Shown here: positions 1 to 64,000 of the stretch, piece by piece | Position numbering within the stretch: position 1 is the stretch's first letter | Layout: each line of letters opens with the position of its first letter | Source: Lophium mytilinum | Taxonomy: Eukaryota | DNA length: 64,000 bases | Direction of reading: 5' to 3' | Assembly: GCA_010093605.1 (NCBI GenBank) | Contig: MU004192.1 | Location: 1,693,464-1,757,463 of the forward strand | Translations under genes and position numbers: made by a program | The notes under the pieces: generated by a model | Told to the model about the DNA's origin: nothing | Databases searched by the model: none | What the model saw: only the letters and a program-made list of their open reading frames with translations

Positions 1-858
1 GTCATCAATCGAAGACTCAATATTATTGCTTTGCTCCTGCCCCAGTGAAGCATTGTAGCGTTGATTTCGCGATTTTTGGCCGTGGGGTCGATGGAAGCGA
101 GAATGGCAATTTGGGTCTTTGGGTCTTGTATCAGCTCATTCCTTGGAACTAATGAGTAGTCGTTGCGAGGATGCGGTTGCTTGCTATCTCGCTAACGTAT
201 GCGGGATGGTTTGTGCATAGATGGTGTGACCTCGTAGTGGGAACCTTGGTGAGTTTGGCAAACGAGATGACAAGCGTTGTTAGATTTGTGGCGTATTTAA
301 GATTTAGGGTTCGGATCTATCTCTTGATGTTGTATCCTGCGGTGATAGACTGGACTTCACTACGTCACAGGTACTCTCTTCAAAAGCCTTCGGGCATATA
401 TACTAATCCCGCCGATACTAAGGAAATGAAGAAGGGAGGGAGAGATTCAGAGGAAGTCAAGACTCCGAGGACCACTCGTTGCACATGGGTACGGTAGGGA
501 TCGTCGAGGCCCGCCCTCATCGCCGTGGCAATCCAAGTTGGTAAGAAAAAAGAAGACCGACTCATAAGCCAGAGCAGCCTCCCCTGATCCCTCGGAATGG
601 GAAGCCGGTGTTCTCAAGGCAACACGTGTGCAGGGCCATATGAGTGAATGTTGTGTGTTGTCAAGAGGCCGTCAACACTCGAATCTAGAACCGTCGACAT
701 CCCTTGCCAGGCTTGAGCCGCTTGCCACGGACGTCGCGTATAAAAACGTCCTCGAACCCAGGACCGACCTCCAGGAAACTTGTCCTCAAATCAGTATTTT
801 CACCATCGCCACCACCACCAATACCTCCGCAAATCACATTCCCCTCGATACTCTACCA

Positions 859-2645
859 ATGGCGCTTCACACTATTCCAAACGAGCTTCTTCTAGAGTTC
901 TCACGATGGCTTTCGGATCAACAGCTCAAGAACCTAGTTCAAACCCACCCGAATATACACATCTTTCTACAACCCGAATTGCACAAGCGTGCTATACGAG
1001 ATCGGTGCCAATGTGACCACGATTCCGCAGACTACCGAGGGGCATACGATCTAACCTGCGAGTATGAGCCGCCGTATGCACACACGTTCAAGCCAGCCCT
1101 GCATTGGGCAATAGCATGGGAGCGGCGTCGGCTTGTGGAGTATTTGGTCCGTCACAAGGTCGGTTGCAGAGTGGACGACGGACACTGGCCAGCCCTGGAC
1201 TGCCTAATCGACTCGATTGAACATCCAGCTTGCATGTCCGAAAACTACCCCACTGAGATTGTCATCTCGGTCTTGCAACACGCACAGCGGTTAGGCAAGA
1301 ACAGGAATATTTCGAAGAGCCAATTCACACGCTTGCTGGAAGACTGGTTGTGCCGCCACTGCCTATACCCACATTTTATAGGTTATTCCAGTTACATTCC
1401 GAAGCTTGAAGTCAAAGTTGTACGTCATTCTGAAGCTTGGCAAGGCATCGAACTATGATCGCTAATGTTCTGTAGGTGAAAATGTTGTTCCAGCTCGGAG
1501 TCCACCCGATGGATCCATCAAACTCAGGCGCGCATATGCCGTTCGCACCCCGGGTATCCACTACGTCTCCCATCCCTCACATGTTCAGAGTCCAGAACCC
1601 ACGGCTTCTGAGAATATTCATCAAGCATGGCGCGGATCTCAACTGGACCACGCCAGAAGGCGAAAACATTCTACACTTTGCCGTGAAAATGATGGACCAC
1701 GCCATGGTCAAGGCTCTTCTAGAGATGGGTATGGATGCAGATGTAGGAGGAAATAACAACCTTTTCAACCCACTGCATCGAGCGATCACAGGCGAGGACC
1801 ACGACAACTCTATTGAGAAACGGCGAATGATTGTGGAGCTGCTACTTGAGCACGGTGCCAACCCAAACATACCTTCACCGAGTAAGGAATTTGCGCTCCA
1901 CAAGATTCTAGCGAAATTCTACGGCGATAGCTACAAGGGGCTGAACCGGGATCATTTCGACGTCCTCGTGGCCCGATGCCAGCACATCAACGCACGCGAC
2001 ACCCAAGGAAAGACGGCGCTCCACATACTTATGGAGCAACGGAAGCGCGTGCGAAACAATGGAAGCTGTCTCTGGTATGCAAAGATACTCATTGAAGCCG
2101 GAGCAGATCCGTCATTGGTAGACAGCACCGGGTACCCTCCATTTCACTCTGGTATTCGGAAGTCCAAGTTCGGCATCGGCAACTTCACCATTACCCCTGA
2201 ATGGAGAGACCTTTGGTGGACCCCAAACGACATCTATCAGCGACTACATCTTGCCACCTACTATGCGTTAAAGCAGGGTAGGGTGGACTGGATCCCAGCG
2301 CGCGTGGTGTACCAGCAGGCATACTCCGAGCATGTTTTGAAAAAGTGTCCGGCCGCTTACGCTTGGCCCGCCTTACCGCATATTCGAGCAGAGACTGTTC
2401 AGATCTTTCTTGATGTGATGCACGCCTTGGGGTCCTTTCCTTGGAGAGGAGGGCCTGCGGGTGTGATGTTCCGCGCTTTCTGGGAGAAGCACCGAGAAGA
2501 AATCACTGCTCCTCTACCCCAATCCTATCAAGGCAATTACAACTATCGCGATTGGAAGGAGACGTGGGCTCATTGGCCAGCTTGGAACGTGGAGGAATGG
2601 GCAAAGTGGCGAGAGGATCAGGAGTGGATGCGTAACGATAGATAG
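859..2645 (+). CDS. F-box-like N-terminus + ankyrin-repeat protein (2 exons)
   Basis: ATG at 859 gives MALHTIPNELLLEFSRWLSDQQLKNL (F-box-like). Phase-0 intron 1420-1475 (GTACGT...GCTAAT...TGTAG). Exon 2 carries ankyrin motifs (GENILHFAV, NPLHRAI, LLEHGANPN, GKTALHIL, LIEAGADP). TATAAAA at about 739. Confidence 0.85.
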
Positions 2646-3956
2646 TCTGTGATGATGGCTCTACCCTGTTGCGTCATTCGGATTTCCGTGGCCTCTAGAT
2701 GTGTCTTAGTTCAAAGTTCGATGCCGGGCCTGCGAATCTCTGATTAGACAATGGGTCAGGACAGTTCTTTGAGCCTCTAGCTGAAATCAATGGTCTCGAA
2801 TTCATACCATAGGACAAATCAGCCTCCATTTGGCCTTCTCGGAGTAATAATAGCTCTGGCAGCGGTCGTCTATAATCGTGTCTTAACGTTCTCTATGTTA
2901 TCAAGTTAGGGACAGCATGCAACAAAGTTTGAGTATCAACTCACGTGAGCGAATAATCAGCGGAATACGATTCTTACAAGTGAGCTATATTGCGTCAACG
3001 AAACTGCGGTAGCACGAACGTTTCAGGTGACCTCAATGCCTTTAATGAACGAGTACTTAATGAATTCACGATCTCGATCTTCCCATGGCAGATTCCGTCC
3101 ACTTTTACGAAGTAGGGGTCTGCAGCACGTACTTATTCTTGATTCCCAGGCCTGCTAACTGGCACTCCCGACTCCTTTATTTCCAACCAGTATCTGAACC
3201 CCTTTCATTTGACACTTACGTAGTGACTAATACAGTCAGAGGACTGCGCCGGCTCACTTACGAAGTTTGAAAGTGTTCGCAATAGACTGTCAAGTACTTC
3301 TTTGCCCTATTAAGAATACTATACAAGGCAACCCCTTTGGAAAGTGCAAATTAAGCCAGCACTGATTCCTATTTGCCAGGACTCACAAGCTTGTTGCAGC
3401 CTAGGTCTGCGGCTTAACGTTGTCGCCAAATTTTGTATATATTTCTCGAAAGTTTTGACCTTTAATCCTTAATCTTTCCGTCTGTTGACAATAATCATGT
3501 GCTCATCAAACGCCGTAGACTGCACCGTCATAGCACGACCGTGGGGATGACGAAGATAAGGTCTACACGCGAGACTGCTGAATGAGTGAAGATCGCATTA
3601 AAAGGCTAGAGGTAGGATCCATGTCGACATCCAGTGCTCTTCGACCCTATTCTCTTTGAAAGTTTACCCAGGTTTCCAAATCACCCCTCCGCACCACCAC
3701 AGTCCTAGTACCGAGCACTCAATGGTCCCTTCTACCGTGCTTCGTCGAGCTGTAGAAACCCATAGCTCCAGGACAAACATTAACCGTCAACCTGCACCAC
3801 CTTCACTGCGTCCCTTCACCGTCATCAAGCCACCGCACCGCCACCTACCACCTCCGCTAACACCCTCTCCCCGTCTTCAACGCTTCAAAAGCCCCCAGCT
3901 CCACGCTTCAAAGCGTCTTCTGAGTGGCACCGTAGAACGGCCAAGGCAATAATTTC

Positions 3957-4325
3957 ATGACCCCACAAGAACCCCCTGAAATGTGCCTCCTCATCGCCCC
4001 TCTCCACAGCTGCCGCCACCGCCCCGAATTCCCCCTCTCTCACGAGCACAAACCTTCCTACATCTTCTGCAAAGGTGCGACGCGCTTGCCTAGGAGAAAG
4101 CCGTGTGCAGATACGATGACGAAAAAGAGGGAAACGGGGACATGGTGTCCGAATTGCGAGAGGTATCTTGTGGATAGTTTGAGGAGGATGGATATGCTGC
4201 AGCAGGCCGGGGATGGGGAGTTGGAGTTGTTCTTGGGGGAGCAGAGACAGAGGAGGAAGGCGAGGTATTGGAGGAGGTTGGCGCAGATGGAGATGGGAGA
4301 GGGGAGTGGGGAGGAGGGAGGGTGA
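3957..4325 (+). CDS. Small hypothetical Cys/His-containing protein
   Basis: 122-aa ATG ORF with spaced C..CxH..C..C..CPxC pattern, as seen in small fungal putative Zn-binding proteins; no family recognised. Confidence 0.5.
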   Translation: MTPQEPPEMCLLIAPLHSCRHRPEFPLSHEHKPSYIFCKGATRLPRRKPCADTMTKKRETGTWCPNCERYLVDSLRRMDMLQQAGDGELELFLGEQRQRRKARYWRRLAQMEMGEGSGEEGG

Positions 4326-5042
4326 GAGGGGAAGGGGAGAGTGGTGGAGATGCGGAATGGTGGCGTTGATCGTGTTGTTGGTGAGGAGGTGGTAATTTTT
4401 GAGGAAGTATGATGGAAAGATGGATGGGCATCTTGCCCTTGCCTAAACTTTCTTCATTTTAAAAACGCTATCACGCTTTACTCATCGGCATGGGAATATT
4501 TCGTCGCTGCTAGCAGGAGAAAGAATTTCGCAAGATCCTGTCAACTTTAGGTTGCGTGATGACGATAGCAACTATCAACTGGGGATGTTAGAGTAGTACC
4601 GGGAGTCTTGTAGTGTGGATGGCGAGGAAAGGTTCTAGCAACGCACAGAACCTAGGTAAATGGTCTTGCATGAGCTACGAGCATAAAATCTACCTGAGAG
4701 CGCGTCTATCAGCAGAAGGCCTAACCCTGCCTAGCAAGAGATTTTCTGTCAAGGAGGAGCAGCAAGGGTTACGCCATGTATATCTTACCTCTTTTACTTA
4801 GCCTCACCTTCTTTCATACTCCTTCTTCCGTACCCCCTCGTCATCTTCGTCCAATATAGCACGAATATAGCACGCATAGCTGTAACCTCTACTTCTCTTG
4901 TTACATGGTTAATTAGCCACCACTAGATAGTAGATATAAAACGCCTCAGTCTAAAGGCGTAGATGGAATTCGCTTATATATGAAGTATAGGAGTATCAAC
5001 CCTCTTCCTCTATCTCGACGTACATCCTACAAGAAAGAAACC

Positions 5043-7144
5043 TTACAACCTCGGAGTATCCTCAGCGTAATCCGTTACCGGCATCACAGTCTTGACATCA
5101 GTGTACGACATATAACCCGTGGTATCCCCGTTGTCCCGCTCTGCAACTGTGAATCCGCTTCCCAGGTATGACAGCGGCGCATCTTCTGGCAGCCAGGACT
5201 CGTAGTCGAAGTCTTCGTAGCGTGGGTTCTCCCAGCCGAAGTAGCCATGCATGGCGGAGCCGGGCCAGGAGGTGATGACGCGACCTTCGGGCTTGTTGCG
5301 CTTGAACCAGGTGAAGCACTGCATATAAACTTAGTAGGCTTCAGTAGATATTAGATGTGGGACACTAACGCTTTCAGACAGCACCGTGGTGCTCATGTGG
5401 TGATCAACTTGCTTTACCCATGCGTTGACTGCCTTTTGCCTGTGGTGTTGTGTCAGCAATGTTGAGCTATTCAACGCTAGGAGCTTGGTGGACGTACTTG
5501 ATGACCATCGATTTGATGTACTCGAGCTGTATCTTCTTGATGCACTTGATGATATACTTCGCAGCACCCTCGAACGTATGCACGATCGAACCAGCGAATG
5601 GCGCCGAGTTGGGTCCAAACATGATGAACAGATTCGGCATATCCGGTGCCGCGACTCCGAAGTATGCAACTGGATCGGGGTCCCAGGCTTGCTGTAGTGT
5701 GATGCCGTTTCGGCCGACGTAAGGAGTACTTCGGTTATCCATGTTCCTATGATCTTGTAAGCTTCCTTCCATGTCGACTTAACTGACACTGTAAATGGTG
5801 ACTTACTTATCGAACCCTGTCGCGCAAATGATTGCCTCGTACTCCCTCTCCACTCCGTCCGAGTCGATAAGGCCCTTCTCTGTGAACTCCTTTACAGCTT
5901 TTGGAATCAGATTCGCGTTCGGCTTGTTCAATGCCTCCAACCACGCCTGGCCCATAATAAGACGCCTACATCCTGGCGCATACTCCGGCATGAGCATATC
6001 AACGAGTTCGGGCTTATCTTTGCACGTCTGCCGCATGTTCTCCTTCAGCATCTCGCGAAATTGAGCGTTCATCTCCGTGCCTTTGAGCTGCACGGCTTGC
6101 ACCATGTTGCTCCATTGCTCTTGCTTCTTGCGGAAGGCGAGGTAAGCTTCGGGGTTGTTGCAGAAGAACTTGCGCTCCCATTTGGGGTGGTCGAAGTTCT
6201 TTTCTACGCCTCGCTCAGCCAGCTCCTGGAAGTTAGTACCTCCTCCCGGTGGCACCCAAACTTTTCCGCGGACGTAGTGGTCGAGATGTTTGACGATGGG
6301 TTGGATGGCGGGAGTGATCTGGACACCTGTGGATCTGCGGAGGCTGGATTAGCAAAAGTCAGACGTTGAGAGTGATACGGATATTTCTCACCCGTATCCA
6401 ACAACCGCAACGTTCTTTCCGGTAACATCGTAGCTGTCGTCCCAGTTGGCCGTATGCACCATATGACCCTTGAACTTCTCACGCCCGGGAACGTTTGGCC
6501 ATTCCCACGCGTTCACAAAGCCGGTGGCTTTGATGAGAATATCGGCCCAGTCAGTTTTAACCTGGGATGGCATATGTAATTAGCTTCTGCTTTAAGCTGT
6601 ATCCCATTATATGGATGTTACTTACAGTGCCGTCCTCTAGGTTCAAAACCTGGACCTCCCATTGGCCGATATCTGCGTGCCACTTTGCGGACTCGAACTT
6701 GTGGCCAAACTTTACATACTTGTAGACGTCGAATTGCTTAGAGACGTCGATGAGGTACTGCTCGAATTCCTTGCCGGGTGGGTAAAAACGCGACCAATTC
6801 GGGTTGCTAGCGAAAGTGTATTGGTATGTGTGCGGGGTAAGATCTGGCTGGACTCCGGGGTAGTGGTTCTCGAACCTTTAATCGTTAGATGGATTGTATG
6901 GGAAACGCAAACTTCTGCCATCATACCAAGTTCCTCCAACCTCCGAATTCTTCTCGTAGATCACCAAATCCAGATTCGGTATCGCTTGGGGGAACAGAGC
7001 TCCAACAGTAATACCGCACATTCCAGCACCAATGCAGATGACTTTCATACGTCGATAGTCATCCACGGGGCGGTACTGTGGGTCCGGGGGAAGTGGATTG
7101 GCGCCATCGGGCAACTGCATGGGGTTGTATGCTGGGACGGCCAT
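5043..7144 (-). CDS. Baeyer-Villiger / flavin-containing monooxygenase (multi-exon)
   Basis: N-terminal FAD motif VICIGAGMCG...EKNSEVGGTW, BVMO fingerprint FKGHMVHTANWD, second Rossmann VAVVGYG, PGCRRL, ICATGFD, MPNLFIMFGPN; several short GT-AG introns join the ORF fragments. Confidence 0.92.
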
Positions 7145-7860
7145 CTTGGAAATACTGGTCTTCTCTACCAGCTCTATCACGGATCCAAAGAGTGTTCGAA
7201 AAGCAGTTACAAAAATCAAAGAGGAATTGATTCAGCGAAATGCAGAAGCTACCCTTGCTTTAAAGGCGCGTCCGCAAGCTAGCTCCACCCGCCTTCACGT
7301 GCCTCCTCCACCACCGCATCCCAGATCCCGCTCGGCACAGCTAGGTTCAGGACCTTCGCCGCACCGCGGGTAGCTCCTCAGACCCAAGTGCGGAATGAAG
7401 GTGTTCATGATGCTCGACTGACCGCGGATCGCGTCCAACCGGTCAGCCGAGCCCGCAGCTCCAAGCGATGCGCTAGAGCTGTACCGGGCTCGGAATGCTC
7501 AGATGCCGATATAGAAACCATACATCCGGCGGGGCCCCAGGTTTATTTTTCTGAGAAGACGGGCCCGCACGCCAGAAGGTTAGCTGCTCAAGCGACGGGT
7601 GTGGCTGTAATCTAGATCGCAAACCGGGAATTAGATTTGAACTGTATGCCGAGTAGCCTACCTCCCGGACGGACCCTGCATGCTTCAGTCGCCGCGAACT
7701 CAGTGAATCGGATTTTTATTCCAGCGGTACGGAGCTGGGATCGCTTTTGGAAAGTGGTTCTTGGCTAGGACTCGAAATTCGAGCGGGCGGTTCTTTGCCC
7801 AGAGGTTTCACGGACACAGTTTAAACCACCCACCCCGGATCACGCCTCGGACTCTGGAGA

Positions 7861-9726
7861 ATGTCGCGCGATGCTGAAGAGAAGCCTTCCAAGGAGTTCA
7901 ACAGTGTTGCTTCCATTGCCTTGACGGAGGTGGAGAAACCGGCTTTGGATGATCCCGAGGGTCGAGAATTGGACATTGAGAAACAGGAGCCAAGAGAGAC
8001 TCTGGAAGAGAAGCAAGATGGCCCTGTCGAAGTGAACAACAACATCGTGGACTGGGATGGGGACAATGATCCAGAGAATCCACGGAATTGGTCGAAGGGG
8101 AAGAAGTTGCTGAATGTTGGGATCATTTCAGCATCGTCTCTTACTTCGTACGTTTACAGGACCACTACTGGTCTAAGCACCTCAATTACTGCCATGGCGA
8201 CTGACAACATACCTATCAAGTCCCCTAGCATCCTCCATGGTCGCGCCGGGTGTGAAGGCTCTCATGGCCGAGTTCCACAGTGACAGCAAATTATTATCAT
8301 CATTCACTGTTTCATGTTACATCCTAGGATTTGCCATGGGGCCCTTAGTGTAAGCTCCATATAATTTGCACGAGCTCTGCATTGATCACTTGATTGACTT
8401 TTCAAAGACTAGCTCCTCTATCAGAACTTTACGGAAGACGCAAGGTCTACTTGTTAGCATGGCTCATGTCATTTGGTTTTACTCTTGGTTGCGCCAAAGC
8501 TCCCTCACTTGGGGCATTTATCGTGTTTAGAGTGCTAGCAGGCTGCGGAGGTGTCGTCGCCCAGGTGAATGGAGGTGGAACTATAGTCGATGTATATGAC
8601 GTTCATCAACGAGGGGCCGCAATGTCTATCTTCGCTATGGGGCCTCTACTCGGTCCCGTGATAGGACCTATCGGGGGTGGATTTCTAGCTGAAGCGAAAG
8701 GATGGAGGTGAGATTCCTACCCCAGTCCTTCAAGATCCTGCTGACCAGTGGTTCATAGATGGGTGTTTTGGTTCCTAACTATCCTTTTCGGTGTATCAAC
8801 TGTCCTTGGCGCGCTGTTTCTACGCGAAACTTATGCTCCGACATTGCTCGAGAACAAGACGAAGCGGCTGATCAAAGAAACCGGCAATCGGAACCTCGAG
8901 TCCAAACTTGCCATCAAAAAGACGCCTAAAGATATCTTCTGGACCGCCATAAGGCGCCCAATGACGATGTTATTCCATGATCCTATTGTGGCTATTCTAT
9001 CAATGTACGTCTAATGAGCCCCTTTTGTGACATCCAATTTTCATTATATCATCTGACCATCTTTCTAGTTATATCGCAATCATCTTCGCGTTCTTATACC
9101 TCCTCTTCGCCACGTTCCCCACCGTCTTCGCGCAACAGTACCATTTCAACACCGGTATCCAAGGTCTCGCATACATCGGAATGGGCGTGGGTAATTTGGC
9201 CGGCGCCGTCTTGACAGCGTTCACAAGCGATCGGATATCCATTGCCCTAGCTAAGAAACACGGCGCGCCTAAGGCTGAGTTCCGACTCATCACGGTGATG
9301 ATGACGTGTTGGGCATGCCCTATCGGGCTGTTCTGGTACGGCTGGGCAACCGAGACAAAAGTCCATTGGATTGTTCCGATCATGGGGACCGCTCTCTTTG
9401 GGCTGGGGCTTTTTGGTACTATGGTGAGATTGTGTATTGATTCTCCAGATTCTCAAGAACTAATCACCTACATGCAGATGCCGATACAGACGTATTTGAT
9501 TGATTCGTACAAACGATACGCTGCGTCAGCTCTCGCGGCGTCAACGTTGCTTAGATCGCTGCTTGGCGCGCTCTTACCTCTCGCGGGACAAAATCTGTAT
9601 ATCAAGCTTGGGTATGGGTGGGGAAACTCCGTGCTGGGGTTTATTGGGGTTGCGATGCTGCCTTTCCCGTTTCTGTTCTATCGATACGGCGAGGCGATAA
9701 GAACTAGGTTCAAGAGGGAGTATTAA
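7861..9726 (+). CDS. MFS transporter, DHA1 (drug:H+ antiporter 1) type
   Basis: [65 protein letters not shown] motifs; hydrophobic helices across spliced exons. Confidence 0.93.
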
Positions 9727-10010
9727 GATTTAAAGCAGAAACCGAAAAGCGGCTGCACACAGATTAGATTGTCAAATACGTGGGGGCTAAACTCAAGATA
9801 TATATAGATATGCACGGCCTCATAGATTGGACGTGATGTCGGAATCTTAGCAGACGGATTCCTAATAACAAAAGCGTGATACTCCTATAACTTGAGATTT
9901 TATCATCACATACACGAAGAACACGAAATCTGTGTACTGGAATCATAACTGCAAGGCAAGAAATTGAAGCGCAATGAAGCATGTGTTCTGCGATATTTAT
10001 GTTCGAACAA

Positions 10011-11741
10011 CTAGTGTACCTGTGCATCGCCGGCCTTGTAGTAATGCAGGACCTGGAGATCGCAGTACGTTTTGATAGCCCCTGGTCCACCCTCAACACC
10101 GATACCACTTTCCTTGTGGCCGCCGAAGGGAATCTTGATGGAAACCTTCTCCATACTGTTAATGTGAACACTTCCAACATCCAGCTGCTTCGCGATTCGT
10201 GTGGCCTGCTCTAAGTCGTTGGACCAGACGCTGGCGCCCAATCCCATTTCCGAGTCGTTCGCAAGCTCAATCACCTCCTCTTCCGTCGACCAGGGCATAC
10301 TTGGCACAATCGGTCCCTATATCATATGTCAGCAATAAGACAAGTAAGGATATACTCGAAGACTTACAAATTGCTCCTCAGTGACGATCCTAGAATTGGC
10401 TGGAGGCTGATCCACGATGGTCGGCTCAAAGAAGAACCCCTTCTTGTCGATGACTGCCCCATTGCCAATCGTCTTATATCCGTGGGTCTTCGCGTCATCA
10501 AAGATGCTCTTGACTTTGTTATATTGCATCTCGTTCTGAACGGGACCAATGGTCACACCCTCTGCATCACTGGCTCCGACTTTGAAACTCCGCGCAGCCT
10601 TCGCTATGGCTTCGAGGAACTGTGGATAGATGTCTTCGTGAATGTAGATTCGCTTCGTTCCCGCGCACACTTGTCCCGTGTTGAAGAAAGCACCCAAGAT
10701 AACCTGAGGAGCGGCTTTCTCGATATCGACGTCTTTGCAGACGATCGTAGCGTCATTACCTCCACTGGCCTGTCATTAGCTATATGTTCCACCACAGGAT
10801 TTAAGGATATCTTACAGCTCAAGGGTGACTCTCTTCAGAGTCTTCGCCGCCGATTCCGCGATTTTCTTACCTGTCGCAACCGAACCAGCGAATGATATCT
10901 TTGCAATACCAGGGTGAGTAGTCAGGAGCGGGCCAAGGCTATCGTTCCCGTTCAGCACCGAAAGAACGCCTGGGGGCAGGATTCCCTGAGCAATCTCGAC
11001 TAGCTTCAAGGCTGAATAAGGCGAGAACGGCGAGGGTTTTACGATGACTGTGTTTCCAGCCATCAGACCAGGGAGGAACTTCATCGTTGCCTGTCCAAGA
11101 GGATCTGCAAGTTGTTTAGCCATTGACGACCACTTCGATTAAGATTTGATGTTAGGAAGTCGCATACAGTTCCAAGGGCATATAGCAGCCACCACGCCCA
11201 AGGGCTGATATCTCAGAACATATTCTCGGTCTTCGCCTTGGACTGTTTCGTCTTCAAGCCTCAAGTTTGCTGATTTGATTAGTTCGGAATCTTTAATCGA
11301 GAATTCCGGCCACATGGCAACTCACTGAAGAACTCAAAAGCTTCAGCACAGGCGTATTGTGCTTCATGGTGAGCGAATCCTTTCTGTCGTATATCGTGAG
11401 AAGTGCAACCTTTGAATGTTGGAAGTTTCACGAACCGGCTTGCCGATCTCCTTCATGACCAAATCTCCGAGGTCTCCAAGATATGGCTTGATGGCCTCTG
11501 CATATTTCTTCAAGAGAACCGATCTCTCATCCATGGCTGTTTTGCTCCATGATTTGAAGGCAGTCTTTGCGGCCTGGATCGTTTCCTCAATGTCCTCGGG
11601 GCTCGCGATGGGAACATCCCATAGATCCTGTTGAGTCGAGGGGTTGAAACCGTGCAGGAATTCCTTGCTGCTTCGCTTCTCGCCGTTGACGATGTTGTAG
11701 AACTGAGTGAAGTCAACGTCGGTCGTCCTCGCGGGTGCCAT
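10011..11741 (-). CDS. Aldehyde dehydrogenase
   Basis: ICPWN, KPSPFSP, FAGSVATGK, LEL/GG, catalytic Cys in NTGQVCAGTKR, EEQFGP, PFGGHKESGIG. Confidence 0.95.
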
Positions 11742-12367
11742 GATGAACAAGAATCTCCCAGATTTCTTTCAGATCCAAAGTCTCAAAGATATCTATTTGT
11801 AGTAAATATACAAGGCAGGTATAAGGTCCAAGCCTTCAATATGTTGACTGGTTTTAGAGTAGAAACGGAGTTTAGAGTGCGATCACAAGTCCGGCTGAAT
11901 CAGAGGAGGCAAATGGCCAATGAATACAGTACTTTCGCGTTCTATGCGAATTTGCAAACTATGGTTGTGTCTGCTTAATGTTGTATTCATGTTCGGGTCC
12001 GGGTACGCTGGCTTCCTCGTGGTTCCGATATTCCACCGGCTGTCGTCCTCTTCCAGCATTGGTGCTCGGCCCGCTACCATCGTACTGGGTCCTCACAAAC
12101 TACACTCCAAACACCCCTCTTTCACCCCGCATTTCTAAGCACTAGAATTATGGAGGCCATATCGGATAAAACGGATCGACTTCGGTCTAGGGTCGGCCAG
12201 CCATGGCGAATTCGATGTCACGTGTGGCGGAATAAGTTCGCGGAATGGCGCAAGCAGGACTACATATAGAGCGAGACGAATGCCATGGCTATTAGATATT
12301 TTGCGCAAGCTCGTGATTCACTTCAAGATATTCCCAGTCAAAATATCCATACCAGAACCTTTTCAAA

Positions 12368-13350
12368 ATGGCCGATAGCTGGACTCATCTCGTGCGGTTC
12401 TACCACAATGGAATCCCTACCTTTGGTCACTTGGTCGATTCATATGATGGCGGAGACCTTCCGGATACATTCAAGGTGAAGGTCGCGACCGGTGATCCAG
12501 TGAATGCGACCATCAAGTACACTGGTGAAACCGTGGAAGTGGTGAAGGTGGATCTCCTCGCGCCGCTTGCGAACGTCCCCATTGTCATCAACGTTGGCCT
12601 GAACTACAGCGATCACATTGAAGAGTCGCAATTCCATCTTCCGGTATGAATTCTAGGTGCTATTGCACGTCTAACAATACTCATTCCTACCAGGATCTTG
12701 CCGCCCCAATTCCTTACATTTTCTACCGACCCACCGAGTCGCTCGCTGCGCCCTTCAAGGAGAACCACAGGGTGTACAAGGTGCAACAAGAATGTCTCGA
12801 CTACGAAGGCGAGATGGTGTTCCAAACCGACAGGTTTCCACTCAGGGATATCTCAGTTGAGGAAGCGTCGAAGCACATCATTGGTTTCACAGTCGGAAAC
12901 GATTTCTCTCCCCGTCCTGGCAAAGTGCTCGGCAAGATGAACTTCATCTACTCGAAAGCTTTTGATGACTGGACTCCAGCTGGGCCAGTGCTCGTGCACC
13001 CGAGCGTGGTTGGAGACCTGCCGCACCTTGATCTGAAAACAACCGTGAACGGAAAGGTGAAGCAGTCGAGCAACACCAAGAACATGATCTTCAATGTTGC
13101 CGAGATTCTATCGAACATGTCTGTTGGACATACTGTTGCTCCCGGAACTGTCGTTTTCTCTGGGTAAGATGTTCCACTGCGAGTACTGGTTGGTTGATTA
13201 CTGACTTCATACAGAACCTGCTCCGGTGGTGAATGGTTTGCGGCCCAGGGTAAGGGAGGTTACCAATCTGGATTGGTAGACGGAGATGTTGTTGAGGTCG
13301 AGGTTGCTAAGCTCGGCAAGATCCGCACTAGGGTCGTGCTCGACAAATAG
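12368..13350 (+). CDS. Fumarylacetoacetate hydrolase (FAH) family protein
   Basis: VGLNYSDH, LDYEGE, GFTVGNDFS, KAFDDWTPAGP, NMIFNVAEILS, GTVVFSG/T; two introns; stop TAG at 13348-13350. Confidence 0.92.
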
Positions 13351-13743
13351 ATGCATCTATCTGAAGGAAGTTGAGAAAGCGTGATCGCGGATGTTATCAA
13401 ATAGCTCAAGATGAGCTGCAAATCAATGAACGGGACTATGACCCCAATTCATACTGATATATGAAACGTTTCCGCTGCCATAAAAGCTAGAGAGCGTGAA
13501 GATGTTGAGTGTCTTCAACGTTAGGCATGTGCTGCTCACGTGACTGTTAATACGATTTGGATGGTACTGAGCACTTTAAATAAGGGGTTTGAAAGCAGCT
13601 GCCCGCGAGTACGGACTCCGGAATCGACGAAGCCGACTACTCACATGATCTCTGCATTCTTAGCTGGAAGTTCGTCCGGCATCAAGTTGAGCGAACATAT
13701 ACACCTTTCCATGTGAACTTTCGACGCAGAACATCAAGCGCCA

Positions 13744-14576
13744 ATGGCGACCACATCAATCCAAGACCTCTTCGAGACCATTCGAAAGGCGTTTCCAGAA
13801 TCGCTTCCTCAGGATTCTTGGTATATCATAGTCGTAACTCACGCCCTTTCCAGAGCTCAAGTTGCGCACTCCGCCTAACATGCCCAGGCATCAGCTCTAC
13901 TAGCAACAGATGGCGGGGAACACTTCGCAGCTCTTTATAAATACGCCCTCGATCAACTAGGGCCTGGCTCTAGCAGCGAAGCACGAAAGAACGTATCTCG
14001 TCGTCTCCGCGAAGTCATTATCAAGACATGGACGCTCATAGGCCTTCCTAAGGTCTTCCCAGCATACTACTCACTTGCCAGCGCTGAAGCCCCCGGAGAT
14101 GCTGCCGCAGACTTCGAGAGATCTGAGCGCCGAGCGAATCTGCATCCAGACCAAGTAACAGCACGGTCTCAGGATTGGCTTAAGAGGGAGCTCGCAGAGG
14201 ATGGGGAAGCGGTCATGAAGTCGCTTTCTGCGAACCCGGACCTGGGTAGGAGTATCCTCGAAGTCAATAGTCTGAATCACTGAACTGACTCGTGATGGAT
14301 ATAGCTTGGACCATTAAGTTCATTCAGTACGGCTACTTCTTCGCTGATACTTCTGTTTTGGACACTATTGAGAACGAGTTTTGCATCCTCGCGGCTCTGA
14401 TGGGCTCGGGAGCAAAGATGGCCATGTTCGCGCATATGAAGAGTTTGAGAAGACTAGGAGCTTCAAAGTCTGAGGCAGAAGCTTTCCAGGACGTTGTGGT
14501 CAAGGTTGCTGCGTTTCAGGGGACGGACAATAGCTCGTGGCATCGATTCGACGAGGTTGAGGAATTTTTCGAATAG
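13744..14576 (+). CDS. AhpD / carboxymuconolactone decarboxylase-like protein (3 exons)
   Basis: Spliced product MATTSIQDLFETIRKAFPESLPQDSWYIIV..RRLREVIIKTWTLIGLPK..YGYFFADTSVLDTIENEFCILAAL..HMKSLRRLG resembles the fungal all-helical AhpD-like family; canonical introns near 13833-13887 and 14246-14304. Confidence 0.7.
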
Positions 14577-14823
14577 CCTCGAGATGGGTACTAAACTGGC
14601 TTTTGATACATGGAGACTGAAAAGTGCAAAAGTTGAGATTGTTTTCGATCGAATGCATTCGGCTCGTGTGCCGGTGCCTCGGGAACGGGCAGATCCGCGG
14701 CGGAATGACAGCATCTCAAATATATTTCCTCGACGTTGCTCTTAACTCCGCCATAATTTAACGTGGGGTTCAATCACCATATTTTGATTATTGAGCCAAC
14801 CATTGCTCACGTACCTTTTCACG

Positions 14824-17123
14824 ATGCGGTTGTCCCTACTGATTCCTCTCTTCACGCTTACTTCATTATCACGATGCCATGAACAGCAACCGGTAGTAAA
14901 CACACCACTGGGCACACTAGGCGGTCTTCATCTCCCGAAGTTTGACCAAGACGCATTCCTAGGAATACCATATGCGCTGCCTCCGACAAAACAATTGCGA
15001 TTTGCACGCCCGCAGCCCTACAATGTCACCTGGAAAGGCGTGAAAGATGTTACCTCATACGGCAAATCATGCTACGGCATGAGTAGCTTCTCCGATGGTC
15101 TCCCACTGGACGAAGATTGCCTCTTCCTCAACATTGTCAGGCCAGCAGAATCGAGCGGTGTCTACGAAAATGCATGGACTGGATTGAAAGAGAAGGTATC
15201 TGAAGGATTGGAATACGCGGGATTGGGCTCGTGGCTTGAAGATGGGGGAATCGCGCAACAGGTTCTTGACAAAGCGCCGGGAAAGAAGCTGCTCCCTGTG
15301 TTTATCTGGATTCATGGTGGAGGTAGGGTTGATCTTCGTCCATGATCCGCTTCAGATTTTGGAAATTGATGACAAGAGAAACTAATGTATGAGGCAGGAT
15401 GGATCGGAGGAGGTTCTGCAGACCCTCGTTATAATCTCTCCTACCTCGTGGGCCAATCCGTGGAAATGGGCAAGCCGATGATTGGCATATCTTTGAACTA
15501 TCGTATGCTAGGTTTTGGGTTTCTCTCTGGCGGGGATATGGAACCTACGGACTTCAATGCAGCCCTGAAAGATCAGAGATTGGCGCTCCAGTGGATTCAC
15601 GATAATATTGCGGCGTTTGGGGGAGATCCGGGGCAGGTCACTCTCGCTGGGGAGTCGGCGGGCGCGTGGTCAACTGGATTCCAGCTTGTGGGTCATGGAG
15701 GGGATGCTGCGAAGAAGGGATTATTCCAGCGTGCTATATTGCAGGTGAGCTGGTTTCAGTCCCGGGTTATTCACGAAGCTGACATCTGATAGAGTGGAAG
15801 CATGTATGGGAAGAAAAGTAGGTCAACCATGCCCAAAAGGGGGTCACGCCAGGAGACTAATTCACTCGCAGTCACTTCAAACGAGTTCTATACTAAACGT
15901 TACAATGAACTAGCAGAGGCGATGGGGTAAGTTGGCGTTCGCATTTACATCTCCGGGTTGCTGACACGGGACAAACAAGATGCGATACTTCGCCTAGCAA
16001 GCTCGACTGCCTCCGGGAGATCCCACCAGACAAGCTCTTCGACTATTTCGTCGGCAACCTGCTGCAATACTTCTGGGATCCTACTCTGGACGGCGATTTC
16101 CTCATAAAAGAACCCTGGGAGCTGATGGAGAGCGGCCAGTTCGCCAAAGTCGACGTATTGATAGGCACCAACATGGTAAACCACAGAGCACGTCTACGTT
16201 CCAACTTTCACTGACTGCCATCACAGGACGAATGCACATGCCCCACTCACGGTCCTCGAGGTTTCTTCAACACGACTGAGCAACTTCGAGACTTCTTGAT
16301 AAGTACGTCTACCCCCTTTTGCCCCCTTCTTATTGCATCGCACTTCCTAACCCTCCCAGACGGTGCACCTCACTCACCCGAGTACCGCGTTCTCTCCCCT
16401 CTGCTCCCCCCTGAGCTAGCCGACCGCCTCCTTGAGGCCTACCCTGACACCCCCTCCGACGGCTGCCCCTTCAAAACCGGCCCCGAGCGCTTCGAAGAGC
16501 ACGGGTACCAGTACAAGCGCGGGGCCGCGATGATTGGTGACTGGCTAATGCAGGCTGGGCGGCGGCATGTCGCACAGCAGTACGCGGATGTCGGAAAGAA
16601 GGTGTACTCATTCCATTTTGAGCAGGAACCGGTGCATGGGGTGGAGCACGGAGTTGTAGAAGAGTACCCAGTGGGCGTGGCGCATTTCACGGATGTAAGT
16701 GGTTAAGTGAACATGGGGAAGAAGGGGAGAGGGCTAATGTGGTTGTAGGTTGCGTATGTGTTTAACATCCCCGACCCAGAGTTAGTCAATCACTTTGGGG
16801 TTGATCCGGGGCATGTAGGACTTGGGGAGTTGATGTCGAGGATGTGGATCTCGTTTGTCACGACGACGGATCCGAATAACCATGGCTGTAAGTGATTCTC
16901 TAGCAAGAAATAGGGGAGGTGCGCTGACAACGCGATAGTGGATGTTGGCAGTCTGAAGTGGCCGCTATATAAGCGCGAAGGGGGACAGAACATTATATTC
17001 AAGGCAAACGAAACGCGGATTGAATCTGATGATTTCAGAAAAGAGGGAATGCGGTTCTGGGCAGAGACATGGAAACATACGAGTAAATCGATGCAAGAAC
17101 ACGAGCTGATGAGGGAGGTATGA
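14824..17123 (+). CDS. Secreted carboxylesterase type B (lipase/cholinesterase-like)
   Basis: Signal peptide MRLSLLIPLFTLTSLSRC, FLGIPYA, EDCLFLNI, WIHGGG, nucleophile GESAG, catalytic His in VAHFTD; many short introns. Confidence 0.92.
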
Positions 17124-18008
17124 TGGAGTTTCTTGCCAGGTAGTAGATCAGGGGGACTGATACGAGTTGGGATGACAATTCACTGTTAGAGAGCTTGACG
17201 CTTCCACTCAAGAAAAGGGGTAGTTGATTCACACCCCGTGACACCAGATAGATCCATAGAGACAAGAGTACATGCCAAGATCCAACGATACAAGCATGTT
17301 TCTCAAAATTCACAATCATGCATTATTCTATTTGCATGTCTCAAGCCCCACCGCAGCCGCAGAACACGAAATCACATGCCCTAAAATGCTCCGATCCCAG
17401 TAGTCGACATAAGCTCAGGCCCCTCCACGTGGGCGCCTCCCCGCCTTATTACCCCGCAGAGCGCCATCAGAATCCCCAGCTTTTGTGCGTTCCAGACGCT
17501 CTAGAACGTCGGGCCTAGCGTGCTCCCCAGCTCCCGGCCAGTATCCGCGATCCGGGTCGGTGCCCTGCGGATCTGGCGGAGCCCGAAAGCTCCCTGCCTT
17601 CCGCCCTGGACCCCACAGATAACCTTTCGTCTTGTCCGCCACCCCGCGCCCGCGATACGGAGACTAGGATAGCGCTCGAGTCACATGGACGTGTGATGAA
17701 GGGGTGCGGGACGGCATCTTCGACGGTACGGACCTGCCGTAGAGGGGTGGGTGGCAAAGCGTGAGGGTAAGGTGATGGTTCGAGAGCGGCGCAAGCAGAG
17801 CGGAGAAGCATATCGCGACGCCGGCTGAGCGTAGGATCCGACCAATGGGGCGCTGATAAAGCAGCGTGGCTTAGGGCTCGTCGTATACATCCGACGAGCC
17901 TTTCGCAACTGTATAAATCTTTACTGTCAAACTTCTTCAAGCATCGTCAACTTTCCGCATTCTTTAAATTTCAAGCTCAAGGCTAGGGACTAGAAAGAAA
18001 CCACAACA

Positions 18009-18920
18009 ATGGCAGTCCCAGAGACAGTGCATGCAACAGAGGCAGTCCAGGGAGAAGGCACTCCTACTAAGTACGTTCCGAGGAAGACTGGCCGCGCTCC
18101 CTGCTTCTTCGTCTCTCACGGCGCTGGCCCCTTCGCCATCCTCAACGCGCCCTTCCAACTGCAGCTCGTCGACCTCTGCGAGAAGACCCGCTGGGTGCTG
18201 GATGGCTGGAAGGGCGTCATCCTCGTCACCGCGCACTGGGTAACCGACCAACCGCACATCTCATCCGGCCCCAAGCCGCACATCTACTACGACTACATCG
18301 ACGGCCTCGACGGCATTCCCCCAGAAGCGTGGGAGATCAAGTACGAAAGCCGCGGCGACACCGAGTGCGCGCATGAGATCAAGAAGCGACTCGACAAGCA
18401 GGGCTTCAACTGCGTGCTCGACGACGAGCGGGGCTGGGACCACGGCGTGTGGGTGCCGATGAAGCTGCTCCGCCCCGACGGCGACCTCCCCATCGTGCAG
18501 GTCAGCGTGCCGGGCAACATGGGCGAGAAGGAGACCCCCGAGGCCCTTAAGCTCGGCGCCGCGCTCGAGAGCTTCCGCGACGACGGCTGGGTTATCCTCG
18601 GCAGCGGTTCGAGCTACCATAACTTCGATGCTGTCATCCCCGCGATTATGGGCGTGCCGGGAGCGAAGGACGCGCCGGACAATAGGCCGTTTGAGGCGGC
18701 GTTGCAGAAGGTCGCGTTCACCGAGGATGTGGAGGAGAGGCGGAGGCTGATGCTCACGTGGCGGGATTGGTTCCCGGAACATGACGTTGTCCAGCCTCTA
18801 GGGAAGGCGGAGCATTTCATGCCGTTCATTGTGAATATTGGGGCGAGTGGTGGGGATAAGGGGGAGTTGTTGGGGACGTGGGATCTATTTGGGACAAAGA
18901 TGACGAGTTATGTTTGGTAG
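18009..18920 (+). CDS. Extradiol ring-cleavage dioxygenase, LigB/DODA class III family (intronless)
   Basis: FVSHGAGP, LVTAHW, RGWDHGVWVP, PIVQVS, ILGSGSSYHN, EHFMP metal-ligand motifs in a single 303-aa ORF. Confidence 0.93.
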   Translation: MAVPETVHATEAVQGEGTPTKYVPRKTGRAPCFFVSHGAGPFAILNAPFQLQLVDLCEKTRWVLDGWKGVILVTAHWVTDQPHISSGPKPHIYYDYIDGLDGIPPEAWEIKYESRGDTECAHEIKKRLDKQGFNCVLDDERGWDHGVWVPMKLLRPDGDLPIVQVSVPGNMGEKETPEALKLGAALESFRDDGWVILGSGSSYHNFDAVIPAIMGVPGAKDAPDNRPFEAALQKVAFTEDVEERRRLMLTWRDWFPEHDVVQPLGKAEHFMPFIVNIGASGGDKGELLGTWDLFGTKMTSYVW

Positions 18921-19246
18921 GGTGCTTGTGTGTATGGGCTTTTAGGGGGGCCTTTTGAGATTGGATACTTTGACCTGGGGTGTCAGATTCTAGATTAGGA
19001 GTATAGCTGTATCATGTCATGTTCATGCGAATGAAGTAGTCAATTGTCCAACACCTCGATCCAAGTGAGAACGTGAACAGGACGTGAATCATGTATGAAT
19101 GATAGTATTGGAAAGCGACGAGAAAGATTTAACTCCTAGCTATGCTGCGTTGCGGACGTCAAAGTGATTGAAAAGGGCGCCGTGTTGCCTCATGACGCCA
19201 AAGTCTCCAAGACGCCTGTGTAAACATGTTTTTTCCCACCCATAGT

Positions 19247-21500
19247 TCACATTTCCGATCCGTCCATTGCCCAAATACTCCAATGTTTGAGAACATCCCA
19301 TCCTACAGGTCGCACCCTCCGTCTCCATACAAACCGTTCCGTCTCTTGTGGAGCGTCCTCCATCTCTTTATCCATGTTGTGGACAGCAGGATGACCGCCA
19401 TTTGAATGCTCGTTCAATGATGAGTTTGACGTCGATCTAAGCTCGCGCGTCCGCTTGCCCAGGGTCGACTGAAGTGGTTTCCCAGACGGCGTCGACGTCC
19501 TTCGGGTCACTCTCGGCTGTGCCGTCGGTGTCCCAGGAAGAGACGGTGGTCTCGACCCTATAAGAGGCTCTGCGTATATCTCACCTAGCTCGTAGGACTT
19601 CCACCCCAGTCCTATGAGTTTAAGGTGGCCCCACGCTTCGTTGTCGCCGAGTGTGAGACCGATCTTCTCGATGTGCACACTTTCGTCAAGTTCTACGACT
19701 TCGCACAGCGGACGTGACCTCAGTGGAACTAGTAAGCCATGTGTATTTGCCTTTACGGGTTTGGGCGGCCCGCTGTTGGAATTAGGAGGGTATATGGGGA
19801 CGAGGAGTCGGATCGCGACCAGGTTGCGGAGGAAGGGTATCAGGAGAGTCATGGTGTCGAAACTAGACGTTTCAGTTGCGTATCCAAGCTGCACGAGGTT
19901 CGGACACGTGTGCACGAGGCGTGCAATCATGGAGGTGGAGAGGTGCCATGTTGCGGAGAGGAGGAGATGAGTCAGCCACTGCCCGTGATTTGAGAGGATC
20001 GTCGTGAAGTAGTTGTCTTTGAGGTAGCTCTGAGTCTTGGGATCGTCGGCGAATGTTGGCGAGGGGTGTGATGTGCCGTTGGGTAGCACTCGGATAGTAT
20101 CCATGTCGTGGTCTACCGAACCTCGCCTAAAAATTGCCGGCGGTGATGCAGAGGGCCGCTCGATGTAATATCTGGCATCGTGGTTGACGAAATAAATTTG
20201 CTCGAGTCCCATCATCGAACCCAGGAAGTCGCAATGCGCCCGAGATATCTTGTCATGTCTCATGACTTTGAAACCGGGTTTCGCGATTGGTGAAGGGTGG
20301 CGAGAATTTGCGGAGGGGTTGTGAAATATCATCGAAAAGGTACAACTGGAACTGTTCAGAATGGTGACCTCTTCAATGCGCTCTTGATCTATGGCCCGGT
20401 ACAGATCATCGGTAGTTTCAGTGTGGAGGTTCTGAAATGCCAGTTTCTTGATTCTTAGTCGAGATGACCCAGTTGATCGCTTAAAGTAGTCGTGAAGTCG
20501 AACGCAGGGCTTTTTGGAGTCTACCATCCGAGGTGACCATTGCATTCTCAGATCCTGAAGCTTTCTGCTGCAAAGCAATGTCGAGATATCGTCCTGATTC
20601 AGTGAAGGGTCGATGTTGGTCACGGATAAGGCAACAAGGTGCGGCATGACGGGGACAACAGTGACAGGCTGTGTGCCCCGGGTTGACGGAAATCGCAAAT
20701 GTAAGGCTGAGATTTTCAAGTTCGCTAGACCCAGGTACACGGTGTCTAGCATTCTGATATCGAGTTCCCAGCTGTGAGCGAATCAGGTCAGCCTTCTGCA
20801 ATGTTGGGTGAAGTTTGTTTCGAAATACGTTCATGACACTATCGGGTATCTAGGGGCTCGCGGATGACGTGGATGACGTAGAGATTCAACTCAAAATTGA
20901 TGGCTCTCACGTACCTGAACTCTTGTAATCTTGTCGTCTTGTCCAAAGCAGCTCTTACAGCAATGTTCAGGATTGTCAGGCGATCCATAACGAAATCGTT
21001 GGAATGCCTTTGAATGGTATCCTCTTTCCAGACGCCTCGTAATGTGAGAGAATGAACCATCGGACCGAGATTGCCTCTGACCAGCGAATTGAGACCAGTC
21101 GCGAAAGCGCTTCCACGTCCACCGGTAGGTAATTTCTGATTATGGGGGCTTTCCTCGCCCGTGCTCAAGACGAGAGTCTCGTAGAGCAGTGGCACAGCCA
21201 TGTAATTGAGGACTCGACATGTTGAACATACTCGCGCAAGATCGGCGGCAGTGTCTATCTATGAAGCAGCAAACAACGCCAGTCAGTGGATGAACTCTGA
21301 AGCGACACTGATGAGCAAAGCCTATGACTCGATGAACTCACATATGAAACTATCAACGCGATTATCTTCAGTGGGAGCTGGACAAGAGAGGCCGGACGGG
21401 CCGACAATGGCGACTCGCTGCCGATGCTGTCGCTGGAAGTCAACATGAGCGATCTGATAGCCACCATGGCGGCCGGTCGTCTTTTGCGGGGCTCCGGCAT
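19247..21500 (-). CDS. F-box domain protein (start uncertain; may extend to about 21954)
   Basis: F-box LVQLPLKIIALIVSY|IDTAADLARVCSTCRVLNYMAVPLLY spliced over an intron at about 21340-21260; second intron about 20913-20773; 501-aa terminal ORF with LRR-like Leu-rich segments. Confidence 0.75.
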
Positions 21501-22118
21501 TCCTTATGATGCAGTGAAGCTACCCCTGTATCCAGACTACGCTTAGAGCGTGCTTAGCCGACGTTAGCCACCGGGGAGCTGCATGCAAAGAGAAAATAGT
21601 GCGGAGTGTCGTCGGTTTCGCGGTATCGTGAGGGTTGCTGCTGCACTGTGAGGTGGGTGGAGGGAGGCAGGAGGGGAGCGGGTCATGGGCGGAGAAGTCG
21701 TGTTCTCGTCTCGACTCTCTCTCTCTGCCGCACTGAGGATATTTTGGCGCTAGGCCCATCGACGACGGCCTAATTGGCATAGGCGGTGGGCTGGAAGGTG
21801 GCGGAAAAGCTGTGGGCGGCGCTTCGTACGAATTGAAATCAAAGGGGGAGAGTCTGGGGATCGCTGCTAGGGTTCCCCGCACGGGGGTGGTCAATGCACC
21901 GGGGTCCGGGGAAGCGGTATGAATGCGCATGGGCGAGGCGTGGTTTGACTGCATTGATTTTAGTCAGCAGGAAATGGTACTTCTGACGAATGTAGCTGCA
22001 GAGTCTGGTGTTATTTTCACAGATATACGCCTTTGTACCGCTGAAGGTGGTCTATGCAATAATTCTCGACAGAAGCCTATTTGCAACTCTCGACAAACGA
22101 ACCAGGATCGCTCGGACG

Positions 22119-22744
22119 TCACGCGGCGTCCTGCAACGCCTTCATCATCGGCCCGGAGTCCTGTGCAGCCGGATTAGCAAATCTGCGTCTATGCAAGGTT
22201 TATGCACGACACGTGACTCGGGACGGATGGAATGAGGATTTCTGACTTACACCCCACACCTGGAAATATTTGATGCGCACGTTGTCGGTGCCAACGTCCT
22301 TGAAGACTATCCGCGCGATCAGATTGCCGTCAATTCTGATGTTGTTCTTGTGCAGCACGATGCTAGCATCCCCGATTGCGAGTAGGTCTGAACCGTCATC
22401 CGTGCTTGTGTATACCTTCACCAGTTTGTGCATCCGCTCCTTCACCACGTCCCAAGCGCGTTCTCTCGAGCTTGTGATTTCTGGCGCAAGTCAGCCTGCG
22501 AAGCTGCACTGGTCCTCTTCTTGAAGTGGAAACGGGCATGCTCAATCGTACCGTCGACCCCTGTGAATTTGGAGCTGGAAGTAATGAAGGTTCCGTCAGG
22601 CGTGAAGATTCTATCGGCAAGCTTCTGTCCGGCATCTGCTGTGTTCTCGTCTAGAATCTCGAAGAAATCGTCCAAGAGTGCTTTTGTGCTGGGTGCAACG
22701 CCGATTGACGGCCATTCCGTGTGGGTGGTTGCGAGATCTGGCAT
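22119..22744 (-). CDS. SnoaL/NTF2-like (ketosteroid-isomerase fold) small protein (3 exons)
   Basis: Spliced product ..KALLDDFFEILD..LADRIFTPDGTF..FTGVD|EITSSRERAW..HKLVKVY..RIKYFQVWG|DSGPMMKALQDAA*; pattern typical of the NTF2/SnoaL fold; both introns have GT, CTRAY and AG. Confidence 0.72.
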
Positions 22745-24402
22745 GATTTCGGTCTGTGAGGTGTGAATGTAGAGGAGGAAGGCTCTGTTTCCTTCGATAC
22801 AGAGAGGACAGTAGGTGGCTAAGCTCAAAGGTGAGCGGTGTCTTGATATCTCTGTACCATGTCGGCTCCCACGGGAGTTGCTTGGCCCCGTCCCTCCTTA
22901 CGGCTACGTGGATCATCCGAAGGCTTGCATGACTGACCCGGTAATTCTATTAAGGTGAAGCCAATGGGGCAATTCATTCCCTGCGCGAGTGGTAGCACCG
23001 TGCCTTAGCGAGCTGTGTTGGTGTTTCGCATGAATGCATCTTGATTACTTCCTAGTCACGAGGAGTATGGCGAGATCGGCTCCGCATATATATTCACCTT
23101 GAGGCGCTCTTTTCGGACATCCTCGGTCAAATGAGGGGATGCTTTGTTCGGGCTTCCCAAGAGCAGTTATCATTACCATTGGTCTTATAAGGCGAATCCT
23201 TTCAGTCTCGCTATCACCATACGCCTTAGATACCACTGAAGAGATCTCAATCATTCGGTCGCCTTGCTCTCACACATCGGTTCTCATGATATTTATGTAC
23301 ACGATAGTTTCTTTATGGGAGATGCCGAGTTTAGCCATCCCGATGCCATAGCCTGAATATATCAGGATATCAATGTGCCACAGTGGTGAAGTTTCATTCA
23401 TTGCTGAAACCAAACAAATCTATAGACGTGAGGAATCACCAATTCATCGCCATACTTTTAATCGATCAAAACTGCATGTGAAACAAAGTTCACTTCCACG
23501 GAAATTCGAAGGCATCTTCACTTCCGTACGGAATAGCTGTGGCCCGGCACCCAGCCCTAGCCTCGCTTCAGTGAAATGAAGTGGGTCTCTTCAACCTGGT
23601 TTTAAACTCAACGAGCGTTCATTGGGCAAGCTAAAAATCATATTCTCGTAGAGTTGAGCTATGCCTAAGTTGCTGCTAGTCTTGCGACTTAATTGGTGAA
23701 TGCATATTAAGCTTTTCCTCGGAAGTTATCATAGGCTCGGTATTAAAGCGGTATTGAGCTGAGTGGCTCCATAAGCGAGGATTCATACGTTGTCGACTTT
23801 GAGCTTGTGAGTAGCACTGAAGTGTCTCTCAGCTAATCTTGGGCAAATTGAATTACTATCAGCTGTCATGCTTTCTATCACCCCCTTCCAAGAAACCGAG
23901 GGACCAAATTTGCAAGCACAGTATACTAAGTACTAGTTTGAACTTTATGATTGCACGAGTTTACGATCCACTAAGGGCAATATCCTTGAGGTACTTTTTT
24001 CTTGGAAAGACTTAAGTAATAACTTGCTATATCATTGCCAGTCTAGCTGGCCCTCGTGACTGCTAAAAGAGTTTTTGAGAGACTAACAAAGTAAGGGAAG
24101 ACTGAACCGTTTCGTTAAACTTTCAGAGGCGCAGGTGCAACTGTGCTGCCCAATCTGCTGGAAGCACTCAAATCCAAGCTCTACGATCACGTTCTTACTG
24201 CGGGGTAGGAGCTCATGTCGAAGCCGCACTGGTTCCCTCGTGCCGGGTACACACTATGCCTTTTGAAGAAAGCTAACCCTGTGCATAGTCCCAGAGACTA
24301 AGATATATACTGGTGTAAAGCATTCTCAGGATGAGAAAAGTACAGTCTTACCCAAATCATTTACGTAGCTATCAACTTCAAACCCCAGTCAACCCGAAAA
24401 GT

Positions 24403-25379
24403 ATGTCGACAGCAAGAGACGCAAAAGTGGCATTGGTCACTGGTGGAGGTAGCTTCCCATCAGTTCTTCACAATCACTTCATGCTAACAAAGACCAGGAT
24501 CTGGGATGGGCAAAGCCGTCGTCGAATACCTCGCCTCCGAAGGCTGGAAAGTGTCGATCGCAGATATCGACGAGAAATCCGGCACTGCAGTCGCAAAAGC
24601 CACTGGCGGACTGTTCAACAAAACTGATGTCTCAAACTACGATGACATGCTGAAAGCATTCTCAAGCACCTTCGAGAAATGGAACCGTCTGGACTTCGGT
24701 CAGTAGTCCCTTTTCTAAGCCATTCGCATAGTTCCCTCTTGTTGACGACTTGCGAGTGTGAAAGTGTTTGCGAATGCTGGGATTCTAGATCCCACCGACT
24801 TCTATGCTGAATCCGCCCTTCCCCCACCAAAACCCAGCTACAAGTCCACGGACGTGAATTTGAACGGCGCAATCAACTCCGTGTACCTTTCCATGCATTA
24901 CATGCGCAAGAACCCTGTCCCGGGCGGCTTCATTCTCGTTACAGGGTCAGGTAAGCCGACTTCTCCCTAAACAAAGTCAGCCGCTAAGTCGCCCTACCAT
25001 TCCAGCCGCAGGCATCTATGCCAACGCAGCAATGCCCACCTACGGCGCCGCCAAACACGGTGTTGTCGGCCTCGTGCGCGGTGCTGGACGGCGGCTTGCA
25101 AAAGAGAACATCAGGGTTAGCACGATCCTACCTGGTCCCGTGAATACTAATATTACCACGTCGACAACTGTCGAGATTGTCCCCGGGGGAGTGAATCCAT
25201 TTGGGGACGATGTGTGGACGACTACGCAGAATATTATCGACGCGGCGATGCAGCTTTATAATGATCCGGAGGCTGGAGGAAAGGTGCTGGAGGTTAGTAA
25301 GGGGAACTTCTATGAGAGAGAGCAGCCGGATTGGGCAGATGAACTGATGAAGAAGGTATTGATGGGGACGGTGTATTAG
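24403..25379 (+). CDS. Short-chain dehydrogenase/reductase (15-hydroxyprostaglandin dehydrogenase-like)
   Basis: ALVTGGG|SGMG, FANAGI, DVNLNG, catalytic YGAAK; three introns. Confidence 0.92.
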
Positions 25380-25663
25380 GTTTTGCGGCATGGGAACGCA
25401 GGCTTGGTGAGTGAGAGGGGGTCTGAGAAGAGAGTAGCAAAATAGCATACACTGTATGGACAGCTGCTCAGACCTTCTATCTGCTTCAGTTTCCTAGTAT
25501 TCCCAAATCAGTCCGACCATAGTACTTCGCTTTATAGCATCATTCGCGTTTCAGTTGAGGTCGTCGATTCGTAATGCAAGATGTATAAATAGATCAGAAG
25601 GTGCGCAAGTGAAGTTTCATAGACTATCTGCACAAATCCTAGCTACGACATGTCAAAGAAAGA

Positions 25664-27380
25664 TCATTTCCCATTGGTTACAGCTTTCCCGGATCTCGTC
25701 TTGGTCATATGCAGCGCACCCAGATAGCCATAGAGCAAGCCCCGATTCATGGCAATACCGCTGTTATATCCTCCTCCCCAGTCGCGCCACGCCGCAGAGT
25801 TTCCAGTTGCATACAGACCTGGAACTGTTTTACCCGCCGCGTCAATGACATTGCCGTTGTTGTCAATCGGTAAGCCTGCCGTAGGCACGCCCATCGTCAC
25901 ACGCTCAAGTGGGACGGCGTAGAAAGGCCCTCTTTCAAGCTCGCCGAAACTAGGGTACTTGCGCGTGAAGTCTCCGGTCATAATGTGGCCCCATGGCACT
26001 TCTCCTCTGGCAAAATCAGGATCCTTGCCTGTCTTGCAGAACCCGTTCCATCGATTCACGGTTGCTTCTAGACCTTCTGCATCAATGCCTACGGCTTCTG
26101 CTAATTCGCGCAAGCTGTTGGACTGGGTTGCCACGCCTTCAGGTACTGGTTGACCGGGGAATCCGGGAAGAAGATTGTGGTCGTCAACGAAATCTTGATC
26201 GAATATGATCCAGGCTGGCCAGTTTGGCGTCCCTTGCTCTTGTCCATCGAAACGGCCCACTTTGGTCGCAATATCGGGGTAGAAAGAGTCGTTTCCGAAT
26301 CGAAGCCCCTTGTTGTTTACGACGATCGTGTGAGGGTACCCAGGAGTATGTAGGCGGCTGGCCTGCCGTCCATATATGATCTCGCTCGGCACCTTGTAGC
26401 CGATGAAGATTGGTGACTGTGTGGGATTTCGACTTGGCATTGGAAGAACTCCTGCCTTGGAAGCCATGACTATGTGATCGCCAGTAATTGTTGGCATGGT
26501 CATGTTTCCTGCCTCTGGGAGAGCATCGAAGCTTTTAACAAAGTCTTTCCGCCACTTTCAGAAAATTAGTATGAGTGATGCGATTTTTCATATTGAAAAC
26601 ACTCACGTCGTAACCTCCTGTAGCCAGTGTCACCCCCAGGCGTGCCCGAATTCGATGCTCGCAGTCCGGAAGCTTCGCGACCACCCCAGTCACGACTCCA
26701 TCTTCAATCACCAGCTCGGTGACTTCCGTGTCCGTGTGGATGTCAATGCCTAGCTTTAATGCTTGATACACCTGCGCGGAGGCCAATCCCGAGCCCGCAC
26801 ACCGTTCGTCTTTGGCAACATGGCGTTGGATGCATGCCTTCATACTCTCTCCATTCCTAATCTGGGCTTTGATGAATTCGCCGGAGGTCGAATAGCTGTA
26901 ATAAAATCCAAATGGGGATGTCATCACCTTGTCCTTCCATTCACCCAGCTTCTCGCTGGGAAACGGTTTGATTTCCAGGTATCGTCCTTCGACCGCGGAT
27001 CCCTTCACTGCAGGATAGTAGTAGTCTGGCAAGTCTCTGACAACCTCGAGTTCGAGACCAATCTCGTCGGTGAAGAATTTAATGCTCTCCCGGCTCCGCT
27101 CGAAATATGCGTCGCGCATCTCAGGTGTGGAGTGTCCTTGGCCCAAATGGTCAATGTACGACTTCGCATCTTCGACTGAGTCTTTGATTCCAGCCTCCTC
27201 GGAAATGTGAGTGGGACCTGGCCAAAGCTGTCCAGATGAAAGAGCCGTTACACCTCCTAGAAGGTTGAACTTCTCGAGTACAATCACTTTTGCACCCTTT
27301 TTCGCGGCTGTAAGGGCTGCTCCCATACCGCCAATACCGGAGCCCACGACCACGACGTCGTATTCATTGTCCCAAGCCAT
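25664..27380 (-). CDS. FAD-dependent oxidoreductase, 3-ketosteroid delta-1-dehydrogenase (KstD)-like
   Basis: WDNEYDVVVVGSGIGG, GGVTALSSGQLW, PDYYYP, LATGGYD|W (52-nt intron 26606-26555), VVNNKGLRFGND, GKDPDFARG, GPFYAV, GLYATGNSAA, GYNSG; spliced length 554 aa. Confidence 0.82.
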
Positions 27381-27985
27381 TTCAGCAAAGAGTGGGAAAA
27401 GTTAGAAGAGTGTGAGATCCGAAGCCAGCCTGACTGCCTGCGACAAAAAGCGGGAACTAGCGTACTATGCATGATTCTCATATAAGTTTCCACTTCGACT
27501 TTGGCTCGTGATGAAGTCGCCGCATGGCTGACATAATGTGTGAAAGCATTAGCGTGCACAACTTTATGTTATTATCCCCGGAACCGAAACGTCAATGCGC
27601 GATACGGGTTCCCCGCTAGATTACCCCGCACACTATTTTGGTGTACTAGTATATCGGTTACCCAATTCTAACGTCCGCTGCTGGTGAGGACGAGCCGGCA
27701 CGGATATCTGCAATCACAACGGATGGATTACAACCATAATCCGTGCCGGATGTCAAGAATATGTAACACACGCTTTTCGGAGGAAGTCCAAAGCCGTTAA
27801 ATCCTCCAATCTCCAGATCTGTAGGTCCCGCTTATCAAAGCTTCTATAGCGCTCTGGTGGCTTTCAAACCCCTGATAAGTCTTTCATCGCGTCAAGTTTC
27901 TGAAGGTCGTCTTTGCATGAGCATCAGGAATTCTCCGATATAGCCGTACTTCCCATCTCGTTCTTAGGTTTACTGAATTACTTTC

Positions 27986-29140
27986 ATGGCTTTCCCAGCT
28001 CTCACTACTACTCAAATCAGCTTGGACACCCCAAATCTCGAGGACCCAGCAAAGAAGATGCCTAGTTGGTCCAACACTCCGAGCGGCACTATGGCCGCGA
28101 GCGTGCTCAGCGCGTTCTCTCTTCCTAAGCCTTCGGACTGCTTTACCTACGTCACGGACTACCCCAGGCCATCCCTGCCAAATAAGGACTGGGTTCTGGT
28201 TCGCGTCCATGCCGCAGGACTGAATCGCGCCGAGCTGCGCGCAAGAAACCAAGAGCACGTCTCCAAGCTCGAGTTCGGCATGTTCATCGACGAATTCCAC
28301 GAGAATCATCCCAAGATCATAGGCGAGGAGTTCGTCGGAGAAGTCACAGAAGCCGGCACTGACAGCGGGTATAAAGTTGGCGACGTCGTTTGTGGATGGG
28401 CCTACGGCGGTGGTAAGCCCTACGACGGTGCTTATGCAGAGTACACCATCTGCCACAAGAAGCGATGCTGGCCGCTTCCAGACTCCGCCAGAAAGATTTC
28501 TTGGGAGGTTCTTGGAGCAGTGCCTATGGGTCTATGGACCGCATACGGCTCGATATTCCACGCCGGCCAGACGAAACCAGGCGACACTGTGTTCATTCAC
28601 GGGGCTACTAGCAGCGTGGGCATATGGGGAATCTTGGTTTCCAAATCTGCGGGCTGCACTGTCGTTGCAAGCACGAGACAAGAAAGCAAGGTTCAAAAGT
28701 TGAAGGATGCAGGAGCCGACCACGTTGTGCTCGAGAAAGACCTGCTAGCAGACCCAGGGCTGGTCAAGAAGCTAGTCCCCGGGGGTGCGAATACCATTCT
28801 GTCCATCGTTGGACTTCATATGCTGAAGCCAATCGCTTTCCCCGCTTGTGCTATGTATGGCACGGTTGTTTCAATGGGTATTTTGGGCAAGGTGTGGTCG
28901 ATTCCGGAGTTCAATGCGTCATTCATTCCTACAACTCGCAAGTTGACTACATATACCACCTTGGACGAAGACTATGAACCTGCAAAAAAGGTCCTGGCGG
29001 ACACTGTGGAGAAGATTCTGAGTGGTGAGTATAAGAGCGAGTGGTTCTTGGACAGTGTGTATGATTTGAAGGACGTTGGGAAGGCGCATGAGCGAATGGA
29101 AGCAAATGAAGCTTGTGGCAAGATAGTCTTGCGTTGTTAG
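27986..29140 (+). CDS. Medium-chain dehydrogenase/reductase, Zn-independent quinone/enoyl reductase type (intronless)
   Basis: VLVRVHAAGLN, IIGEEFVGEV, GAYAEY, FIHGATSSVG, C-terminal GKIV. Confidence 0.9.
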   Translation: MAFPALTTTQISLDTPNLEDPAKKMPSWSNTPSGTMAASVLSAFSLPKPSDCFTYVTDYPRPSLPNKDWVLVRVHAAGLNRAELRARNQEHVSKLEFGMFIDEFHENHPKIIGEEFVGEVTEAGTDSGYKVGDVVCGWAYGGGKPYDGAYAEYTICHKKRCWPLPDSARKISWEVLGAVPMGLWTAYGSIFHAGQTKPGDTVFIHGATSSVGIWGILVSKSAGCTVVASTRQESKVQKLKDAGADHVVLEKDLLADPGLVKKLVPGGANTILSIVGLHMLKPIAFPACAMYGTVVSMGILGKVWSIPEFNASFIPTTRKLTTYTTLDEDYEPAKKVLADTVEKILSGEYKSEWFLDSVYDLKDVGKAHERMEANEACGKIVLRC

Positions 29141-29383
29141 TTGGATTATATAGTAGAAATTTTAGTCTATACCTCACTCGATTCACTTAAATAATTGCGA
29201 CCCATGTCCTTTACACATCAAGCCAGGAAGTATAGTTTGGTAGTCTGTTCGTTTTTGAAACATGAAACTTCTTGCTCTGGCATCACCTTCAAGAACACAC
29301 AGACATTTCAGATAGCAAACGTCATTCCATTCTTCGGAGGCTTTTGGGATGAGATTATATCTACATCGTAGCTATGTGATAAC

Positions 29384-30250
29384 CTAGTGAAGCGCCATGA
29401 CGTGACTGTAATCGGCTGTCGGATCCAATCCGTTCTTTGCATATTCTACCAGTATTTTGTCGAAATTTGGGAAAGTAGCCACCATAAACTTTTCTTGTCG
29501 AACGCCCTCCACGAAATCTGTCGCCGCTGCTGCTGGTGTGACTCCGTTGTCCTTGAAGTACTCTTGGATGGCATCGGTGAATGCTTTCGGTGCGTTTCCT
29601 CCTGTGAAGGCGGCGCCTGTCTTTGTAGCATCTGGATATATGACTGAAACCCCGATATTGTACTTTTGAAGACCTGCCTTCAAGGCCTGGCTCATGGAGA
29701 TGTCACCCGCTTTGCAAACGTTGTAGGGCAGTCCGTACTCGGCATAACTTGCCGGTGGTGTGATTCCGTTCGGAGATGCTGTGTTGACAATCCATCCACT
29801 CTTCCGTTCGATCATTTTGGGAAGGAAAGCCTTCACGATGCGAAGATACCCCAAAACGCTGACATCTAGCGCCTTGCGGATGCCTTCGACGTCAATATCC
29901 TCGATACAGCCATTTGGGGCCCAGAAGGCGTTGTTGTACAGAATATCCGGGACACCAATTTCTTTGATAATCTTTTCACCCAGGTCCGCAACGCCTTGGT
30001 CGCTGGCTAGATCCACTGTGAACGAATATGCTTGAAACTGAGTGAGCCATGGAAACAAGTTCGACTTGATTTATTGCGTACCCGTATGGCCTTCTTTCTT
30101 CAAAGCATCAGCTGTCTCGTGTACCTTCTCTAAGACATCTAGCAAAACAATTCGCGCGCCGAATTTAGCAAACTCATAGGCAACAGCCTCTCCAATTCCA
30201 CGTGCAGCTCCAGTCACCACGATCAGATTGTCCTTGAAGTCTAAGACCAT
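29384..30250 (-). CDS. Short-chain dehydrogenase/reductase
   Basis: VVTGAARGIG, LYNNA, VNTAS, catalytic YNVCK; one intron at about 30081-30033. Confidence 0.9.
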
Positions 30251-31139
30251 GATGGCGCTAAGCACTGCGTGAAGGTCTGGATATGTTTACCTGAACTGTC
30301 GATAAGATAGCGCCTTGTGGAGATGATGAATGAATGTCTGAGACCGGCGTATAAAATATTGAGCGAATAAAAGCGAAAAGGATCGTTGCCCGATGTCACT
30401 TTGCAGATGCAATCTTCCCCCGGAGTATTTGGGGCGTTCAGTCGAGACTGGGGTCCGCAATACAGCTCCGCTTCGGGGTAATTAAGTACTTTGCATGCAG
30501 CCTTGTGAATTTTATACTCAGTTTTATTGATTTATGCAGAGAAGGAGTATCCGAGCCGATAGCTGCTATGCTAAATGCGATGCATGTGCCCCGGGCACCA
30601 CGTCTAGGCCTCCCGCAGCCGGTAGCGGCAGATCAAGGCAAAACCAGCCCGGTCCTGGAAATTCTCGGTGAAAGGTAAACCTGTCGCGCGGCAATGCTGG
30701 CCTCGGAGCTGAGCGCATACCGACAGTACGGCTGGATCCAAGACTTGAACCTGTCCGGCCCGCGGTTACGGTATTATCCGGCTGCATTCGTATCTCATGC
30801 CAGCGAGGCGTCTGTTGGGAAGGTACCTTGTCATACCAATTAGTCGAGTCAGCATGGATCTGATTGGGTGGCTTTCGTCTGTGTCCGCAAGGTTCCGCGT
30901 CTCGACCATCATTGCTATTTGCAATCAATTCCATGGGGCACTCGTGGCGTTTTGCGGGGAACTTGGGGAAAGCGCTTGGCTTGTCTGGGGAAGATACCGA
31001 AACGTCAACAAATCAATCCTTCCATCCATTTGTGCGCTTGCGGTATATAGCATAGACGCTAGTACTGCTGACTCCTGTGTCGAATCGACTATTATCTTAC
31101 CTCTCCCCCGTGGTTTCGATATAACGATCAAACACAATT

Positions 31140-33380
31140 ATGTCGATTTCGCCAACAGAAAAACAGACTCACAATATGACGGATGCTCATATCGAGAAAG
31201 TGGAGCATCCCACTCCTGACGAGAGTGTGAGCCATGAGGATGAAACACCTTACAAGTTCACACTGGGCATGGGCTTTGCAATTGGGGTACGTAGCCGGAA
31301 GACTCACAGAGACTCATCGATACTGACTATTTCAGTCGCTTATGCTTGGTTACATGGCGGCTGTATTTGCGATTCAAATGTCGGCTTCTGTTCTAACGCA
31401 AATCAACAACGATATTGGTAAGTTTGCGGCAAATTGAGACGTTTATTCCGAATCCTCTTCTCTGAGCTTCGTTCATGGCGTCGTAATCTGACTGTGACGA
31501 TAGGACCAAGTACCTCGTTTGCGTGGCTGTCTACCAGTCAGGTTCTTCCAGTCGCGGTTCTAGGGCCTATGGCTGGACGACTGAGTGATATCTTCGGTCG
31601 ACGAAATTTCATTCTTTTCGGAAACCTGTGTGGTCTCATCGGGTGCGCAATCTGTGCCACGGCACACAGCATTCCCGTAGCAATCGGTGGCGGCGTTTTT
31701 ATTGGCGTTGCATCTACATTGCAGCAACTTGCGTGGACCGCCGTCGGTGAGATTGTCCCCAGGAAGGATCGAGGTCTTGCACTTGGTCTTTTCGAGATGT
31801 GCGCAGGTAAGTGAAATCGATGAACCACCTTAAAATGATCGGAATCTAACGTGTTTCTGAAGTACCACCGGGAGCATTTGGTGCTATCATGGGTAAGTGA
31901 CGAACATCTCTGAGGGTCTGTTTCTGAAAACTTACATTTTGCCCACAGGCTGCGCCATCGGAAAGTATAGTTCCTGGAGATGGGTTTACTGGGTCCCGTT
32001 CATCCTCAACACGTGTGGCCTCTTCGCCGTGTTCCTATTCTACCGACCGAAGAATCAGTGTGTAGAAGCTCTCCCGTGCCGTAGACTTCGCTAATCGTCC
32101 TAAGATACATCATTGAAGAAGGCAAGACCAGACGTCAAGAAATCTGGGATCTGGACTGGGTTGGCTTTTTCCTTTACGGAAATGGCTTGCTATTCCTGCT
32201 CCTTGGAATCTCATTTGGAGACAACGTTTTCCCATGGTGAGCTCGACTCGTCTGCTGCACGTGATAGCGTCCGAAATGGCTAACAATTGCACAGGAAGTC
32301 TGCTGGTACAATCACCATGATCGTCCTCGGAGTGGTTCTTCTCATCGCCTTTGGCCTATACGAGAAATTCTGGGATCAGATTTTCCCGCTTTTCCCGCCT
32401 GTGGTCGTGCACAAGATCCGCGGCGTCATTTTCGTCAATGTCGGCATCTTCCTCTTTGGTATGATGTACTACTCTGTGGCAGTTCTTTGGCCGCAATTGA
32501 TCCAGGGCCTGTACACCACCGATCTTCTGAAAGTGGGTTGGTATGCGTCTGCACTTGGCATGACTGGTATCGTCTCATCGTTCATCACTGGTTTCGTGAT
32601 GACTCGTTATGGACACGCTCGACTCATCTTCGCCACAATCATCGTTATCGGAACTATCGCTGCTGGATGCATGGCGATCAGTAAGTGCTACAAGAATACT
32701 CTCCAGTGATTCAGTACTAATCATTCTCCCAGAGCCCCAATCCTCGACAGCATGTGTGATTCTGGTTGCGCTTCAAGGGTTGACTGTCGGCGGCGGTATG
32801 ATTGTGTCCACTGCAATGATTCAACTAGCTGTAGAGCACGAGTACATCGGCCTTGCTACCCAGATGGCCGTCACTGCCAGGAATGCCGGAGGCGCCGTCG
32901 GCACCGTTGTCTACACTGCGATCTACACGGGCCAGATTAGGAAAAACATCAAGACAAGAGTGGCTCTTCCATTAGCCATGGCTGGAGTTGCTCCCACAAG
33001 CCTTCCTGCCGTGGTTGGAGCCCTTATGGGACAAGCTCCACCATCTGCTCTCGCGGTACTTTCCCCCGAGCAACTTGGCCTTGCTCTGGCAGGCCTAAGG
33101 CAAGCATTCATCCATTCTTTCCGTGTGGTGTTCCTAAGCTCTATCGCTTTCGGAGTTGTTGGAACTATTGCGGCGTGTTTGACGAAGGATGTTGACCAGT
33201 AAGATCCCCATCAACAAAGTTTCTCGAAGATATACTGACCATTACTACAGCCTCATGACCAACAAGGTGGAAATGACTCTTGACGAGGGCGCGAAATTCA
33301 CCTCCAACAAGACCGACACTGGTGAAGGACATATCATTGGAATTGAAGAACAGAAGCTGCACACCAGGCACAGGGTTTAG
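31140..33380 (+). CDS. MFS transporter, TRI12/siderophore-iron-transporter-like family
   Basis: GRLSDIFGRR, GEIVPRKDRG, SWRWVYW, LDWVG, RNAGGAVG, SFRVVFLSSIAFG; many short introns. Confidence 0.9.
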
Positions 33381-34339
33381 ATCACCGTTGCAAAGGGGTG
33401 GTCTGATGCGAAATGTTGGCCACTTGGCCTCTTTTCTGTCGCCTTTCCTGTTCAAATCGTCTGCTGTTTGGCCCTATGCTTTCAGTAGTCTTAACGATTA
33501 CATGGTCAGCGGCGAGTGCGTTCAACGTACCGATATACCAAATAGTGTCGCTCGATCGCATATAGTAATCTCATAGTAATGCTTTGCCGCTTACTATTCA
33601 ATTGAGCCACCGCATTGCTGGAATTGGATCCACTTGGCCTTCTGACGCCACTCAACTTTTTGGGGTCACATGTGATCACAGCCTCAAGTGGCTACAGCTT
33701 CATTGAGTGTTACCTTTTCTGGAAAGTGAGATGAGTGTCGTAAAAGGGTAGTACAGTGATCATGATGTACATGTATGTACACACTTCAATTCAACGACGT
33801 TGCTCTGAGCATGAAACCCGCATCTTCAAATTAGAATTCTAAGTAGACACACCTCTCCATCTTTATATATAGCCATATGCCAAGGATAGGTTCATTGAGA
33901 GTATTTAATCTGGTCTTCATTTCCATATTTCGACACAAGTCGAACGATAATCATTCGGTGGTGTAGAGAACGGATATGCGGATGCTATCATGCTTGTGCC
34001 CGAAGTTATGTAGCATAGCGGCACCACAGCAATTGCCCATCCGGCGGGCTTGTGACTGGCCGACAACGTCGCCCCAAAGAACACCGAACTGTGCATCCGC
34101 CGGGAGTGCCGGTGACCAATGCCCGGCTGCTGATTTGCGGTTATGCAGCACTCGGATATGTTGAAATGTAGCGCAAGCCGTTGAAGGCTGTAGTTCCTTC
34201 TTTCGCTCCTCTTTTGTCAAATTCTCAGGCGACATTTTGCGCGTTTTACTCTGAATTAATTCTTTGCGCAATACCATTCCGCTAAAGCGATCCGCAAGTC
34301 ACGCTCTCAAGACTCAATTCCCGGAACTTTCCAAGCAAA

Positions 34340-34936
34340 ATGCCTAAGGATTACACGTATGCAGAGGTGTCAGATCACAACAGCCCTGGAGATGCGCTTC
34401 TAGTGATAGAAGGCAAGGTCTATGACATCTCAACCTTCGCCGAGGACCACCCGTATGGACATACCTCTCATACTCAATATCTCACACCAAAGACCCTTTG
34501 ATTCATTGTTCTCGTTCATGAAGCTTTCCTTTGGGATGTAGCTCTTTCTTTCAGTGCCCCGCATGCGCTTTTGGACTCACTAATAACGCGGTCTCCAGGG
34601 GCGGCGAACCTATCATCTTGGACCAAGCGGGATCGGATGCAACAGAGGCTTTCAGAGATGTAGGACACAGCGATGACGCAAGAGCGATTCTGCGTACTTT
34701 GTTAGTTGGAATTTTGAGGCGCACTGTAAGGATCACTACATTGCGAAATCCCAAATCAAGTCGGCTTGCTAATTCAATTTGGCGCTCAGGCCGGAGACTC
34801 AGCAGGAGGCGCTGCGACCGTTCAGAAGACAAAGCCAGCCAGCACCAAATCCAGCTCTCTTCTTGGAGGGCCCGCGATCGGTCTCATAGTGCTTGCGGTA
34901 ATCGGCATTCTATTAGCGCGAAAGTATCTGGCATAG
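34340..34936 (+). CDS. Cytochrome b5 with C-terminal membrane anchor (3 exons)
   Basis: [49 protein letters not shown] (both heme His ligands), tail [20 protein letters not shown]. Confidence 0.92.
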
Positions 34937-35603
34937 GGCGATGGTTCTGGTTATTGTTTTAGAGTACATTGAATTGAATGCAATCGGAATTCTGGGCCAC
35001 TCTTCAAGCTTATATCCAGCCTTTGTGACTTTTCCAGAGTGCGTGAAGCCAGTGTCGGAATCCCAAGATAGAGAAACTAACCAAGTATGGAAGCTTTTCG
35101 AGCTCTGACTTTGCCCTATCGATAGTAATTGAAACTTTCGAAAGTGTGGGGGCGTCGTGATGAGATCCGGGGGATTTTGGACCCCACGCGATAGCTAGGT
35201 CTACTTGGACCCTCTCACGCCCGGAGCGGCTCAAGCCTTGCAAAATGCTATGCATATCTTATCACAAGGTTGTTCCATGCGGGCGTTTGTCCAGTCCAGA
35301 TGCCTCGCTAACTCTTTTCCTCATCCGGTACTTTTCGGCACGTCACGGGAGTATCGGCTTGACCAGACGGCACGGAAGGAAACGATGCTTAGCTCCCCGC
35401 AACGGAGTCTCCATTCCCGAGCCCCAGACACCCCAGATTTTGGGCGCCGCTTAAGCTAGGTACACATGCTGGCGTGACAAGCTCGCCATCCCAGGACGCG
35501 TTCCGTAGCCGGGGGCGTATATGTAATCTCGAATTTCAATGCAGATCCAACCACAACTCTCAACTCATTCCTTTACACATTTTTGACAGTCTTGCAGCTC
35601 AGT

Positions 35604-37565
35604 ATGGTCGTCACACTCACAAAACCGGACGAACATCGCTTCGCGATCATTGTTGGCGCCGGAATTGCTGGCGTCGTGCAGGGCTGCGAGTTTGTTAGGA
35701 AAAAGACCATTCCTTTGGAGGAGTTTGCGATCATTGACAAGAATGCCGGCTATGGGGGTGTTTGGTTGACGAACACGTATCCGGGATGCGCGTGCGATAG
35801 TGAGCTCGACTTGGAGACGCGATTTGGTGGAACTGAATTAACAGCTTCACAGTTCCGAGTCATGTCTATAGCATAAGCTGGGCAATGAACCCAGGTGAGA
35901 TAGCGCTTTCTGCTCCCACACGTGAGATGAGCTCCTTCATCTAACATCTCTACAGACTGGGGTAGGAGATATGCTCCTCAGACGGAAATTCAGAGGTATT
36001 ACGAGGAGATCGCGGAGAAGCACCGACTTCCCGAAGTCACGACGTTCAACACGAAAGTTGATGGCGCAGAGTGGAATGATGGCTTGTTGCTGTGGGTTCT
36101 CCAAACGACAAACCTCAAAACCGGGGAAAAGAAGACTTGGACCTGCAACGTGGTATGCGCAACTTCTGTGGTGTTGAATGATAAAATTCGCTAACAAACT
36201 TTGTCATAGCTCATGAGCCCTACCGGTCAATTCAGCGTCCCGAAAAAGGCTCCCATAGACGGCCTCGACAGATTCACTGGCGAAGAATGGCACACTGGTT
36301 CTTGGCCAAAGGGCGCTTCGGTCAAGGGCAAGCGAGTTGGTATCCTCGGCACTGGTCCCTCAGCTGCACAACTTCTCCCCAAGATCTACAAAGACTGCAA
36401 ATCACTCGTTGTATACCAGCGAAGCCCTTCGTTCGTACTGCCTCGGGATGATTATGAGGTATCGCCTCTTCAAAAATGGATCTTCCGATACGTTCCGCTC
36501 GTGATGCGACTTCACAAGTGGTATGTGTATCAAATGGTACGTAAAGATCTTGAAATTTACTGGACGGCTGCTCACACGATGCGCAGAGCGCCTTTCTGAA
36601 CAGGCACGTGTTCGTCGTCGGCTCATGGTTCCAAAAGAAAGCCATTCAGATGGCTTGGGGGCATCTCAACAAGCAGGTCAAAAACGAGGCCGTTCGGGAG
36701 AAACTTCGTTCCCACGACAACTTCGGGTGCAAGAGGCGTAAGAATCTTTTTCTATCCCTATATCTCGCGGACGTATAGCTGACATCAACCAGCGTTGTTG
36801 TTGGATGACTACTACCCAATATTCAACTCCCCACACGTGGAGTTGGTGACAGACCCAGTCGTCGCTTTGACAGAGAACGGCATAGTGTCCAAGAGCCCCA
36901 AGAGTAACGCAAAGAAGGAACACGAAGTTGACGTTCTGATCTGGGGAACTGGCTATCGGCCTGCCGAGTTTGGGATAGCTTATCCTTGCAAAGGACGAAG
37001 CGGAATCCTTTTGTCAGACAAATACAGGCCGGAGAACTTCTCTCTCTACGGTAAGTCTGATTCAGTATTTCGATGCTTCCCCAATCTAACGCGATGTACT
37101 TCTAGGTGTTGCAATCGACGACTTCCCGAACTTCTTCACTTACCTCGGACCGAACAGCTTGGCCTTCGAAGCCAGCGTTATCGACGAATTGGAAAAGCAA
37201 TCAACGCATAACGCGTTAATAGCAAAGTATGTCTACGAGAAGAACAAGGGCAGTTTCAGATTTGCGGTGGAACCCCGCGAGGACGTTGTCAAATCCTGGA
37301 CGTTGTCGCTGCGAGACGGGCAGGCAAAGCACCCGGCTAACGTTGCTACCTGCCAGAGCTACTACAAGGTGAGTGATGTCGTCTTCCCTTAGGCTTAGGT
37401 ACAACAATACTAATTCACCAAAAGTCACTAGAAGGAAACATCTACTTCTGGCCATTCGAAATAGGAAAGTACTACAAGATCATCGCAAACCCCAACCTCA
37501 AGCGTGATTGGCGGTTACTATCTACACGGCCGGGTCAAGGGGTGAAGATCTCTGAGGTCGATTGA
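35604..37565 (+). CDS. Baeyer-Villiger / flavin-containing monooxygenase (multi-exon)
   Basis: IIVGAGIAG, GGVWLTNTYPGCACD, fingerprint FTGEEWHTGSWP, GILGTGPSAAQ, FGCKR, IWGTGY, FPNFFTYLGPN. Confidence 0.92.
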
Positions 37566-38140
37566 GAGCAATATGGTGTAGTCGTAGTCTTGTACAGAGG
37601 GTGGAGAGGCGATGGTAGCTTGATATCTCATTTCCTTTTGGACACTGGTTCACTTAGTGTAAAATCAGGCACGTGTTAGCACTTTAGGCTTTGTTAGATG
37701 CATCACAAGTGATTTTCAATCGCCTTCTTTTCTCCGGTCCGACTCCCGTGCAACCAAAGAAGCTGCCATTGGAGTCTGTCGATTTACAGCAATCCTACGC
37801 AAACCTATGAGAGAATGCATCATCCATTCACATGTTTGAGTTTTGATGTCTCCGCATGTGTGTAAGGAGATAGTCGTTCTCCAAATTATACCATCACACC
37901 ATTCTTTTACAAGCGGGCAATTCAGTCGGGGAATCGTGATGGGCAGCAAATTGAGTTCTTTGTTGTGGTACACCTCCTAACTTCAAAGACACTAAAAGCG
38001 AACAGTATCTAAGCTAATTGATTTCAAACGACTTCGAGGTCCGCTTCTATGAACAGCACCCCTACCGACAGGCAGCAAGCAAATGACCCCCATCGACTCG
38101 ACTCATGGTTCCGTATGCATTCTTTTCAAATTCGTAAAGC

Positions 38141-40120
38141 TCATCGCCACGTGTGGTCCAGATCAAGAGATACCTCAGGAGTCCTCGACTTATACAACAT
38201 GATCGCCTCCGGATTCGTCACATTCTCAAGGCCGTGTGCTCTGATTGGGGGTTGGCCTTGGTCTTCTGGAAATTTGAAGTCGTATTGCATTATGGCGAAT
38301 GCCAGAAGGATCTTGATCTCGTTGGATGCAAAGAAGCGTCCTGGGCAGGCATGCTTTCCATGTCCAAATGGCAGGTAATCGTCTCCAGTGGTCACGAATT
38401 GGTGCTTGCTCTCCTCGCCGGCTCGTTGCCGCATGTCATAGAACCGACGACCGTTGAATACTTGCGGGTTCTCGTAGAATTCTTCGTCGTAAAGTCGGGT
38501 GTTGGGGACAGTCAGCGCGGAGCCTTTGGGAATTATGGTACCGTCGGAGAGGGTGATGGTCTCATTCGCGATTCGATTCATCGTCACTGGAAAACAATTA
38601 GTAGTTGTAGTAACTGAGTTAAGAAATTCTCATACTGAATGATGCCGGATGCATGCGGTTACTCTCTTTCATAAAGCTGTCCATCATCTTGAGGCCATTG
38701 AGAGTCGTCTTATCCCAAGATTTCGCGGAGCCGAGCACCTCGATAAGCTCTTCTCTCAAAAGCTCTATTGAACCAGGGCTTCCAACGATGTTGTACATGC
38801 AGTTAGTGAATGTGATTGACGTGGTATGGACTGCTCCAAGGGAGTAATTGAGTTGCCTGTGGTTCCTCGATGTTAGCACAGTGTCCATTTTTTGATATAA
38901 CCATGAATGGTAATGAGAAGCCATACCCGTGAACGGCATTGCAAATATCCCCAGTCTTCTCGGTGACAGCGTCCATCCATGCGAATGCATCTGTGTACTT
39001 CTTAGGCTTCCGTCCGGCTTTGATATCCGCCTCACGCTCCTTCCGACGCGCAATAACAGTAGGCTCTATGATGCGACGAGCAGTTTCCACGTCTTCGCGT
39101 AGTTGCTTAGTTTGTGGCAAGAACCAATGGGCGATAGGTCGTAGAAGCGGAGGAATCGCTCTCATGACGTATCCTCCGTGTCCGAAATGCAGGGTGTACT
39201 CGACCGAAATGCGGAGCCATTCTTCGTTCTTAGCAAGCTCTGGTGGCATGAAGGTTTGAGCGGAAAGTCTTGCAATAAACCTAAGCGCTATAGCATTGAA
39301 CTTAACCGGGGTCCAGTCTGCGAAACTGTCAGCGTTCTCGTTCCTTTGTGAAACAGTTGACGGGAAATTTACCTTTCGCCGGGGGGAAAGCCTCGTCATA
39401 ACAATATTTAGCTTCCTCAGCTAGCGAGTGTACTACCGTTGCTGCGAAAAAAGTCAGACATAAGAAGTGCAATGCAGTGTCAAAGATTCGACGTACCAAG
39501 AGACTGTGTCAGGCCCATTCTCACGGAGTCAATGAAGACATTGTTGTCGACAGCCGGCCTACACCATCGTTAGGGCGAGGCGTACAAAAGCAGGTACATG
39601 CACTTACTTAAAACCTTCAAATCCAGGATAAGTTGTGAAGAAGTCCTATCGAGTCTGAGTAAGGCAGCTACATTTTTCAATTGAGGCATAATTACCCTCT
39701 TTAGCCAGCTCTTGAAAGTCATGCGCTCGTCCGTCCGGACCTCCGACGTCATATGCGGTGGGATGATGATGAGCGGCCCGTTCATACCAAATACCTGGAA
39801 AGGGTGCTTCCTCTGTAGTGGCACACCGTCAGTAGCCATTTTGAAAAGCTTTAGATCTGCTTGCTGGCTCATCTTACCGTACGGACGGCACTGTTCACGA
39901 TTTCTTTCGCGGATGACATCCATCGTTTCTTCGCTTCAGTGTAGTCCTTCTCGCCTTCCTGCTTGCCGATGAGGGGTATTCCAGTGATCGGTGTATTGTT
40001 CGAGTTTCCGAAAAAGTAGACAAATGTCCCCAGTAGTACGGCGGTAGTAATGACGAGAACTCCGACGCCCCCCAGAAGACCAAAGGGGCCCAGCGAAAGG
40101 CTGTTGCTAGAGGAGGCCAT
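38141..40120 (-). CDS. Cytochrome P450, ent-kaurene-oxidase/CYP68-like group
   Basis: N-terminal TM anchor, I-helix LGAVHTT, ExxR in MKESNR, FNGRRF, heme motif FGHGKHACPGRFFA. Family assignment is by resemblance only. Confidence 0.93.
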
Positions 40121-42712
40121 TATGATCAAGCGTGTGGTGTTTGAGATTTCTCAAGCAGTCATGCCTTGTGGGAACTTATATCTAGACTGGGCGGGAAGCG
40201 ACTGGACCGATATATGCCTCCTGCAGCCACCGGCTCGTGCATATCTGGGCTGGTGCAAGTTTCCAGGGATCGTGTCGGCTTAGGTAGCATCCTCTTGAAG
40301 CCGTGCGCTCTTTCTTTACTGGGCTTACTCGTACGAGCATCGCAGCCAATCACATGAGAGAGAACGTGTTATGAATGGTCAGCCGTGCTTACCGTAGTGC
40401 ACATGTTATGCAAATGCATAAAAGCAACCTGGCTCCGGCCACTTCTAGTGCATGGGGACCCCAGGATTGGCTCTCGGATGTTTCTGGGGCAGAAGATGCG
40501 GGGAAACGCAACCGGCAACTACCCCCCTCCGCCGGTATAGCAGGGATTCCAGCCTCCCGAGAGGATGCCGTCCACGAGCACAACTCTGGACAAGGCTGCA
40601 CGATTTCATGATAACCGTCCGAAAAGAACTGAGTTCCCAGCTTCATTCGGCCGAGAAGCTGGGACTTAGGGCCACTTCCTCTGAGAATCACCGTCATGGC
40701 CGTTCTTTTTGAAGAAATCGTAGGAACATGTCCCCACCTAGGCTTGTTCTGATTGGCCACGGGAATTCTCGGCGTAAGTTATGCGTGGCTTTTCTGGAGC
40801 ATTACACACTCAGATAATAATTCTGATTTTATTTATGTACATTCTCACTGCAATGTAGAGCGTTTAGTTCTATTCTCTTTGTTGCGTCCCAAGTACGGGA
40901 TGATAGCTGCTCAATGCATAAAGAGTGTTGAAAACCGGTGCTTCACATTTCTATTCACTAGCTAGGAAGCACGGGAGACATTTATAAATACAGCCGCGCC
41001 GTTCTCTAGTTCACCAGAAGATGAACTATCTAACCCCTATCAAGAATAGCGAGAGCTTTTATCCTACCTTATATGACCTCGATCATTGCCGCCAAAGACT
41101 GCTCTTGTCCCATCCCTTTTCCACAAAGTAATGTGCGATCAAGAGCCACTAGCTGTGTCCCAAGTCAATCTTCTCATTAAAGCGACTGGATGAAGAGTTA
41201 GATAGGCCGAAGTAAGGGAAGACGGATCCAGTGTGGTGACTCGGTTGGACGACCTTTGATCCGTCTGGTATCTGGCTTTTGCTGAGTTCTTCGCCTGTCT
41301 AGAGAGTAATGATTGCTGTTCGACTCGATGTGTGCCGCAATCTGGACGGTTGTATCAAAGCAGCCCTAAGTCTAGGATTATGCCCGGGAGAAGTTGATCC
41401 CCCCATCCTGTCAGGTGGCAGTGAAACGAATGCTGTGGCTCTTTCCAGGGGCTGCCTGCCATCTTTCGTGGATTCCAGAGAAGCTTCGAGAAGCTAGGCT
41501 GCGACATTCGATGCAAATCAAAATAAAAGGAGACTCCACGCTCAACAACGTCGTGCATTCGCTCCTTCAAAATGCATGTTTTGAGGAGTACATAAGATTC
41601 TACCCACTAGTCGCAAGATATCTACCAATAATTGCTCCCAAGGAAGGCCAAGTGGCTATTAGGTACTCCTTTCTTTCGGTTGAACGGTTGAGTACAGTCT
41701 CTTGAGTTTCGTGTCTCTGCTTGCTTCCTCTCAGACCCAAGCCTAGATTGCCCCGGAGGTCATTGCTCACTGCAACGATAGGCTCGAAGATCTGGACAGG
41801 TATTGTCCTGAGCGCTGGCTTGTTGGAGGTATTAACGGCGAGTTTGGGTCGGAGAAGAGCGCGGCATCCCAGCCGCTCTAGGGCTTGCATTGGAAAGACG
41901 TAAGGGCTCGATGTGGAACATGGTCTGAGATATCGTACTGGCCTTTCTGGGTCGTGTTTCCTGGGCTGAAATGCGTTTAAAATGTCCAAACAGCGGTGGA
42001 ACTTCGATATTGATGTTGTTTTAAGAGGGGAGTGGTGACTAGATCCAGTAGAGGATGTGCCTACATCCTGTAGCAGAAGCCTCCGCTGGTCTTGAAACAG
42101 GAACCTGGATCGTGAGAAACGAGTAGAGAACGGCACTCGATTATCCTGTGTTTCTGAGATACTCAAGTCGAAGAGGAGATGAATGTAAACAGCAAGTGAA
42201 TACTGAGACTTTAGACGGCTGATATCTCGATGTCGATGAAAATATTCACCACGGAGTCCAACGCGTCAAGACAGCATTGCGTAGAAACACTGCTGCTGAT
42301 AGTTCGAGGCGCACGATCACAACCTTTGACTCAAAACGCAAAATCCTGTGGCGTTTTTGGGAACGGAGATGATTAAACCCAATAAATGATCATAATCATG
42401 TACCTAAGAAAAAAGGTGTGGAGTGGGTACGCTAGATACACGATACTGTTAGCTTGAGAGCATGGCATAATCATGCTGATGGGAATGGTGGATAGCACGG
42501 CAAGATCTAGTACGCGCGCCATTTTTATGCACACCTCTCGGAATCATCTGATCCAGACATGCCTGGACTCGGAAGCCCACGCCCTGACCCCTCAGTTCGG
42601 GAGGCCTGTATCCGCCCCGCAGCAAGGTCGATATTTCTAAGGCTTGCAATAAAACCCGTGTTTGAGCCACCTTGAATTTTTTGTGTGCGTATCTCTGCCC
42701 GACTTTCTCACA

Positions 42713-44417
42713 ATGGGGTTCCTAGACGATTTCACGTCCCTCAAATTCGCGAGTCCCGCAGGACTGGTGCTCGCGCCCACTCTAGCATTCCTTCTCGTGA
42801 GAATATTTCCAGATGCTCCACCAATTTCAACATGAAAATTACTAACCAGCCGTCACAAGATCGCGGGCTACTACATCAGCGCCGGGCTGTACAACATCAC
42901 CTTCCACCCTCTGGCCAAGTACCCAGGTCCCAAAAGCTACGCTTTCACTCGTCTCACATGGTCCATTGACGTTCTCTCCGGAAAATCATGCTTCCGCCTC
43001 GCCGCCCTCCACAACAAATACGGCGATACCGTCCGCATCGGCCCGAATGAGCTCTCCTACACCAACTCGCGCGTCTGGAAAGACGTCTTCGGCTCCCAAC
43101 CAGGTGGCAAGCCACAAATGCAAAAAGACCCTCTCCACTACCAAAAACATGACAAGACCCCCTCCTTGCACGTGTCTAGTGACGCGGATCATACGCGCAT
43201 GCGAAGATTGATAGCCCACGCTTTCTCTGATAAGGCTCTGCGCGACCAGGAATACATCATGCAGGATTACTCGAGTTTGCTGATCAGCCGGTTACGGGAG
43301 GTGAGTGCGGGCGGAACAACAGTGAATATCCGTCAATGGTACCACTGGGCGCTTTTCGACCTCTTTGGGGATCTGTGCTACTGTGAGCCTTTTGGGTGCT
43401 TGCGGGACGGGAAGAGCCATCCATGGGTTGATATCATCGGGCAGTCGATCCAGGCGTTTATGTATATCGGCCTTGCACGACGGATTCCAGGACTGCAGAA
43501 GCTGATGATGAAGATGATGCCAAAGAAGAAGATTGAGCAAGCAGCGTGGCACACGAAGTTCAGCAGCGATTTGGCGGATAAGCGCATGGCGATGCAGACG
43601 GACCGACCAGATTTCATGAGCTTTTTGCTTAAGTATAACGATGAGAAGGGCTTGTCGATTCCAGAGATTCGCTCGAACTCGAATGTGCTTATTCCGGGTG
43701 GAAGCGAGACCACGGGGACGTTTTTGGCTGGAGCGACGTGGCATCTGTTAAAGAATCCAGACAAGATGAAAAAGCTTGTGAACGAGGTTCGGGGAGCCTT
43801 TGCTACTCAGGAGGAGATTACAGTCGTCAAGCTGAACCAGCTGAAATATCTCACCGCCGTCATCGAAGAAGGCCTGCGGGTGTATCCTCCAGTGCCCTCG
43901 AACATGCCTCGAATGATTCCACCGGAAGGCGCAACAGTGTGTGGGAAATGGGTACCTGGCGGTGTAAGTGGACTGACTTTCTATTTGAAACTCCCATACT
44001 TACAATCCATTCTCAGACTTCCGTTGCCGTGGCGCCATGGCCCATGTTCACGAGCGCAGCAAATTTCTCCGACCCGACCTCCTTCATCCCCGAGCGATGG
44101 CTGGGAGATCCGCTCTACACGCATGATGACAGGGCTGCGTTCCAGCCTTTCTCGTCGGGCCCCAGGAACTGCATCGGAAAGAAGTAAAGTTATCCCTTTA
44201 GCACATGAACGGCAAATTCTAACATTTCGGTAGTCTTGCATATGCGGAGATGCGCATGGTCATGGCAAAGATGGTATGGAACTTCGACCTTGTACTACAG
44301 CCGGAAAGCGAGAACTGGTTCCCACACGAGATGGTCGTCGTATGGAACATACCGCCTCTTCATATCAAGCTCATCCCAGTGGTTCGCGAACCTACGAATC
44401 GCGTTACAGAATCGTGA
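42713..44417 (+). CDS. Cytochrome P450, CYP65/Tri11-like group
   Basis: FHPLAKYPGP, YGDTVRIGPNELS, I-helix PGGSETT, EEGLRVYPP, PERW, heme motif FSSGPRNCIGK; three introns. Confidence 0.93.
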
Positions 44418-45973
44418 ACGCTGTATTCTCGTGGGGAAGACGTTCCTTTAGACGTGTAAGCTTTGTAGCTACTGCGTTTATTGAAGGCTAGGAGCTTGAA
44501 CTTACAGATGTATGAAGGGTTATGATAGAGTATAGAGCAGTATGGAAACTACCACTAGGACTTAAACAAATCGAGCGTTTAGCGTGACAGTCTATAATGA
44601 GGAAAAGGTAACGGAAAACCTACGACTCAATTTTTCCGTAAGCTGCAAAAGTGAGATGTTGGTTCCCAAATCCAAGCTGAACAAGATTTTTCCAAGCTCC
44701 GCGGCCATTATAAACGTTCCATACTCGTCAAGCCAGACTCCCATGCTCCATAGCCACCGCTTCAGACCGCTCCTCTTCAAATCGCAAGATTGAGCTTACT
44801 ACCCTTTACAATCTCGTGGGTATCTCGGCCGAGGAGGACCGCGAGGAAGTCGGAGGGATTCAAGGAAAGGGTAGGATGTATGCAAAGAGAAAAAAAGTCC
44901 CCCAAGCTCGAGCGCGGGAAGAACCACGCAATCGAGCGCAGACGTCCAGATATAAAAGCATTCAAAATTCTGCTCTCGCTAAAACCCTGTTGGAACGAAC
45001 AAGATATAACTCAATCGCTGGAGGTACCATTCATCACCAAAGGGCTGAGCTCAAGCGAATAGAAATTAGAAATCACCCGGCATTCAGAACCTTTCCGTTG
45101 CAAAGGAAGTGGTGATCGTTTTGATAACACTCATCGCCGATACCCCTTCTATGAATGGCTTCGCATACGGTGGCTCGATATTTATTTTGATCAAGATCGA
45201 GATGCCGGTCGGTGTAACGGTTAAAGTCGACTCTCTACTTAGCTAGACCAATCAAGACAGGACTAACACAACTCAGTTGACCTTTCACTTTTCTCGTTAT
45301 TCGACTGCGTGCGCAGAAGTTGGAGTGCACCGGCGCGGCGCGACTGCACATTGGCGAGACAACGCTGACTAGACCATCTTTGTCGGCAAAACTGAAGCTA
45401 TAGTCGCGTGCTCAGCCTGAAAAGACTCTACCAGTGGAACTCAATCGACTTTGTGAGATCAAGAGCATGTAAGGGATGCCCTGTTGCCCTGAAGAGACGT
45501 CTTAGCAATTTGCAGAGGAAAATGCCGCGATCAATTCGCGGAGGCCACGTCTAGTGCTTCCTATAGCAACGAGACGCGTGAACAAGGCTTCCGCCAAGTG
45601 CTACAAGTGTGGGGCTGCTAAATCTTGATGGGTTTCTGATGGAGTCGCGATTATAGATACGAACGAAGAAACCATCGGAGTGGACGAAACAACATCACTA
45701 CCAACAACGCTATCTGAATGAGCTATAGCACTCTTAGGGATCTTTAATGAGAGTCCACGATGTGAGAGTATATCCTTCATCATATATCCGGTGAGTTGAA
45801 AGGCGACTTCCGCTTTTGATTCTCTCTCTCAACTCAGTTTTCTCTCCCTGCGTCCGATCCACAAATCCTACTGATGTGGTTACCCAGTTTTGTATGAACA
45901 TACCTCTGCTTTGCATCTTGAGTTGCCGAAGTCTGTCCCTATCTATACATCATCCTTCATGCCGAAACACTTG

Positions 45974-48900
45974 CTAATGTAAGGCAAAGCTGCCCTCTCT
46001 TATCTTCTTACCATCTAACTTCATAGCTTCACCATGCATAAGATTGTGAATGTATGCCTCGCCAATCACCTTGTACGATCCACCATCAGTACTAGGGCGC
46101 AGAACATAGGGTACCCGACCCCCATCAAGAACACAGATAATATCCCCAGGAGCCGCACCCCCAGGAACGAGCCCGAGCCTACCATCGGCAGTACAGCAGA
46201 ACCGTCTGAACTGCGCCCAGCGGATGATAGCCGGCTCGTGGTAATTTCGTAGTCGAGACGTTGCCCACGCAGGATCTTTGAATTCGAGGAACCCATCGAG
46301 TGGGACATAGTTCCGCCATCCGTAGTCAGGGATGCGAAATCCTAGCTGAGTGGAAGCAACGGTGAAAGCATACAGCCACTTTCTTTTGAGTGGCTTCCCG
46401 CTAGCATCCAGGCCGCAAGATAGGGTAGGCCACCATATCCGGAAGACTTCGAAAGGTAGATCGCCTGTGCCCTGAGTGGTAATCATCAAGGTCTCCCTGA
46501 GCCAGTCATGGATGCGTGTGTAGGACGAGCCGGCCGAATCTGGTCGCCCGCTCGAATTTGAATTGTAATAAGGTACCATCGCGAAGTTCGCTACGGAACC
46601 TACATCACTTATTTTGTCCACCTGCCGGCCATGGACGCGGAGTTCAGAGTTGTTGTCTTCAAGAGAAACACGAGGCCATTTCCGCGTGCTCGAGACTCCT
46701 CGAACTGTTGATACGAAAGCCGAGCTATCCGCGTGGAACACGTCTCGTTGCTTCAGCCGAGCTGTGAGCCCTTCGGTCCATGAGGCTTCGCTAGCGGCGC
46801 TCGGTAGGTTAGGCATGACTGGCAGAGGGTCGGCCTTGTTAGGTCTAGCTAAATCGGGGACCCAAGATGGTAGTGATAGAGTAGGTGGCATCAGCGGGTC
46901 AGGTGTGAGTGCGAGAACCTGCAGATCGTGTCGTTTGGTAATGCTCCAGAGAGCAAACTGCTTGTAGACGTCTTCAATAGGACGCGAGTAGTCGGGCCTT
47001 ACCTCCCAATCGGTCGACTCGACATCTTTCGCCATGCCGACGAGTGCGAAGACCTTGTCCCTCGGATCGGAGCACTCGAAACCCCTAGTCAATAATACAA
47101 GGTCGAGTAAAGTGTGGCCGCTTGTTTTGCTTTGATGTTTGGACCTCATCAGATGCATAGTCAATAGGTTTGTTCGCGCAATTAGGGTGTCTGCCGGCGG
47201 CGGCCCCAGTTCATATGTTTCTTTCGCATATTGATGCGGTATGATGGGCCAGAGGAAATCGACGACGCCTTTGAAAACGTTCCAAGAGAGCTCCGATTTA
47301 CCGCACATTACGACCGCGCTTCGAGCACTCGCTAGCTCCTGGGTGACCCATATGCGCCGGAACCAAGAGTGACGAAGCAGCTCTGCGATTGGCTCTGTCC
47401 GTATTTTCCCGGAAATCAAGGGCGTCGAAGACTCGGGCATTTCGCGATCGATGGTAGGTTGTTCAACAAACGTCTTCTCGAAAAAGCTGTGAAAGTCTGC
47501 GTCCCAATCTTCCCAGTCCTCTACGTTAGACAGATATCCCAACTCTCGAGCCTCGTCTACCCAGCGAGCCATCTGATTTGGATACTCGGCACAAATTGCA
47601 CGGATCATCTTGAAAGCCCCACGATTGGCGTCTGTTTCTTTGCCTAGCCAGATCAAAACACGTTGCGCTGTAGAGTAAACCTCTCCTATCTGCTGTACTT
47701 GATGGGTTCGTTCTTTGATATCGGCTTGATTGATACAGAGCGCATCAGCCCAGACTACACGCTCTTGATCCGGAAGTCTCAGGCCCTCCAGCGCCTCGTG
47801 AAGATTGATCCCAATATCGACCTCCGAGTCCCCGCAGATGATCTCTCTCTGTCGGAGACTGTCTCCCCAAACGTAGGATAGTGCCTCGAACTGCGGATTG
47901 TCGGCTAATTCCACATGTCGTAGATCACAGAAAATCTTCTCGTCGTCTTTCCCGGGCTTGACAACGAGCACGCGGATTTCGCGTGGGACGAGTGGTTCGT
48001 ATTGGGGCGGTCTTCGTGGCTTGCGAGCTTCCTGCCATTCATGAAGTCTCAAGCCGACGGTGTTCCTGAAAGCGAGAGAAGCGATATAGAAGACTATGGC
48101 AACTGGAATACCAAGCATGATCCACTTGATCAGGAGGCCAATTTTGGTGCGCGGTTTCCGTGTGGAGGACGAGTATCTGCTGTACGTTGTGTCTACTTTT
48201 CCTCCTCTTATGTCTTTCTCTAATCGCTCGATGGCCCTTTCAATTAAGGATGCCATTTCGGGGATCCTGAAGTGCTCTCCTATCAGCTCGCCCATACCTG
48301 GGTGTAGTATCATAATGTCTTTCGTTTCGGTCTCAATCTTGAGCTTCCAGCGACCCGTGCGGAGTCTTTGATCAGCACCGGAGGACGAACCGTCTTGATG
48401 GATAAGATCGGCGCCGTATATCTTGTCCAGGTCCGCAGATGGCGAAGGTATAATAGCATCCTTCTTAAGAAGTAACTCGAGGTGGCGGGATCCATTATAT
48501 GCTACACACATCAGTCCCAACAGGGTCAGTTGAAGAAAGCAGCATACCTCGCCAATGCGACCATGCCCTGAATGCTAAGTAAAAAAGAGGGAAATTAGGT
48601 ATTCTTAATAAATTAGTGGTAGGCGTAGAAAAATGCTGTGTGCTCACTCACATTGGCACCAACGCAAAAGGCACCGCAAAAGGCAGACCAGCATAACTCC
48701 AAAACATCCGATCCGAATGCTTCAACTGGCCCTGCAGCGCGAACCGCTCCAATGTCTCCTTTACTTTCTCCTCGGTCATGAACCGTGCTGGAAATAACAC
48801 CTCGACATCCGTGACCTTCCCATCCACAACATTCGTGCGTAGTTTCTTGCTCAAAGGTGGGATACTCTTCAAACCCCATTCTTGATACGGGATCCGTTTC

Positions 48901-49103
48901 AGAAGCTGGTTACCTATGGTTGTTGATTTCTTCTTCCAACCGCCGGGCTTTTTTTCCCAAGCAACCCATGTCTGCCGCGCCTGGGCTTCTACGCGTTCCA
49001 CGAAGCGGTCAAAGAGGGAATAATGACTAGAACTGGGTTTGGAAATATGCTGGCAGTAGATGAGAGAGTGACGGGCGGAGATTGGAAGGAGAAAAATGCG
49101 CAT
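45974..49103 (-). CDS. Fusion protein: mitochondrial K+/H+ exchange-related (Mit_KHE1-like) domain + TM helix + HET-6-type heterokaryon incompatibility domain
   Basis: Exons 49103-48652, 48603-48548 and 48501-45974 join in frame to 1011 aa. N-part: MRIFLLPISARHSLIYCQ..W..WE..GWKKK..RIPYQEWGLKSIP..PFALVPI|IPNFPLFYLAFRAWSHWR. C-part: FEALSYVWGD, WADALCINQ, WFRRIWVTQE, DPRDKVFAL, LPSWVPD, IGEAYIHNLMHGE. Confidence 0.85.
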
Positions 49104-49309
49104 TTTGTGTCCTCTGCCACTGCGGGGAGCGGCAAGTTCGTGCAACAATGCAGTATTTGCGACTGCAACGTGGCATGTGTCTTTCCAGCTGCCAAGTAGC
49201 GTTCATTGGTATTATAGTCAAGCGCACAGTTCAGCCTTGTCGGGGTAAGGCAAGAGTTTGTGGGGGCCAAAAGCCCCACCCTCTCCTGAAACACGATAAA
49301 CCCCCTCCA

Positions 49310-50628
49310 CTAACCCAAAATCATGCCCGCTCCCCTGAACTTCTCGAAAGCGCCGAACCATGCCTCGTTCGGGTCTTTCTCTTCCTCAAATCCTGCCTTT
49401 CTGCACTTCTCCAAGCTCATTTGCCTGTCGAAGTCGAGATAAAAGCCATACGAATCTAAGAATTCCGCTTTCCACACGAGAACACCCATTCCCTTCTCTT
49501 TTAGCACTTTCTCGTGCTTCTGGACATATTTGCTGGGCAATAGAGACGCTTCATCAGACTCAGGAGCCGGGCCAATTCCCATAAGCCCGAACCAGGACGC
49601 GATCTTAGGCCATCGGTCTCGCATGCTTTCTGCTCTTGCACTATCTGCAACGTTGAAAAGCTGACCAGCTGATACCTCGGGGTGGAGCGAGGCCCAAATG
49701 GCGAGGCGGGCGATGGTAGAAGAGGATGCTTCGTTGAGGAGCGAGTTGTATGCGTTTTCGGTGCCGGGAAAAGCAACACTAGAGCCGGCACCTTCGACAT
49801 TGGCGTAGAGTGAGAGGTAGGTGGCCCAGTGGGCGGTCAGGTTATAGGTGGAGCCTGTTGGAGCAAATCCGATCTGTGATACAAAGGGTTAGTCATGGTC
49901 CGGGTTGGAGGAGTGGCAATGCTCACAACTGCGTCAGGACGAACGTCGCACCACGTCCATTTCTTACCTTCACTTTTCTCGGTAAGAATATTCTGGAACT
50001 CGGCGTAATGAACGCTGCTATCATTAGAACTGGGAAGGACCATATCCTCGGTGTACGGAGTTTTGAATGGTTTGGTTTCGAGGTGGATGCCGTAGCCCTA
50101 CTTCATCAGAACCTGGTTTTCCAGCTATCTCAGAACCGACAACGTACTTTCGTGCCGCTAGGAACCACGACGAAGCTCAGTTCTGGAGAAAGCTTTGTCA
50201 ATGCTCCTATTGCCCGCTCGAGCATTTTCGCATTTGCTTCTATTTCGATTTTCGGATTATCATCCTGCTTGTAAGCTGGCAATGTCAGCAGCGTCATATT
50301 TAACACGTTGAAGCCCCTCACCGAAGTAGTACACGTGCGTCACTGTCTCTATTCCGGCCACTTGCTCCCTCAACACCTCAGTAAATTCCTCCACAGTGCC
50401 AGACGCAAGATTAATCCCGGAAAGGAGCTGAAGTTCCGGCCGGGACGGATCTGGAGTTGGCCAGTACGAGTTCTCAATGCTAAGTGGTCGATTGACCAGA
50501 GCTGTTACCTTGGAAAAGGTGTTATCACCAGGGTAACCTTTCACGAGCTCATCGACGAGAGCCCAGCCAATCAGTCCGGAAGCGCCGAAGACTAGGGCGT
50601 GCGCACCGGAAGTTCTGGAGGTTGACAT
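49310..50628 (-). CDS. PRISE family (progesterone 5-beta-reductase/iridoid synthase-like; SirQ-like) reductase
   Basis: ALVFGASGLIG, VTHVYYF, PSGTK|GYG, WTWCDVRPDAV; three short introns. Confidence 0.82.
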
Positions 50629-51926
50629 TTTGAGACCGAGAATCTGAATTGAAACACTGAAGGAAAAAAAGGTGATACGAGATGGAGACGGCTGGAGTAG
50701 AGACGAAGTATATAAGATACTTTAGAAGGGTAAGTGATCCGGAAGCGGTCTAGCGTGTATTATTCGTCAAAATGACTCATTCCAGCATAGGGCTTCGGTT
50801 TCAGCAGACTACACCGAAGCAAGGTAATGACGAAGTTAGGGTTGGATACCATACTTCAATCAAGTCAATGCTGACCGTTAAAGAAATATATACTATCCGA
50901 TAAGAATGAACCAACGATGATTGGATACAACAGGTGGGGTATATTAATCCAGACTAACTACGGAGTACTCTCCTCGCCCCTCTCGATTTATCAAAATAGC
51001 TTACGAAAACATACATCCAGCGTCCATCACTCTCTATAGATAACTCGGACGTCCGAGGGTAGCAATCGTTACTCATGGACGAGGTATCTCAGATCTCGCG
51101 ATGTTAGTAGGTGCTCGACGCGTCCAGATCTATGGCATTTACGATCTCTACGTATCGAGCAACTTTTCGTCTACTATGCAAGTACTTGCGCTGATTTCAT
51201 CGTGTGTTTCCAAACTTCAGTATGCCTAAAGCTAGAGCCCTTGATGTCTGCTTTTTCTAGATTCGGGCCTTGACGATATCAGGAAGACGCCAGGAAACCT
51301 CGACCAAACCAGGACGTCCTCGATGTTGGCATCTGTCTTGTTGTCCATTCCAGTCATTCTTCTAAACTTTGATCTTTGTTAGCGACAGCAAGACCCCTCG
51401 CAAAGCCTCGGACTAGAGGTTGAGATAGACTTGTAAGACACGTGAACTGCACGTGATGTACCACCAAAAGCTTTGTAGAGCCACGGTTTTCGGCCCCTAA
51501 TGTTAGTCGTAAGCTTTACATCGAACTAAACGAAACTTTCACTCCTCACAAGAGGCCCAAACTTGATCCGACAGGGCGTAGAGGCAAACATTGTCAATCA
51601 AGAAAACTATCTCGCAGAACTTAAACCAAGTCCAAACTCGAGACTCTTGTAAGCAAGACCTCTCCCTTTGTATGCCCGACGAAGTTTAACATTTGTGCGC
51701 GGCACTCAATTACAGCAACATTCACGGAGATGGTAGTCGTCGGCGATCTTGCCACTCCGGTGAATGGGGATTCGTGAGCCCTAATGAACGTTCACCGCGA
51801 TGTCGTGACGGCTCTCAACCTATAAAGACTGCGTTGATACCGTAGGCTCTTCCACAGAACATCTCACAACACACCCGCCACACTACACCACCACCACATT
51901 ACACTAGCTTCGAACTCCAGCTCGCC

Positions 51927-53825
51927 ATGGAATCCACAATGGCACCCACAGCGGCACCCACCCTCCACACCATTCCAAACGAGATGCTATTGGAAATGTC
52001 ACAATGGATGTCTAACTCTGATCTCAAAAATCTCGTTCGGACGCACTCCAACATCCACGTATTCTTGCAGTCGGAGCTACACAAGCGTGCCCTTATGGAC
52101 AGGCCTGGCTGCAACCACTCTATCCGTTACCAGGCAGTCTGCACATGCGAGCGAATCCCAGCTCTTAAATGGGCTATTCGCAACGGTGACAGTCGTCTAC
52201 TCCAATACCTCCTCCATCACCAAGCGAGTGGCAAGTCTCAGAACGGGCATTGGCCGGTCGTTGATTGGGCGGTCGAGTTTGGCGAGTGCGAATCTGAACT
52301 CCTCATTGTGCTTCTACACTACGCACAGCGCCTTGGCAGAGACTGTTGGACTGAAAAACCCCAAACAATATCGGATGAGACAAGCTGTTTGAGACAAACC
52401 CATCTGTAGCCTATATCAGAAGAATCAACCCCCTCCTAGAGGAGGGTATGGGTTTCCGTATTTCAACAGAGACCGCAATATTGTCAAGGACCAGATGACG
52501 AGCTTGCTGGAGAGACATCTTGAGAACTTTGGTAGTTCTCGGGTACCAGTGGAGAAGTCCAAAACCCGAACTCGATTCTACTGGTCATATTTTCTGTCTA
52601 AAGCCGATTTGAAAGTGGTGAGTCTCATAATACACATTTAGGGATTGCACAGGTCATGATCATTCCTAACCTCTAACAGGTGAGATTGCTACTCCAGCTC
52701 GGAGCCAATCCTATGGCTTTGTCCCCGAGACGGAACTGGTCATATACCACTACCCATCCATTGACTCCTAGTCCCTACATTTTCGGAATCACGGTTCCGA
52801 AGATCCTCAAGGAGTTCATAAACCACGGAGTAAATCTCTCATGGTTCTCAGGCGCGGGTAACATACTATGGAACGCCGCGAGAAAAGCTGATTATCCCAT
52901 TGTCAAGACTCTGCTTCAAGCAGGGATGGATCCAAATGTTGGCGGGCCGACCAACATGTTTCATCCGCTGAATTGCGCACTGGATGTTCCTGTTAGAGGG
53001 TTTCTTGACACGACCGAGCGCCGAATGGTTGCAGAATTACTCATTGAGAAAGGCGCCGATCCCAATGTCCCTTTTCCCAACGGCGATTACCCAATACATA
53101 AAGTCGTCGTAGACTTTCAAAAGGGGTCCATAGGACACCTTATACCCGATATTTGCCACGACGAAGACTTTCAGAGGATTAGTCGAGAGCATTTCACGCT
53201 CCTCATATCTCGCTGCTCGAACATCGACGTGCAAAACAGCGCTGGGAAGACGGCTCTCCACGTAGCATTCGAACGTCAATGTTCGCATGGGTGCACTAGC
53301 GGCCTGGGTTATGTACAGATGCTGCTCGAAGCTGGGGCGGATCCCTTCCTGCCAGATCACTCGGGCGAAACGCCATACGAGTACGCTCTTGGTGAAGCCC
53401 ATTCCGACTGCTTCCACCCTTTCCTCCATTTCTTCACCTCGTGTGCGCTCAAAAGCAACCGCGTGCAGCTGATCCCGGCAAAGGTCGTGTACGAGCAAGC
53501 TCACGCCGAACACTGTCTCAAGCTGCACCCAAAGTACAGCTACTATGATGGACAGACACCATTGGATCGACACATCCGGTCAGACACGGTCAGAATATTC
53601 CTGGACGTTAAGCATGCCCTGGAGGAGTTTCCATGGACTGTGGGGCCGGTAGGACTAAAGAAGCTGTACCGGTCGTTCTGGGAGCAGCATGGTGGAGAAA
53701 TTTTGAACCCTGATTTCGAGGATGAGGTACAGATGGTAAAATGGGGTGAACTGTGCAAGGACTTTCCAGATTGGGCGCCGGGCGATTGGCAGAAATGGCG
53801 GGAGGATCAGGCGTGGATGAAGTAG
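51927..53825 (+). pseudogene. F-box-like + ankyrin-repeat gene, paralog of 859-2645, interrupted by an insertion
   Basis: LHTIPNEMLLEMSQWMSNSDLKNLVRTH matches the first copy. Same phase-0 intron position (52618-52679). Exon 1 is frameshifted by a 130-nt insertion, giving a premature stop at 52407-52409; removing it restores RLGRDRNIVKDQ (paralog: RLGKNRNISKSQ). Confidence 0.82.
52344..52468. mobile_element. Solo-LTR-like insertion (125 bp) with 5-bp target-site duplication
   Basis: Begins TGTTG and ends CAACA (inverted termini); flanked by GAGAC at 52339-52343 and 52469-52473; absent from the paralogous gene. Confidence 0.85.
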
Positions 53826-54325
53826 GTTGACAGATGCTTCTACCAAACCCCTGTGACCATATCGGGGGCATTTCGATATACTTCAAGTGGCTCTGTAAGT
53901 AGCGTGGGCCCTAAACGGTAAATATGTCAGGTCGAGAACATCAAAGCAATTTCACTCAAAACGCGGTGGTCCAATCAATATAGACACGTTTCTTTCACGG
54001 ACGGTTCGTGAGTCGGTGATGGCTTGCTATTCTTTCTCGGAAGCCTTGTTTATGTCTGCCCTGACGGATCGATGCCCCCCCCAACCAAAATTGTCTCTAC
54101 CTAGGCAATTAACCTCTTAGCTGCGAGGTCATATCCATATCTTGATCTAAAGTAAACACAATGCAGTAAAACAGAGCTCCGTCACAGTGCCCGCATAAAC
54201 ACCGGTTACAGCAATGGATCATAGAACAGAATCAGTGCCTAGGCCCGACCTTCAAAAAACAGACATTACGCCTGCATACGCATAAGACTCATCCAGCAAG
54301 AATAGAAATGGAATTTACGGCTCTC

Positions 54326-54868
54326 TCAAGACCACTTCCCTTGTTTCAGGAGCGGCGTGAGCGTCTCGGGATTCCTCCAAGAAGTACCTGCGCATTCCTC
54401 GCATCGCAAGTGATAATCGTCCTCGCGGTGATTGTAGCACACCCCCGCCGTATCATATGCATGCAATTCGTCACATCTGCAGCATCTCCACCATTGCTCT
54501 GGTATTCGCCTCGGAGACTCAGACCGCGGTCTCTTTCCATCCGGAGTTGTGGTGGTATCGGCACTTGCATCGGCTCTGATCTCTGCACTCTCCTTTTCGA
54601 ACCTAGCAGCGACGCCGGAAAGGATCTCGCCATATCCCTCTCCATGTAATCTCTTGTCTTTAGGCGTTGGTCCCCCTGAGAAGTCGTAAGGGGTGGGCTT
54701 GAGCCACTCCGGGTGCCCTTCGGGAAGCTTCTTAGCGGGCTCGGGCTGTCTCAGGACTTCGTCGGCCCTGGACTTCGATGGCATCTTTCCTTTGTCTTGC
54801 GAGGATCTTCGTTGCTTGTCTTTTGCTGGATCTTTTCCATTTCTCTGTGAGAATTCCCTTGAGGACAT
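54326..54868 (-). CDS. Hypothetical protein, disordered N-terminus with C-terminal Cys/His zinc-ribbon-like motif
   Basis: 180-aa ATG ORF in good context (CAAAATG); C-terminal WWRCCRC..C..H.RCEEC. Confidence 0.6.
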   Translation of the reverse strand: MSSREFSQRNGKDPAKDKQRRSSQDKGKMPSKSRADEVLRQPEPAKKLPEGHPEWLKPTPYDFSGGPTPKDKRLHGEGYGEILSGVAARFEKESAEIRADASADTTTTPDGKRPRSESPRRIPEQWWRCCRCDELHAYDTAGVCYNHREDDYHLRCEECAGTSWRNPETLTPLLKQGKWS

Positions 54869-55756
54869 TTTGGTAAGGTTTTGAGGTTGTGAGGTTTTAC
54901 GCTTCGAAATTGAGCGAATGGGAAATGACGTGTATGGTATGGCTTGCTCTGAGAATGAACCTGAAGCCTTTATGTCGAGCGATAGAAGAGCAATCAGTGA
55001 CTAGCAAGTAGTGAGTGCTAAGAAGCAAGCAGCAATTATGTAGTATCCTGCTTGTTCTCACGCGGTCGATTGTATGCTTTCATGCTCTGGAAACTACCTC
55101 AGAAAGCATAAACTGCTTAGTTTCACCAAGTCGAAGCGGCTCTACTAAGTTCACACCCTAATGTCAACTCAATCCACGAATTAAGGTCCCACCATTGTCA
55201 CGTGACAAGTCCAGCCAAGTCCGAGATTTTGCGATTCTAGCAACTAAGTATGCTTACATGTCTACACTATGAGACTTCGATATAAAAATAGAAGGTTCCC
55301 AGGACTCTCAATGCTTTAATGCTGCACCTATACACCATGAGTTTATCTTTACCTAGTCCACATCCGATTAGCGGGGTGAGGCAACTAACAAATAAGCAGC
55401 ACCCCGCCTCCATCCTCTGACTACATTCATACATCCTTCATACACGTTGTCAAGACTCATCGTACGAAGGCATCGCAGCTGTGGAACGTTGAGCAAACCC
55501 AAATACGTGACTAAACCATTCTTGAGCAAAAAACCCCGCTATCTCAAACCCGAGATTTTCGTTTTCAAACCCGATTGTTCTTACTTCGTATATATATTTT
55601 GCGTCACTCGTCTATTTTCAGCGCTCTTTGGTCTCCAAGGATCTCTCTTGCAGTTTCATCACTCTCAACTCTTTGAATAAGAAGACTTCTTATATTCTAG
55701 ATTTCATTATCCCTCTCAAGCCTTATCATCTCGCGATCTAGTCCACCAACCTCACC

Positions 55757-57273
55757 ATGAGTCCCGGCACAATCCTTGACTCCAAACCCGAATCCCACCC
55801 CAATCGCTCATCATCCAAGCTCCCACAAACCCATACCCAACTTGACCGCCTCACCGCCGTGCTCGTTACCGCCCGCGAACGATACACCAGCGCCAACCCA
55901 ACGTCATCCCGCTTGCACGTAGAAGCAACATCGCACCTCCCTGGCGGCAACACCCGTTCAGTCCTCCATGCTTCTCCCTTCCCTCTTTACATGACTTCCG
56001 GAGCTGGTAACACGCTACTTGATGCTGACGGCCATCGTTATCTCGACCTCGTGGGTGATATGACCGCCGGCCTCTTCGGGCACTCGCAGCCCAAGATCCA
56101 AGAGACACTGGTCAAGACCATTTCCTCCGTAGGACTCAACCTCGGTGCTACGACGTCCGCAGAAAGCCAATTCGCCGCGGTCATTAAGGAGCGGGTGAAG
56201 AGTATTGAGCAGCTGCGCTTCTGTAACTCCGGGACGGAAGCGAACCTCTATGCCCTCAGCATTGCGAAGATCCACACCGGTCGCCGTAAAGTACTGGTCT
56301 TTAAAGGTGCGTACCACGGCGGCGTATTGGGGTTTGCGACAGGTGTAGCAGTCAACAACGTCGACCGGGACGAGTGGGTGATTGGAAAATACAACGATGT
56401 TGCGAGTCTGAGGGAGCTGGTGAGGCAGTACAAGGGCGAGTTGGCAGCCGTGCTAGTCGAGGGGATGATGGGGGCTGGGGGATGTATACCCGGATCAGCA
56501 GAATTCTTGCACGCTATACAAGAGGAGTGCAGATCGGTAAGTCAATTTGAAACTAATCTTCTCATCGCTCAATCCTCTACGAAACTCGAATGCATGCCTT
56601 GATGGAGATCCCGCAATACTAATCCCCGTCTCAGAACTCCCTTCTCTTCATCCTCGACGAAGTAATGACCTTCCGCCTCGCCCCCTCCGGCCTCCAATCT
56701 ACTATCCTGCACCCAACCACCAACCAGGCCCTGTCTCCCGACCTCACCACCCTCGGCAAAAACATCGCCGGCGGCATCGGAATAGGCGCTTTTGGCGGCC
56801 GCGCCGATCTGATGGCAGTCTACGACCCCCGCACGTCGTCAGTCCCTCACTCTGGCACTTTCAACAACAACTCGCTCGCAATGGCGTGTGGGCTCGTTGC
56901 CCTGCCATCCATCTACACGCCCGCCGCTTGTCTTGAGCTAAACGCGCTCGGCGACGAACTGCGCGCGAAGTTGAACGAGATCGGCGCGGGGACGAGGATG
57001 AAGGTCACAGGTGTCGGTGCGGTCAGCACGGTTCATTTTATGCCTGACCCCGCGGCCAAGATACGGAGTGTAGAGGATCTTGAGGCTCAGAAAGGAGGGA
57101 TAGAGGAATCATTGAGGGAGTTGTTCTACTTCTTCGCAATTGAGAAGGGATACTGGGTTGCAAGGCGGGGGATGACGAGTTTGATACTCGGCACGACGCG
57201 CGATGAGGTGGACGGGTTTCTGGGGATAGTAAGGGCATTCGTGGAGGAGTACCGGGATTCATTGACGATTTGA
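55757..57273 (+). CDS. Class III PLP-dependent aminotransferase (glutamate-1-semialdehyde aminomutase-like)
   Basis: LPGGNTRS, DADGHRYLD, RFCNSGTEA, AYHGG, ILDEVMT, PDLTTLGK (PLP Lys), HSGTFNNN; intron 56537-56634. Confidence 0.92.
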
Positions 57274-57344
57274 AGAGAGCGAGAACGAGGTTACTTCCGA
57301 AGATGAGAGTTCGGGATGATTCCTAGCGGCTCACTTGAGTGAAA

Positions 57345-58280
57345 GAAAGGGACCACATCTGAGATCCGCAATGTACCCCTTCATGTGCCCTCTGCGCCTG
57401 CCAGAATTCTTCTCTCGCGGTTAGATCCGTAATCTTTTCCAATGAAAGGGACTACGTTGGGTGCACGTAGCGTACCCCTTTGTGTACCCCTTTGGGCACC
57501 CTTCGCGCTTACTAAAATCCTCTCACGCGGTCAGATACATAACTTCTTCCCCTAAAAAGGACTACGTTAGGTAACCTACCCTCCGCACCTACTGAGATCT
57601 ACTGACACAGTCAGATCTGACACTTCTTCTACTTAAAGCGACTACGATACCTATACGTAGCGTGCTCTTTCACCTGCCCTAAGTTACTGTCAAAAATTCT
57701 TCCTCCGCGGTTAGATCCGTAATTTCTTCTAACAAAACCAGAATTCAGTGTACATGGTTAGATCGGAGACTTGTTCCAATAAAAGAGGCAATTGGGTGCA
57801 CGTAGCGTACCCCTTAGCGTGCCCTCCTCGGCTACCAAAAGTCCTCTCATGCGATTAGATCTGTGACTTCATCCAATAGAAGGGACTACATTAGCTATAC
57901 CCCACGTATCCCCTTGCGTGTCCTCTACGTCTACCAAAGAAATCTTTCACGGTTAGAACCGTGACTTCTTCTAATAAAAGAGACTACCTTAGGTGCACGT
58001 AGCGTGCCCCTTTGCGTGCCCTCCGCGTCTACCAAAATCCTCGTACGCGTTTAGATCTGTAACTTCTTCTTATTTAAGGAACTACGTTAGGTATACGTAG
58101 CGTGATCCTTTGCGTGCCTTCCGTGTCTATTTCGACTTCTCTTAAGTAGTCAAACCCGTAAATTCTACCTATATGAAAGGGACCGCATTAGATATATATC
58201 ATGTACCCCTTCACCTGCCCTGCACGCTTACCAAAATTTCTCTTACGCGGTTCGATCCGTGACTTCTTCCAATAGAAGCA
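57345..58280. repeat. Degenerate tandem array, about 10 units of roughly 98 bp
   Basis: Recurring GCGGTTAGATCCGTRACTTCTTCYAAT..AAAGGGACTACGTTAGGTRYACGTAGCGTRCCCCT..TACCAAAAT; anchor positions 57423, 57533, 57613, 57713, 57760, 57857, 57955, 58053, 58152, 58253. Confidence 0.9.
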
Positions 58281-60402
58281 CCAAATGTTCAATCGACTCT
58301 CCATCGCCGTCGCGCCGAAAGGTCACGAGACATATTACCGTTAAACATCATCTCTCCAATATCTGATCCTCACCATCCACTCTAATCACCACAGCAAAGC
58401 CCTACTTAACTTTACCTCCTCTACGCGGTTATTCCCATCATCTCATACTGCTGATACTTACCACCACCATTTCCCGCCCAATACCTCCTTTTCCCCATCA
58501 ACTTCTTCGTCGACTGTGATTGAAACACATCATGACCTGCCTATCTCCCGTAGTCGCCCACATCAACTTCCACTAGGAACGGTTTTGCTTCCAGACCTCC
58601 CCCACTGCTCCATATGCAAATCTGTTCGTCATTTTGCTCGCCCCACCGCTCTCCCATGCCGCAGAAACCTCCTCTCATACTCCTCTCTTATATCCGCCGC
58701 CGACCCCCAGCGCACGTGCCCCTCACGTGCTCTCCACCCAGACCACGTGAACCAGCGCACCTCCCTCTCACCATCTCAACACCCAGTCGCCAACCCAGAT
58801 TCTCTCGCCCGCAGGTGCTACCCCGCGCGGCTCAAAGAGATTCAAAGCTCATCCTTTGCAGCTGGCTAACCCCCAGATCTCCCATCCCCTGCTCAGCCTC
58901 CCACACCCATCCCGTCACCAGACCCAACCCACCCCCTCTCCCTCCGGACGGTTCTCCGCCGGTCGGGCTGGACGCATCGAACTGTGGAGAGGGAGGCTGA
59001 CAGGGCCCGGCAGTCTGGCCAGAACGTCGAGATGTCGAGATGTCCTGCATCAACGTACAGTACGTAGGCGGAGAAAGCGTCATGTCATGCATTGCCGTCA
59101 GCAGGTAAGGGAGCCAGCCGCGGCCCGTCGGGCTCGAGCGGACCGCGCTCGTTCCCTCAGAGAGCGCACGGGGAGGAAGAGAGCCGGAGGTCGTTCCTGA
59201 AGGGTGCCCGGCGGAGGGTGTGTGGATGGGAGGACGATTACGCAACAGCTCCGGTCCGAGGGAGTGGTGGGAGGCGTGAGTGGTGAATGGCGGGAGGCGG
59301 ATGCAGAATGGGGGGATGTGTGAGTGTTGGATGGTGGGAGGTGAATGGTGAATGGTGGGAGGAGTGTTGCGTGATCTAGGATTAGAGTTCTTGGATTCCG
59401 GCATACATGCAGCCCCAGCCCGGGGGTTTCAGATGATCCGTAGGCCCGGACTCAGAATCTTGGGATGCAATGCTGGGGGAGGGGTGATTTAGATGAAGCG
59501 GGGATCAGGGGTTGCAGGGCTGAGGGGGTGCAGAGGGAGTGCGGAGCGGGCTCCGTGGATCAGGAGGGGGGATGGTTAGATAGAGGAGAGCCAGGTGCAC
59601 CCGGCTGTTTGGTAGGGAACATGTGGGCAGCGGGAGGACTGAAAAGCTGGGGTTCGGCTGGGGGAAGCACGAGCGGGAATACATCGAAGTACCTAGAGTT
59701 GACTCGTGTATACCGCTGTCGTCGGGACCCATCCAGGCCGGTCTCAGATCATCCGAGTCAGGACACCTACACGTTGGTCAGAGTAGCAAGAAGGCGTGTT
59801 AAAGGCTGCGAACCTTGACAATAGTAGAAAGACAAGGCAGGTAGGGCATGTAATTCCTATGACATTTTGAAAACTCTATAAACACCCATCGAGGACGTGA
59901 TAGCAAAAATAACACAATAGAAGCAGAAGCGCGGATATCAGACAAGAGAGGAGATCCCCAACCCTTGACTTGGTATCCAAAAAAAAGGAAACGTCTAAGG
60001 AATTAAAAGAAGACGTTGACGTTGGTCGTTCCGTAATCTCGATTCTATCAACAGAAAATACCGAATCCCGTAACATAAACCAACCAGCCATCAACACCGT
60101 CTATAAACAAGAAATGAAAACAAAACACGCCATGTAGGCTTCCAAGAAGGACAGGGATGGGGTGTATCCGCGCATGCTGAAGTACTTTTGTTGTGCTAGC
60201 CTTTTTGGCTGCAACCTCAAAACGCCATGGTAGAGAGGGAATTAAGGGAAGTAAAGAAAGAAGCGTCAAGTGATGGCAATAACGACAAGAGAGAAGCAAT
60301 ATAGCGACCTTACCAAGTCAATCAATCGTTTAGAACACCACCCATATTCTCGTCAGTGGCCGTGTAACCGGGTATATGTACCAGGGAAAGGGAATTGCGA
60401 GC

Positions 60403-62287
60403 TCATGATAGGAAGCCAGCACCTGCAACGTTTACGTTCGGGCCTTGGAGGTTGTTCGGCCCTAAGCCCATGGCAGCTAGGTGGTTCATCCTCAAGTCCG
60501 GGTTGCATGGGTTTGAGTGTCCGCGATGGTACTTGAGACCGTTAAGGTTCTTGTAGCGCTTCCCACAGTGTTCACACTTGTATGGCTTCTCTTTCTCCAT
60601 TCCAACGGTACCGGGGTATGGGATCGACGTCAGGGGATCTACGATGGAGAAGGTGCCGTCATCGTTTTCCTTGAGCTGCTGGTTTTGGTGGCCGTGCTGG
60701 GATGCATTAGTACAAAGTCTAATCTGAATATTGCGATGCTTCCGCTCTGTGAATCCTTACCACTTTGTGATACTTGAGGCCATTCTGGTTCTTGTATGCC
60801 TTTTCGCACCCAATGACAGGACACCTAAATGGCTTTACTTCCTCCTGGAATTGCATCGGCGCCATGTTCAAATTGCCCGACGTGATCTGCTGCTGGCGCA
60901 ACTTGGCGAACTCGCCGTTGTCGTTGCCCATCTGGTAGTTGTTGAAAGCCATCTGCAGCTGCTGCTGGTTGGGACCACCCTGCTTGCTGTATAGCCGCTT
61001 CGCGGGCTGGTCAATGGTCCCGTCGAAGTTGGAGATGCCGTTCTGAAATCCAAAGTTGAAATTGTCGGACCCCTGCATCATTCCCGCGCCCATTTGCATG
61101 GGTAACCCGGCAAAATCAAAGTCTAGCAGCTCGGCAGGCGTGCCAGGATGCGACGAGTCAGGTGATGACCGATTTTGCTGCTGCTGCTGCATGGTTCCGA
61201 GGGTCGGCGTGTTGACGGATGAAACAGTGGGGTTGTGTTGCAACCCGAACCCCTGATGTCCAGCCGCCGGCGTGCTAGGGGTCGAAGTACGTAAACCTGA
61301 GTGGGCTACTGTGTTGGCAACGTTCACGTTAAGCTGTGGTAATCCGTTGCCAGTGGGAGTGTCGTGGGGTAGCTGGTAATTACCGGTCAATGGGTTCTCA
61401 TCGATCTGCGGAAGAGGATCCGCATCGTCCATCTCCATGTCTTCCAATGAGTCCATATCCTGCACCGTCGATAGATTTGTCCTGTTGAAGCCGTCTGAGC
61501 CTATCCGCTGCGACCTGAAGGTGCTCGCTGGCGTCGCCGTGGGTGTTCGGAAGCCGTGTTGTGTCTGCGTGGTCGAGTCGGGCTGGGCCTGGACTGCTGG
61601 AGCTGCTCCGGACGAACCGTTTGCATTGCTGCTGCCAGGCAGTCCTCCCTGCGCAGACTGTGATGTTCGCAAGTTCGATGGGTTAGCGTGCTTCTCTTCG
61701 TAGTGCTGGAGCAGCTCGTGCAGTGTGTCAAGGACGAGCCCACAGCACGAAAAGTCCTTCATGAAGTTGGCCTCCATTTTCGGCAGATATGAAGACGAGT
61801 GATACGAGGGCGATTGGTTGAAGGCAGGCGAGGTGCCTCCCATGAAGATACTGTAAAACGAATTGTATTAGCAGCTGGTATGGCGGCGAAGTGGGACAGG
61901 TGCCGAGTTGGTGGCACAGGTGAATAGAGGGACATACTCGTCTCTGATGAAGCTGCCGACGGAAACGCCGCCCCAGGACATGCCGCCCATGAAGCTGCCA
62001 TTGTTGCTCTCTCGGCGTGGGCGGTCTTTCATGGAGATGGGACGAGCGCCTGAGCCGTAGTAAGAACCGCCAAGACCGTTGCTGATGGAGTCATGGCGCC
62101 CGCCCACGCTCAATCTACCGTCGCGGGATTCCTGGGTCGCTCCTCCGATATTCAGGGCTGAATCATGGTAGTCGTGAGCCGATGCACCCTGGAGGGCATA
62201 GGTCAAGTTGCTGGCCGGGTTGCGTGGCGAGGTCGAATTGAAGCGTGGTGGCGTGGAGATGTCGATGGGCGAGGCTGCTGTGGCCAT
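60403..62287 (-). CDS. SFP1: Split C2H2 zinc-finger transcription factor Sfp1 (first in-frame ATG at 62287; frame stays open to 62695)
   Basis: GGMSWGGVSVGSFIRD, FMKDFSCCGLVLDTLHELLQHYEEKH, KPFRCPVIGCEKAYKNQNGLKYHK, KPYKCEHCGKRYKNLNGLKYH; introns 61937-61851 and 60760-60697. Confidence 0.93.
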
Positions 62288-64000
62288 GTCGAATGCCGTG
62301 TGCCGCGGGGGCGACTCCGGGAACAGAGGGAAGCTGCAGTCGCCCGCGTCCTCGAACAGAAGATCCGAGTCCTGGAGCTCGTTGGTCCTGTGGCCAGAGC
62401 CGAGCTCGTGGGGCTTGCGGCGGGCGTGCCACGAGAAGTAGAGGTCCTTCTCTCCTCGCTTCCGGCCAAAGTGAGGGGAGCAGGCGGCCTCGATCGGGGT
62501 GCTAATGGGAGTGGTGTCGGCGGTCGACTCGCGCCCTCGGTCGCTGGTGACGGGCGAGTAGTAGAGGGGTGGCGGCGTTGAAGTCTCTTGTGAATCCAGC
62601 TTCACGGCTTGCACAGTTGAGCCGGCGGTGTCGGCGGCGGCAGGCAGAGCAGACGACTCGGCGGCGACAGCGGAGAGGGCGGCGCGCGAGGGCACTGTGA
62701 TGCAGCGCGGGATGGTTCAAACGACGGGTGCGTCGTCGTGTCGGGGCTGCGCGTGGAGCAGAGTGCGAGAGAGTGTAGTGGTGGTGGAGTCTCGAGTGTC
62801 GAGGGATAAATGCGGTGACGAACCAAAGGCCCGGCGGACTGGAAGACGATGCGGCCCGGGAGCTGCAGCGGTATGGACACGGTGATTCGCTGCGGAATAG
62901 TCTTGGACGGCGACTGAGCTCGTTCGAGATGCGAGGGTGCACGGCTGCGTACCTAGAGGCGGGTCTGTGTCACGGCCGTGGGTCTCTGTAGTGGGCGGCG
63001 GCGAGGTTTCAAAGTTCTCAAGTGGATGATGTCGAATGTGCTGCTCTGCTGCCAACGGGCGGGCTGCGGGCTGCCTCACGTCTATGTATTGCAGCGGCTG
63101 CAGTAGCACCATGTATCTAAAGGGCGATTGGATGTCAGGCTCATACACACTCTGCCTGTCGCCCCGAGTCTTGTCCTAGCTCGAGCGTCGAGCTGTTGCC
63201 ACGCGAAATGGTCCCGCGACGGCCCATCGCGTGGCTTTCAGGGTGTTCGGTGTCTTTCTTTTCCATGACGACGCCCTTCCCTTGGCCCCTACCGCACCCA
63301 ACATCCGTATACTACACTATCTACACCAGCTCCAGCCCCTCCAACACCAAGCCGCGCCTCTTTGCCGCCCGCTTTGAGGAGTTCGTCTCATGAACCGTCT
63401 CTGCATCTCCAGACGCCTGACCAGGGCAATGCTGGCGAGCAAGCCGCGCTATCCCCTGCTTGGCGCTGGTATCGTCCAAGGTTGCTTTTAATCTCATACC
63501 ACCACCGCCCGCTGCGTATATCACCACCACACTCGTCCGCACCCAGTGTGCTTAGTAGTTCGGTAGGCAATAAGCATCCGGGCCACTCATCACAACTTGG
63601 GGTTGACATTGGAGAGCACTACTGCGGCCCAGCAATGGGGTACTACCGTGGTTCAATCGCATGCGTCAACGCCATGGTTCAAGGGTGGAGCCGACTTCGA
63701 CATTAGCTCCTATTCCCATGCAGACATTGAAGGTTGCGTTTGCACATGAAAGCACGCGAACACAGCTCTCAAAACAACCGCCAGAGCTTGCATAAAACAT
63801 GTCTCACGTTTCGGCATACCGCATTAGACGGCCGCCCCGCATATTAAACGTTTCCAGCCATGGCTTTCCAAGATTCCACGACGACAGTCGTATTTCAAGC
63901 TTGATTGATGTCAGTCTAATAAGCATTTTCCACCTGCACGCTTCTAGCCCTCGGTCTCGATCAATTGAGCAGCTACCAAGGTAGTCGCCGACCTCACCTG

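What the first reader, a model, noticed from the sequence alone, without database searches (positions are those of the whole stretch)
5043..50628. Backbone-less oxidative cluster resembling a fungal steroid/terpenoid ring-catabolism pathway
Seen: about 19 contiguous enzyme/transporter genes, many in divergent pairs (BVMO/MFS, ALDH/FAH, SnoaL/SDR, KstD-like/MDR, SDR/MFS, P450/P450), with no PKS, NRPS, terpene cyclase or prenyltransferase. Known: bacterial steroid degradation uses SDR hydroxysteroid dehydrogenases, NTF2-fold ketosteroid isomerase, KstD, hydroxylases, BVMO plus esterase and extradiol ring cleavage; the Pseudomonas dit (abietane resin acid) cluster uses a P450, SDRs, an extradiol dioxygenase and FAH-family proteins. 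Inference: this locus assembles functional analogues of such a route in a fungus (uptake, hydroxylation, dehydrogenation/aromatisation, lactonisation, ring opening). I know of no characterised fungal cluster with this full set. The substrate cannot be read from sequence.
Basis: partly seen in the sequence, partly recalled or inferred. Interest (0 to 1): 0.85.

Follow-up and report, generated by a model that had tools for sequence, protein, structure and literature searches.

The report
Conserved fungal ring-opening enzyme gene cluster
About seventeen neighbouring enzyme and transporter genes in a conifer-dwelling fungus are kept together in several distant fungi and probably break open ring-shaped terpenoid- or steroid-like compounds, using one key enzyme gene that came from bacteria.

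Summary
Window 5043-50628 carries 20 genes: 17 enzymes, redox partners or transporters and 3 others. No scaffold synthase domain was found in 280 ORFs scanned.

The KstD-like protein is 100% identical to a Lophium mytilinum protein.

The KstD-like flavoprotein and the LigB/DODA-type dioxygenase lie 2-7 genes apart in seven other fungal species of three classes. An NTF2-fold gene, the same BVMO, an SDR, a P450 and an FAH-family gene join them elsewhere.

Contigs of one public run, from a ~95% identical relative, skip nine introns here. They cover at least eight of the genes.

The fungal KstD-like genes form one clade nested in Sphingomonadales-like bacteria.

Best reading (0.5): a catabolic or detoxifying route of hydroxylation, oxidation, ring desaturation or aromatisation, extradiol cleavage and Baeyer-Villiger lactone opening. 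The substrate (steroid, resin diterpenoid or other cyclic ketone) is not shown, and co-induction is untested. Membership of eight outer genes and of PRISE is unproven.

I found no description in print.

The parts
5043..7144 (-). Type I Baeyer-Villiger monooxygenase (BVMO-1), about 586 aa, multi-exon
   Evidence: Weak Pfam NAD_binding_8/Thi4 hits on one exon. Model. Both BVMO fingerprints and two Rossmann motifs are present; the motif definitions are from a passage of PMC9836352. A 93% identical 585-aa protein, P0263, carries the same motifs. Orthologues lie 4-7 locus tags from LigB in Exophiala xenobiotica and Cladophialophora psammophila.
7861..9726 (+). MFS transporter, divergent from BVMO-1
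   Evidence: Pfam MFS_1 on two exons. Model. Linkage in other fungi was not tested.
10011..11741 (-). Aldehyde dehydrogenase, about 476 aa
   Evidence: Pfam Aldedh on four exons covering profile positions 6-459. NCBIfam gives many similar-scoring semialdehyde dehydrogenase models and none stands out. Linkage elsewhere was not tested.
12368..13350 (+). FAH-family protein (Rv2993c-like N-terminus plus FAA_hydrolase), 293 aa
   Evidence: Pfam. The best NCBIfam model is the HpaG C-terminal isomerase/decarboxylase, sub-threshold on one exon. A 58-67% identical homologue, split by two gaps that look like introns, lies next to a KstD-like gene on metagenome contig L089.
14897..16887 (+). Type-B carboxylesterase; 5' end uncertain, possibly from 14400
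   Evidence: Pfam COesterase on three exons and a weak fourth. Model. Linkage elsewhere was not tested.
18009..18920 (+). LigB-family (class III) extradiol dioxygenase of the DODA/YgiD type, single exon, 303 aa
   Evidence: Pfam LigB, 73.7 bits against a cut-off of 26.3. Best solved relatives are 4,5-DOPA dioxygenases (E 2.3e-29) and YgiD. It lies near KstD-like genes in seven other fungal species. Contigs of run X1 cover 17909-18699.
19247..21312 (-). F-box-like protein of unknown role, embedded in the cluster; 5' end uncertain
   Evidence: The window ORFs have no Pfam hit. The Lepidopterella palustris protein P0424 (OCK82592.1, 904 aa, F-box-like at residues 252-292) aligns at 49-58% to 21312-19262 and, in its first 142 residues, to the NTF2 gene. 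It is a fused model of both neighbours and sits next to LigB OCK82593.1.
22119..22746 (-). NTF2-fold (SnoaL/KSI-like) protein, 154 aa, three coding exons (introns 22481-22551 and 22161-22250)
   Evidence: Both introns are skipped by a contig of run X1. Corrected model. The window exons gave no Pfam hit. Of 22 homologues, 4 have sub-threshold SnoaL_2 hits. The model of homologue P0428 has pLDDT 95.6; its top structural matches are SdnG, a KSI-like-fold protein, LinA and LEH. The gene is adjacent to LigB in L. palustris, and three unnamed contigs share their length with LigB-bearing contigs.
24369..25379 (+). Short-chain dehydrogenase (SDR-1); 5' exons uncertain
   Evidence: Pfam adh_short on ORFs 24488-24703 and 24864-25376. 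Model.
25664..27380 (-). KstD-family FAD-dependent desaturase, 554 aa, one 52-nt intron (26555-26606)
   Evidence: Pfam FAD_binding_2. It equals P0001, 100% identical, named by NCBI as a Lophium mytilinum protein. Best solved relatives are KstD 7p18, 4c3x and 8jbz. The best NCBIfam model is KstD PRK12844 at 300.8 bits, below its cut-off of 789; ChcC1 scores 279.8. The intron is skipped in X1. The fungal clade is nested in bacteria.
27986..29140 (+). Medium-chain dehydrogenase/reductase (quinone-oxidoreductase-like), single exon, 384 aa
   Evidence: Pfam ADH_N and ADH_zinc_N. NCBIfam PIG3 quinone oxidoreductase subfamily, 140.9 bits, below its cut-off. X1 contigs cover 27877-29119.
29384..30250 (-). 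Short-chain dehydrogenase (SDR-2), 266 aa
   Evidence: Pfam adh_short on both exons. A 54% identical homologue lies on L089 beside a P450 and a KstD-like gene.
31176..33380 (+). MFS transporter (TRI12-like), divergent from SDR-2
   Evidence: Pfam MFS_1 and TRI12. Intron 33199-33250 is skipped in X1.
34340..34936 (+). Small tail-anchored cytochrome b5
   Evidence: Pfam Cyt-b5 on two exons. Intron 34453-34598 is skipped in X1.
35604..37623 (+). Second type I BVMO (BVMO-2); 3' end uncertain
   Evidence: Pfam FMO-like and NAD_binding_8. Both BVMO fingerprints lie inside single exons. Three predicted introns are skipped in X1 and a fourth nearly matches.
38141..40120 (-). Cytochrome P450
   Evidence: Pfam p450. 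Model. A 46% identical homologue (residues 82-506) lies beside the KstD-like gene on L089.
42713..44417 (+). Cytochrome P450, divergent from the former across a 2.6-kb stretch with no recognisable gene
   Evidence: Pfam p450. The model is cut back here to the in-frame stop at 44415-44417. Linkage elsewhere was not tested.
49310..50628 (-). PRISE-family (progesterone 5-beta-reductase / iridoid synthase-like) enone reductase; possible peripheral member only
   Evidence: Pfam PRISE on two exons. It is separated from the cluster by a HET gene (45974-48567) and a Mit_KHE1 gene (48526-49103). There is no linkage evidence.

Best explanation
Window 5.0-44.4 kb is a real, evolutionarily conserved metabolic gene cluster without a scaffold synthase. 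The organism is Lophium mytilinum, by the NCBI name of the identical protein.

The conserved core has three genes: a KstD-family flavin desaturase of bacterial ancestry, a DODA/YgiD-type LigB extradiol dioxygenase, and an NTF2-fold protein. In other fungi the same BVMO, SDR, P450 and FAH-family genes travel with this core.

The most likely function is catabolism or detoxification of a cyclic, hydrophobic ketone or alcohol. Candidates are a steroid, a conifer diterpenoid or resin acid, or another alicyclic or hydroaromatic compound. Every step below is inferred from family chemistry:
1. MFS transport.
2. Hydroxylation by the two P450s, helped by b5.
3. Oxidation of ring hydroxyls to ketones by the SDRs and the MDR, with the NTF2-fold protein acting as isomerase, dehydratase or hydrolase.
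4. Alpha,beta-desaturation by the KstD-like enzyme, up to aromatisation of the ring to a phenol or catechol.
5. Extradiol cleavage by LigB.
6. Oxidation of the semialdehyde by ALDH, then C-C hydrolysis, decarboxylation or isomerisation by the FAH-family protein.
7. In parallel, oxygen insertion next to other ring or side-chain ketones by the two BVMOs, and lactone or ester opening by the carboxylesterase.

Shown: gene identities, conserved linkage of seven genes, spliced transcripts in a close relative, and the bacterial affinity of the desaturase.

Inferred: the order of steps, the catabolic rather than biosynthetic direction, and the substrate class.
For: Identity of the parts.

Conserved linkage of KstD-like and LigB:
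- The two hit lists share 8 contig lengths: 96,842; 7,809; 22,448; 80,862; 316,722; 1,991,248; 3,162,851; 3,752,523.
- Accessions or locus tags are 2-7 apart in:
  - Mytilinidion resinicola: KAF2808129 and ..133; a second pair KAF2810609 and ..612.
  - Lepidopterella palustris: OCK82588 and OCK82593.
  - Talaromyces proteolyticus: KAH8701509 and ..516.
  - Capronia epimyces: A1O3_04159 and 04161.
  - Claussenomyces sp.: M1818_006547 and 006550.
  - Exophiala xenobiotica: LTR99_001743 and 001745.
  - Cladophialophora psammophila: A1O5_09965 and 09967.

BVMO-1 orthologues:
- E. xenobiotica LTR99_001750, with the same spacing in strains H2202, LTS15 and LTR67.
- C. psammophila A1O5_09404, four tags from LigB 09408.
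- A paralogous set in the same genome: KAF2501131..138..140 and ..143.

The NTF2 and F-box genes sit next to LigB in L. palustris (OCK82592 and OCK82593).

Metagenome contig L089 (7,895 bp) is fungal, since its FAH hit is split by intron-like gaps. It carries SDR-2-like (54%), P450-like (46%), KstD-like (61%) and FAH-like (58-67%) genes side by side.

Expression: 28 contig pieces of run X1, 90-99% identical, skip 9 intron-like stretches. Seven of these are introns I had predicted. The pieces lie on LigB, NTF2, KstD-like, MDR, SDR-2, MFS, b5 and BVMO-2.

Catabolic flavour:
- LigB, ALDH and an FAH family member is the enzyme trio of bacterial homoprotocatechuate meta-cleavage (established knowledge). 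The FAH exon's best NCBIfam model is HpaG.
- The desaturase scores nearly as well against aromatising ChcC1 and ChcC2 desaturases as against KstD.
- In the 24 nearest bacterial and metagenome loci, the homologue sits with SDRs (18 of 24), a P450 (15 of 24), TonB-dependent receptors (7), luciferase-like monooxygenases (7), APH/EcKL kinases (8) and SnoaL_2 proteins (6). Several of these loci are only 2-4 kb long.

Habitat: mytilinidioid fungi live on wood, bark and resin of gymnosperms (passage of PMC2816966).
Against: - No induction data exist. No run on record as RNA was listed, and only one run with spliced contigs of a relative could be laid.
- No transcription factor gene lies in the cluster.
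- DODA-type LigB enzymes are also known from secondary metabolism (statement in PMC12420386). The closest structural relative of the NTF2-fold protein is a biosynthetic enzyme, SdnG of the sordarin pathway. A backbone-less fungal steroid-tailoring cluster with BVMO, esterase and dehydrogenase exists (PMC5943271).
- Eight outer genes have no linkage evidence beyond the sister species: both MFS, ALDH, carboxylesterase, SDR-1, MDR, b5/BVMO-2 and P450 42713-44417.
- BVMO-1 had no close homologue listed from Capronia epimyces cluster 1, Claussenomyces or T. proteolyticus, so the gene set varies between species.
- The KstD-like enzyme is below all equivalog cut-offs. One of four KstD catalytic positions is Phe in 3 of 18 family members.
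- No LigB or NTF2 homologue lies near the bacterial homologues: 0 of 80 loci at E<=1e-8 and 0 of 35 at E<=1e-6. The bacterial context therefore says nothing about ring cleavage.
- The shared promoter word TGCGGGG is only modestly enriched and is absent from the intergenic DNA of L089.
Confidence: 0.5

Rival explanations
1. It is a backbone-less biosynthetic (tailoring) cluster. The enzymes remodel a primary-metabolism sterol, or the product of an unlinked synthase, into a seco- or lactone-type natural product. This would resemble the demethoxyviridin vid cluster, which works on a sterol without its own cyclase.
For: - The vid cluster has 19 genes, with P450s, a BVMO, an esterase, dehydrogenases and MFS transporters; its gene table lists no cyclase (passages of PMC5943271).
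- DODA-type LigB enzymes are known from secondary metabolism (PMC12420386).
- The top structural match of the NTF2-fold protein is SdnG of sordarin biosynthesis.
- Patchy distribution and possible cluster transfer between fungi are typical of biosynthetic clusters.
Against: - No synthase, methyltransferase, acyltransferase or cluster-specific Zn2Cys6 regulator is present among 280 scanned ORFs.
- ALDH and an FAH-family enzyme beside an extradiol dioxygenase fit downstream catabolism better.
- The nearest bacterial homologues of the desaturase sit in loci with TonB-dependent receptors, P450s and SDRs.
- The host fungi are resin, wood and hydrocarbon dwellers. This is partly recalled and partly.
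Confidence: 0.2
2. Only a small core is a functional unit. That core is LigB, NTF2, KstD-like, with BVMO-1, SDR-2, P450 38141-40120 and FAH. The rest of the 45 kb is an island of unrelated accessory redox and transport genes that lie together without sharing a pathway.
For: - Linkage outside the sister species was found only for those seven genes and the F-box gene.
- The gene set differs between species. BVMO-1 has no close homologue listed from three of the species that keep KstD-like and LigB together. L089 packs four of the genes into 7.9 kb.
- Unrelated genes (F-box-like, HET, KHE1) sit among or beside the enzymes.
Against: - The conserved genes are spread from 5.0 to 40.1 kb, so the intervening genes lie inside the conserved span.
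- Spliced contigs of one run cover MDR, MFS 31176-33380, b5 and BVMO-2 as well as core genes.
- The word TGCGGGG occurs in 8 of 11 promoter stretches across the whole span; 2 of 60 shuffles reach 8.
- My protein searches were capped at three, so absence of evidence for the outer genes reflects untested, not failed, linkage.
Confidence: 0.25
3. The cluster is catabolic, but its substrate is not a steroid or polycyclic terpenoid. It would act on a monocyclic or hydroaromatic compound such as cyclohexanone- or tetralone-type ketones, aryl ketones, alkylphenols or oxidised PAHs. The compound is aromatised by the desaturase, or converted by BVMO plus esterase, to a catechol that LigB cleaves.
For: - The desaturase scores 279.8 and 226.7 bits against the aromatising 4-oxocyclohexanecarboxylate desaturases ChcC1 and ChcC2, close to its 300.8 bits against KstD.
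- Several hosts of the cluster are hydrocarbon-associated black yeasts: Exophiala xenobiotica and Cladophialophora psammophila (names; ecology recalled).
- BVMO plus hydrolase plus meta-cleavage is the route for 9,10-anthraquinone in Sphingobium sp. AntQ-1 (passages of PMC9836352). That genome also carries a 60% identical homologue of the desaturase.
Against: - The best solved relatives are steroid and cholestenone desaturases.
- Two P450s with b5, two or three SDRs, an NTF2-fold protein and a nearby PRISE enone reductase are more than a monocyclic substrate needs.
- The AntQ-1 paper does not mention this gene: the words 'ketosteroid' and 'oxosteroid' occur 0 times.
Confidence: 0.2

Closest known systems
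Bacterial 9,10-seco steroid catabolic clusters (Rhodococcus, Mycobacterium, Comamonas: KstD, KshAB, HsaAB, HsaC, HsaD)
   Same: Both have a KstD-family desaturase, SDR-type hydroxysteroid dehydrogenases, an NTF2/KSI-fold protein, and extradiol cleavage of a ring made aromatic by desaturation plus hydroxylation. The logic of opening a carbocycle by first making it a catechol is shared. The pathway itself is established knowledge; the list of eight key enzymes is from PMC4810484.
   Different: - No Rieske KshA and no VOC-type HsaC; a LigB/DODA-type dioxygenase stands in their place.
- No MCP hydrolase of the HsaD type and no CoA-dependent side-chain genes.
- Hydroxylation would be done by microsomal P450s and b5.
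- The desaturase is below the KstD equivalog cut-offs.
- An HMM survey of RefSeq genomes reported 'No putative steroid-degrading fungi' (PMC4810484).
Demethoxyviridin (vid) cluster of Nodulisporium sp., a fungal steroid-modifying cluster without its own cyclase
   Same: Both are synthase-less fungal clusters of P450s, a type I BVMO, an esterase, dehydrogenases and MFS transporters. In vid, BVMO plus esterase plus dehydrogenase remove a pregnane side chain (passages of PMC5943271).
   Different: The vid gene table has six P450s, Bet v1-like proteins and a glyoxalase-like enzyme, and lists no KstD-like, LigB, ALDH or FAH genes. It is biosynthetic. Homology between the vid proteins and the window's proteins was not tested because their sequences were not at hand.
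Homoprotocatechuate meta-cleavage pathway (HpaD/HpcB, HpaE, HpaG) of E. coli and relatives
   Same: Both have a LigB-superfamily extradiol dioxygenase, a semialdehyde dehydrogenase and an FAH-family isomerase/decarboxylase. The FAH exon's best NCBIfam model is the HpaG C-terminal domain, and HpaE is among the ALDH matches. The pathway composition is established knowledge, recalled.
   Different: All matches are far below the equivalog cut-offs. The dioxygenase is of the DODA/YgiD type, not HpaD. No hydratase or aldolase genes are present.
Aromatising desaturases ChcC1 and ChcC2 of the cyclohexanecarboxylate pathway, and other KstD-family cyclic-ketone desaturases
   Same: They belong to the same flavoprotein family and perform stepwise alpha,beta-desaturation of a cyclic ketone to a phenol. 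This is the step I propose here (NCBIfam names and scores).
   Different: The scores are 279.8 and 226.7 bits against cut-offs of 1000 and 900. The fungal clade's nearest relatives are uncharacterised Sphingomonadales-like proteins.
Grosmannia clavigera monoterpene (limonene) utilisation genes
   Same: This is a conifer-associated ascomycete that uses BVMOs and other oxidative enzymes to use or detoxify host terpenoids. [quoted passage not shown]
   Different: The substrates are monoterpenes. That these genes form a large induced cluster is my recollection of Wang et al. 2014, which is not held. No KstD-like or LigB genes are known to me there. Homology was not tested.
Pseudomonas and Burkholderia dit cluster for abietane resin acids
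   Same: It has a P450, SDRs, an extradiol dioxygenase and FAH-family proteins acting on a conifer diterpenoid. The host fungi of the present cluster live on conifer bark and resin.
   Different: dit uses a Rieske ring-hydroxylating dioxygenase and CoA-dependent steps. The window has no Rieske or CoA-ligase domain. Homology was not tested.

Membership tests
3-ketosteroid delta-1-dehydrogenase (KstD) | FAD_binding_2 flavoprotein with overall sequence likeness to solved KstDs | tested here: met
   P0001 against PDB: 7p18 E 3.5e-42, and 4c3x, 8jbz and 8joj E ~2e-40. These rank ahead of fumarate reductases and urocanate reductase.
3-ketosteroid delta-1-dehydrogenase (KstD) | Catalytic Tyr119, Tyr318, Tyr487 and Gly491 (Rhodococcus erythropolis KstD1 numbering, recalled from the literature) | tested here: inconclusive
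   Positions were mapped on the printed alignments using the chain offsets.
- Tyr119 aligns with Tyr120, which is invariant in 18 of 18 family members.
- Gly491 aligns with Gly524, also invariant.
- Tyr318 lies one column from the invariant Tyr350.
- Tyr487 lies one column from residue 521, which is Tyr in 15 and Phe in 3 of 18.
3-ketosteroid delta-1-dehydrogenase (KstD) | Score above NCBIfam's curated equivalog cut-off | tested here: not met
   PRK12844 scores 300.8 bits against 789. PRK07843 scores 269.8 against 788. PRK12845 scores 226.2 against 793. ChcC1 scores 279.8 against 1000. The protein is a separate subfamily of the KstD-like desaturases.
3-ketosteroid delta-1-dehydrogenase (KstD) | Desaturation of 3-ketosteroids | not testable with these tools
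   This needs an enzyme assay.
Type I Baeyer-Villiger monooxygenase | Two Rossmann motifs GxGxx[G/A] flanking the fingerprints [A/G]GxWxxxx[F/Y]P[G/M]xxxD and FxGxxxHxxxW[P/D] (definition from a passage of PMC9836352) | tested here: met
   Both models carry all four motifs.
- BVMO-1: GGTWFENHYPGVQPD and FKGHMVHTANWD. The first motif spans a predicted intron but is identical in the 93% identical protein P0263.
- BVMO-2: GGVWLTNTYPGCACD and FTGEEWHTGSWP, each inside one exon.
LigB / class III extradiol dioxygenase, DODA-YgiD type | LigB domain above Pfam's cut-off and likeness to solved 4,5-DOPA dioxygenases | tested here: met
   Pfam PF02900 scores 73.7 bits against 26.3. PDB 8in2 E 2.3e-29, 29ky E 4.3e-25, YgiD 2pw6 E 5.4e-13. 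The NCBIfam 4,5-DOPA-extradiol-dioxygenase model scores 71.6 bits, below its equivalog cut-off of 233.
LigB / class III extradiol dioxygenase, DODA-YgiD type | Metal-binding and catalytic histidines | not tested
   I did not map them.
NTF2-like superfamily (SnoaL / ketosteroid isomerase fold) | Alpha+beta cone fold | tested here: met
P0428 is 49-52% identical to the two exons. Its model has pLDDT 95.6. Foldseek gave probability 1.00 to SdnG, the KSI-like-fold protein 4h3u, LinA, LEH and PhzA/B.
NTF2-like superfamily (SnoaL / ketosteroid isomerase fold) | Pfam SnoaL-type domain above cut-off; KSI catalytic Tyr/Asp residues | tested here: not met
   The window exons gave no family at E<=0.05. 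Of 22 homologues, 4 hit SnoaL_2 at 17-21 bits against a cut-off of 27. The KSI catalytic residues were not examined.
Bacterial 9,10-seco steroid degradation pathway | [quoted passage not shown] | tested here: not met
   None of the 280 scanned ORFs of the window has a Rieske, VOC-type dioxygenase or MCP-hydrolase domain. This lowers the claim 'is a member', not the claim 'works like'.
Fungal secondary-metabolite biosynthetic gene cluster | Core scaffold enzyme (PKS, NRPS, terpene synthase/cyclase, prenyltransferase) in the cluster | tested here: not met
   None was found in the window. DNA outside the 64 kb could not be read.
Fungal catabolic gene cluster | Linkage of the genes conserved across species | tested here: met
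   Linkage was found for KstD-like, LigB, NTF2, BVMO-1, SDR-2, P450 38141-40120 and FAH. The other genes were not tested.
Fungal catabolic gene cluster | Joint induction by the substrate, and growth on it or turnover of it | not testable with these tools
   Only presence of spliced contigs in one run of a relative could be shown.

The most novel reading that the evidence does not exclude
Ascomycetes of at least three classes carry a mobile family of gene clusters that was seeded by the transfer of a Sphingomonadales-type KstD-like desaturase gene into fungi. The family gives them a bacterial-style 'desaturate, aromatise and meta-cleave' route, with Baeyer-Villiger lactone opening, for mineralising the carbocyclic nucleus of steroids or conifer diterpenoids. 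A genome survey did not find this capacity in fungi (PMC4810484). Fungal enzymes for it are uncharacterised.
Probability: 0.25. Interest if true: 0.85.

Novelty: new variant of a known kind. Interest (0 to 1): 0.66.

Why it matters
- Degradation of the steroid nucleus and of resin acids is textbook bacterial chemistry. A survey of 8,277 genomes found no fungal candidates (PMC4810484).
- LigB-type extradiol cleavage in fungi is called insufficiently characterised (PMC12420386).
- A conserved fungal cluster that joins a bacterial-derived KstD-like desaturase to a DODA-type dioxygenase, BVMOs and P450s gives a concrete, testable locus for how wood-, resin- and hydrocarbon-dwelling ascomycetes open carbocyclic rings.
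- It also offers new desaturases, BVMOs and ring-cleaving enzymes for steroid and terpenoid biotransformation.
- It is a case study of an inter-domain gene recruited into a eukaryotic cluster that then spread between fungal classes.

Tried and rejected
- **Whole genome and earlier findings.** Neither was available, so the flanks beyond the window and genome-wide chance of such a grouping could not be examined.
- **Spliced protein models as typed letters to Pfam.** I went on with unbroken exon references and stored proteins, so no window multi-exon protein other than the KstD-like one (stored as P0001) was analysed at full length.
- **The search for related loci with the single protein P0001 in bacterial genomes.** No relative was found. 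The alignment query was needed.
- **tblastn of all window models against 80 bacterial loci and 35 metagenome loci.** Apart from L089, only generic SDR, ALDH, BVMO, MDR, FAH and carboxylesterase hits of 23-36% appeared. There were no LigB or NTF2 hits. The idea that a whole bacterial operon was transferred is rejected.
- **Sequencing runs.** No RNA holder was listed.
- **Laid contigs.** They left 22812-25467 (SDR-1 and its promoter), 30780-31443, 32108-32771, 33436-34099 and 34764-35427 without cover. Run X2 gave only three short partial pieces. None of this says anything about expression.
- **Shared promoter motif.**
  - TGCGGGG contains a CreA-type SYGGRG core; that consensus is recalled.
  - It occurs in 8 of 11 cluster promoter stretches; 2 of 60 shuffles reach 8.
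  - It occurs 16 times in the window against 7.7 expected; 1 of 100 shuffles reaches 16.
  - It occurs 8 times in 9.36 kb of cluster promoters against 1 in 11.66 kb of other intergenic DNA, whereas the looser SYGGRG is not enriched: 6.1 against 5.1 per kb.
  - It is absent from the intergenic DNA of L089.
  - I treat it as a weak hint, not as evidence of co-regulation.
- **CGG-Nx-CCG dyads.** Nothing stood out.
- **The 2.6-kb gap at 40121-42712 and other gaps.** No Pfam hit, and only low-scoring models.
- **Literature.** Nine searches found no description of this cluster. The library holds open-access papers only. Wang et al. 2014 (PMC4148792) is not held.

Full report
**What is in the window**

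The 64-kb window is eukaryotic, with short GT..AG introns. I scanned 149 stop-to-stop ORFs of at least 100 aa against Pfam. I then scanned 131 more: 114 ORFs of 55-99 aa in the gaps of the finding, plus 17 longer ORFs again at a laxer threshold. I built gene models with a small splice-aware finder trained on the Pfam-positive ORFs.

Between 5043 and 50628 there are 20 genes:
- a type I BVMO
- an MFS transporter
- an aldehyde dehydrogenase
- an FAH-family protein
- a type-B carboxylesterase
- a LigB-family dioxygenase
- a gene without a Pfam domain, later shown to be F-box-like
- a small gene later shown to have an NTF2 fold
- an SDR
- a FAD_binding_2 flavoprotein
- an MDR
- a second SDR
- a TRI12-like MFS transporter
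- a cytochrome b5
- a second BVMO
- two P450s
- a HET-domain gene
- a Mit_KHE1 gene
- a PRISE-family reductase

All six divergent pairs exist. No PKS, NRPS, terpene synthase, prenyltransferase, Rieske or Zn2Cys6 domain was found.

The count is 17 enzyme, redox-partner or transporter genes rather than 19. Three non-enzyme genes interrupt or end the run.

**Organism**

The C-terminal exon of the flavoprotein found a 554-aa protein that is 100% identical. NCBI names it as from Lophium mytilinum, on a 1,829,034-bp contig. Mytilinidioid fungi live on wood, bark, resin and cones of gymnosperms (passage of PMC2816966).

**The key enzymes**

*Flavoprotein.* Its best solved relatives are 3-ketosteroid dehydrogenases:
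- 7p18, E 3.5e-42
- 4c3x, 8jbz and 8joj, E about 2e-40

Of the four catalytic positions of Rhodococcus KstD1 (recalled):
- Tyr119 aligns with a residue that is invariant in the family.
- Gly491 also aligns with an invariant residue.
- Tyr318 lies one column from an invariant Tyr.
- Tyr487 lies one column from a position that is Tyr in 15 and Phe in 3 of 18 family members.

NCBIfam puts the protein far below every equivalog cut-off:
- KstD PRK12844: 300.8 bits against 789.
- ChcC1, an aromatising 4-oxocyclohexanecarboxylate desaturase: 279.8 bits.
- ChcC2: 226.7 bits.

It is therefore a separate subfamily of KstD-like cyclic-ketone desaturases, not a demonstrated KstD.

*Dioxygenase.* It is of the DODA/YgiD type.

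*Flavin monooxygenases.* Both carry the two type I BVMO fingerprints and two Rossmann motifs (motif definition from PMC9836352).

*The small gene at 22119-22746.* Its exons gave no Pfam hit. A search of 1.84 billion representatives with its 76-aa exon found 78 relatives. Four of the 22 relatives scanned have sub-threshold SnoaL_2 hits. A homologue folds with pLDDT 95.6 into an NTF2-like cone. The nearest solved structures are SdnG, a KSI-like-fold protein, LinA and limonene epoxide hydrolase.

**Is the linkage conserved?**

*KstD-like and LigB.* The two hit lists share eight contig lengths. Accessions or locus tags are 2-7 apart in:

| Species | KstD-like | LigB |
|---|---|---|
| Mytilinidion resinicola (sister species, 94-95% identical) | KAF2808133 | KAF2808129 |
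| Lepidopterella palustris | OCK82588 | OCK82593 |
| Talaromyces proteolyticus | KAH8701509 | KAH8701516 |
| Capronia epimyces | A1O3_04159 | A1O3_04161 |
| Claussenomyces sp. | M1818_006547 | M1818_006550 |
| Exophiala xenobiotica | LTR99_001745 | LTR99_001743 |
| Cladophialophora psammophila | A1O5_09967 | A1O5_09965 |

. These species belong to Dothideomycetes, Eurotiomycetes and Leotiomycetes (class names recalled).

*BVMO-1.*
- The E. xenobiotica orthologue is LTR99_001750, with the same spacing in three further strains.
- In C. psammophila it is four tags from a LigB gene (A1O5_09404 and 09408).
- In L. palustris it sits on a separate 16-kb contig, which says nothing either way.
- No close BVMO-1 homologue was listed from Capronia cluster 1, Claussenomyces or T. 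proteolyticus. The gene set therefore varies between species.

*NTF2 and F-box genes.* L. palustris OCK82592 is a fused gene model of the NTF2 and F-box genes. It lies next to LigB OCK82593. Three unnamed contigs (15,057, 2,222 and 7,761 bp) match in length between NTF2 and LigB hits.

*SDR-2, P450 and FAH.* A 7,895-bp metagenome contig, L089, is fungal by the intron-like gaps in its FAH hit. It carries homologues of SDR-2 (54%), P450 38141-40120 (46%), the desaturase (61%) and FAH (58-67%) side by side.

Seven genes spread from 5.0 to 40.1 kb of the window are therefore linked elsewhere. That sequential accessions and locus tags follow gene order is an assumption.

**A second copy**

The same genome has a paralogous set on another contig: KAF2501131 KstD-like..138 BVMO..140 KstD-like..143 LigB.

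The BVMO of this set is 84% identical to Capronia epimyces A1O3_06671. Its LigB is 85% identical to A1O3_06675. The window's own genes are about 63-64% identical to their Capronia counterparts. This suggests transfer of that cluster between fungal classes. I did not test it by phylogeny.

**Expression**

No run on record as RNA was listed. One coded run, X1, could still be laid.
- It yielded 28 contig pieces that are 90-99% identical to the window.
- The pieces skip nine intron-like stretches. Seven are introns I had predicted and one is close.
- The ninth revealed an extra intron, which corrected the NTF2 gene model.
- The pieces lie on LigB, NTF2, the desaturase, MDR, SDR-2, MFS 31176-33380, b5 and BVMO-2.

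Spliced transcripts of at least eight cluster genes therefore exist together in one sample of a close relative. Levels and induction cannot be read from contigs.

**Bacterial affinity of the desaturase**

Beyond Lepidopterella (75%), the best hits to the fungal exon include many metagenome and bacterial proteins at 56-68%. Examples are Sphingobium sp. AntQ-1, a Roseobacteraceae member and gammaproteobacteria. Most fungal homologues score no higher, at 54-68%.

*Trees.*
- In a FastTree of 65 sequences the fungal sequences form one clade with support 91.
- In an IQ-TREE quick search of 41 sequences they form one clade with support 92.
- In both, the fungal clade is nested within a Sphingomonadales-like group, inside a wider proteobacterial radiation.
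- This fits one ancient transfer into fungi followed by duplication.
- The rows were chosen by me from the hits, and the support values are SH-like only.

*Context.* In the 24 nearest bacterial and metagenome loci the gene sits with:
- SDRs: 18 of 24
- a P450, usually adjacent: 15 of 24
- APH/EcKL kinases: 8
- TonB-dependent receptors: 7
- luciferase-like monooxygenases: 7
- SnoaL_2 proteins: 6
- GSTs: 5

Several of these loci are only 2-4 kb long.

None has a LigB or NTF2 homologue of the fungal genes. The fungal cluster was therefore assembled in fungi around an imported desaturase.

**Mechanism**

The family chemistry supports a route of this order:
- uptake;
- P450 and b5 hydroxylation;
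- SDR and MDR oxidation;
- desaturation or aromatisation by the KstD-like enzyme;
- extradiol cleavage by LigB;
- ALDH and FAH-family processing;
- alongside these, two BVMOs and a carboxylesterase opening other ketones as lactones or esters.

This is the logic of bacterial 9,10-seco steroid degradation and of aromatising cyclohexanecarboxylate catabolism. The lower part resembles homoprotocatechuate meta-cleavage.

The cluster is not a member of the bacterial steroid pathway: KshA-, HsaC- and HsaD-type genes are absent.

The steps are inferred. So is the direction, catabolic rather than biosynthetic, and so is the substrate. The hosts' habitats (conifer bark and resin, wood, hydrocarbon-rich sites) point to terpenoid, steroid or hydroaromatic rings. 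That evidence is circumstantial.

**Weak or negative results**

- The word TGCGGGG is enriched in the cluster's promoters. Paired copies lie upstream of LigB and of the KstD-like/MDR pair. The looser CreA-type consensus is not enriched, and the word is missing from the intergenic DNA of L089.
- No regulator gene lies in the cluster.
- The HET, KHE1 and PRISE genes at the right end have no support as members.

**Literature**

- An HMM survey found 'No putative steroid-degrading fungi' (PMC4810484, passages).
- Fungal LigB-type dioxygenases are described as insufficiently characterised and known from secondary metabolism (PMC12420386, passages).
- The demethoxyviridin cluster is the nearest described synthase-less fungal steroid cluster (PMC5943271, passages).
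- The Sphingobium AntQ-1 paper describes BVMO plus hydrolase plus meta-cleavage for anthraquinone but does not mention the desaturase homologue (PMC9836352, passages).
- Six searches aimed at this cluster or organism found no description. Supplements were not consulted.

**Verdict**

This is a real, conserved, synthase-less oxidative cluster. It is most likely catabolic, with a bacterial-derived KstD-like desaturase and a DODA-type ring-cleaving dioxygenase at its core. The steroid or terpenoid substrate and the unity of the whole 45 kb remain open.

Noticed in passing
window 25664-27380 (-); loci L001-L003, L081-L111: The KstD-like gene looks like an inter-domain acquisition. Fungal homologues form one clade (support 91 and 92) nested in Sphingomonadales-like bacteria. 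They are 56-68% identical to bacterial and metagenome proteins, and fungal homologues outside the closest relatives (M. resinicola, L. palustris) score in the same range. The window copy has gained one 52-nt intron. The L089 copy has none.
   Followed up: partly
not in the window: Lophium mytilinum contig of 2,850,822 bp (proteins P0070, P0271, P0243, P0249): The same genome has a second, paralogous cluster: KstD-like, BVMO, KstD-like and LigB within 13 accession numbers. Its BVMO is 84% and its LigB 85% identical to the neighbouring genes A1O3_06671 and A1O3_06675 of Capronia epimyces, a fungus of a different class. This suggests transfer of the cluster between fungi.
   Followed up: partly
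window 19247-21312 (-): An F-box-like gene with no Pfam hit of its own sits between LigB and the NTF2 gene. It is kept there in Lepidopterella palustris, where it is annotated fused to the NTF2 gene (OCK82592.1, 904 aa). Its role in an enzyme cluster is unexplained.
   Followed up: partly
window 17452-17458 and 27624-27630 (- strand), and 8 other promoter sites: TGCGGGGTAAT, followed 4 bases later by GCGGGGA, occurs upstream of both LigB and the KstD-like/MDR pair. TGCGGGG is found in 8 of 11 cluster promoter stretches. It contains a CreA-like GCGGGG core (consensus recalled). It is not found in the intergenic DNA of L089.
   Followed up: partly
window 152-2812 (+) and 51500-53921 (+): Two ankyrin-repeat genes with visibly similar N-terminal and C-terminal sequences flank the region on either side, according to my models. 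They may be paralogues marking a duplicated or inserted block.
   Followed up: no
window 40121-42712: A 2.6-kb stretch between the two divergent P450 genes has no Pfam hit and only a low-scoring gene model. It includes a 221-aa ORF at 41603-42265 (-).
   Followed up: no
window 49310-50628 (-): A PRISE-family (progesterone 5-beta-reductase / iridoid synthase-like) enone reductase lies 5 kb beyond the last P450, behind a HET gene and a Mit_KHE1 gene. This is suggestive for a steroid or enone reading, but there is no linkage evidence.
   Followed up: no
proteins P0122-P0165, P0250-P0260 and others: Dozens of LigB, KstD-like and BVMO homologues at 55-93% identity come from JGI or Logan contigs of only about 0.9-2.5 kb. 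That is the size of single transcripts. They may be environmental metatranscripts of this cluster family. I did not check the nature of those records.
   Followed up: no
window 55757-57273 (+) and 60403-63266 (-): A class-III aminotransferase and a two-finger C2H2 zinc-finger protein lie to the right of the finding. The C2H2 gene is the only DNA-binding protein seen in the window, and it is 16 kb from the last P450.
   Followed up: no

Follow-up and report, generated by a model that had tools for sequence, protein, structure and literature searches.

The locus at positions 45974..49103, on the minus strand of the 64,000-nucleotide stretch of Lophium mytilinum DNA analysed here (the window), is confirmed as one real gene. 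It encodes a protein of 1011 amino acids composed, in this order, of a complete Mit_KHE1 domain, a 25-residue transmembrane (TM) helix, a HET domain and a long HET-associated C-terminal region. Judging from the sequence, we consider it somewhat probable that this protein is a HET effector anchored in a membrane, probably a mitochondrial one, with a KHE1 paralogue as its anchor or sensor.

On the minus strand, the frame 45974..48574 is open over 866 codons from stop to stop and holds the KHE1 peptide ..IPEMASLIERAIERLEKDIR, the hydrophobic peptide IGLLIKWIMLGIPVAIVFYIASLAF and the HET region. The original prediction had placed these three elements in one uninterrupted frame, which is correct, its count of 848 codons being slightly off. 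Given a GC content of about 50% around the frame and the two Pfam domains that it carries, such a length is far beyond chance. The single open frame and the Pfam matches also bear out the claim that the KHE1-TM-HET junction is independent of splicing, and the predicted protein of 1011 residues is reproduced exactly by removing two short introns. The spliced coding sequence then consists of three exons (49103-48652, 48603-48548 and 48501-45974) joined into 3036 nt, or 1011 sense codons and the terminal stop codon; in this splice model exon 3 takes 841 whole codons of the 866-codon frame.

Exon 1 (48652..49103, minus strand) starts with the ATG at 49103-49101, encodes 150 residues plus two bases and carries positions 1-158 of the Mit_KHE1 profile. 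It is supported by its PF10173 match, by 100% identity with the first 150 residues of the deposited Lophium mytilinum protein P0121 (NCBI) and by record 4 of the contigs of the public run X1, which covers 49113-48652. Intron 1 (48604..48651, minus strand, 48 nt, GTGAGT...CTAAT...AAG) has the same junction in P0121 and is absent from contig record 4, where 48603 is joined to 48652 and the 48 positions are skipped. Exon 2 (48548..48603, minus strand, 56 nt) supplies the second arm of KHE1's proline-rich hydrophobic hairpin, IPNFPLFYLAFRAWSHWR, and its junction agrees with P0121 and with the family consensus ..PFFYLxFRAWSHWRAL... Intron 2 (48502..48547, minus strand, 46 nt, GTATGC...CTGAC...TAG) is common to P0121 and is bridged by no X1 contig, the neighbouring contigs ending at 48574 and 48498. 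Once introns 48651-48604 and 48547-48502 are removed, the family motif IIPNFPLFYLAFRAWSHWRAY is restored. Exon 3 (45974..48501, minus strand), which rests on the open frame and on X1 contigs 48498-47107, 47079-46437 and 46429-45755 (0 differing letters), encodes the C-terminal part of KHE1, the TM helix, the HET domain and the C-terminal region, and ends in the stop codon at 45974-45976. A probable 3' untranslated region occupies 45755..45973 (minus strand), as contig record 1 reaches 45755 and there is no cover below.

X1 is a single public run available as contigs and is not on record as RNA; we treated it as cDNA-derived on two grounds: intron 1 is missing from one contig precisely between its borders, and cover does not extend beyond the ends of the gene (49113 and 45755). 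Such contigs drop rare variants and do not show transcript starts or ends, and cover is interrupted at 46430-46436, 47080-47106 and 48499-48573. All contigs are identical to the window, without a single differing letter, and a misassembly at the junction is thereby ruled out. The contig 47107-48498 runs unbroken over 1392 nt from the C-terminal part of KHE1 through the TM helix and the whole Pfam HET region, and crosses unspliced the interval 48300-47900, over which reads had been proposed as a check. We read KHE1-TM-HET as transcribed in one message, the junction being crossed by a single contig. The intact frame and the retention of all conserved residues also rule out a pseudogene.

The identity of the N-terminal module, predicted to belong to PF10173, was established on exon 1, where Mit_KHE1 is matched at 8.6e-38 (130.8 bits, cut-off 22.5) over profile positions 1-158 of 188; the scan covered exon 1 alone, and the last 30 profile positions correspond to exons 2-3. 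P0121 carries a precomputed match to the same family. The whole domain spans 48206..49103 (minus strand, introns included; residues 1-268 of the model) and keeps 48 of 54 columns with a conservation of 90% or more among 40 canonical KHE1 proteins, the canonical rows themselves keeping 42-54 (median 53). It contains the proline-rich hydrophobic segment of the family (48564..48704, minus strand, intron 1 included; residues 134-164), with seven prolines and a hydropathy peak of 1.4-1.7. In the AlphaFold model of P0122, the 78%-identical orthologue from Mytilinidion resinicola described below (pLDDT 87.5, pTM 0.82), the hydrophobic prolines are placed at the tip of a helical hairpin (H111-147/H155-182), with strands coming from before and after it, and the N-terminus forms beta strands (2-7 and 13-18) of the folded domain and not a cleavable helix. 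Consistent with this model, the fused KHE1 starts directly with the KHE1 fold and has no basic, acid-free amphipathic leader at its N-terminus.

Within the family, residence in a mitochondrial membrane and a part in K+/H+ exchange are known for yeast Ydl183c only. According to passages of one published review (PMC3362517), this membrane protein suppresses mdm38 when present in multicopy and interacts genetically with Mdm38 and Mrs7, and its hydrophobic segment is read as a single transmembrane domain. The window protein shares with this family the full domain, the proline-rich hydrophobic segment and the start consensus MR(I/L)FLLPIS. It differs in that canonical members, in our searches, are small stand-alone proteins of 264-380 aa with an acidic helical tail, whereas the window protein, of 1011 aa, has this tail replaced by TM and HET, and its module sits with the other fusions on a separate long branch. 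The claim that KHE1 proteins otherwise stand alone holds among the sequences searched: all 83 KHE1 matches (264-2000 aa) carry PF10173 alone, and a search with the KHE1 C-terminal part (KHE1-C) over 1.84 billion representatives gave 30 matches, all of at most 380 aa. No second Lophium or Mytilinidion KHE1 was found among the 83 matches.

The extra TM helix, IGLLIKWIMLGIPVAIVFYIASLAF (48068..48142, minus strand; residues 290-314), has basic flanks and a Kyte-Doolittle 19-residue mean of up to 2.24. It is covered by helix 119-158 in the structure model of exon 3, and 12 of 29 residues (41%) are identical in P0001, a Monosporascus protein discussed below.

The HET domain (47336..47890, minus strand; residues 229-413 of the ORF) matches PF06985, as proposed, over the full profile (1-146 of 146; 8.4e-30, 104.5 bits, cut-off 22.5). 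The window protein has all eight residues that are invariant in a 90-row alignment (S208, Y209, W211, W250, D252, Q258, W384 and E388 in exon-3 numbering) as well as the 35 nearly invariant ones, and the motifs ..ALSYVWG.., W.DALCINQ and W..R.W..QE are found; in the structure model of exon 3 the domain has a pLDDT mostly above 90. The region that follows (45977..47335, minus strand) comprises a HET-associated beta-rich part and a C-terminal module, ..RRF..G..GL.P....GD......G..VP.VLR.., and is 72% identical to P0001 and conserved across the 90-row alignment. A precomputed Het-6_barrel match (PF26639) exists in P0001 and most relatives; our own Pfam scan reported it for neither the window nor P0001, the scanned copy of Pfam probably being without this model.

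On its HET side the protein resembles HET-6-like proteins (e.g. N. crassa HET-6, and non-NLR HET proteins such as P. anserina BH). It is 25-34% identical to some 85 of them, and has in common with them every invariant residue of the HET domain, the region associated with it and the C-terminal module. It differs in what precedes the domain: the pre-HET stretch is shorter than 60 residues in 63 of the 90 alignment rows and the median HET start is residue 60 among 120 matches, whereas in the window protein HET is preceded by 373 residues, among them a second Pfam domain and a TM helix. Neither NACHT or NB-ARC domains nor C-terminal repeats were found, HET being the sole Pfam match on the 866-residue frame at E<=0.1, and the absence of NACHT/NB-ARC separates the window protein from fungal NLRs with an N-terminal HET (HET-E/D/R type). 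In comparisons aimed at a TIR-like relation, Foldseek found nothing at E<=0.001 for the model of all 841 residues, and VIA-align wide matched the long helix 75-161 only; the HET profile (90 sequences) had a single, irrelevant match among PDB sequences (E 0.33). An invariant Glu is present (E388).

The same architecture was recovered in a second fungus. P0001 (Monosporascus sp.) has its own Pfam matches to Mit_KHE1 (5.8e-34) and HET (8.2e-29) and is 58% identical over model residues 1-985, with 42-52% in KHE1, 41% in TM, 47% in the linker, 64% in HET and 72% in the remainder. About 30 residues of the hydrophobic hairpin are missing from it, which reflects either an erroneous gene model or a genuine deletion. 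Its residues 953-1423 have no match in the window; a FAD-binding domain as part of the fusion is thus ruled out, and this C-terminal part probably represents a merged neighbouring FAD-oxidase gene or a feature specific to Monosporascus. In Mytilinidion resinicola, two consecutive accessions on one 1.56-Mb contig, both marked partial, correspond to the two halves: P0122 is 75-82% identical to the window KHE1 and ends 11 residues after ..EKDIR, and P0204 begins inside the TM helix, with 64% identity over query residues 136-205 and 78% over the whole alignment row. Their sequences suggest that the same fusion is very probably present in this species, split into two adjacent partial gene models. 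Beyond P0001 and this split pair, there was no other long KHE1-C match among the representatives searched. Three metagenome loci (L001-L003) code for HET relatives of the ordinary kind, with 25% identity starting at model residue 357, and none of the three has a KHE1 or TM match upstream.

As for the architecture being undescribed, as had been supposed, it was not found in the literature searched; P0001 was, however, already present in NCBI, uncommented. Going by its listing and one passage, none of the papers found on YDL183c, PF10173 or Mit_KHE1 is about HET, and no mitochondrial HET protein appears in the titles or abstract openings of 25 of the 57 papers that contain "HET domain" and "mitochondrial".

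P0121 is annotated as a KHE1-only protein of 316 aa. It has the same two short introns as our splice model and shares residues 1-275 with the 1011-aa protein, then leaves it through a third, frameshifting "intron" of 154 nt (48032..48185, minus strand, GTACAG..CAG), which we read as coding. Its removal deletes the TM helix and leaves a tail of 41 residues that is unlike canonical KHE1 tails. The fungal branch-site consensus is CTRAY; none is visible here, the GTACAG donor is poor, and the segment is three times as long as either of the two good introns. Contig record 3, the sole X1 contig over the site, passes it unspliced. From its sequence, the deposited model is most likely a gene-calling artefact. 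Its existence, together with the annotation of the Mytilinidion locus as two partial proteins, could also be taken to mean that the locus makes two products, a stand-alone KHE1 being the normal one, HET being made separately from an internal start (e.g. as TM-HET) or not at all, and the long frame being read-through. The X1 contigs are compatible with a minor isoform or an internal start, intron 2 being unbridged, and the lack of a second Lophium mytilinum KHE1 among the 83 matches would fit. We consider this quite unlikely: unless the frameshifting splice occurs there is no stop for a further 740 codons, and the region that would be spliced out codes for a TM helix that Monosporascus has conserved, the alignment with the protein of that fungus running in one frame through 985 residues. 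The poor donor, the unspliced contig and a resulting tail without relatives argue in the same direction, and the two Mytilinidion models, both "partial", are without a proper end or start, as expected of a split single gene. Because the gene models of Lophium, Mytilinidion and Monosporascus all appear to be faulty, censuses of domain architectures miss or blur the fusion.

The single-gene reading being preferred, the origin of the two halves was considered in separate trees. In the KHE1 tree the fused modules form their own clade (support 99) with a long stem, and an AU test rejects a topology in which the Monosporascus module is held with Sordariomycete KHE1s (p-AU 6e-5). The duplication of KHE1 that the original prediction had supposed would draw its support from this tree. 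In the HET tree, for which just the HET and C-terminal columns were used, the fusions (three rows, support 100) fall within a 13-row clade (95), itself within an 18-row clade (97). The nearest HET relatives are without KHE1 and have basic, acid-free N-termini followed by a hydrophobic segment. By a rule of our own (at least 60 residues before HET, at most one acidic and at least five basic residues in the first 40, hydrophobic peak of at least 1.0), a presequence-like leader with a hydrophobic segment occurs in 9 of the 18 rows of the clade and in none of the 72 rows outside it; six of the nine rows are close Trichoderma relatives, which reduces them to about three independent lineages. The N-termini are short in six rows of the clade, and basic, acid-poor starts also occur in 3 of 78 other rows. 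These leader-TM-HET proteins (P0013 of Massarina eburnea, P0002-P0008 of Trichoderma spp., P0010 of Ilyonectria sp., and P0227) share with the window protein the anchor, the basic juxtamembrane linker, the HET domain and the C-terminal region, the homology of P0227 reaching into this linker. They differ by a leader of 40-80 residues in place of a whole KHE1, and by a hydrophobic peak of 1.0-1.8 vs 2.24. As far as we found, they constitute a subgroup without prior description in the literature. Their presequence-like N-termini and hydrophobic segments lend circumstantial support to KHE1 as a targeting module.

The anchor may also lie in another compartment (ER, plasma membrane or vacuole), the KHE1-derived part being no longer addressed to mitochondria and the relatives using their basic N-termini as signal anchors. 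Hydrophobic N-terminal segments do occur in other HET rows with a TM only (P0033, P0071, P0077 and P0094), and the fused KHE1 lineage has a long branch. An Arg/Ser-rich, acid-free leader is, however, more in keeping with mitochondrial presequences than with ER signal anchors. The leaders of the relatives (40-80 residues, Arg/Ser-rich and acid-free, before the hydrophobic segment) suit the former better, and the KHE1 core is largely intact, which makes another compartment improbable.

Returning to a mitochondrial anchor, the HET lineage from which the fusion arose would already have been anchored at its N-terminus by a presequence-like leader and a hydrophobic segment, and a diverged KHE1 paralogue would have taken over this role once. 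The fusion would then have been kept in Mytilinidiaceae and be found in one Monosporascus either by old descent with loss or by transfer. The KHE1 part would take the protein to a mitochondrial membrane and hold it there, and the added helix would cross the membrane once, leaving HET across the membrane from the KHE1 globule, and so in the intermembrane space should KHE1 be on the matrix side. Reading the hydrophobic KHE1 segment as a single TM, as in the review, would place HET on the same side as the N-terminal part of KHE1. By family, HET would be a latent cell-death or immune effector, and anchoring may either keep it from its targets or keep it informed of the state of the mitochondrion.

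How much of a sensor KHE1 might be bears on a further reading, in which it sits in the K+/H+ exchange machinery (Mdm38/LETM1), or mimics one of its subunits, as an integrated decoy or guard, so that disturbance by a toxin, an ionophore or a parasite frees or activates HET. Retention of 48 of the 54 conserved columns is more than a bare anchor needs, a whole 268-residue domain stands where relatives have a simple leader, Ydl183c is genetically linked with Mdm38 and Mrs7 (passages of PMC3362517), and, in HET proteins, non-HET parts determine recognition, as passages on het-B indicate (PMC10890737). We nevertheless rate it as rather unlikely, KHE1 being the least conserved part between Lophium and Monosporascus (42-52%, against 64-72% for HET and the remainder) and the P0001 model being without part of the hairpin; sensor and anchor fit the present data alike. 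In its most explicit form, by analogy, this would be a fungal "mitochondrial guard", with a TIR-like HET death domain coupled directly to an inner-membrane copy of a K+/H+-exchange component, a reading that we regard as doubtful.

Passages of the published work describe the HET domain as sufficient to induce death when overexpressed and as a proposed distant relative of TIR, with a mechanism that is unknown (PMC12881547, PMC10890737, PMC10197012), and passages of reviews give the killing route as unknown and mention HET proteins without assigned architectures (PMC10890737, PMC10197012). That most HET-domain genes have no known role in incompatibility, as these sources indicate (PMC10890737, PMC10197012), leaves room for a housekeeping KHE1 joined to a HET module without a cell-death role, for instance in local nucleotide or NAD metabolism tied to ion exchange, and the fused KHE1 may be the only KHE1 of the genome. 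Such a role is very unlikely in our opinion, since the HET and C-terminal parts belong to an ordinary HET-6-like family with all invariant residues, death induction is the only function ever shown for a HET domain (from passages of PMC12881547), and the fusion is very rare (P0001 and the split Mytilinidion pair), unlike a core function. If the window KHE1 were the only copy in the genome, a housekeeping role would come first.

An anchored HET effector, the reading that we prefer, has functional parallels in animals. AIF, Smac/DIABLO and HtrA2 are death factors of the intermembrane space with leader and TM anchors. In layout these proteins, PINK1 and PGAM5 resemble the fusion as we read it: a targeting part and one TM come before the effector, which comes into play once it is released or its import fails; they are otherwise unrelated to it. 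SARM1, according to passages of PMC12165793, embodies the idea of a TIR-type domain that executes death from a mitochondrial tether once mitochondria have been damaged. It differs by its ARM and SAM domains and by having no TM or KHE1; no relation of sequence or fold to the window protein was found in our searches, HET being known as a proposed TIR relative from the literature, and NADase activity of HET has never been shown, to judge from passages of PMC10197012.

Few domains of filamentous fungi are as abundant and as poorly understood as HET. For annotation, the present results mean that the deposited models of this fusion are most likely truncated by a false intron in Lophium, very probably split in two in Mytilinidion and probably merged with a FAD-oxidase gene in Monosporascus. 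For the family, an anchored HET lineage would offer a concrete and testable place of action, the anchor being in three fungi a whole protein related to K+/H+ exchange, and the fusion would stand as a parallel to the mitochondrion-associated TIR and death factors of animals. If the guard reading were true, ionophore antibiotics, toxins or mycoparasites that attack mitochondrial ion homeostasis or import would thereby set off regulated cell death, and the leader-TM-HET relatives of Trichoderma, Ilyonectria and Massarina would be an unrecognised class of mitochondrion-resident HET effectors. The system would then be a fungal counterpart of SARM1/PINK1-type surveillance, and would provide the HET family with its first organelle address.

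The long open frame of the fusion gene (45974-48574, minus strand, 866 codons from stop to stop) carries the HET domain (PF06985), matched by a Pfam scan over the full profile on frame residues 229-413 at 8.4e-30. The upstream frame (48648-49202, minus strand), whose protein starts with MRIFLLPIS at the ATG at 49103, carries Mit_KHE1 (PF10173; 8.6e-38, profile positions 1-158 of 188). According to our reading of the DNA, two short introns connect these frames, and both were compared with the splice consensus: intron 1 at 48651-48604 on the minus strand (GTGAGT, branch CTAAT, AAG) and intron 2 at 48547-48502 on the same strand (GTATGC, branch CTGAC, TAG). The 56-nt exon between them codes for IPNFPLFYLAFRAWSHWR, the best-conserved KHE1 motif when set against the family consensus. 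The spliced coding sequence has 1011 codons and no internal stop, in exact agreement with the 1011-residue protein first proposed; the 848 codons given at the same time for the uninterrupted frame were a slight miscount, exon 3 holding 841 whole codons. Hydropathy analysis delimits two hydrophobic stretches in the model, a proline-rich KHE1 segment (residues 134-164) and a far stronger one at residues 290-314 (IGLLIKWIMLGIPVAIVFYIASLAF), with a 19-residue mean of up to 2.24.

The deposited annotation differs. Exon 1 matches an NCBI hypothetical protein of Lophium mytilinum, P0121 (316 aa, PF10173 only), with 100% identity. P0121 shares introns 1 and 2 and, past ..GGKVDTT, ends in 41 residues read out of frame. 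Placed against the window, P0121 implies a third intron at 48185-48032 (154 nt, GTACAG start) that shifts the frame and removes the TM helix. No protein identical to the HET part of the window was present among the returned homologues of 462-1472 aa. The public run X1, which contains 91% of the sampled window words, is available as contigs with no RNA status on record, and was read as cDNA-derived because intron 1 is missing from it at exact GT..AG borders. Five X1 contig pieces, without a single differing letter, were placed on 45400-49700: one joins 49113-48652 to 48603-48574 (intron 1 absent), another covers 48498-47107 without gap over 1392 nt and spans the annotated third intron, the TM segment and all of the region matched by Pfam HET, two others cover 47079-46437 and 46429-45755, and the fifth (49325-49700) is part of the upstream neighbour gene; cover is lacking at 49144-49287 and below 45755. 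Such contigs show presence and not absence, do not inform on transcript ends and leave intron 2 unbridged, so the fusion locus may also yield a spliced isoform in small amounts, or a transcript that starts internally. We hold with high confidence that KHE1-TM-HET is a single-gene fusion, and the deposited P0121 annotation is probably wrong.

The same architecture also occurs outside Lophium. The top match of exon 3 is P0001, a protein of Monosporascus sp. CRB-9-2 (1423 aa; 62% identity, 97% coverage), whose precomputed domains include PF10173 and PF06985, in agreement with our own Pfam scan (5.8e-34 and 8.2e-29). Residues 1-985 of the spliced model are 58% identical to it, with 42-52% identity in KHE1, 41% in the TM segment, 47% in the TM-HET linker, 64% in HET and 72% in the remainder after HET. 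In P0001 the HET protein is cut short by its final ~30 residues, and residues 953-1423 form a FAD_binding_4 oxidase part without equivalent in the window, probably a neighbouring gene merged by the gene caller. Exon-3 residues 1-205 (C-terminal part of KHE1, TM and linker) were searched exhaustively with HMMER against 1.84 billion representatives and gave 32 matches, 30 of which concern the C-terminal part of KHE1 in proteins of at most 380 aa; P0227 (555 aa) was matched in the juxtamembrane linker, and P0204 (207 aa, 64% identity) begins within the TM segment and runs on into HET. P0001 carries this C-terminal KHE1 and TM region, yet it was missed both by a word-indexed region search and by the exhaustive representative search, in the latter case perhaps on account of a different cluster representative; negatives of both searches are accordingly to be treated with caution for long multi-domain proteins. 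P0122 is a partial KHE1 protein of Mytilinidion resinicola (273 aa), 75-82% identical to the window, which stops soon after ..EKDIR. Since P0122 and P0204 are both "partial" Mytilinidion resinicola models with consecutive accessions on one 1.56-Mb contig, they very probably represent the same fusion locus divided by the gene caller.

The origin of the KHE1 module was addressed with a quick-method tree of 38 rows (36 named matches picked by hand out of 83, the window and P0001). In it, the modules of the window, Mytilinidion and Monosporascus group together (SH-aLRT 99). The stem of their clade is long (0.67), and the clade falls within a Dothideomycete group (support 93, not starred) and apart from the KHE1s of Xylariales. 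Forcing the Monosporascus module to join the nine Sordariomycete rows cost 45.6 log-likelihood units (p-AU 6e-5), in a test chosen after the tree had been seen and with a taxonomic group as constraint. Across 40 canonical KHE1s, 54 columns reach a conservation of 90% or more; the window module retains 48 of these, and the canonical rows themselves retain 42-54 (median 53). From the separate clade, the topology test and the retained columns, the module looks like a paralogous lineage, intact yet diverged, with a single fusion event; Monosporascus may owe it either to transfer or to old descent and loss. A second KHE1 from the genome of the window was absent from the 83 matches, which is weak evidence on a further copy.

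The AlphaFold model of P0122 (41 sequences, pLDDT 87.5, pTM 0.82) contains strands at 2-7, 13-18, 100-104 and 186-190 and a long helical hairpin (H111-147/H155-182) with the hydrophobic prolines at its turn; in a structure search it matched generic hairpins only, across residues 105-189. Because strands before and after the hairpin belong to one confident domain, we infer from the model that both soluble parts of KHE1 would lie on one membrane side, the tip of the hairpin entering the membrane. A review describes the hydrophobic segment as a single transmembrane domain (PMC3362517). In the model of exon 3 (90 sequences, pLDDT 78.3), the TM segment is part of a single long helix (119-158), and a confident HET domain follows. 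Given the inferred hairpin arrangement, this added helix would place HET across the membrane from the KHE1 globule; should KHE1 be oriented to the matrix, as is its genetic partner Mdm38, HET would be in the intermembrane space.

The HET half was placed in a 90-row tree (quick method, LG+G4, columns from HET onward only, many long branches flagged), in which the three fusion rows (support 100) are nested in a 13-row clade (95), itself within an 18-row clade (97). A rule for N-termini was fixed prior to tree building: HET preceded by 60 residues or more, the first 40 with at most one acidic and at least five basic residues, and a hydrophobic peak that reaches 1.0 or more. Nine rows have such an N-terminus, namely P0013 (Massarina), P0227, P0010 (Ilyonectria) and six Trichoderma rows, representing about three independent lineages; all nine are in the 18-row clade, and the 72 remaining rows include no further case. 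The N-terminus is short in six rows of the clade; P0009 is a partial entry according to NCBI. Basic, acid-poor starts without the rest of the pattern occur in 3 of 78 other rows. P0002-P0008, P0010, P0013 and P0227 show Arg/Ser-rich, acid-free leaders of 40-80 residues, then a hydrophobic segment, a basic linker and HET. Judged by sequence, these leaders look like a mitochondrial presequence plus a stop-transfer-type segment (e.g. MSFLLHRPIGRRRVSRRYLFHVKRLAHSY..., MKRSLFSFSQSFKSSHRSRYTACLRPVVRSTQILR...QRAYSTSH), with a putative cleavage motif of the R-x-Y-S type. The leader-TM-HET proteins look like proteins of the mitochondrial inner membrane or intermembrane space, and a relative with leader and stop-transfer segment would orient HET as the fusion would. 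The P0012 model (Aspergillus nanangensis) combines a HET protein of the same family with a 12-TM major-facilitator transporter; either two genes were merged in it, or HET proteins are tethered to membranes in a second way. In metagenomes, three nearly identical loci have a HET protein that shares 25% identity with that of the window from just ahead of HET (48% in the best segment), with no KHE1 or TM match upstream.

The neighbours of the fusion gene are ordinary fungal frames: a cytochrome P450 (42836-44233, plus strand), a PRISE-like Rossmann-fold reductase of at least two exons (49310-50721, minus strand; Pfam 7.8e-32 and 4.5e-24, with X1 contig cover), an ankyrin-repeat protein (52677-53825, plus strand) and a class-III aminotransferase (55742-57273, plus strand). 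The X1 contig of the reductase begins at position 49325, at a distance of 212 bases from the end of the fusion transcript (49113). The neighbouring frames examined include no NLR, transposon or second HET gene. Our literature search found no paper linking KHE1/YDL183c with HET and no description of the leader-TM-HET subgroup, and a mitochondrial or leader-TM HET protein was not described in the titles and abstract openings of part of the matches. The KHE1-HET architecture is already in NCBI, uncommented, as P0001. While HET is a known family, no description appears to exist of the KHE1 anchor or of the anchored clade around it.

According to three papers (PMC12881547, PMC10890737, PMC10197012), overexpressing the HET domain is enough to cause death, HET is proposed as a distant TIR relative of unknown mechanism, incompatibility genes make up only a small fraction of HET genes, and non-NLR HET proteins have no assigned architectures. 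Ydl183c is described in PMC3362517 as a 37-kDa mitochondrial membrane protein and multicopy suppressor of mdm38, and SARM1 in PMC12165793 as having a mitochondrial targeting sequence and being partly located in the intermembrane space and inner membrane. On balance, we lean slightly towards the fusion protein being a latent HET effector anchored in the mitochondrial membrane, in which a KHE1 paralogue would stand in place of the simple leader.
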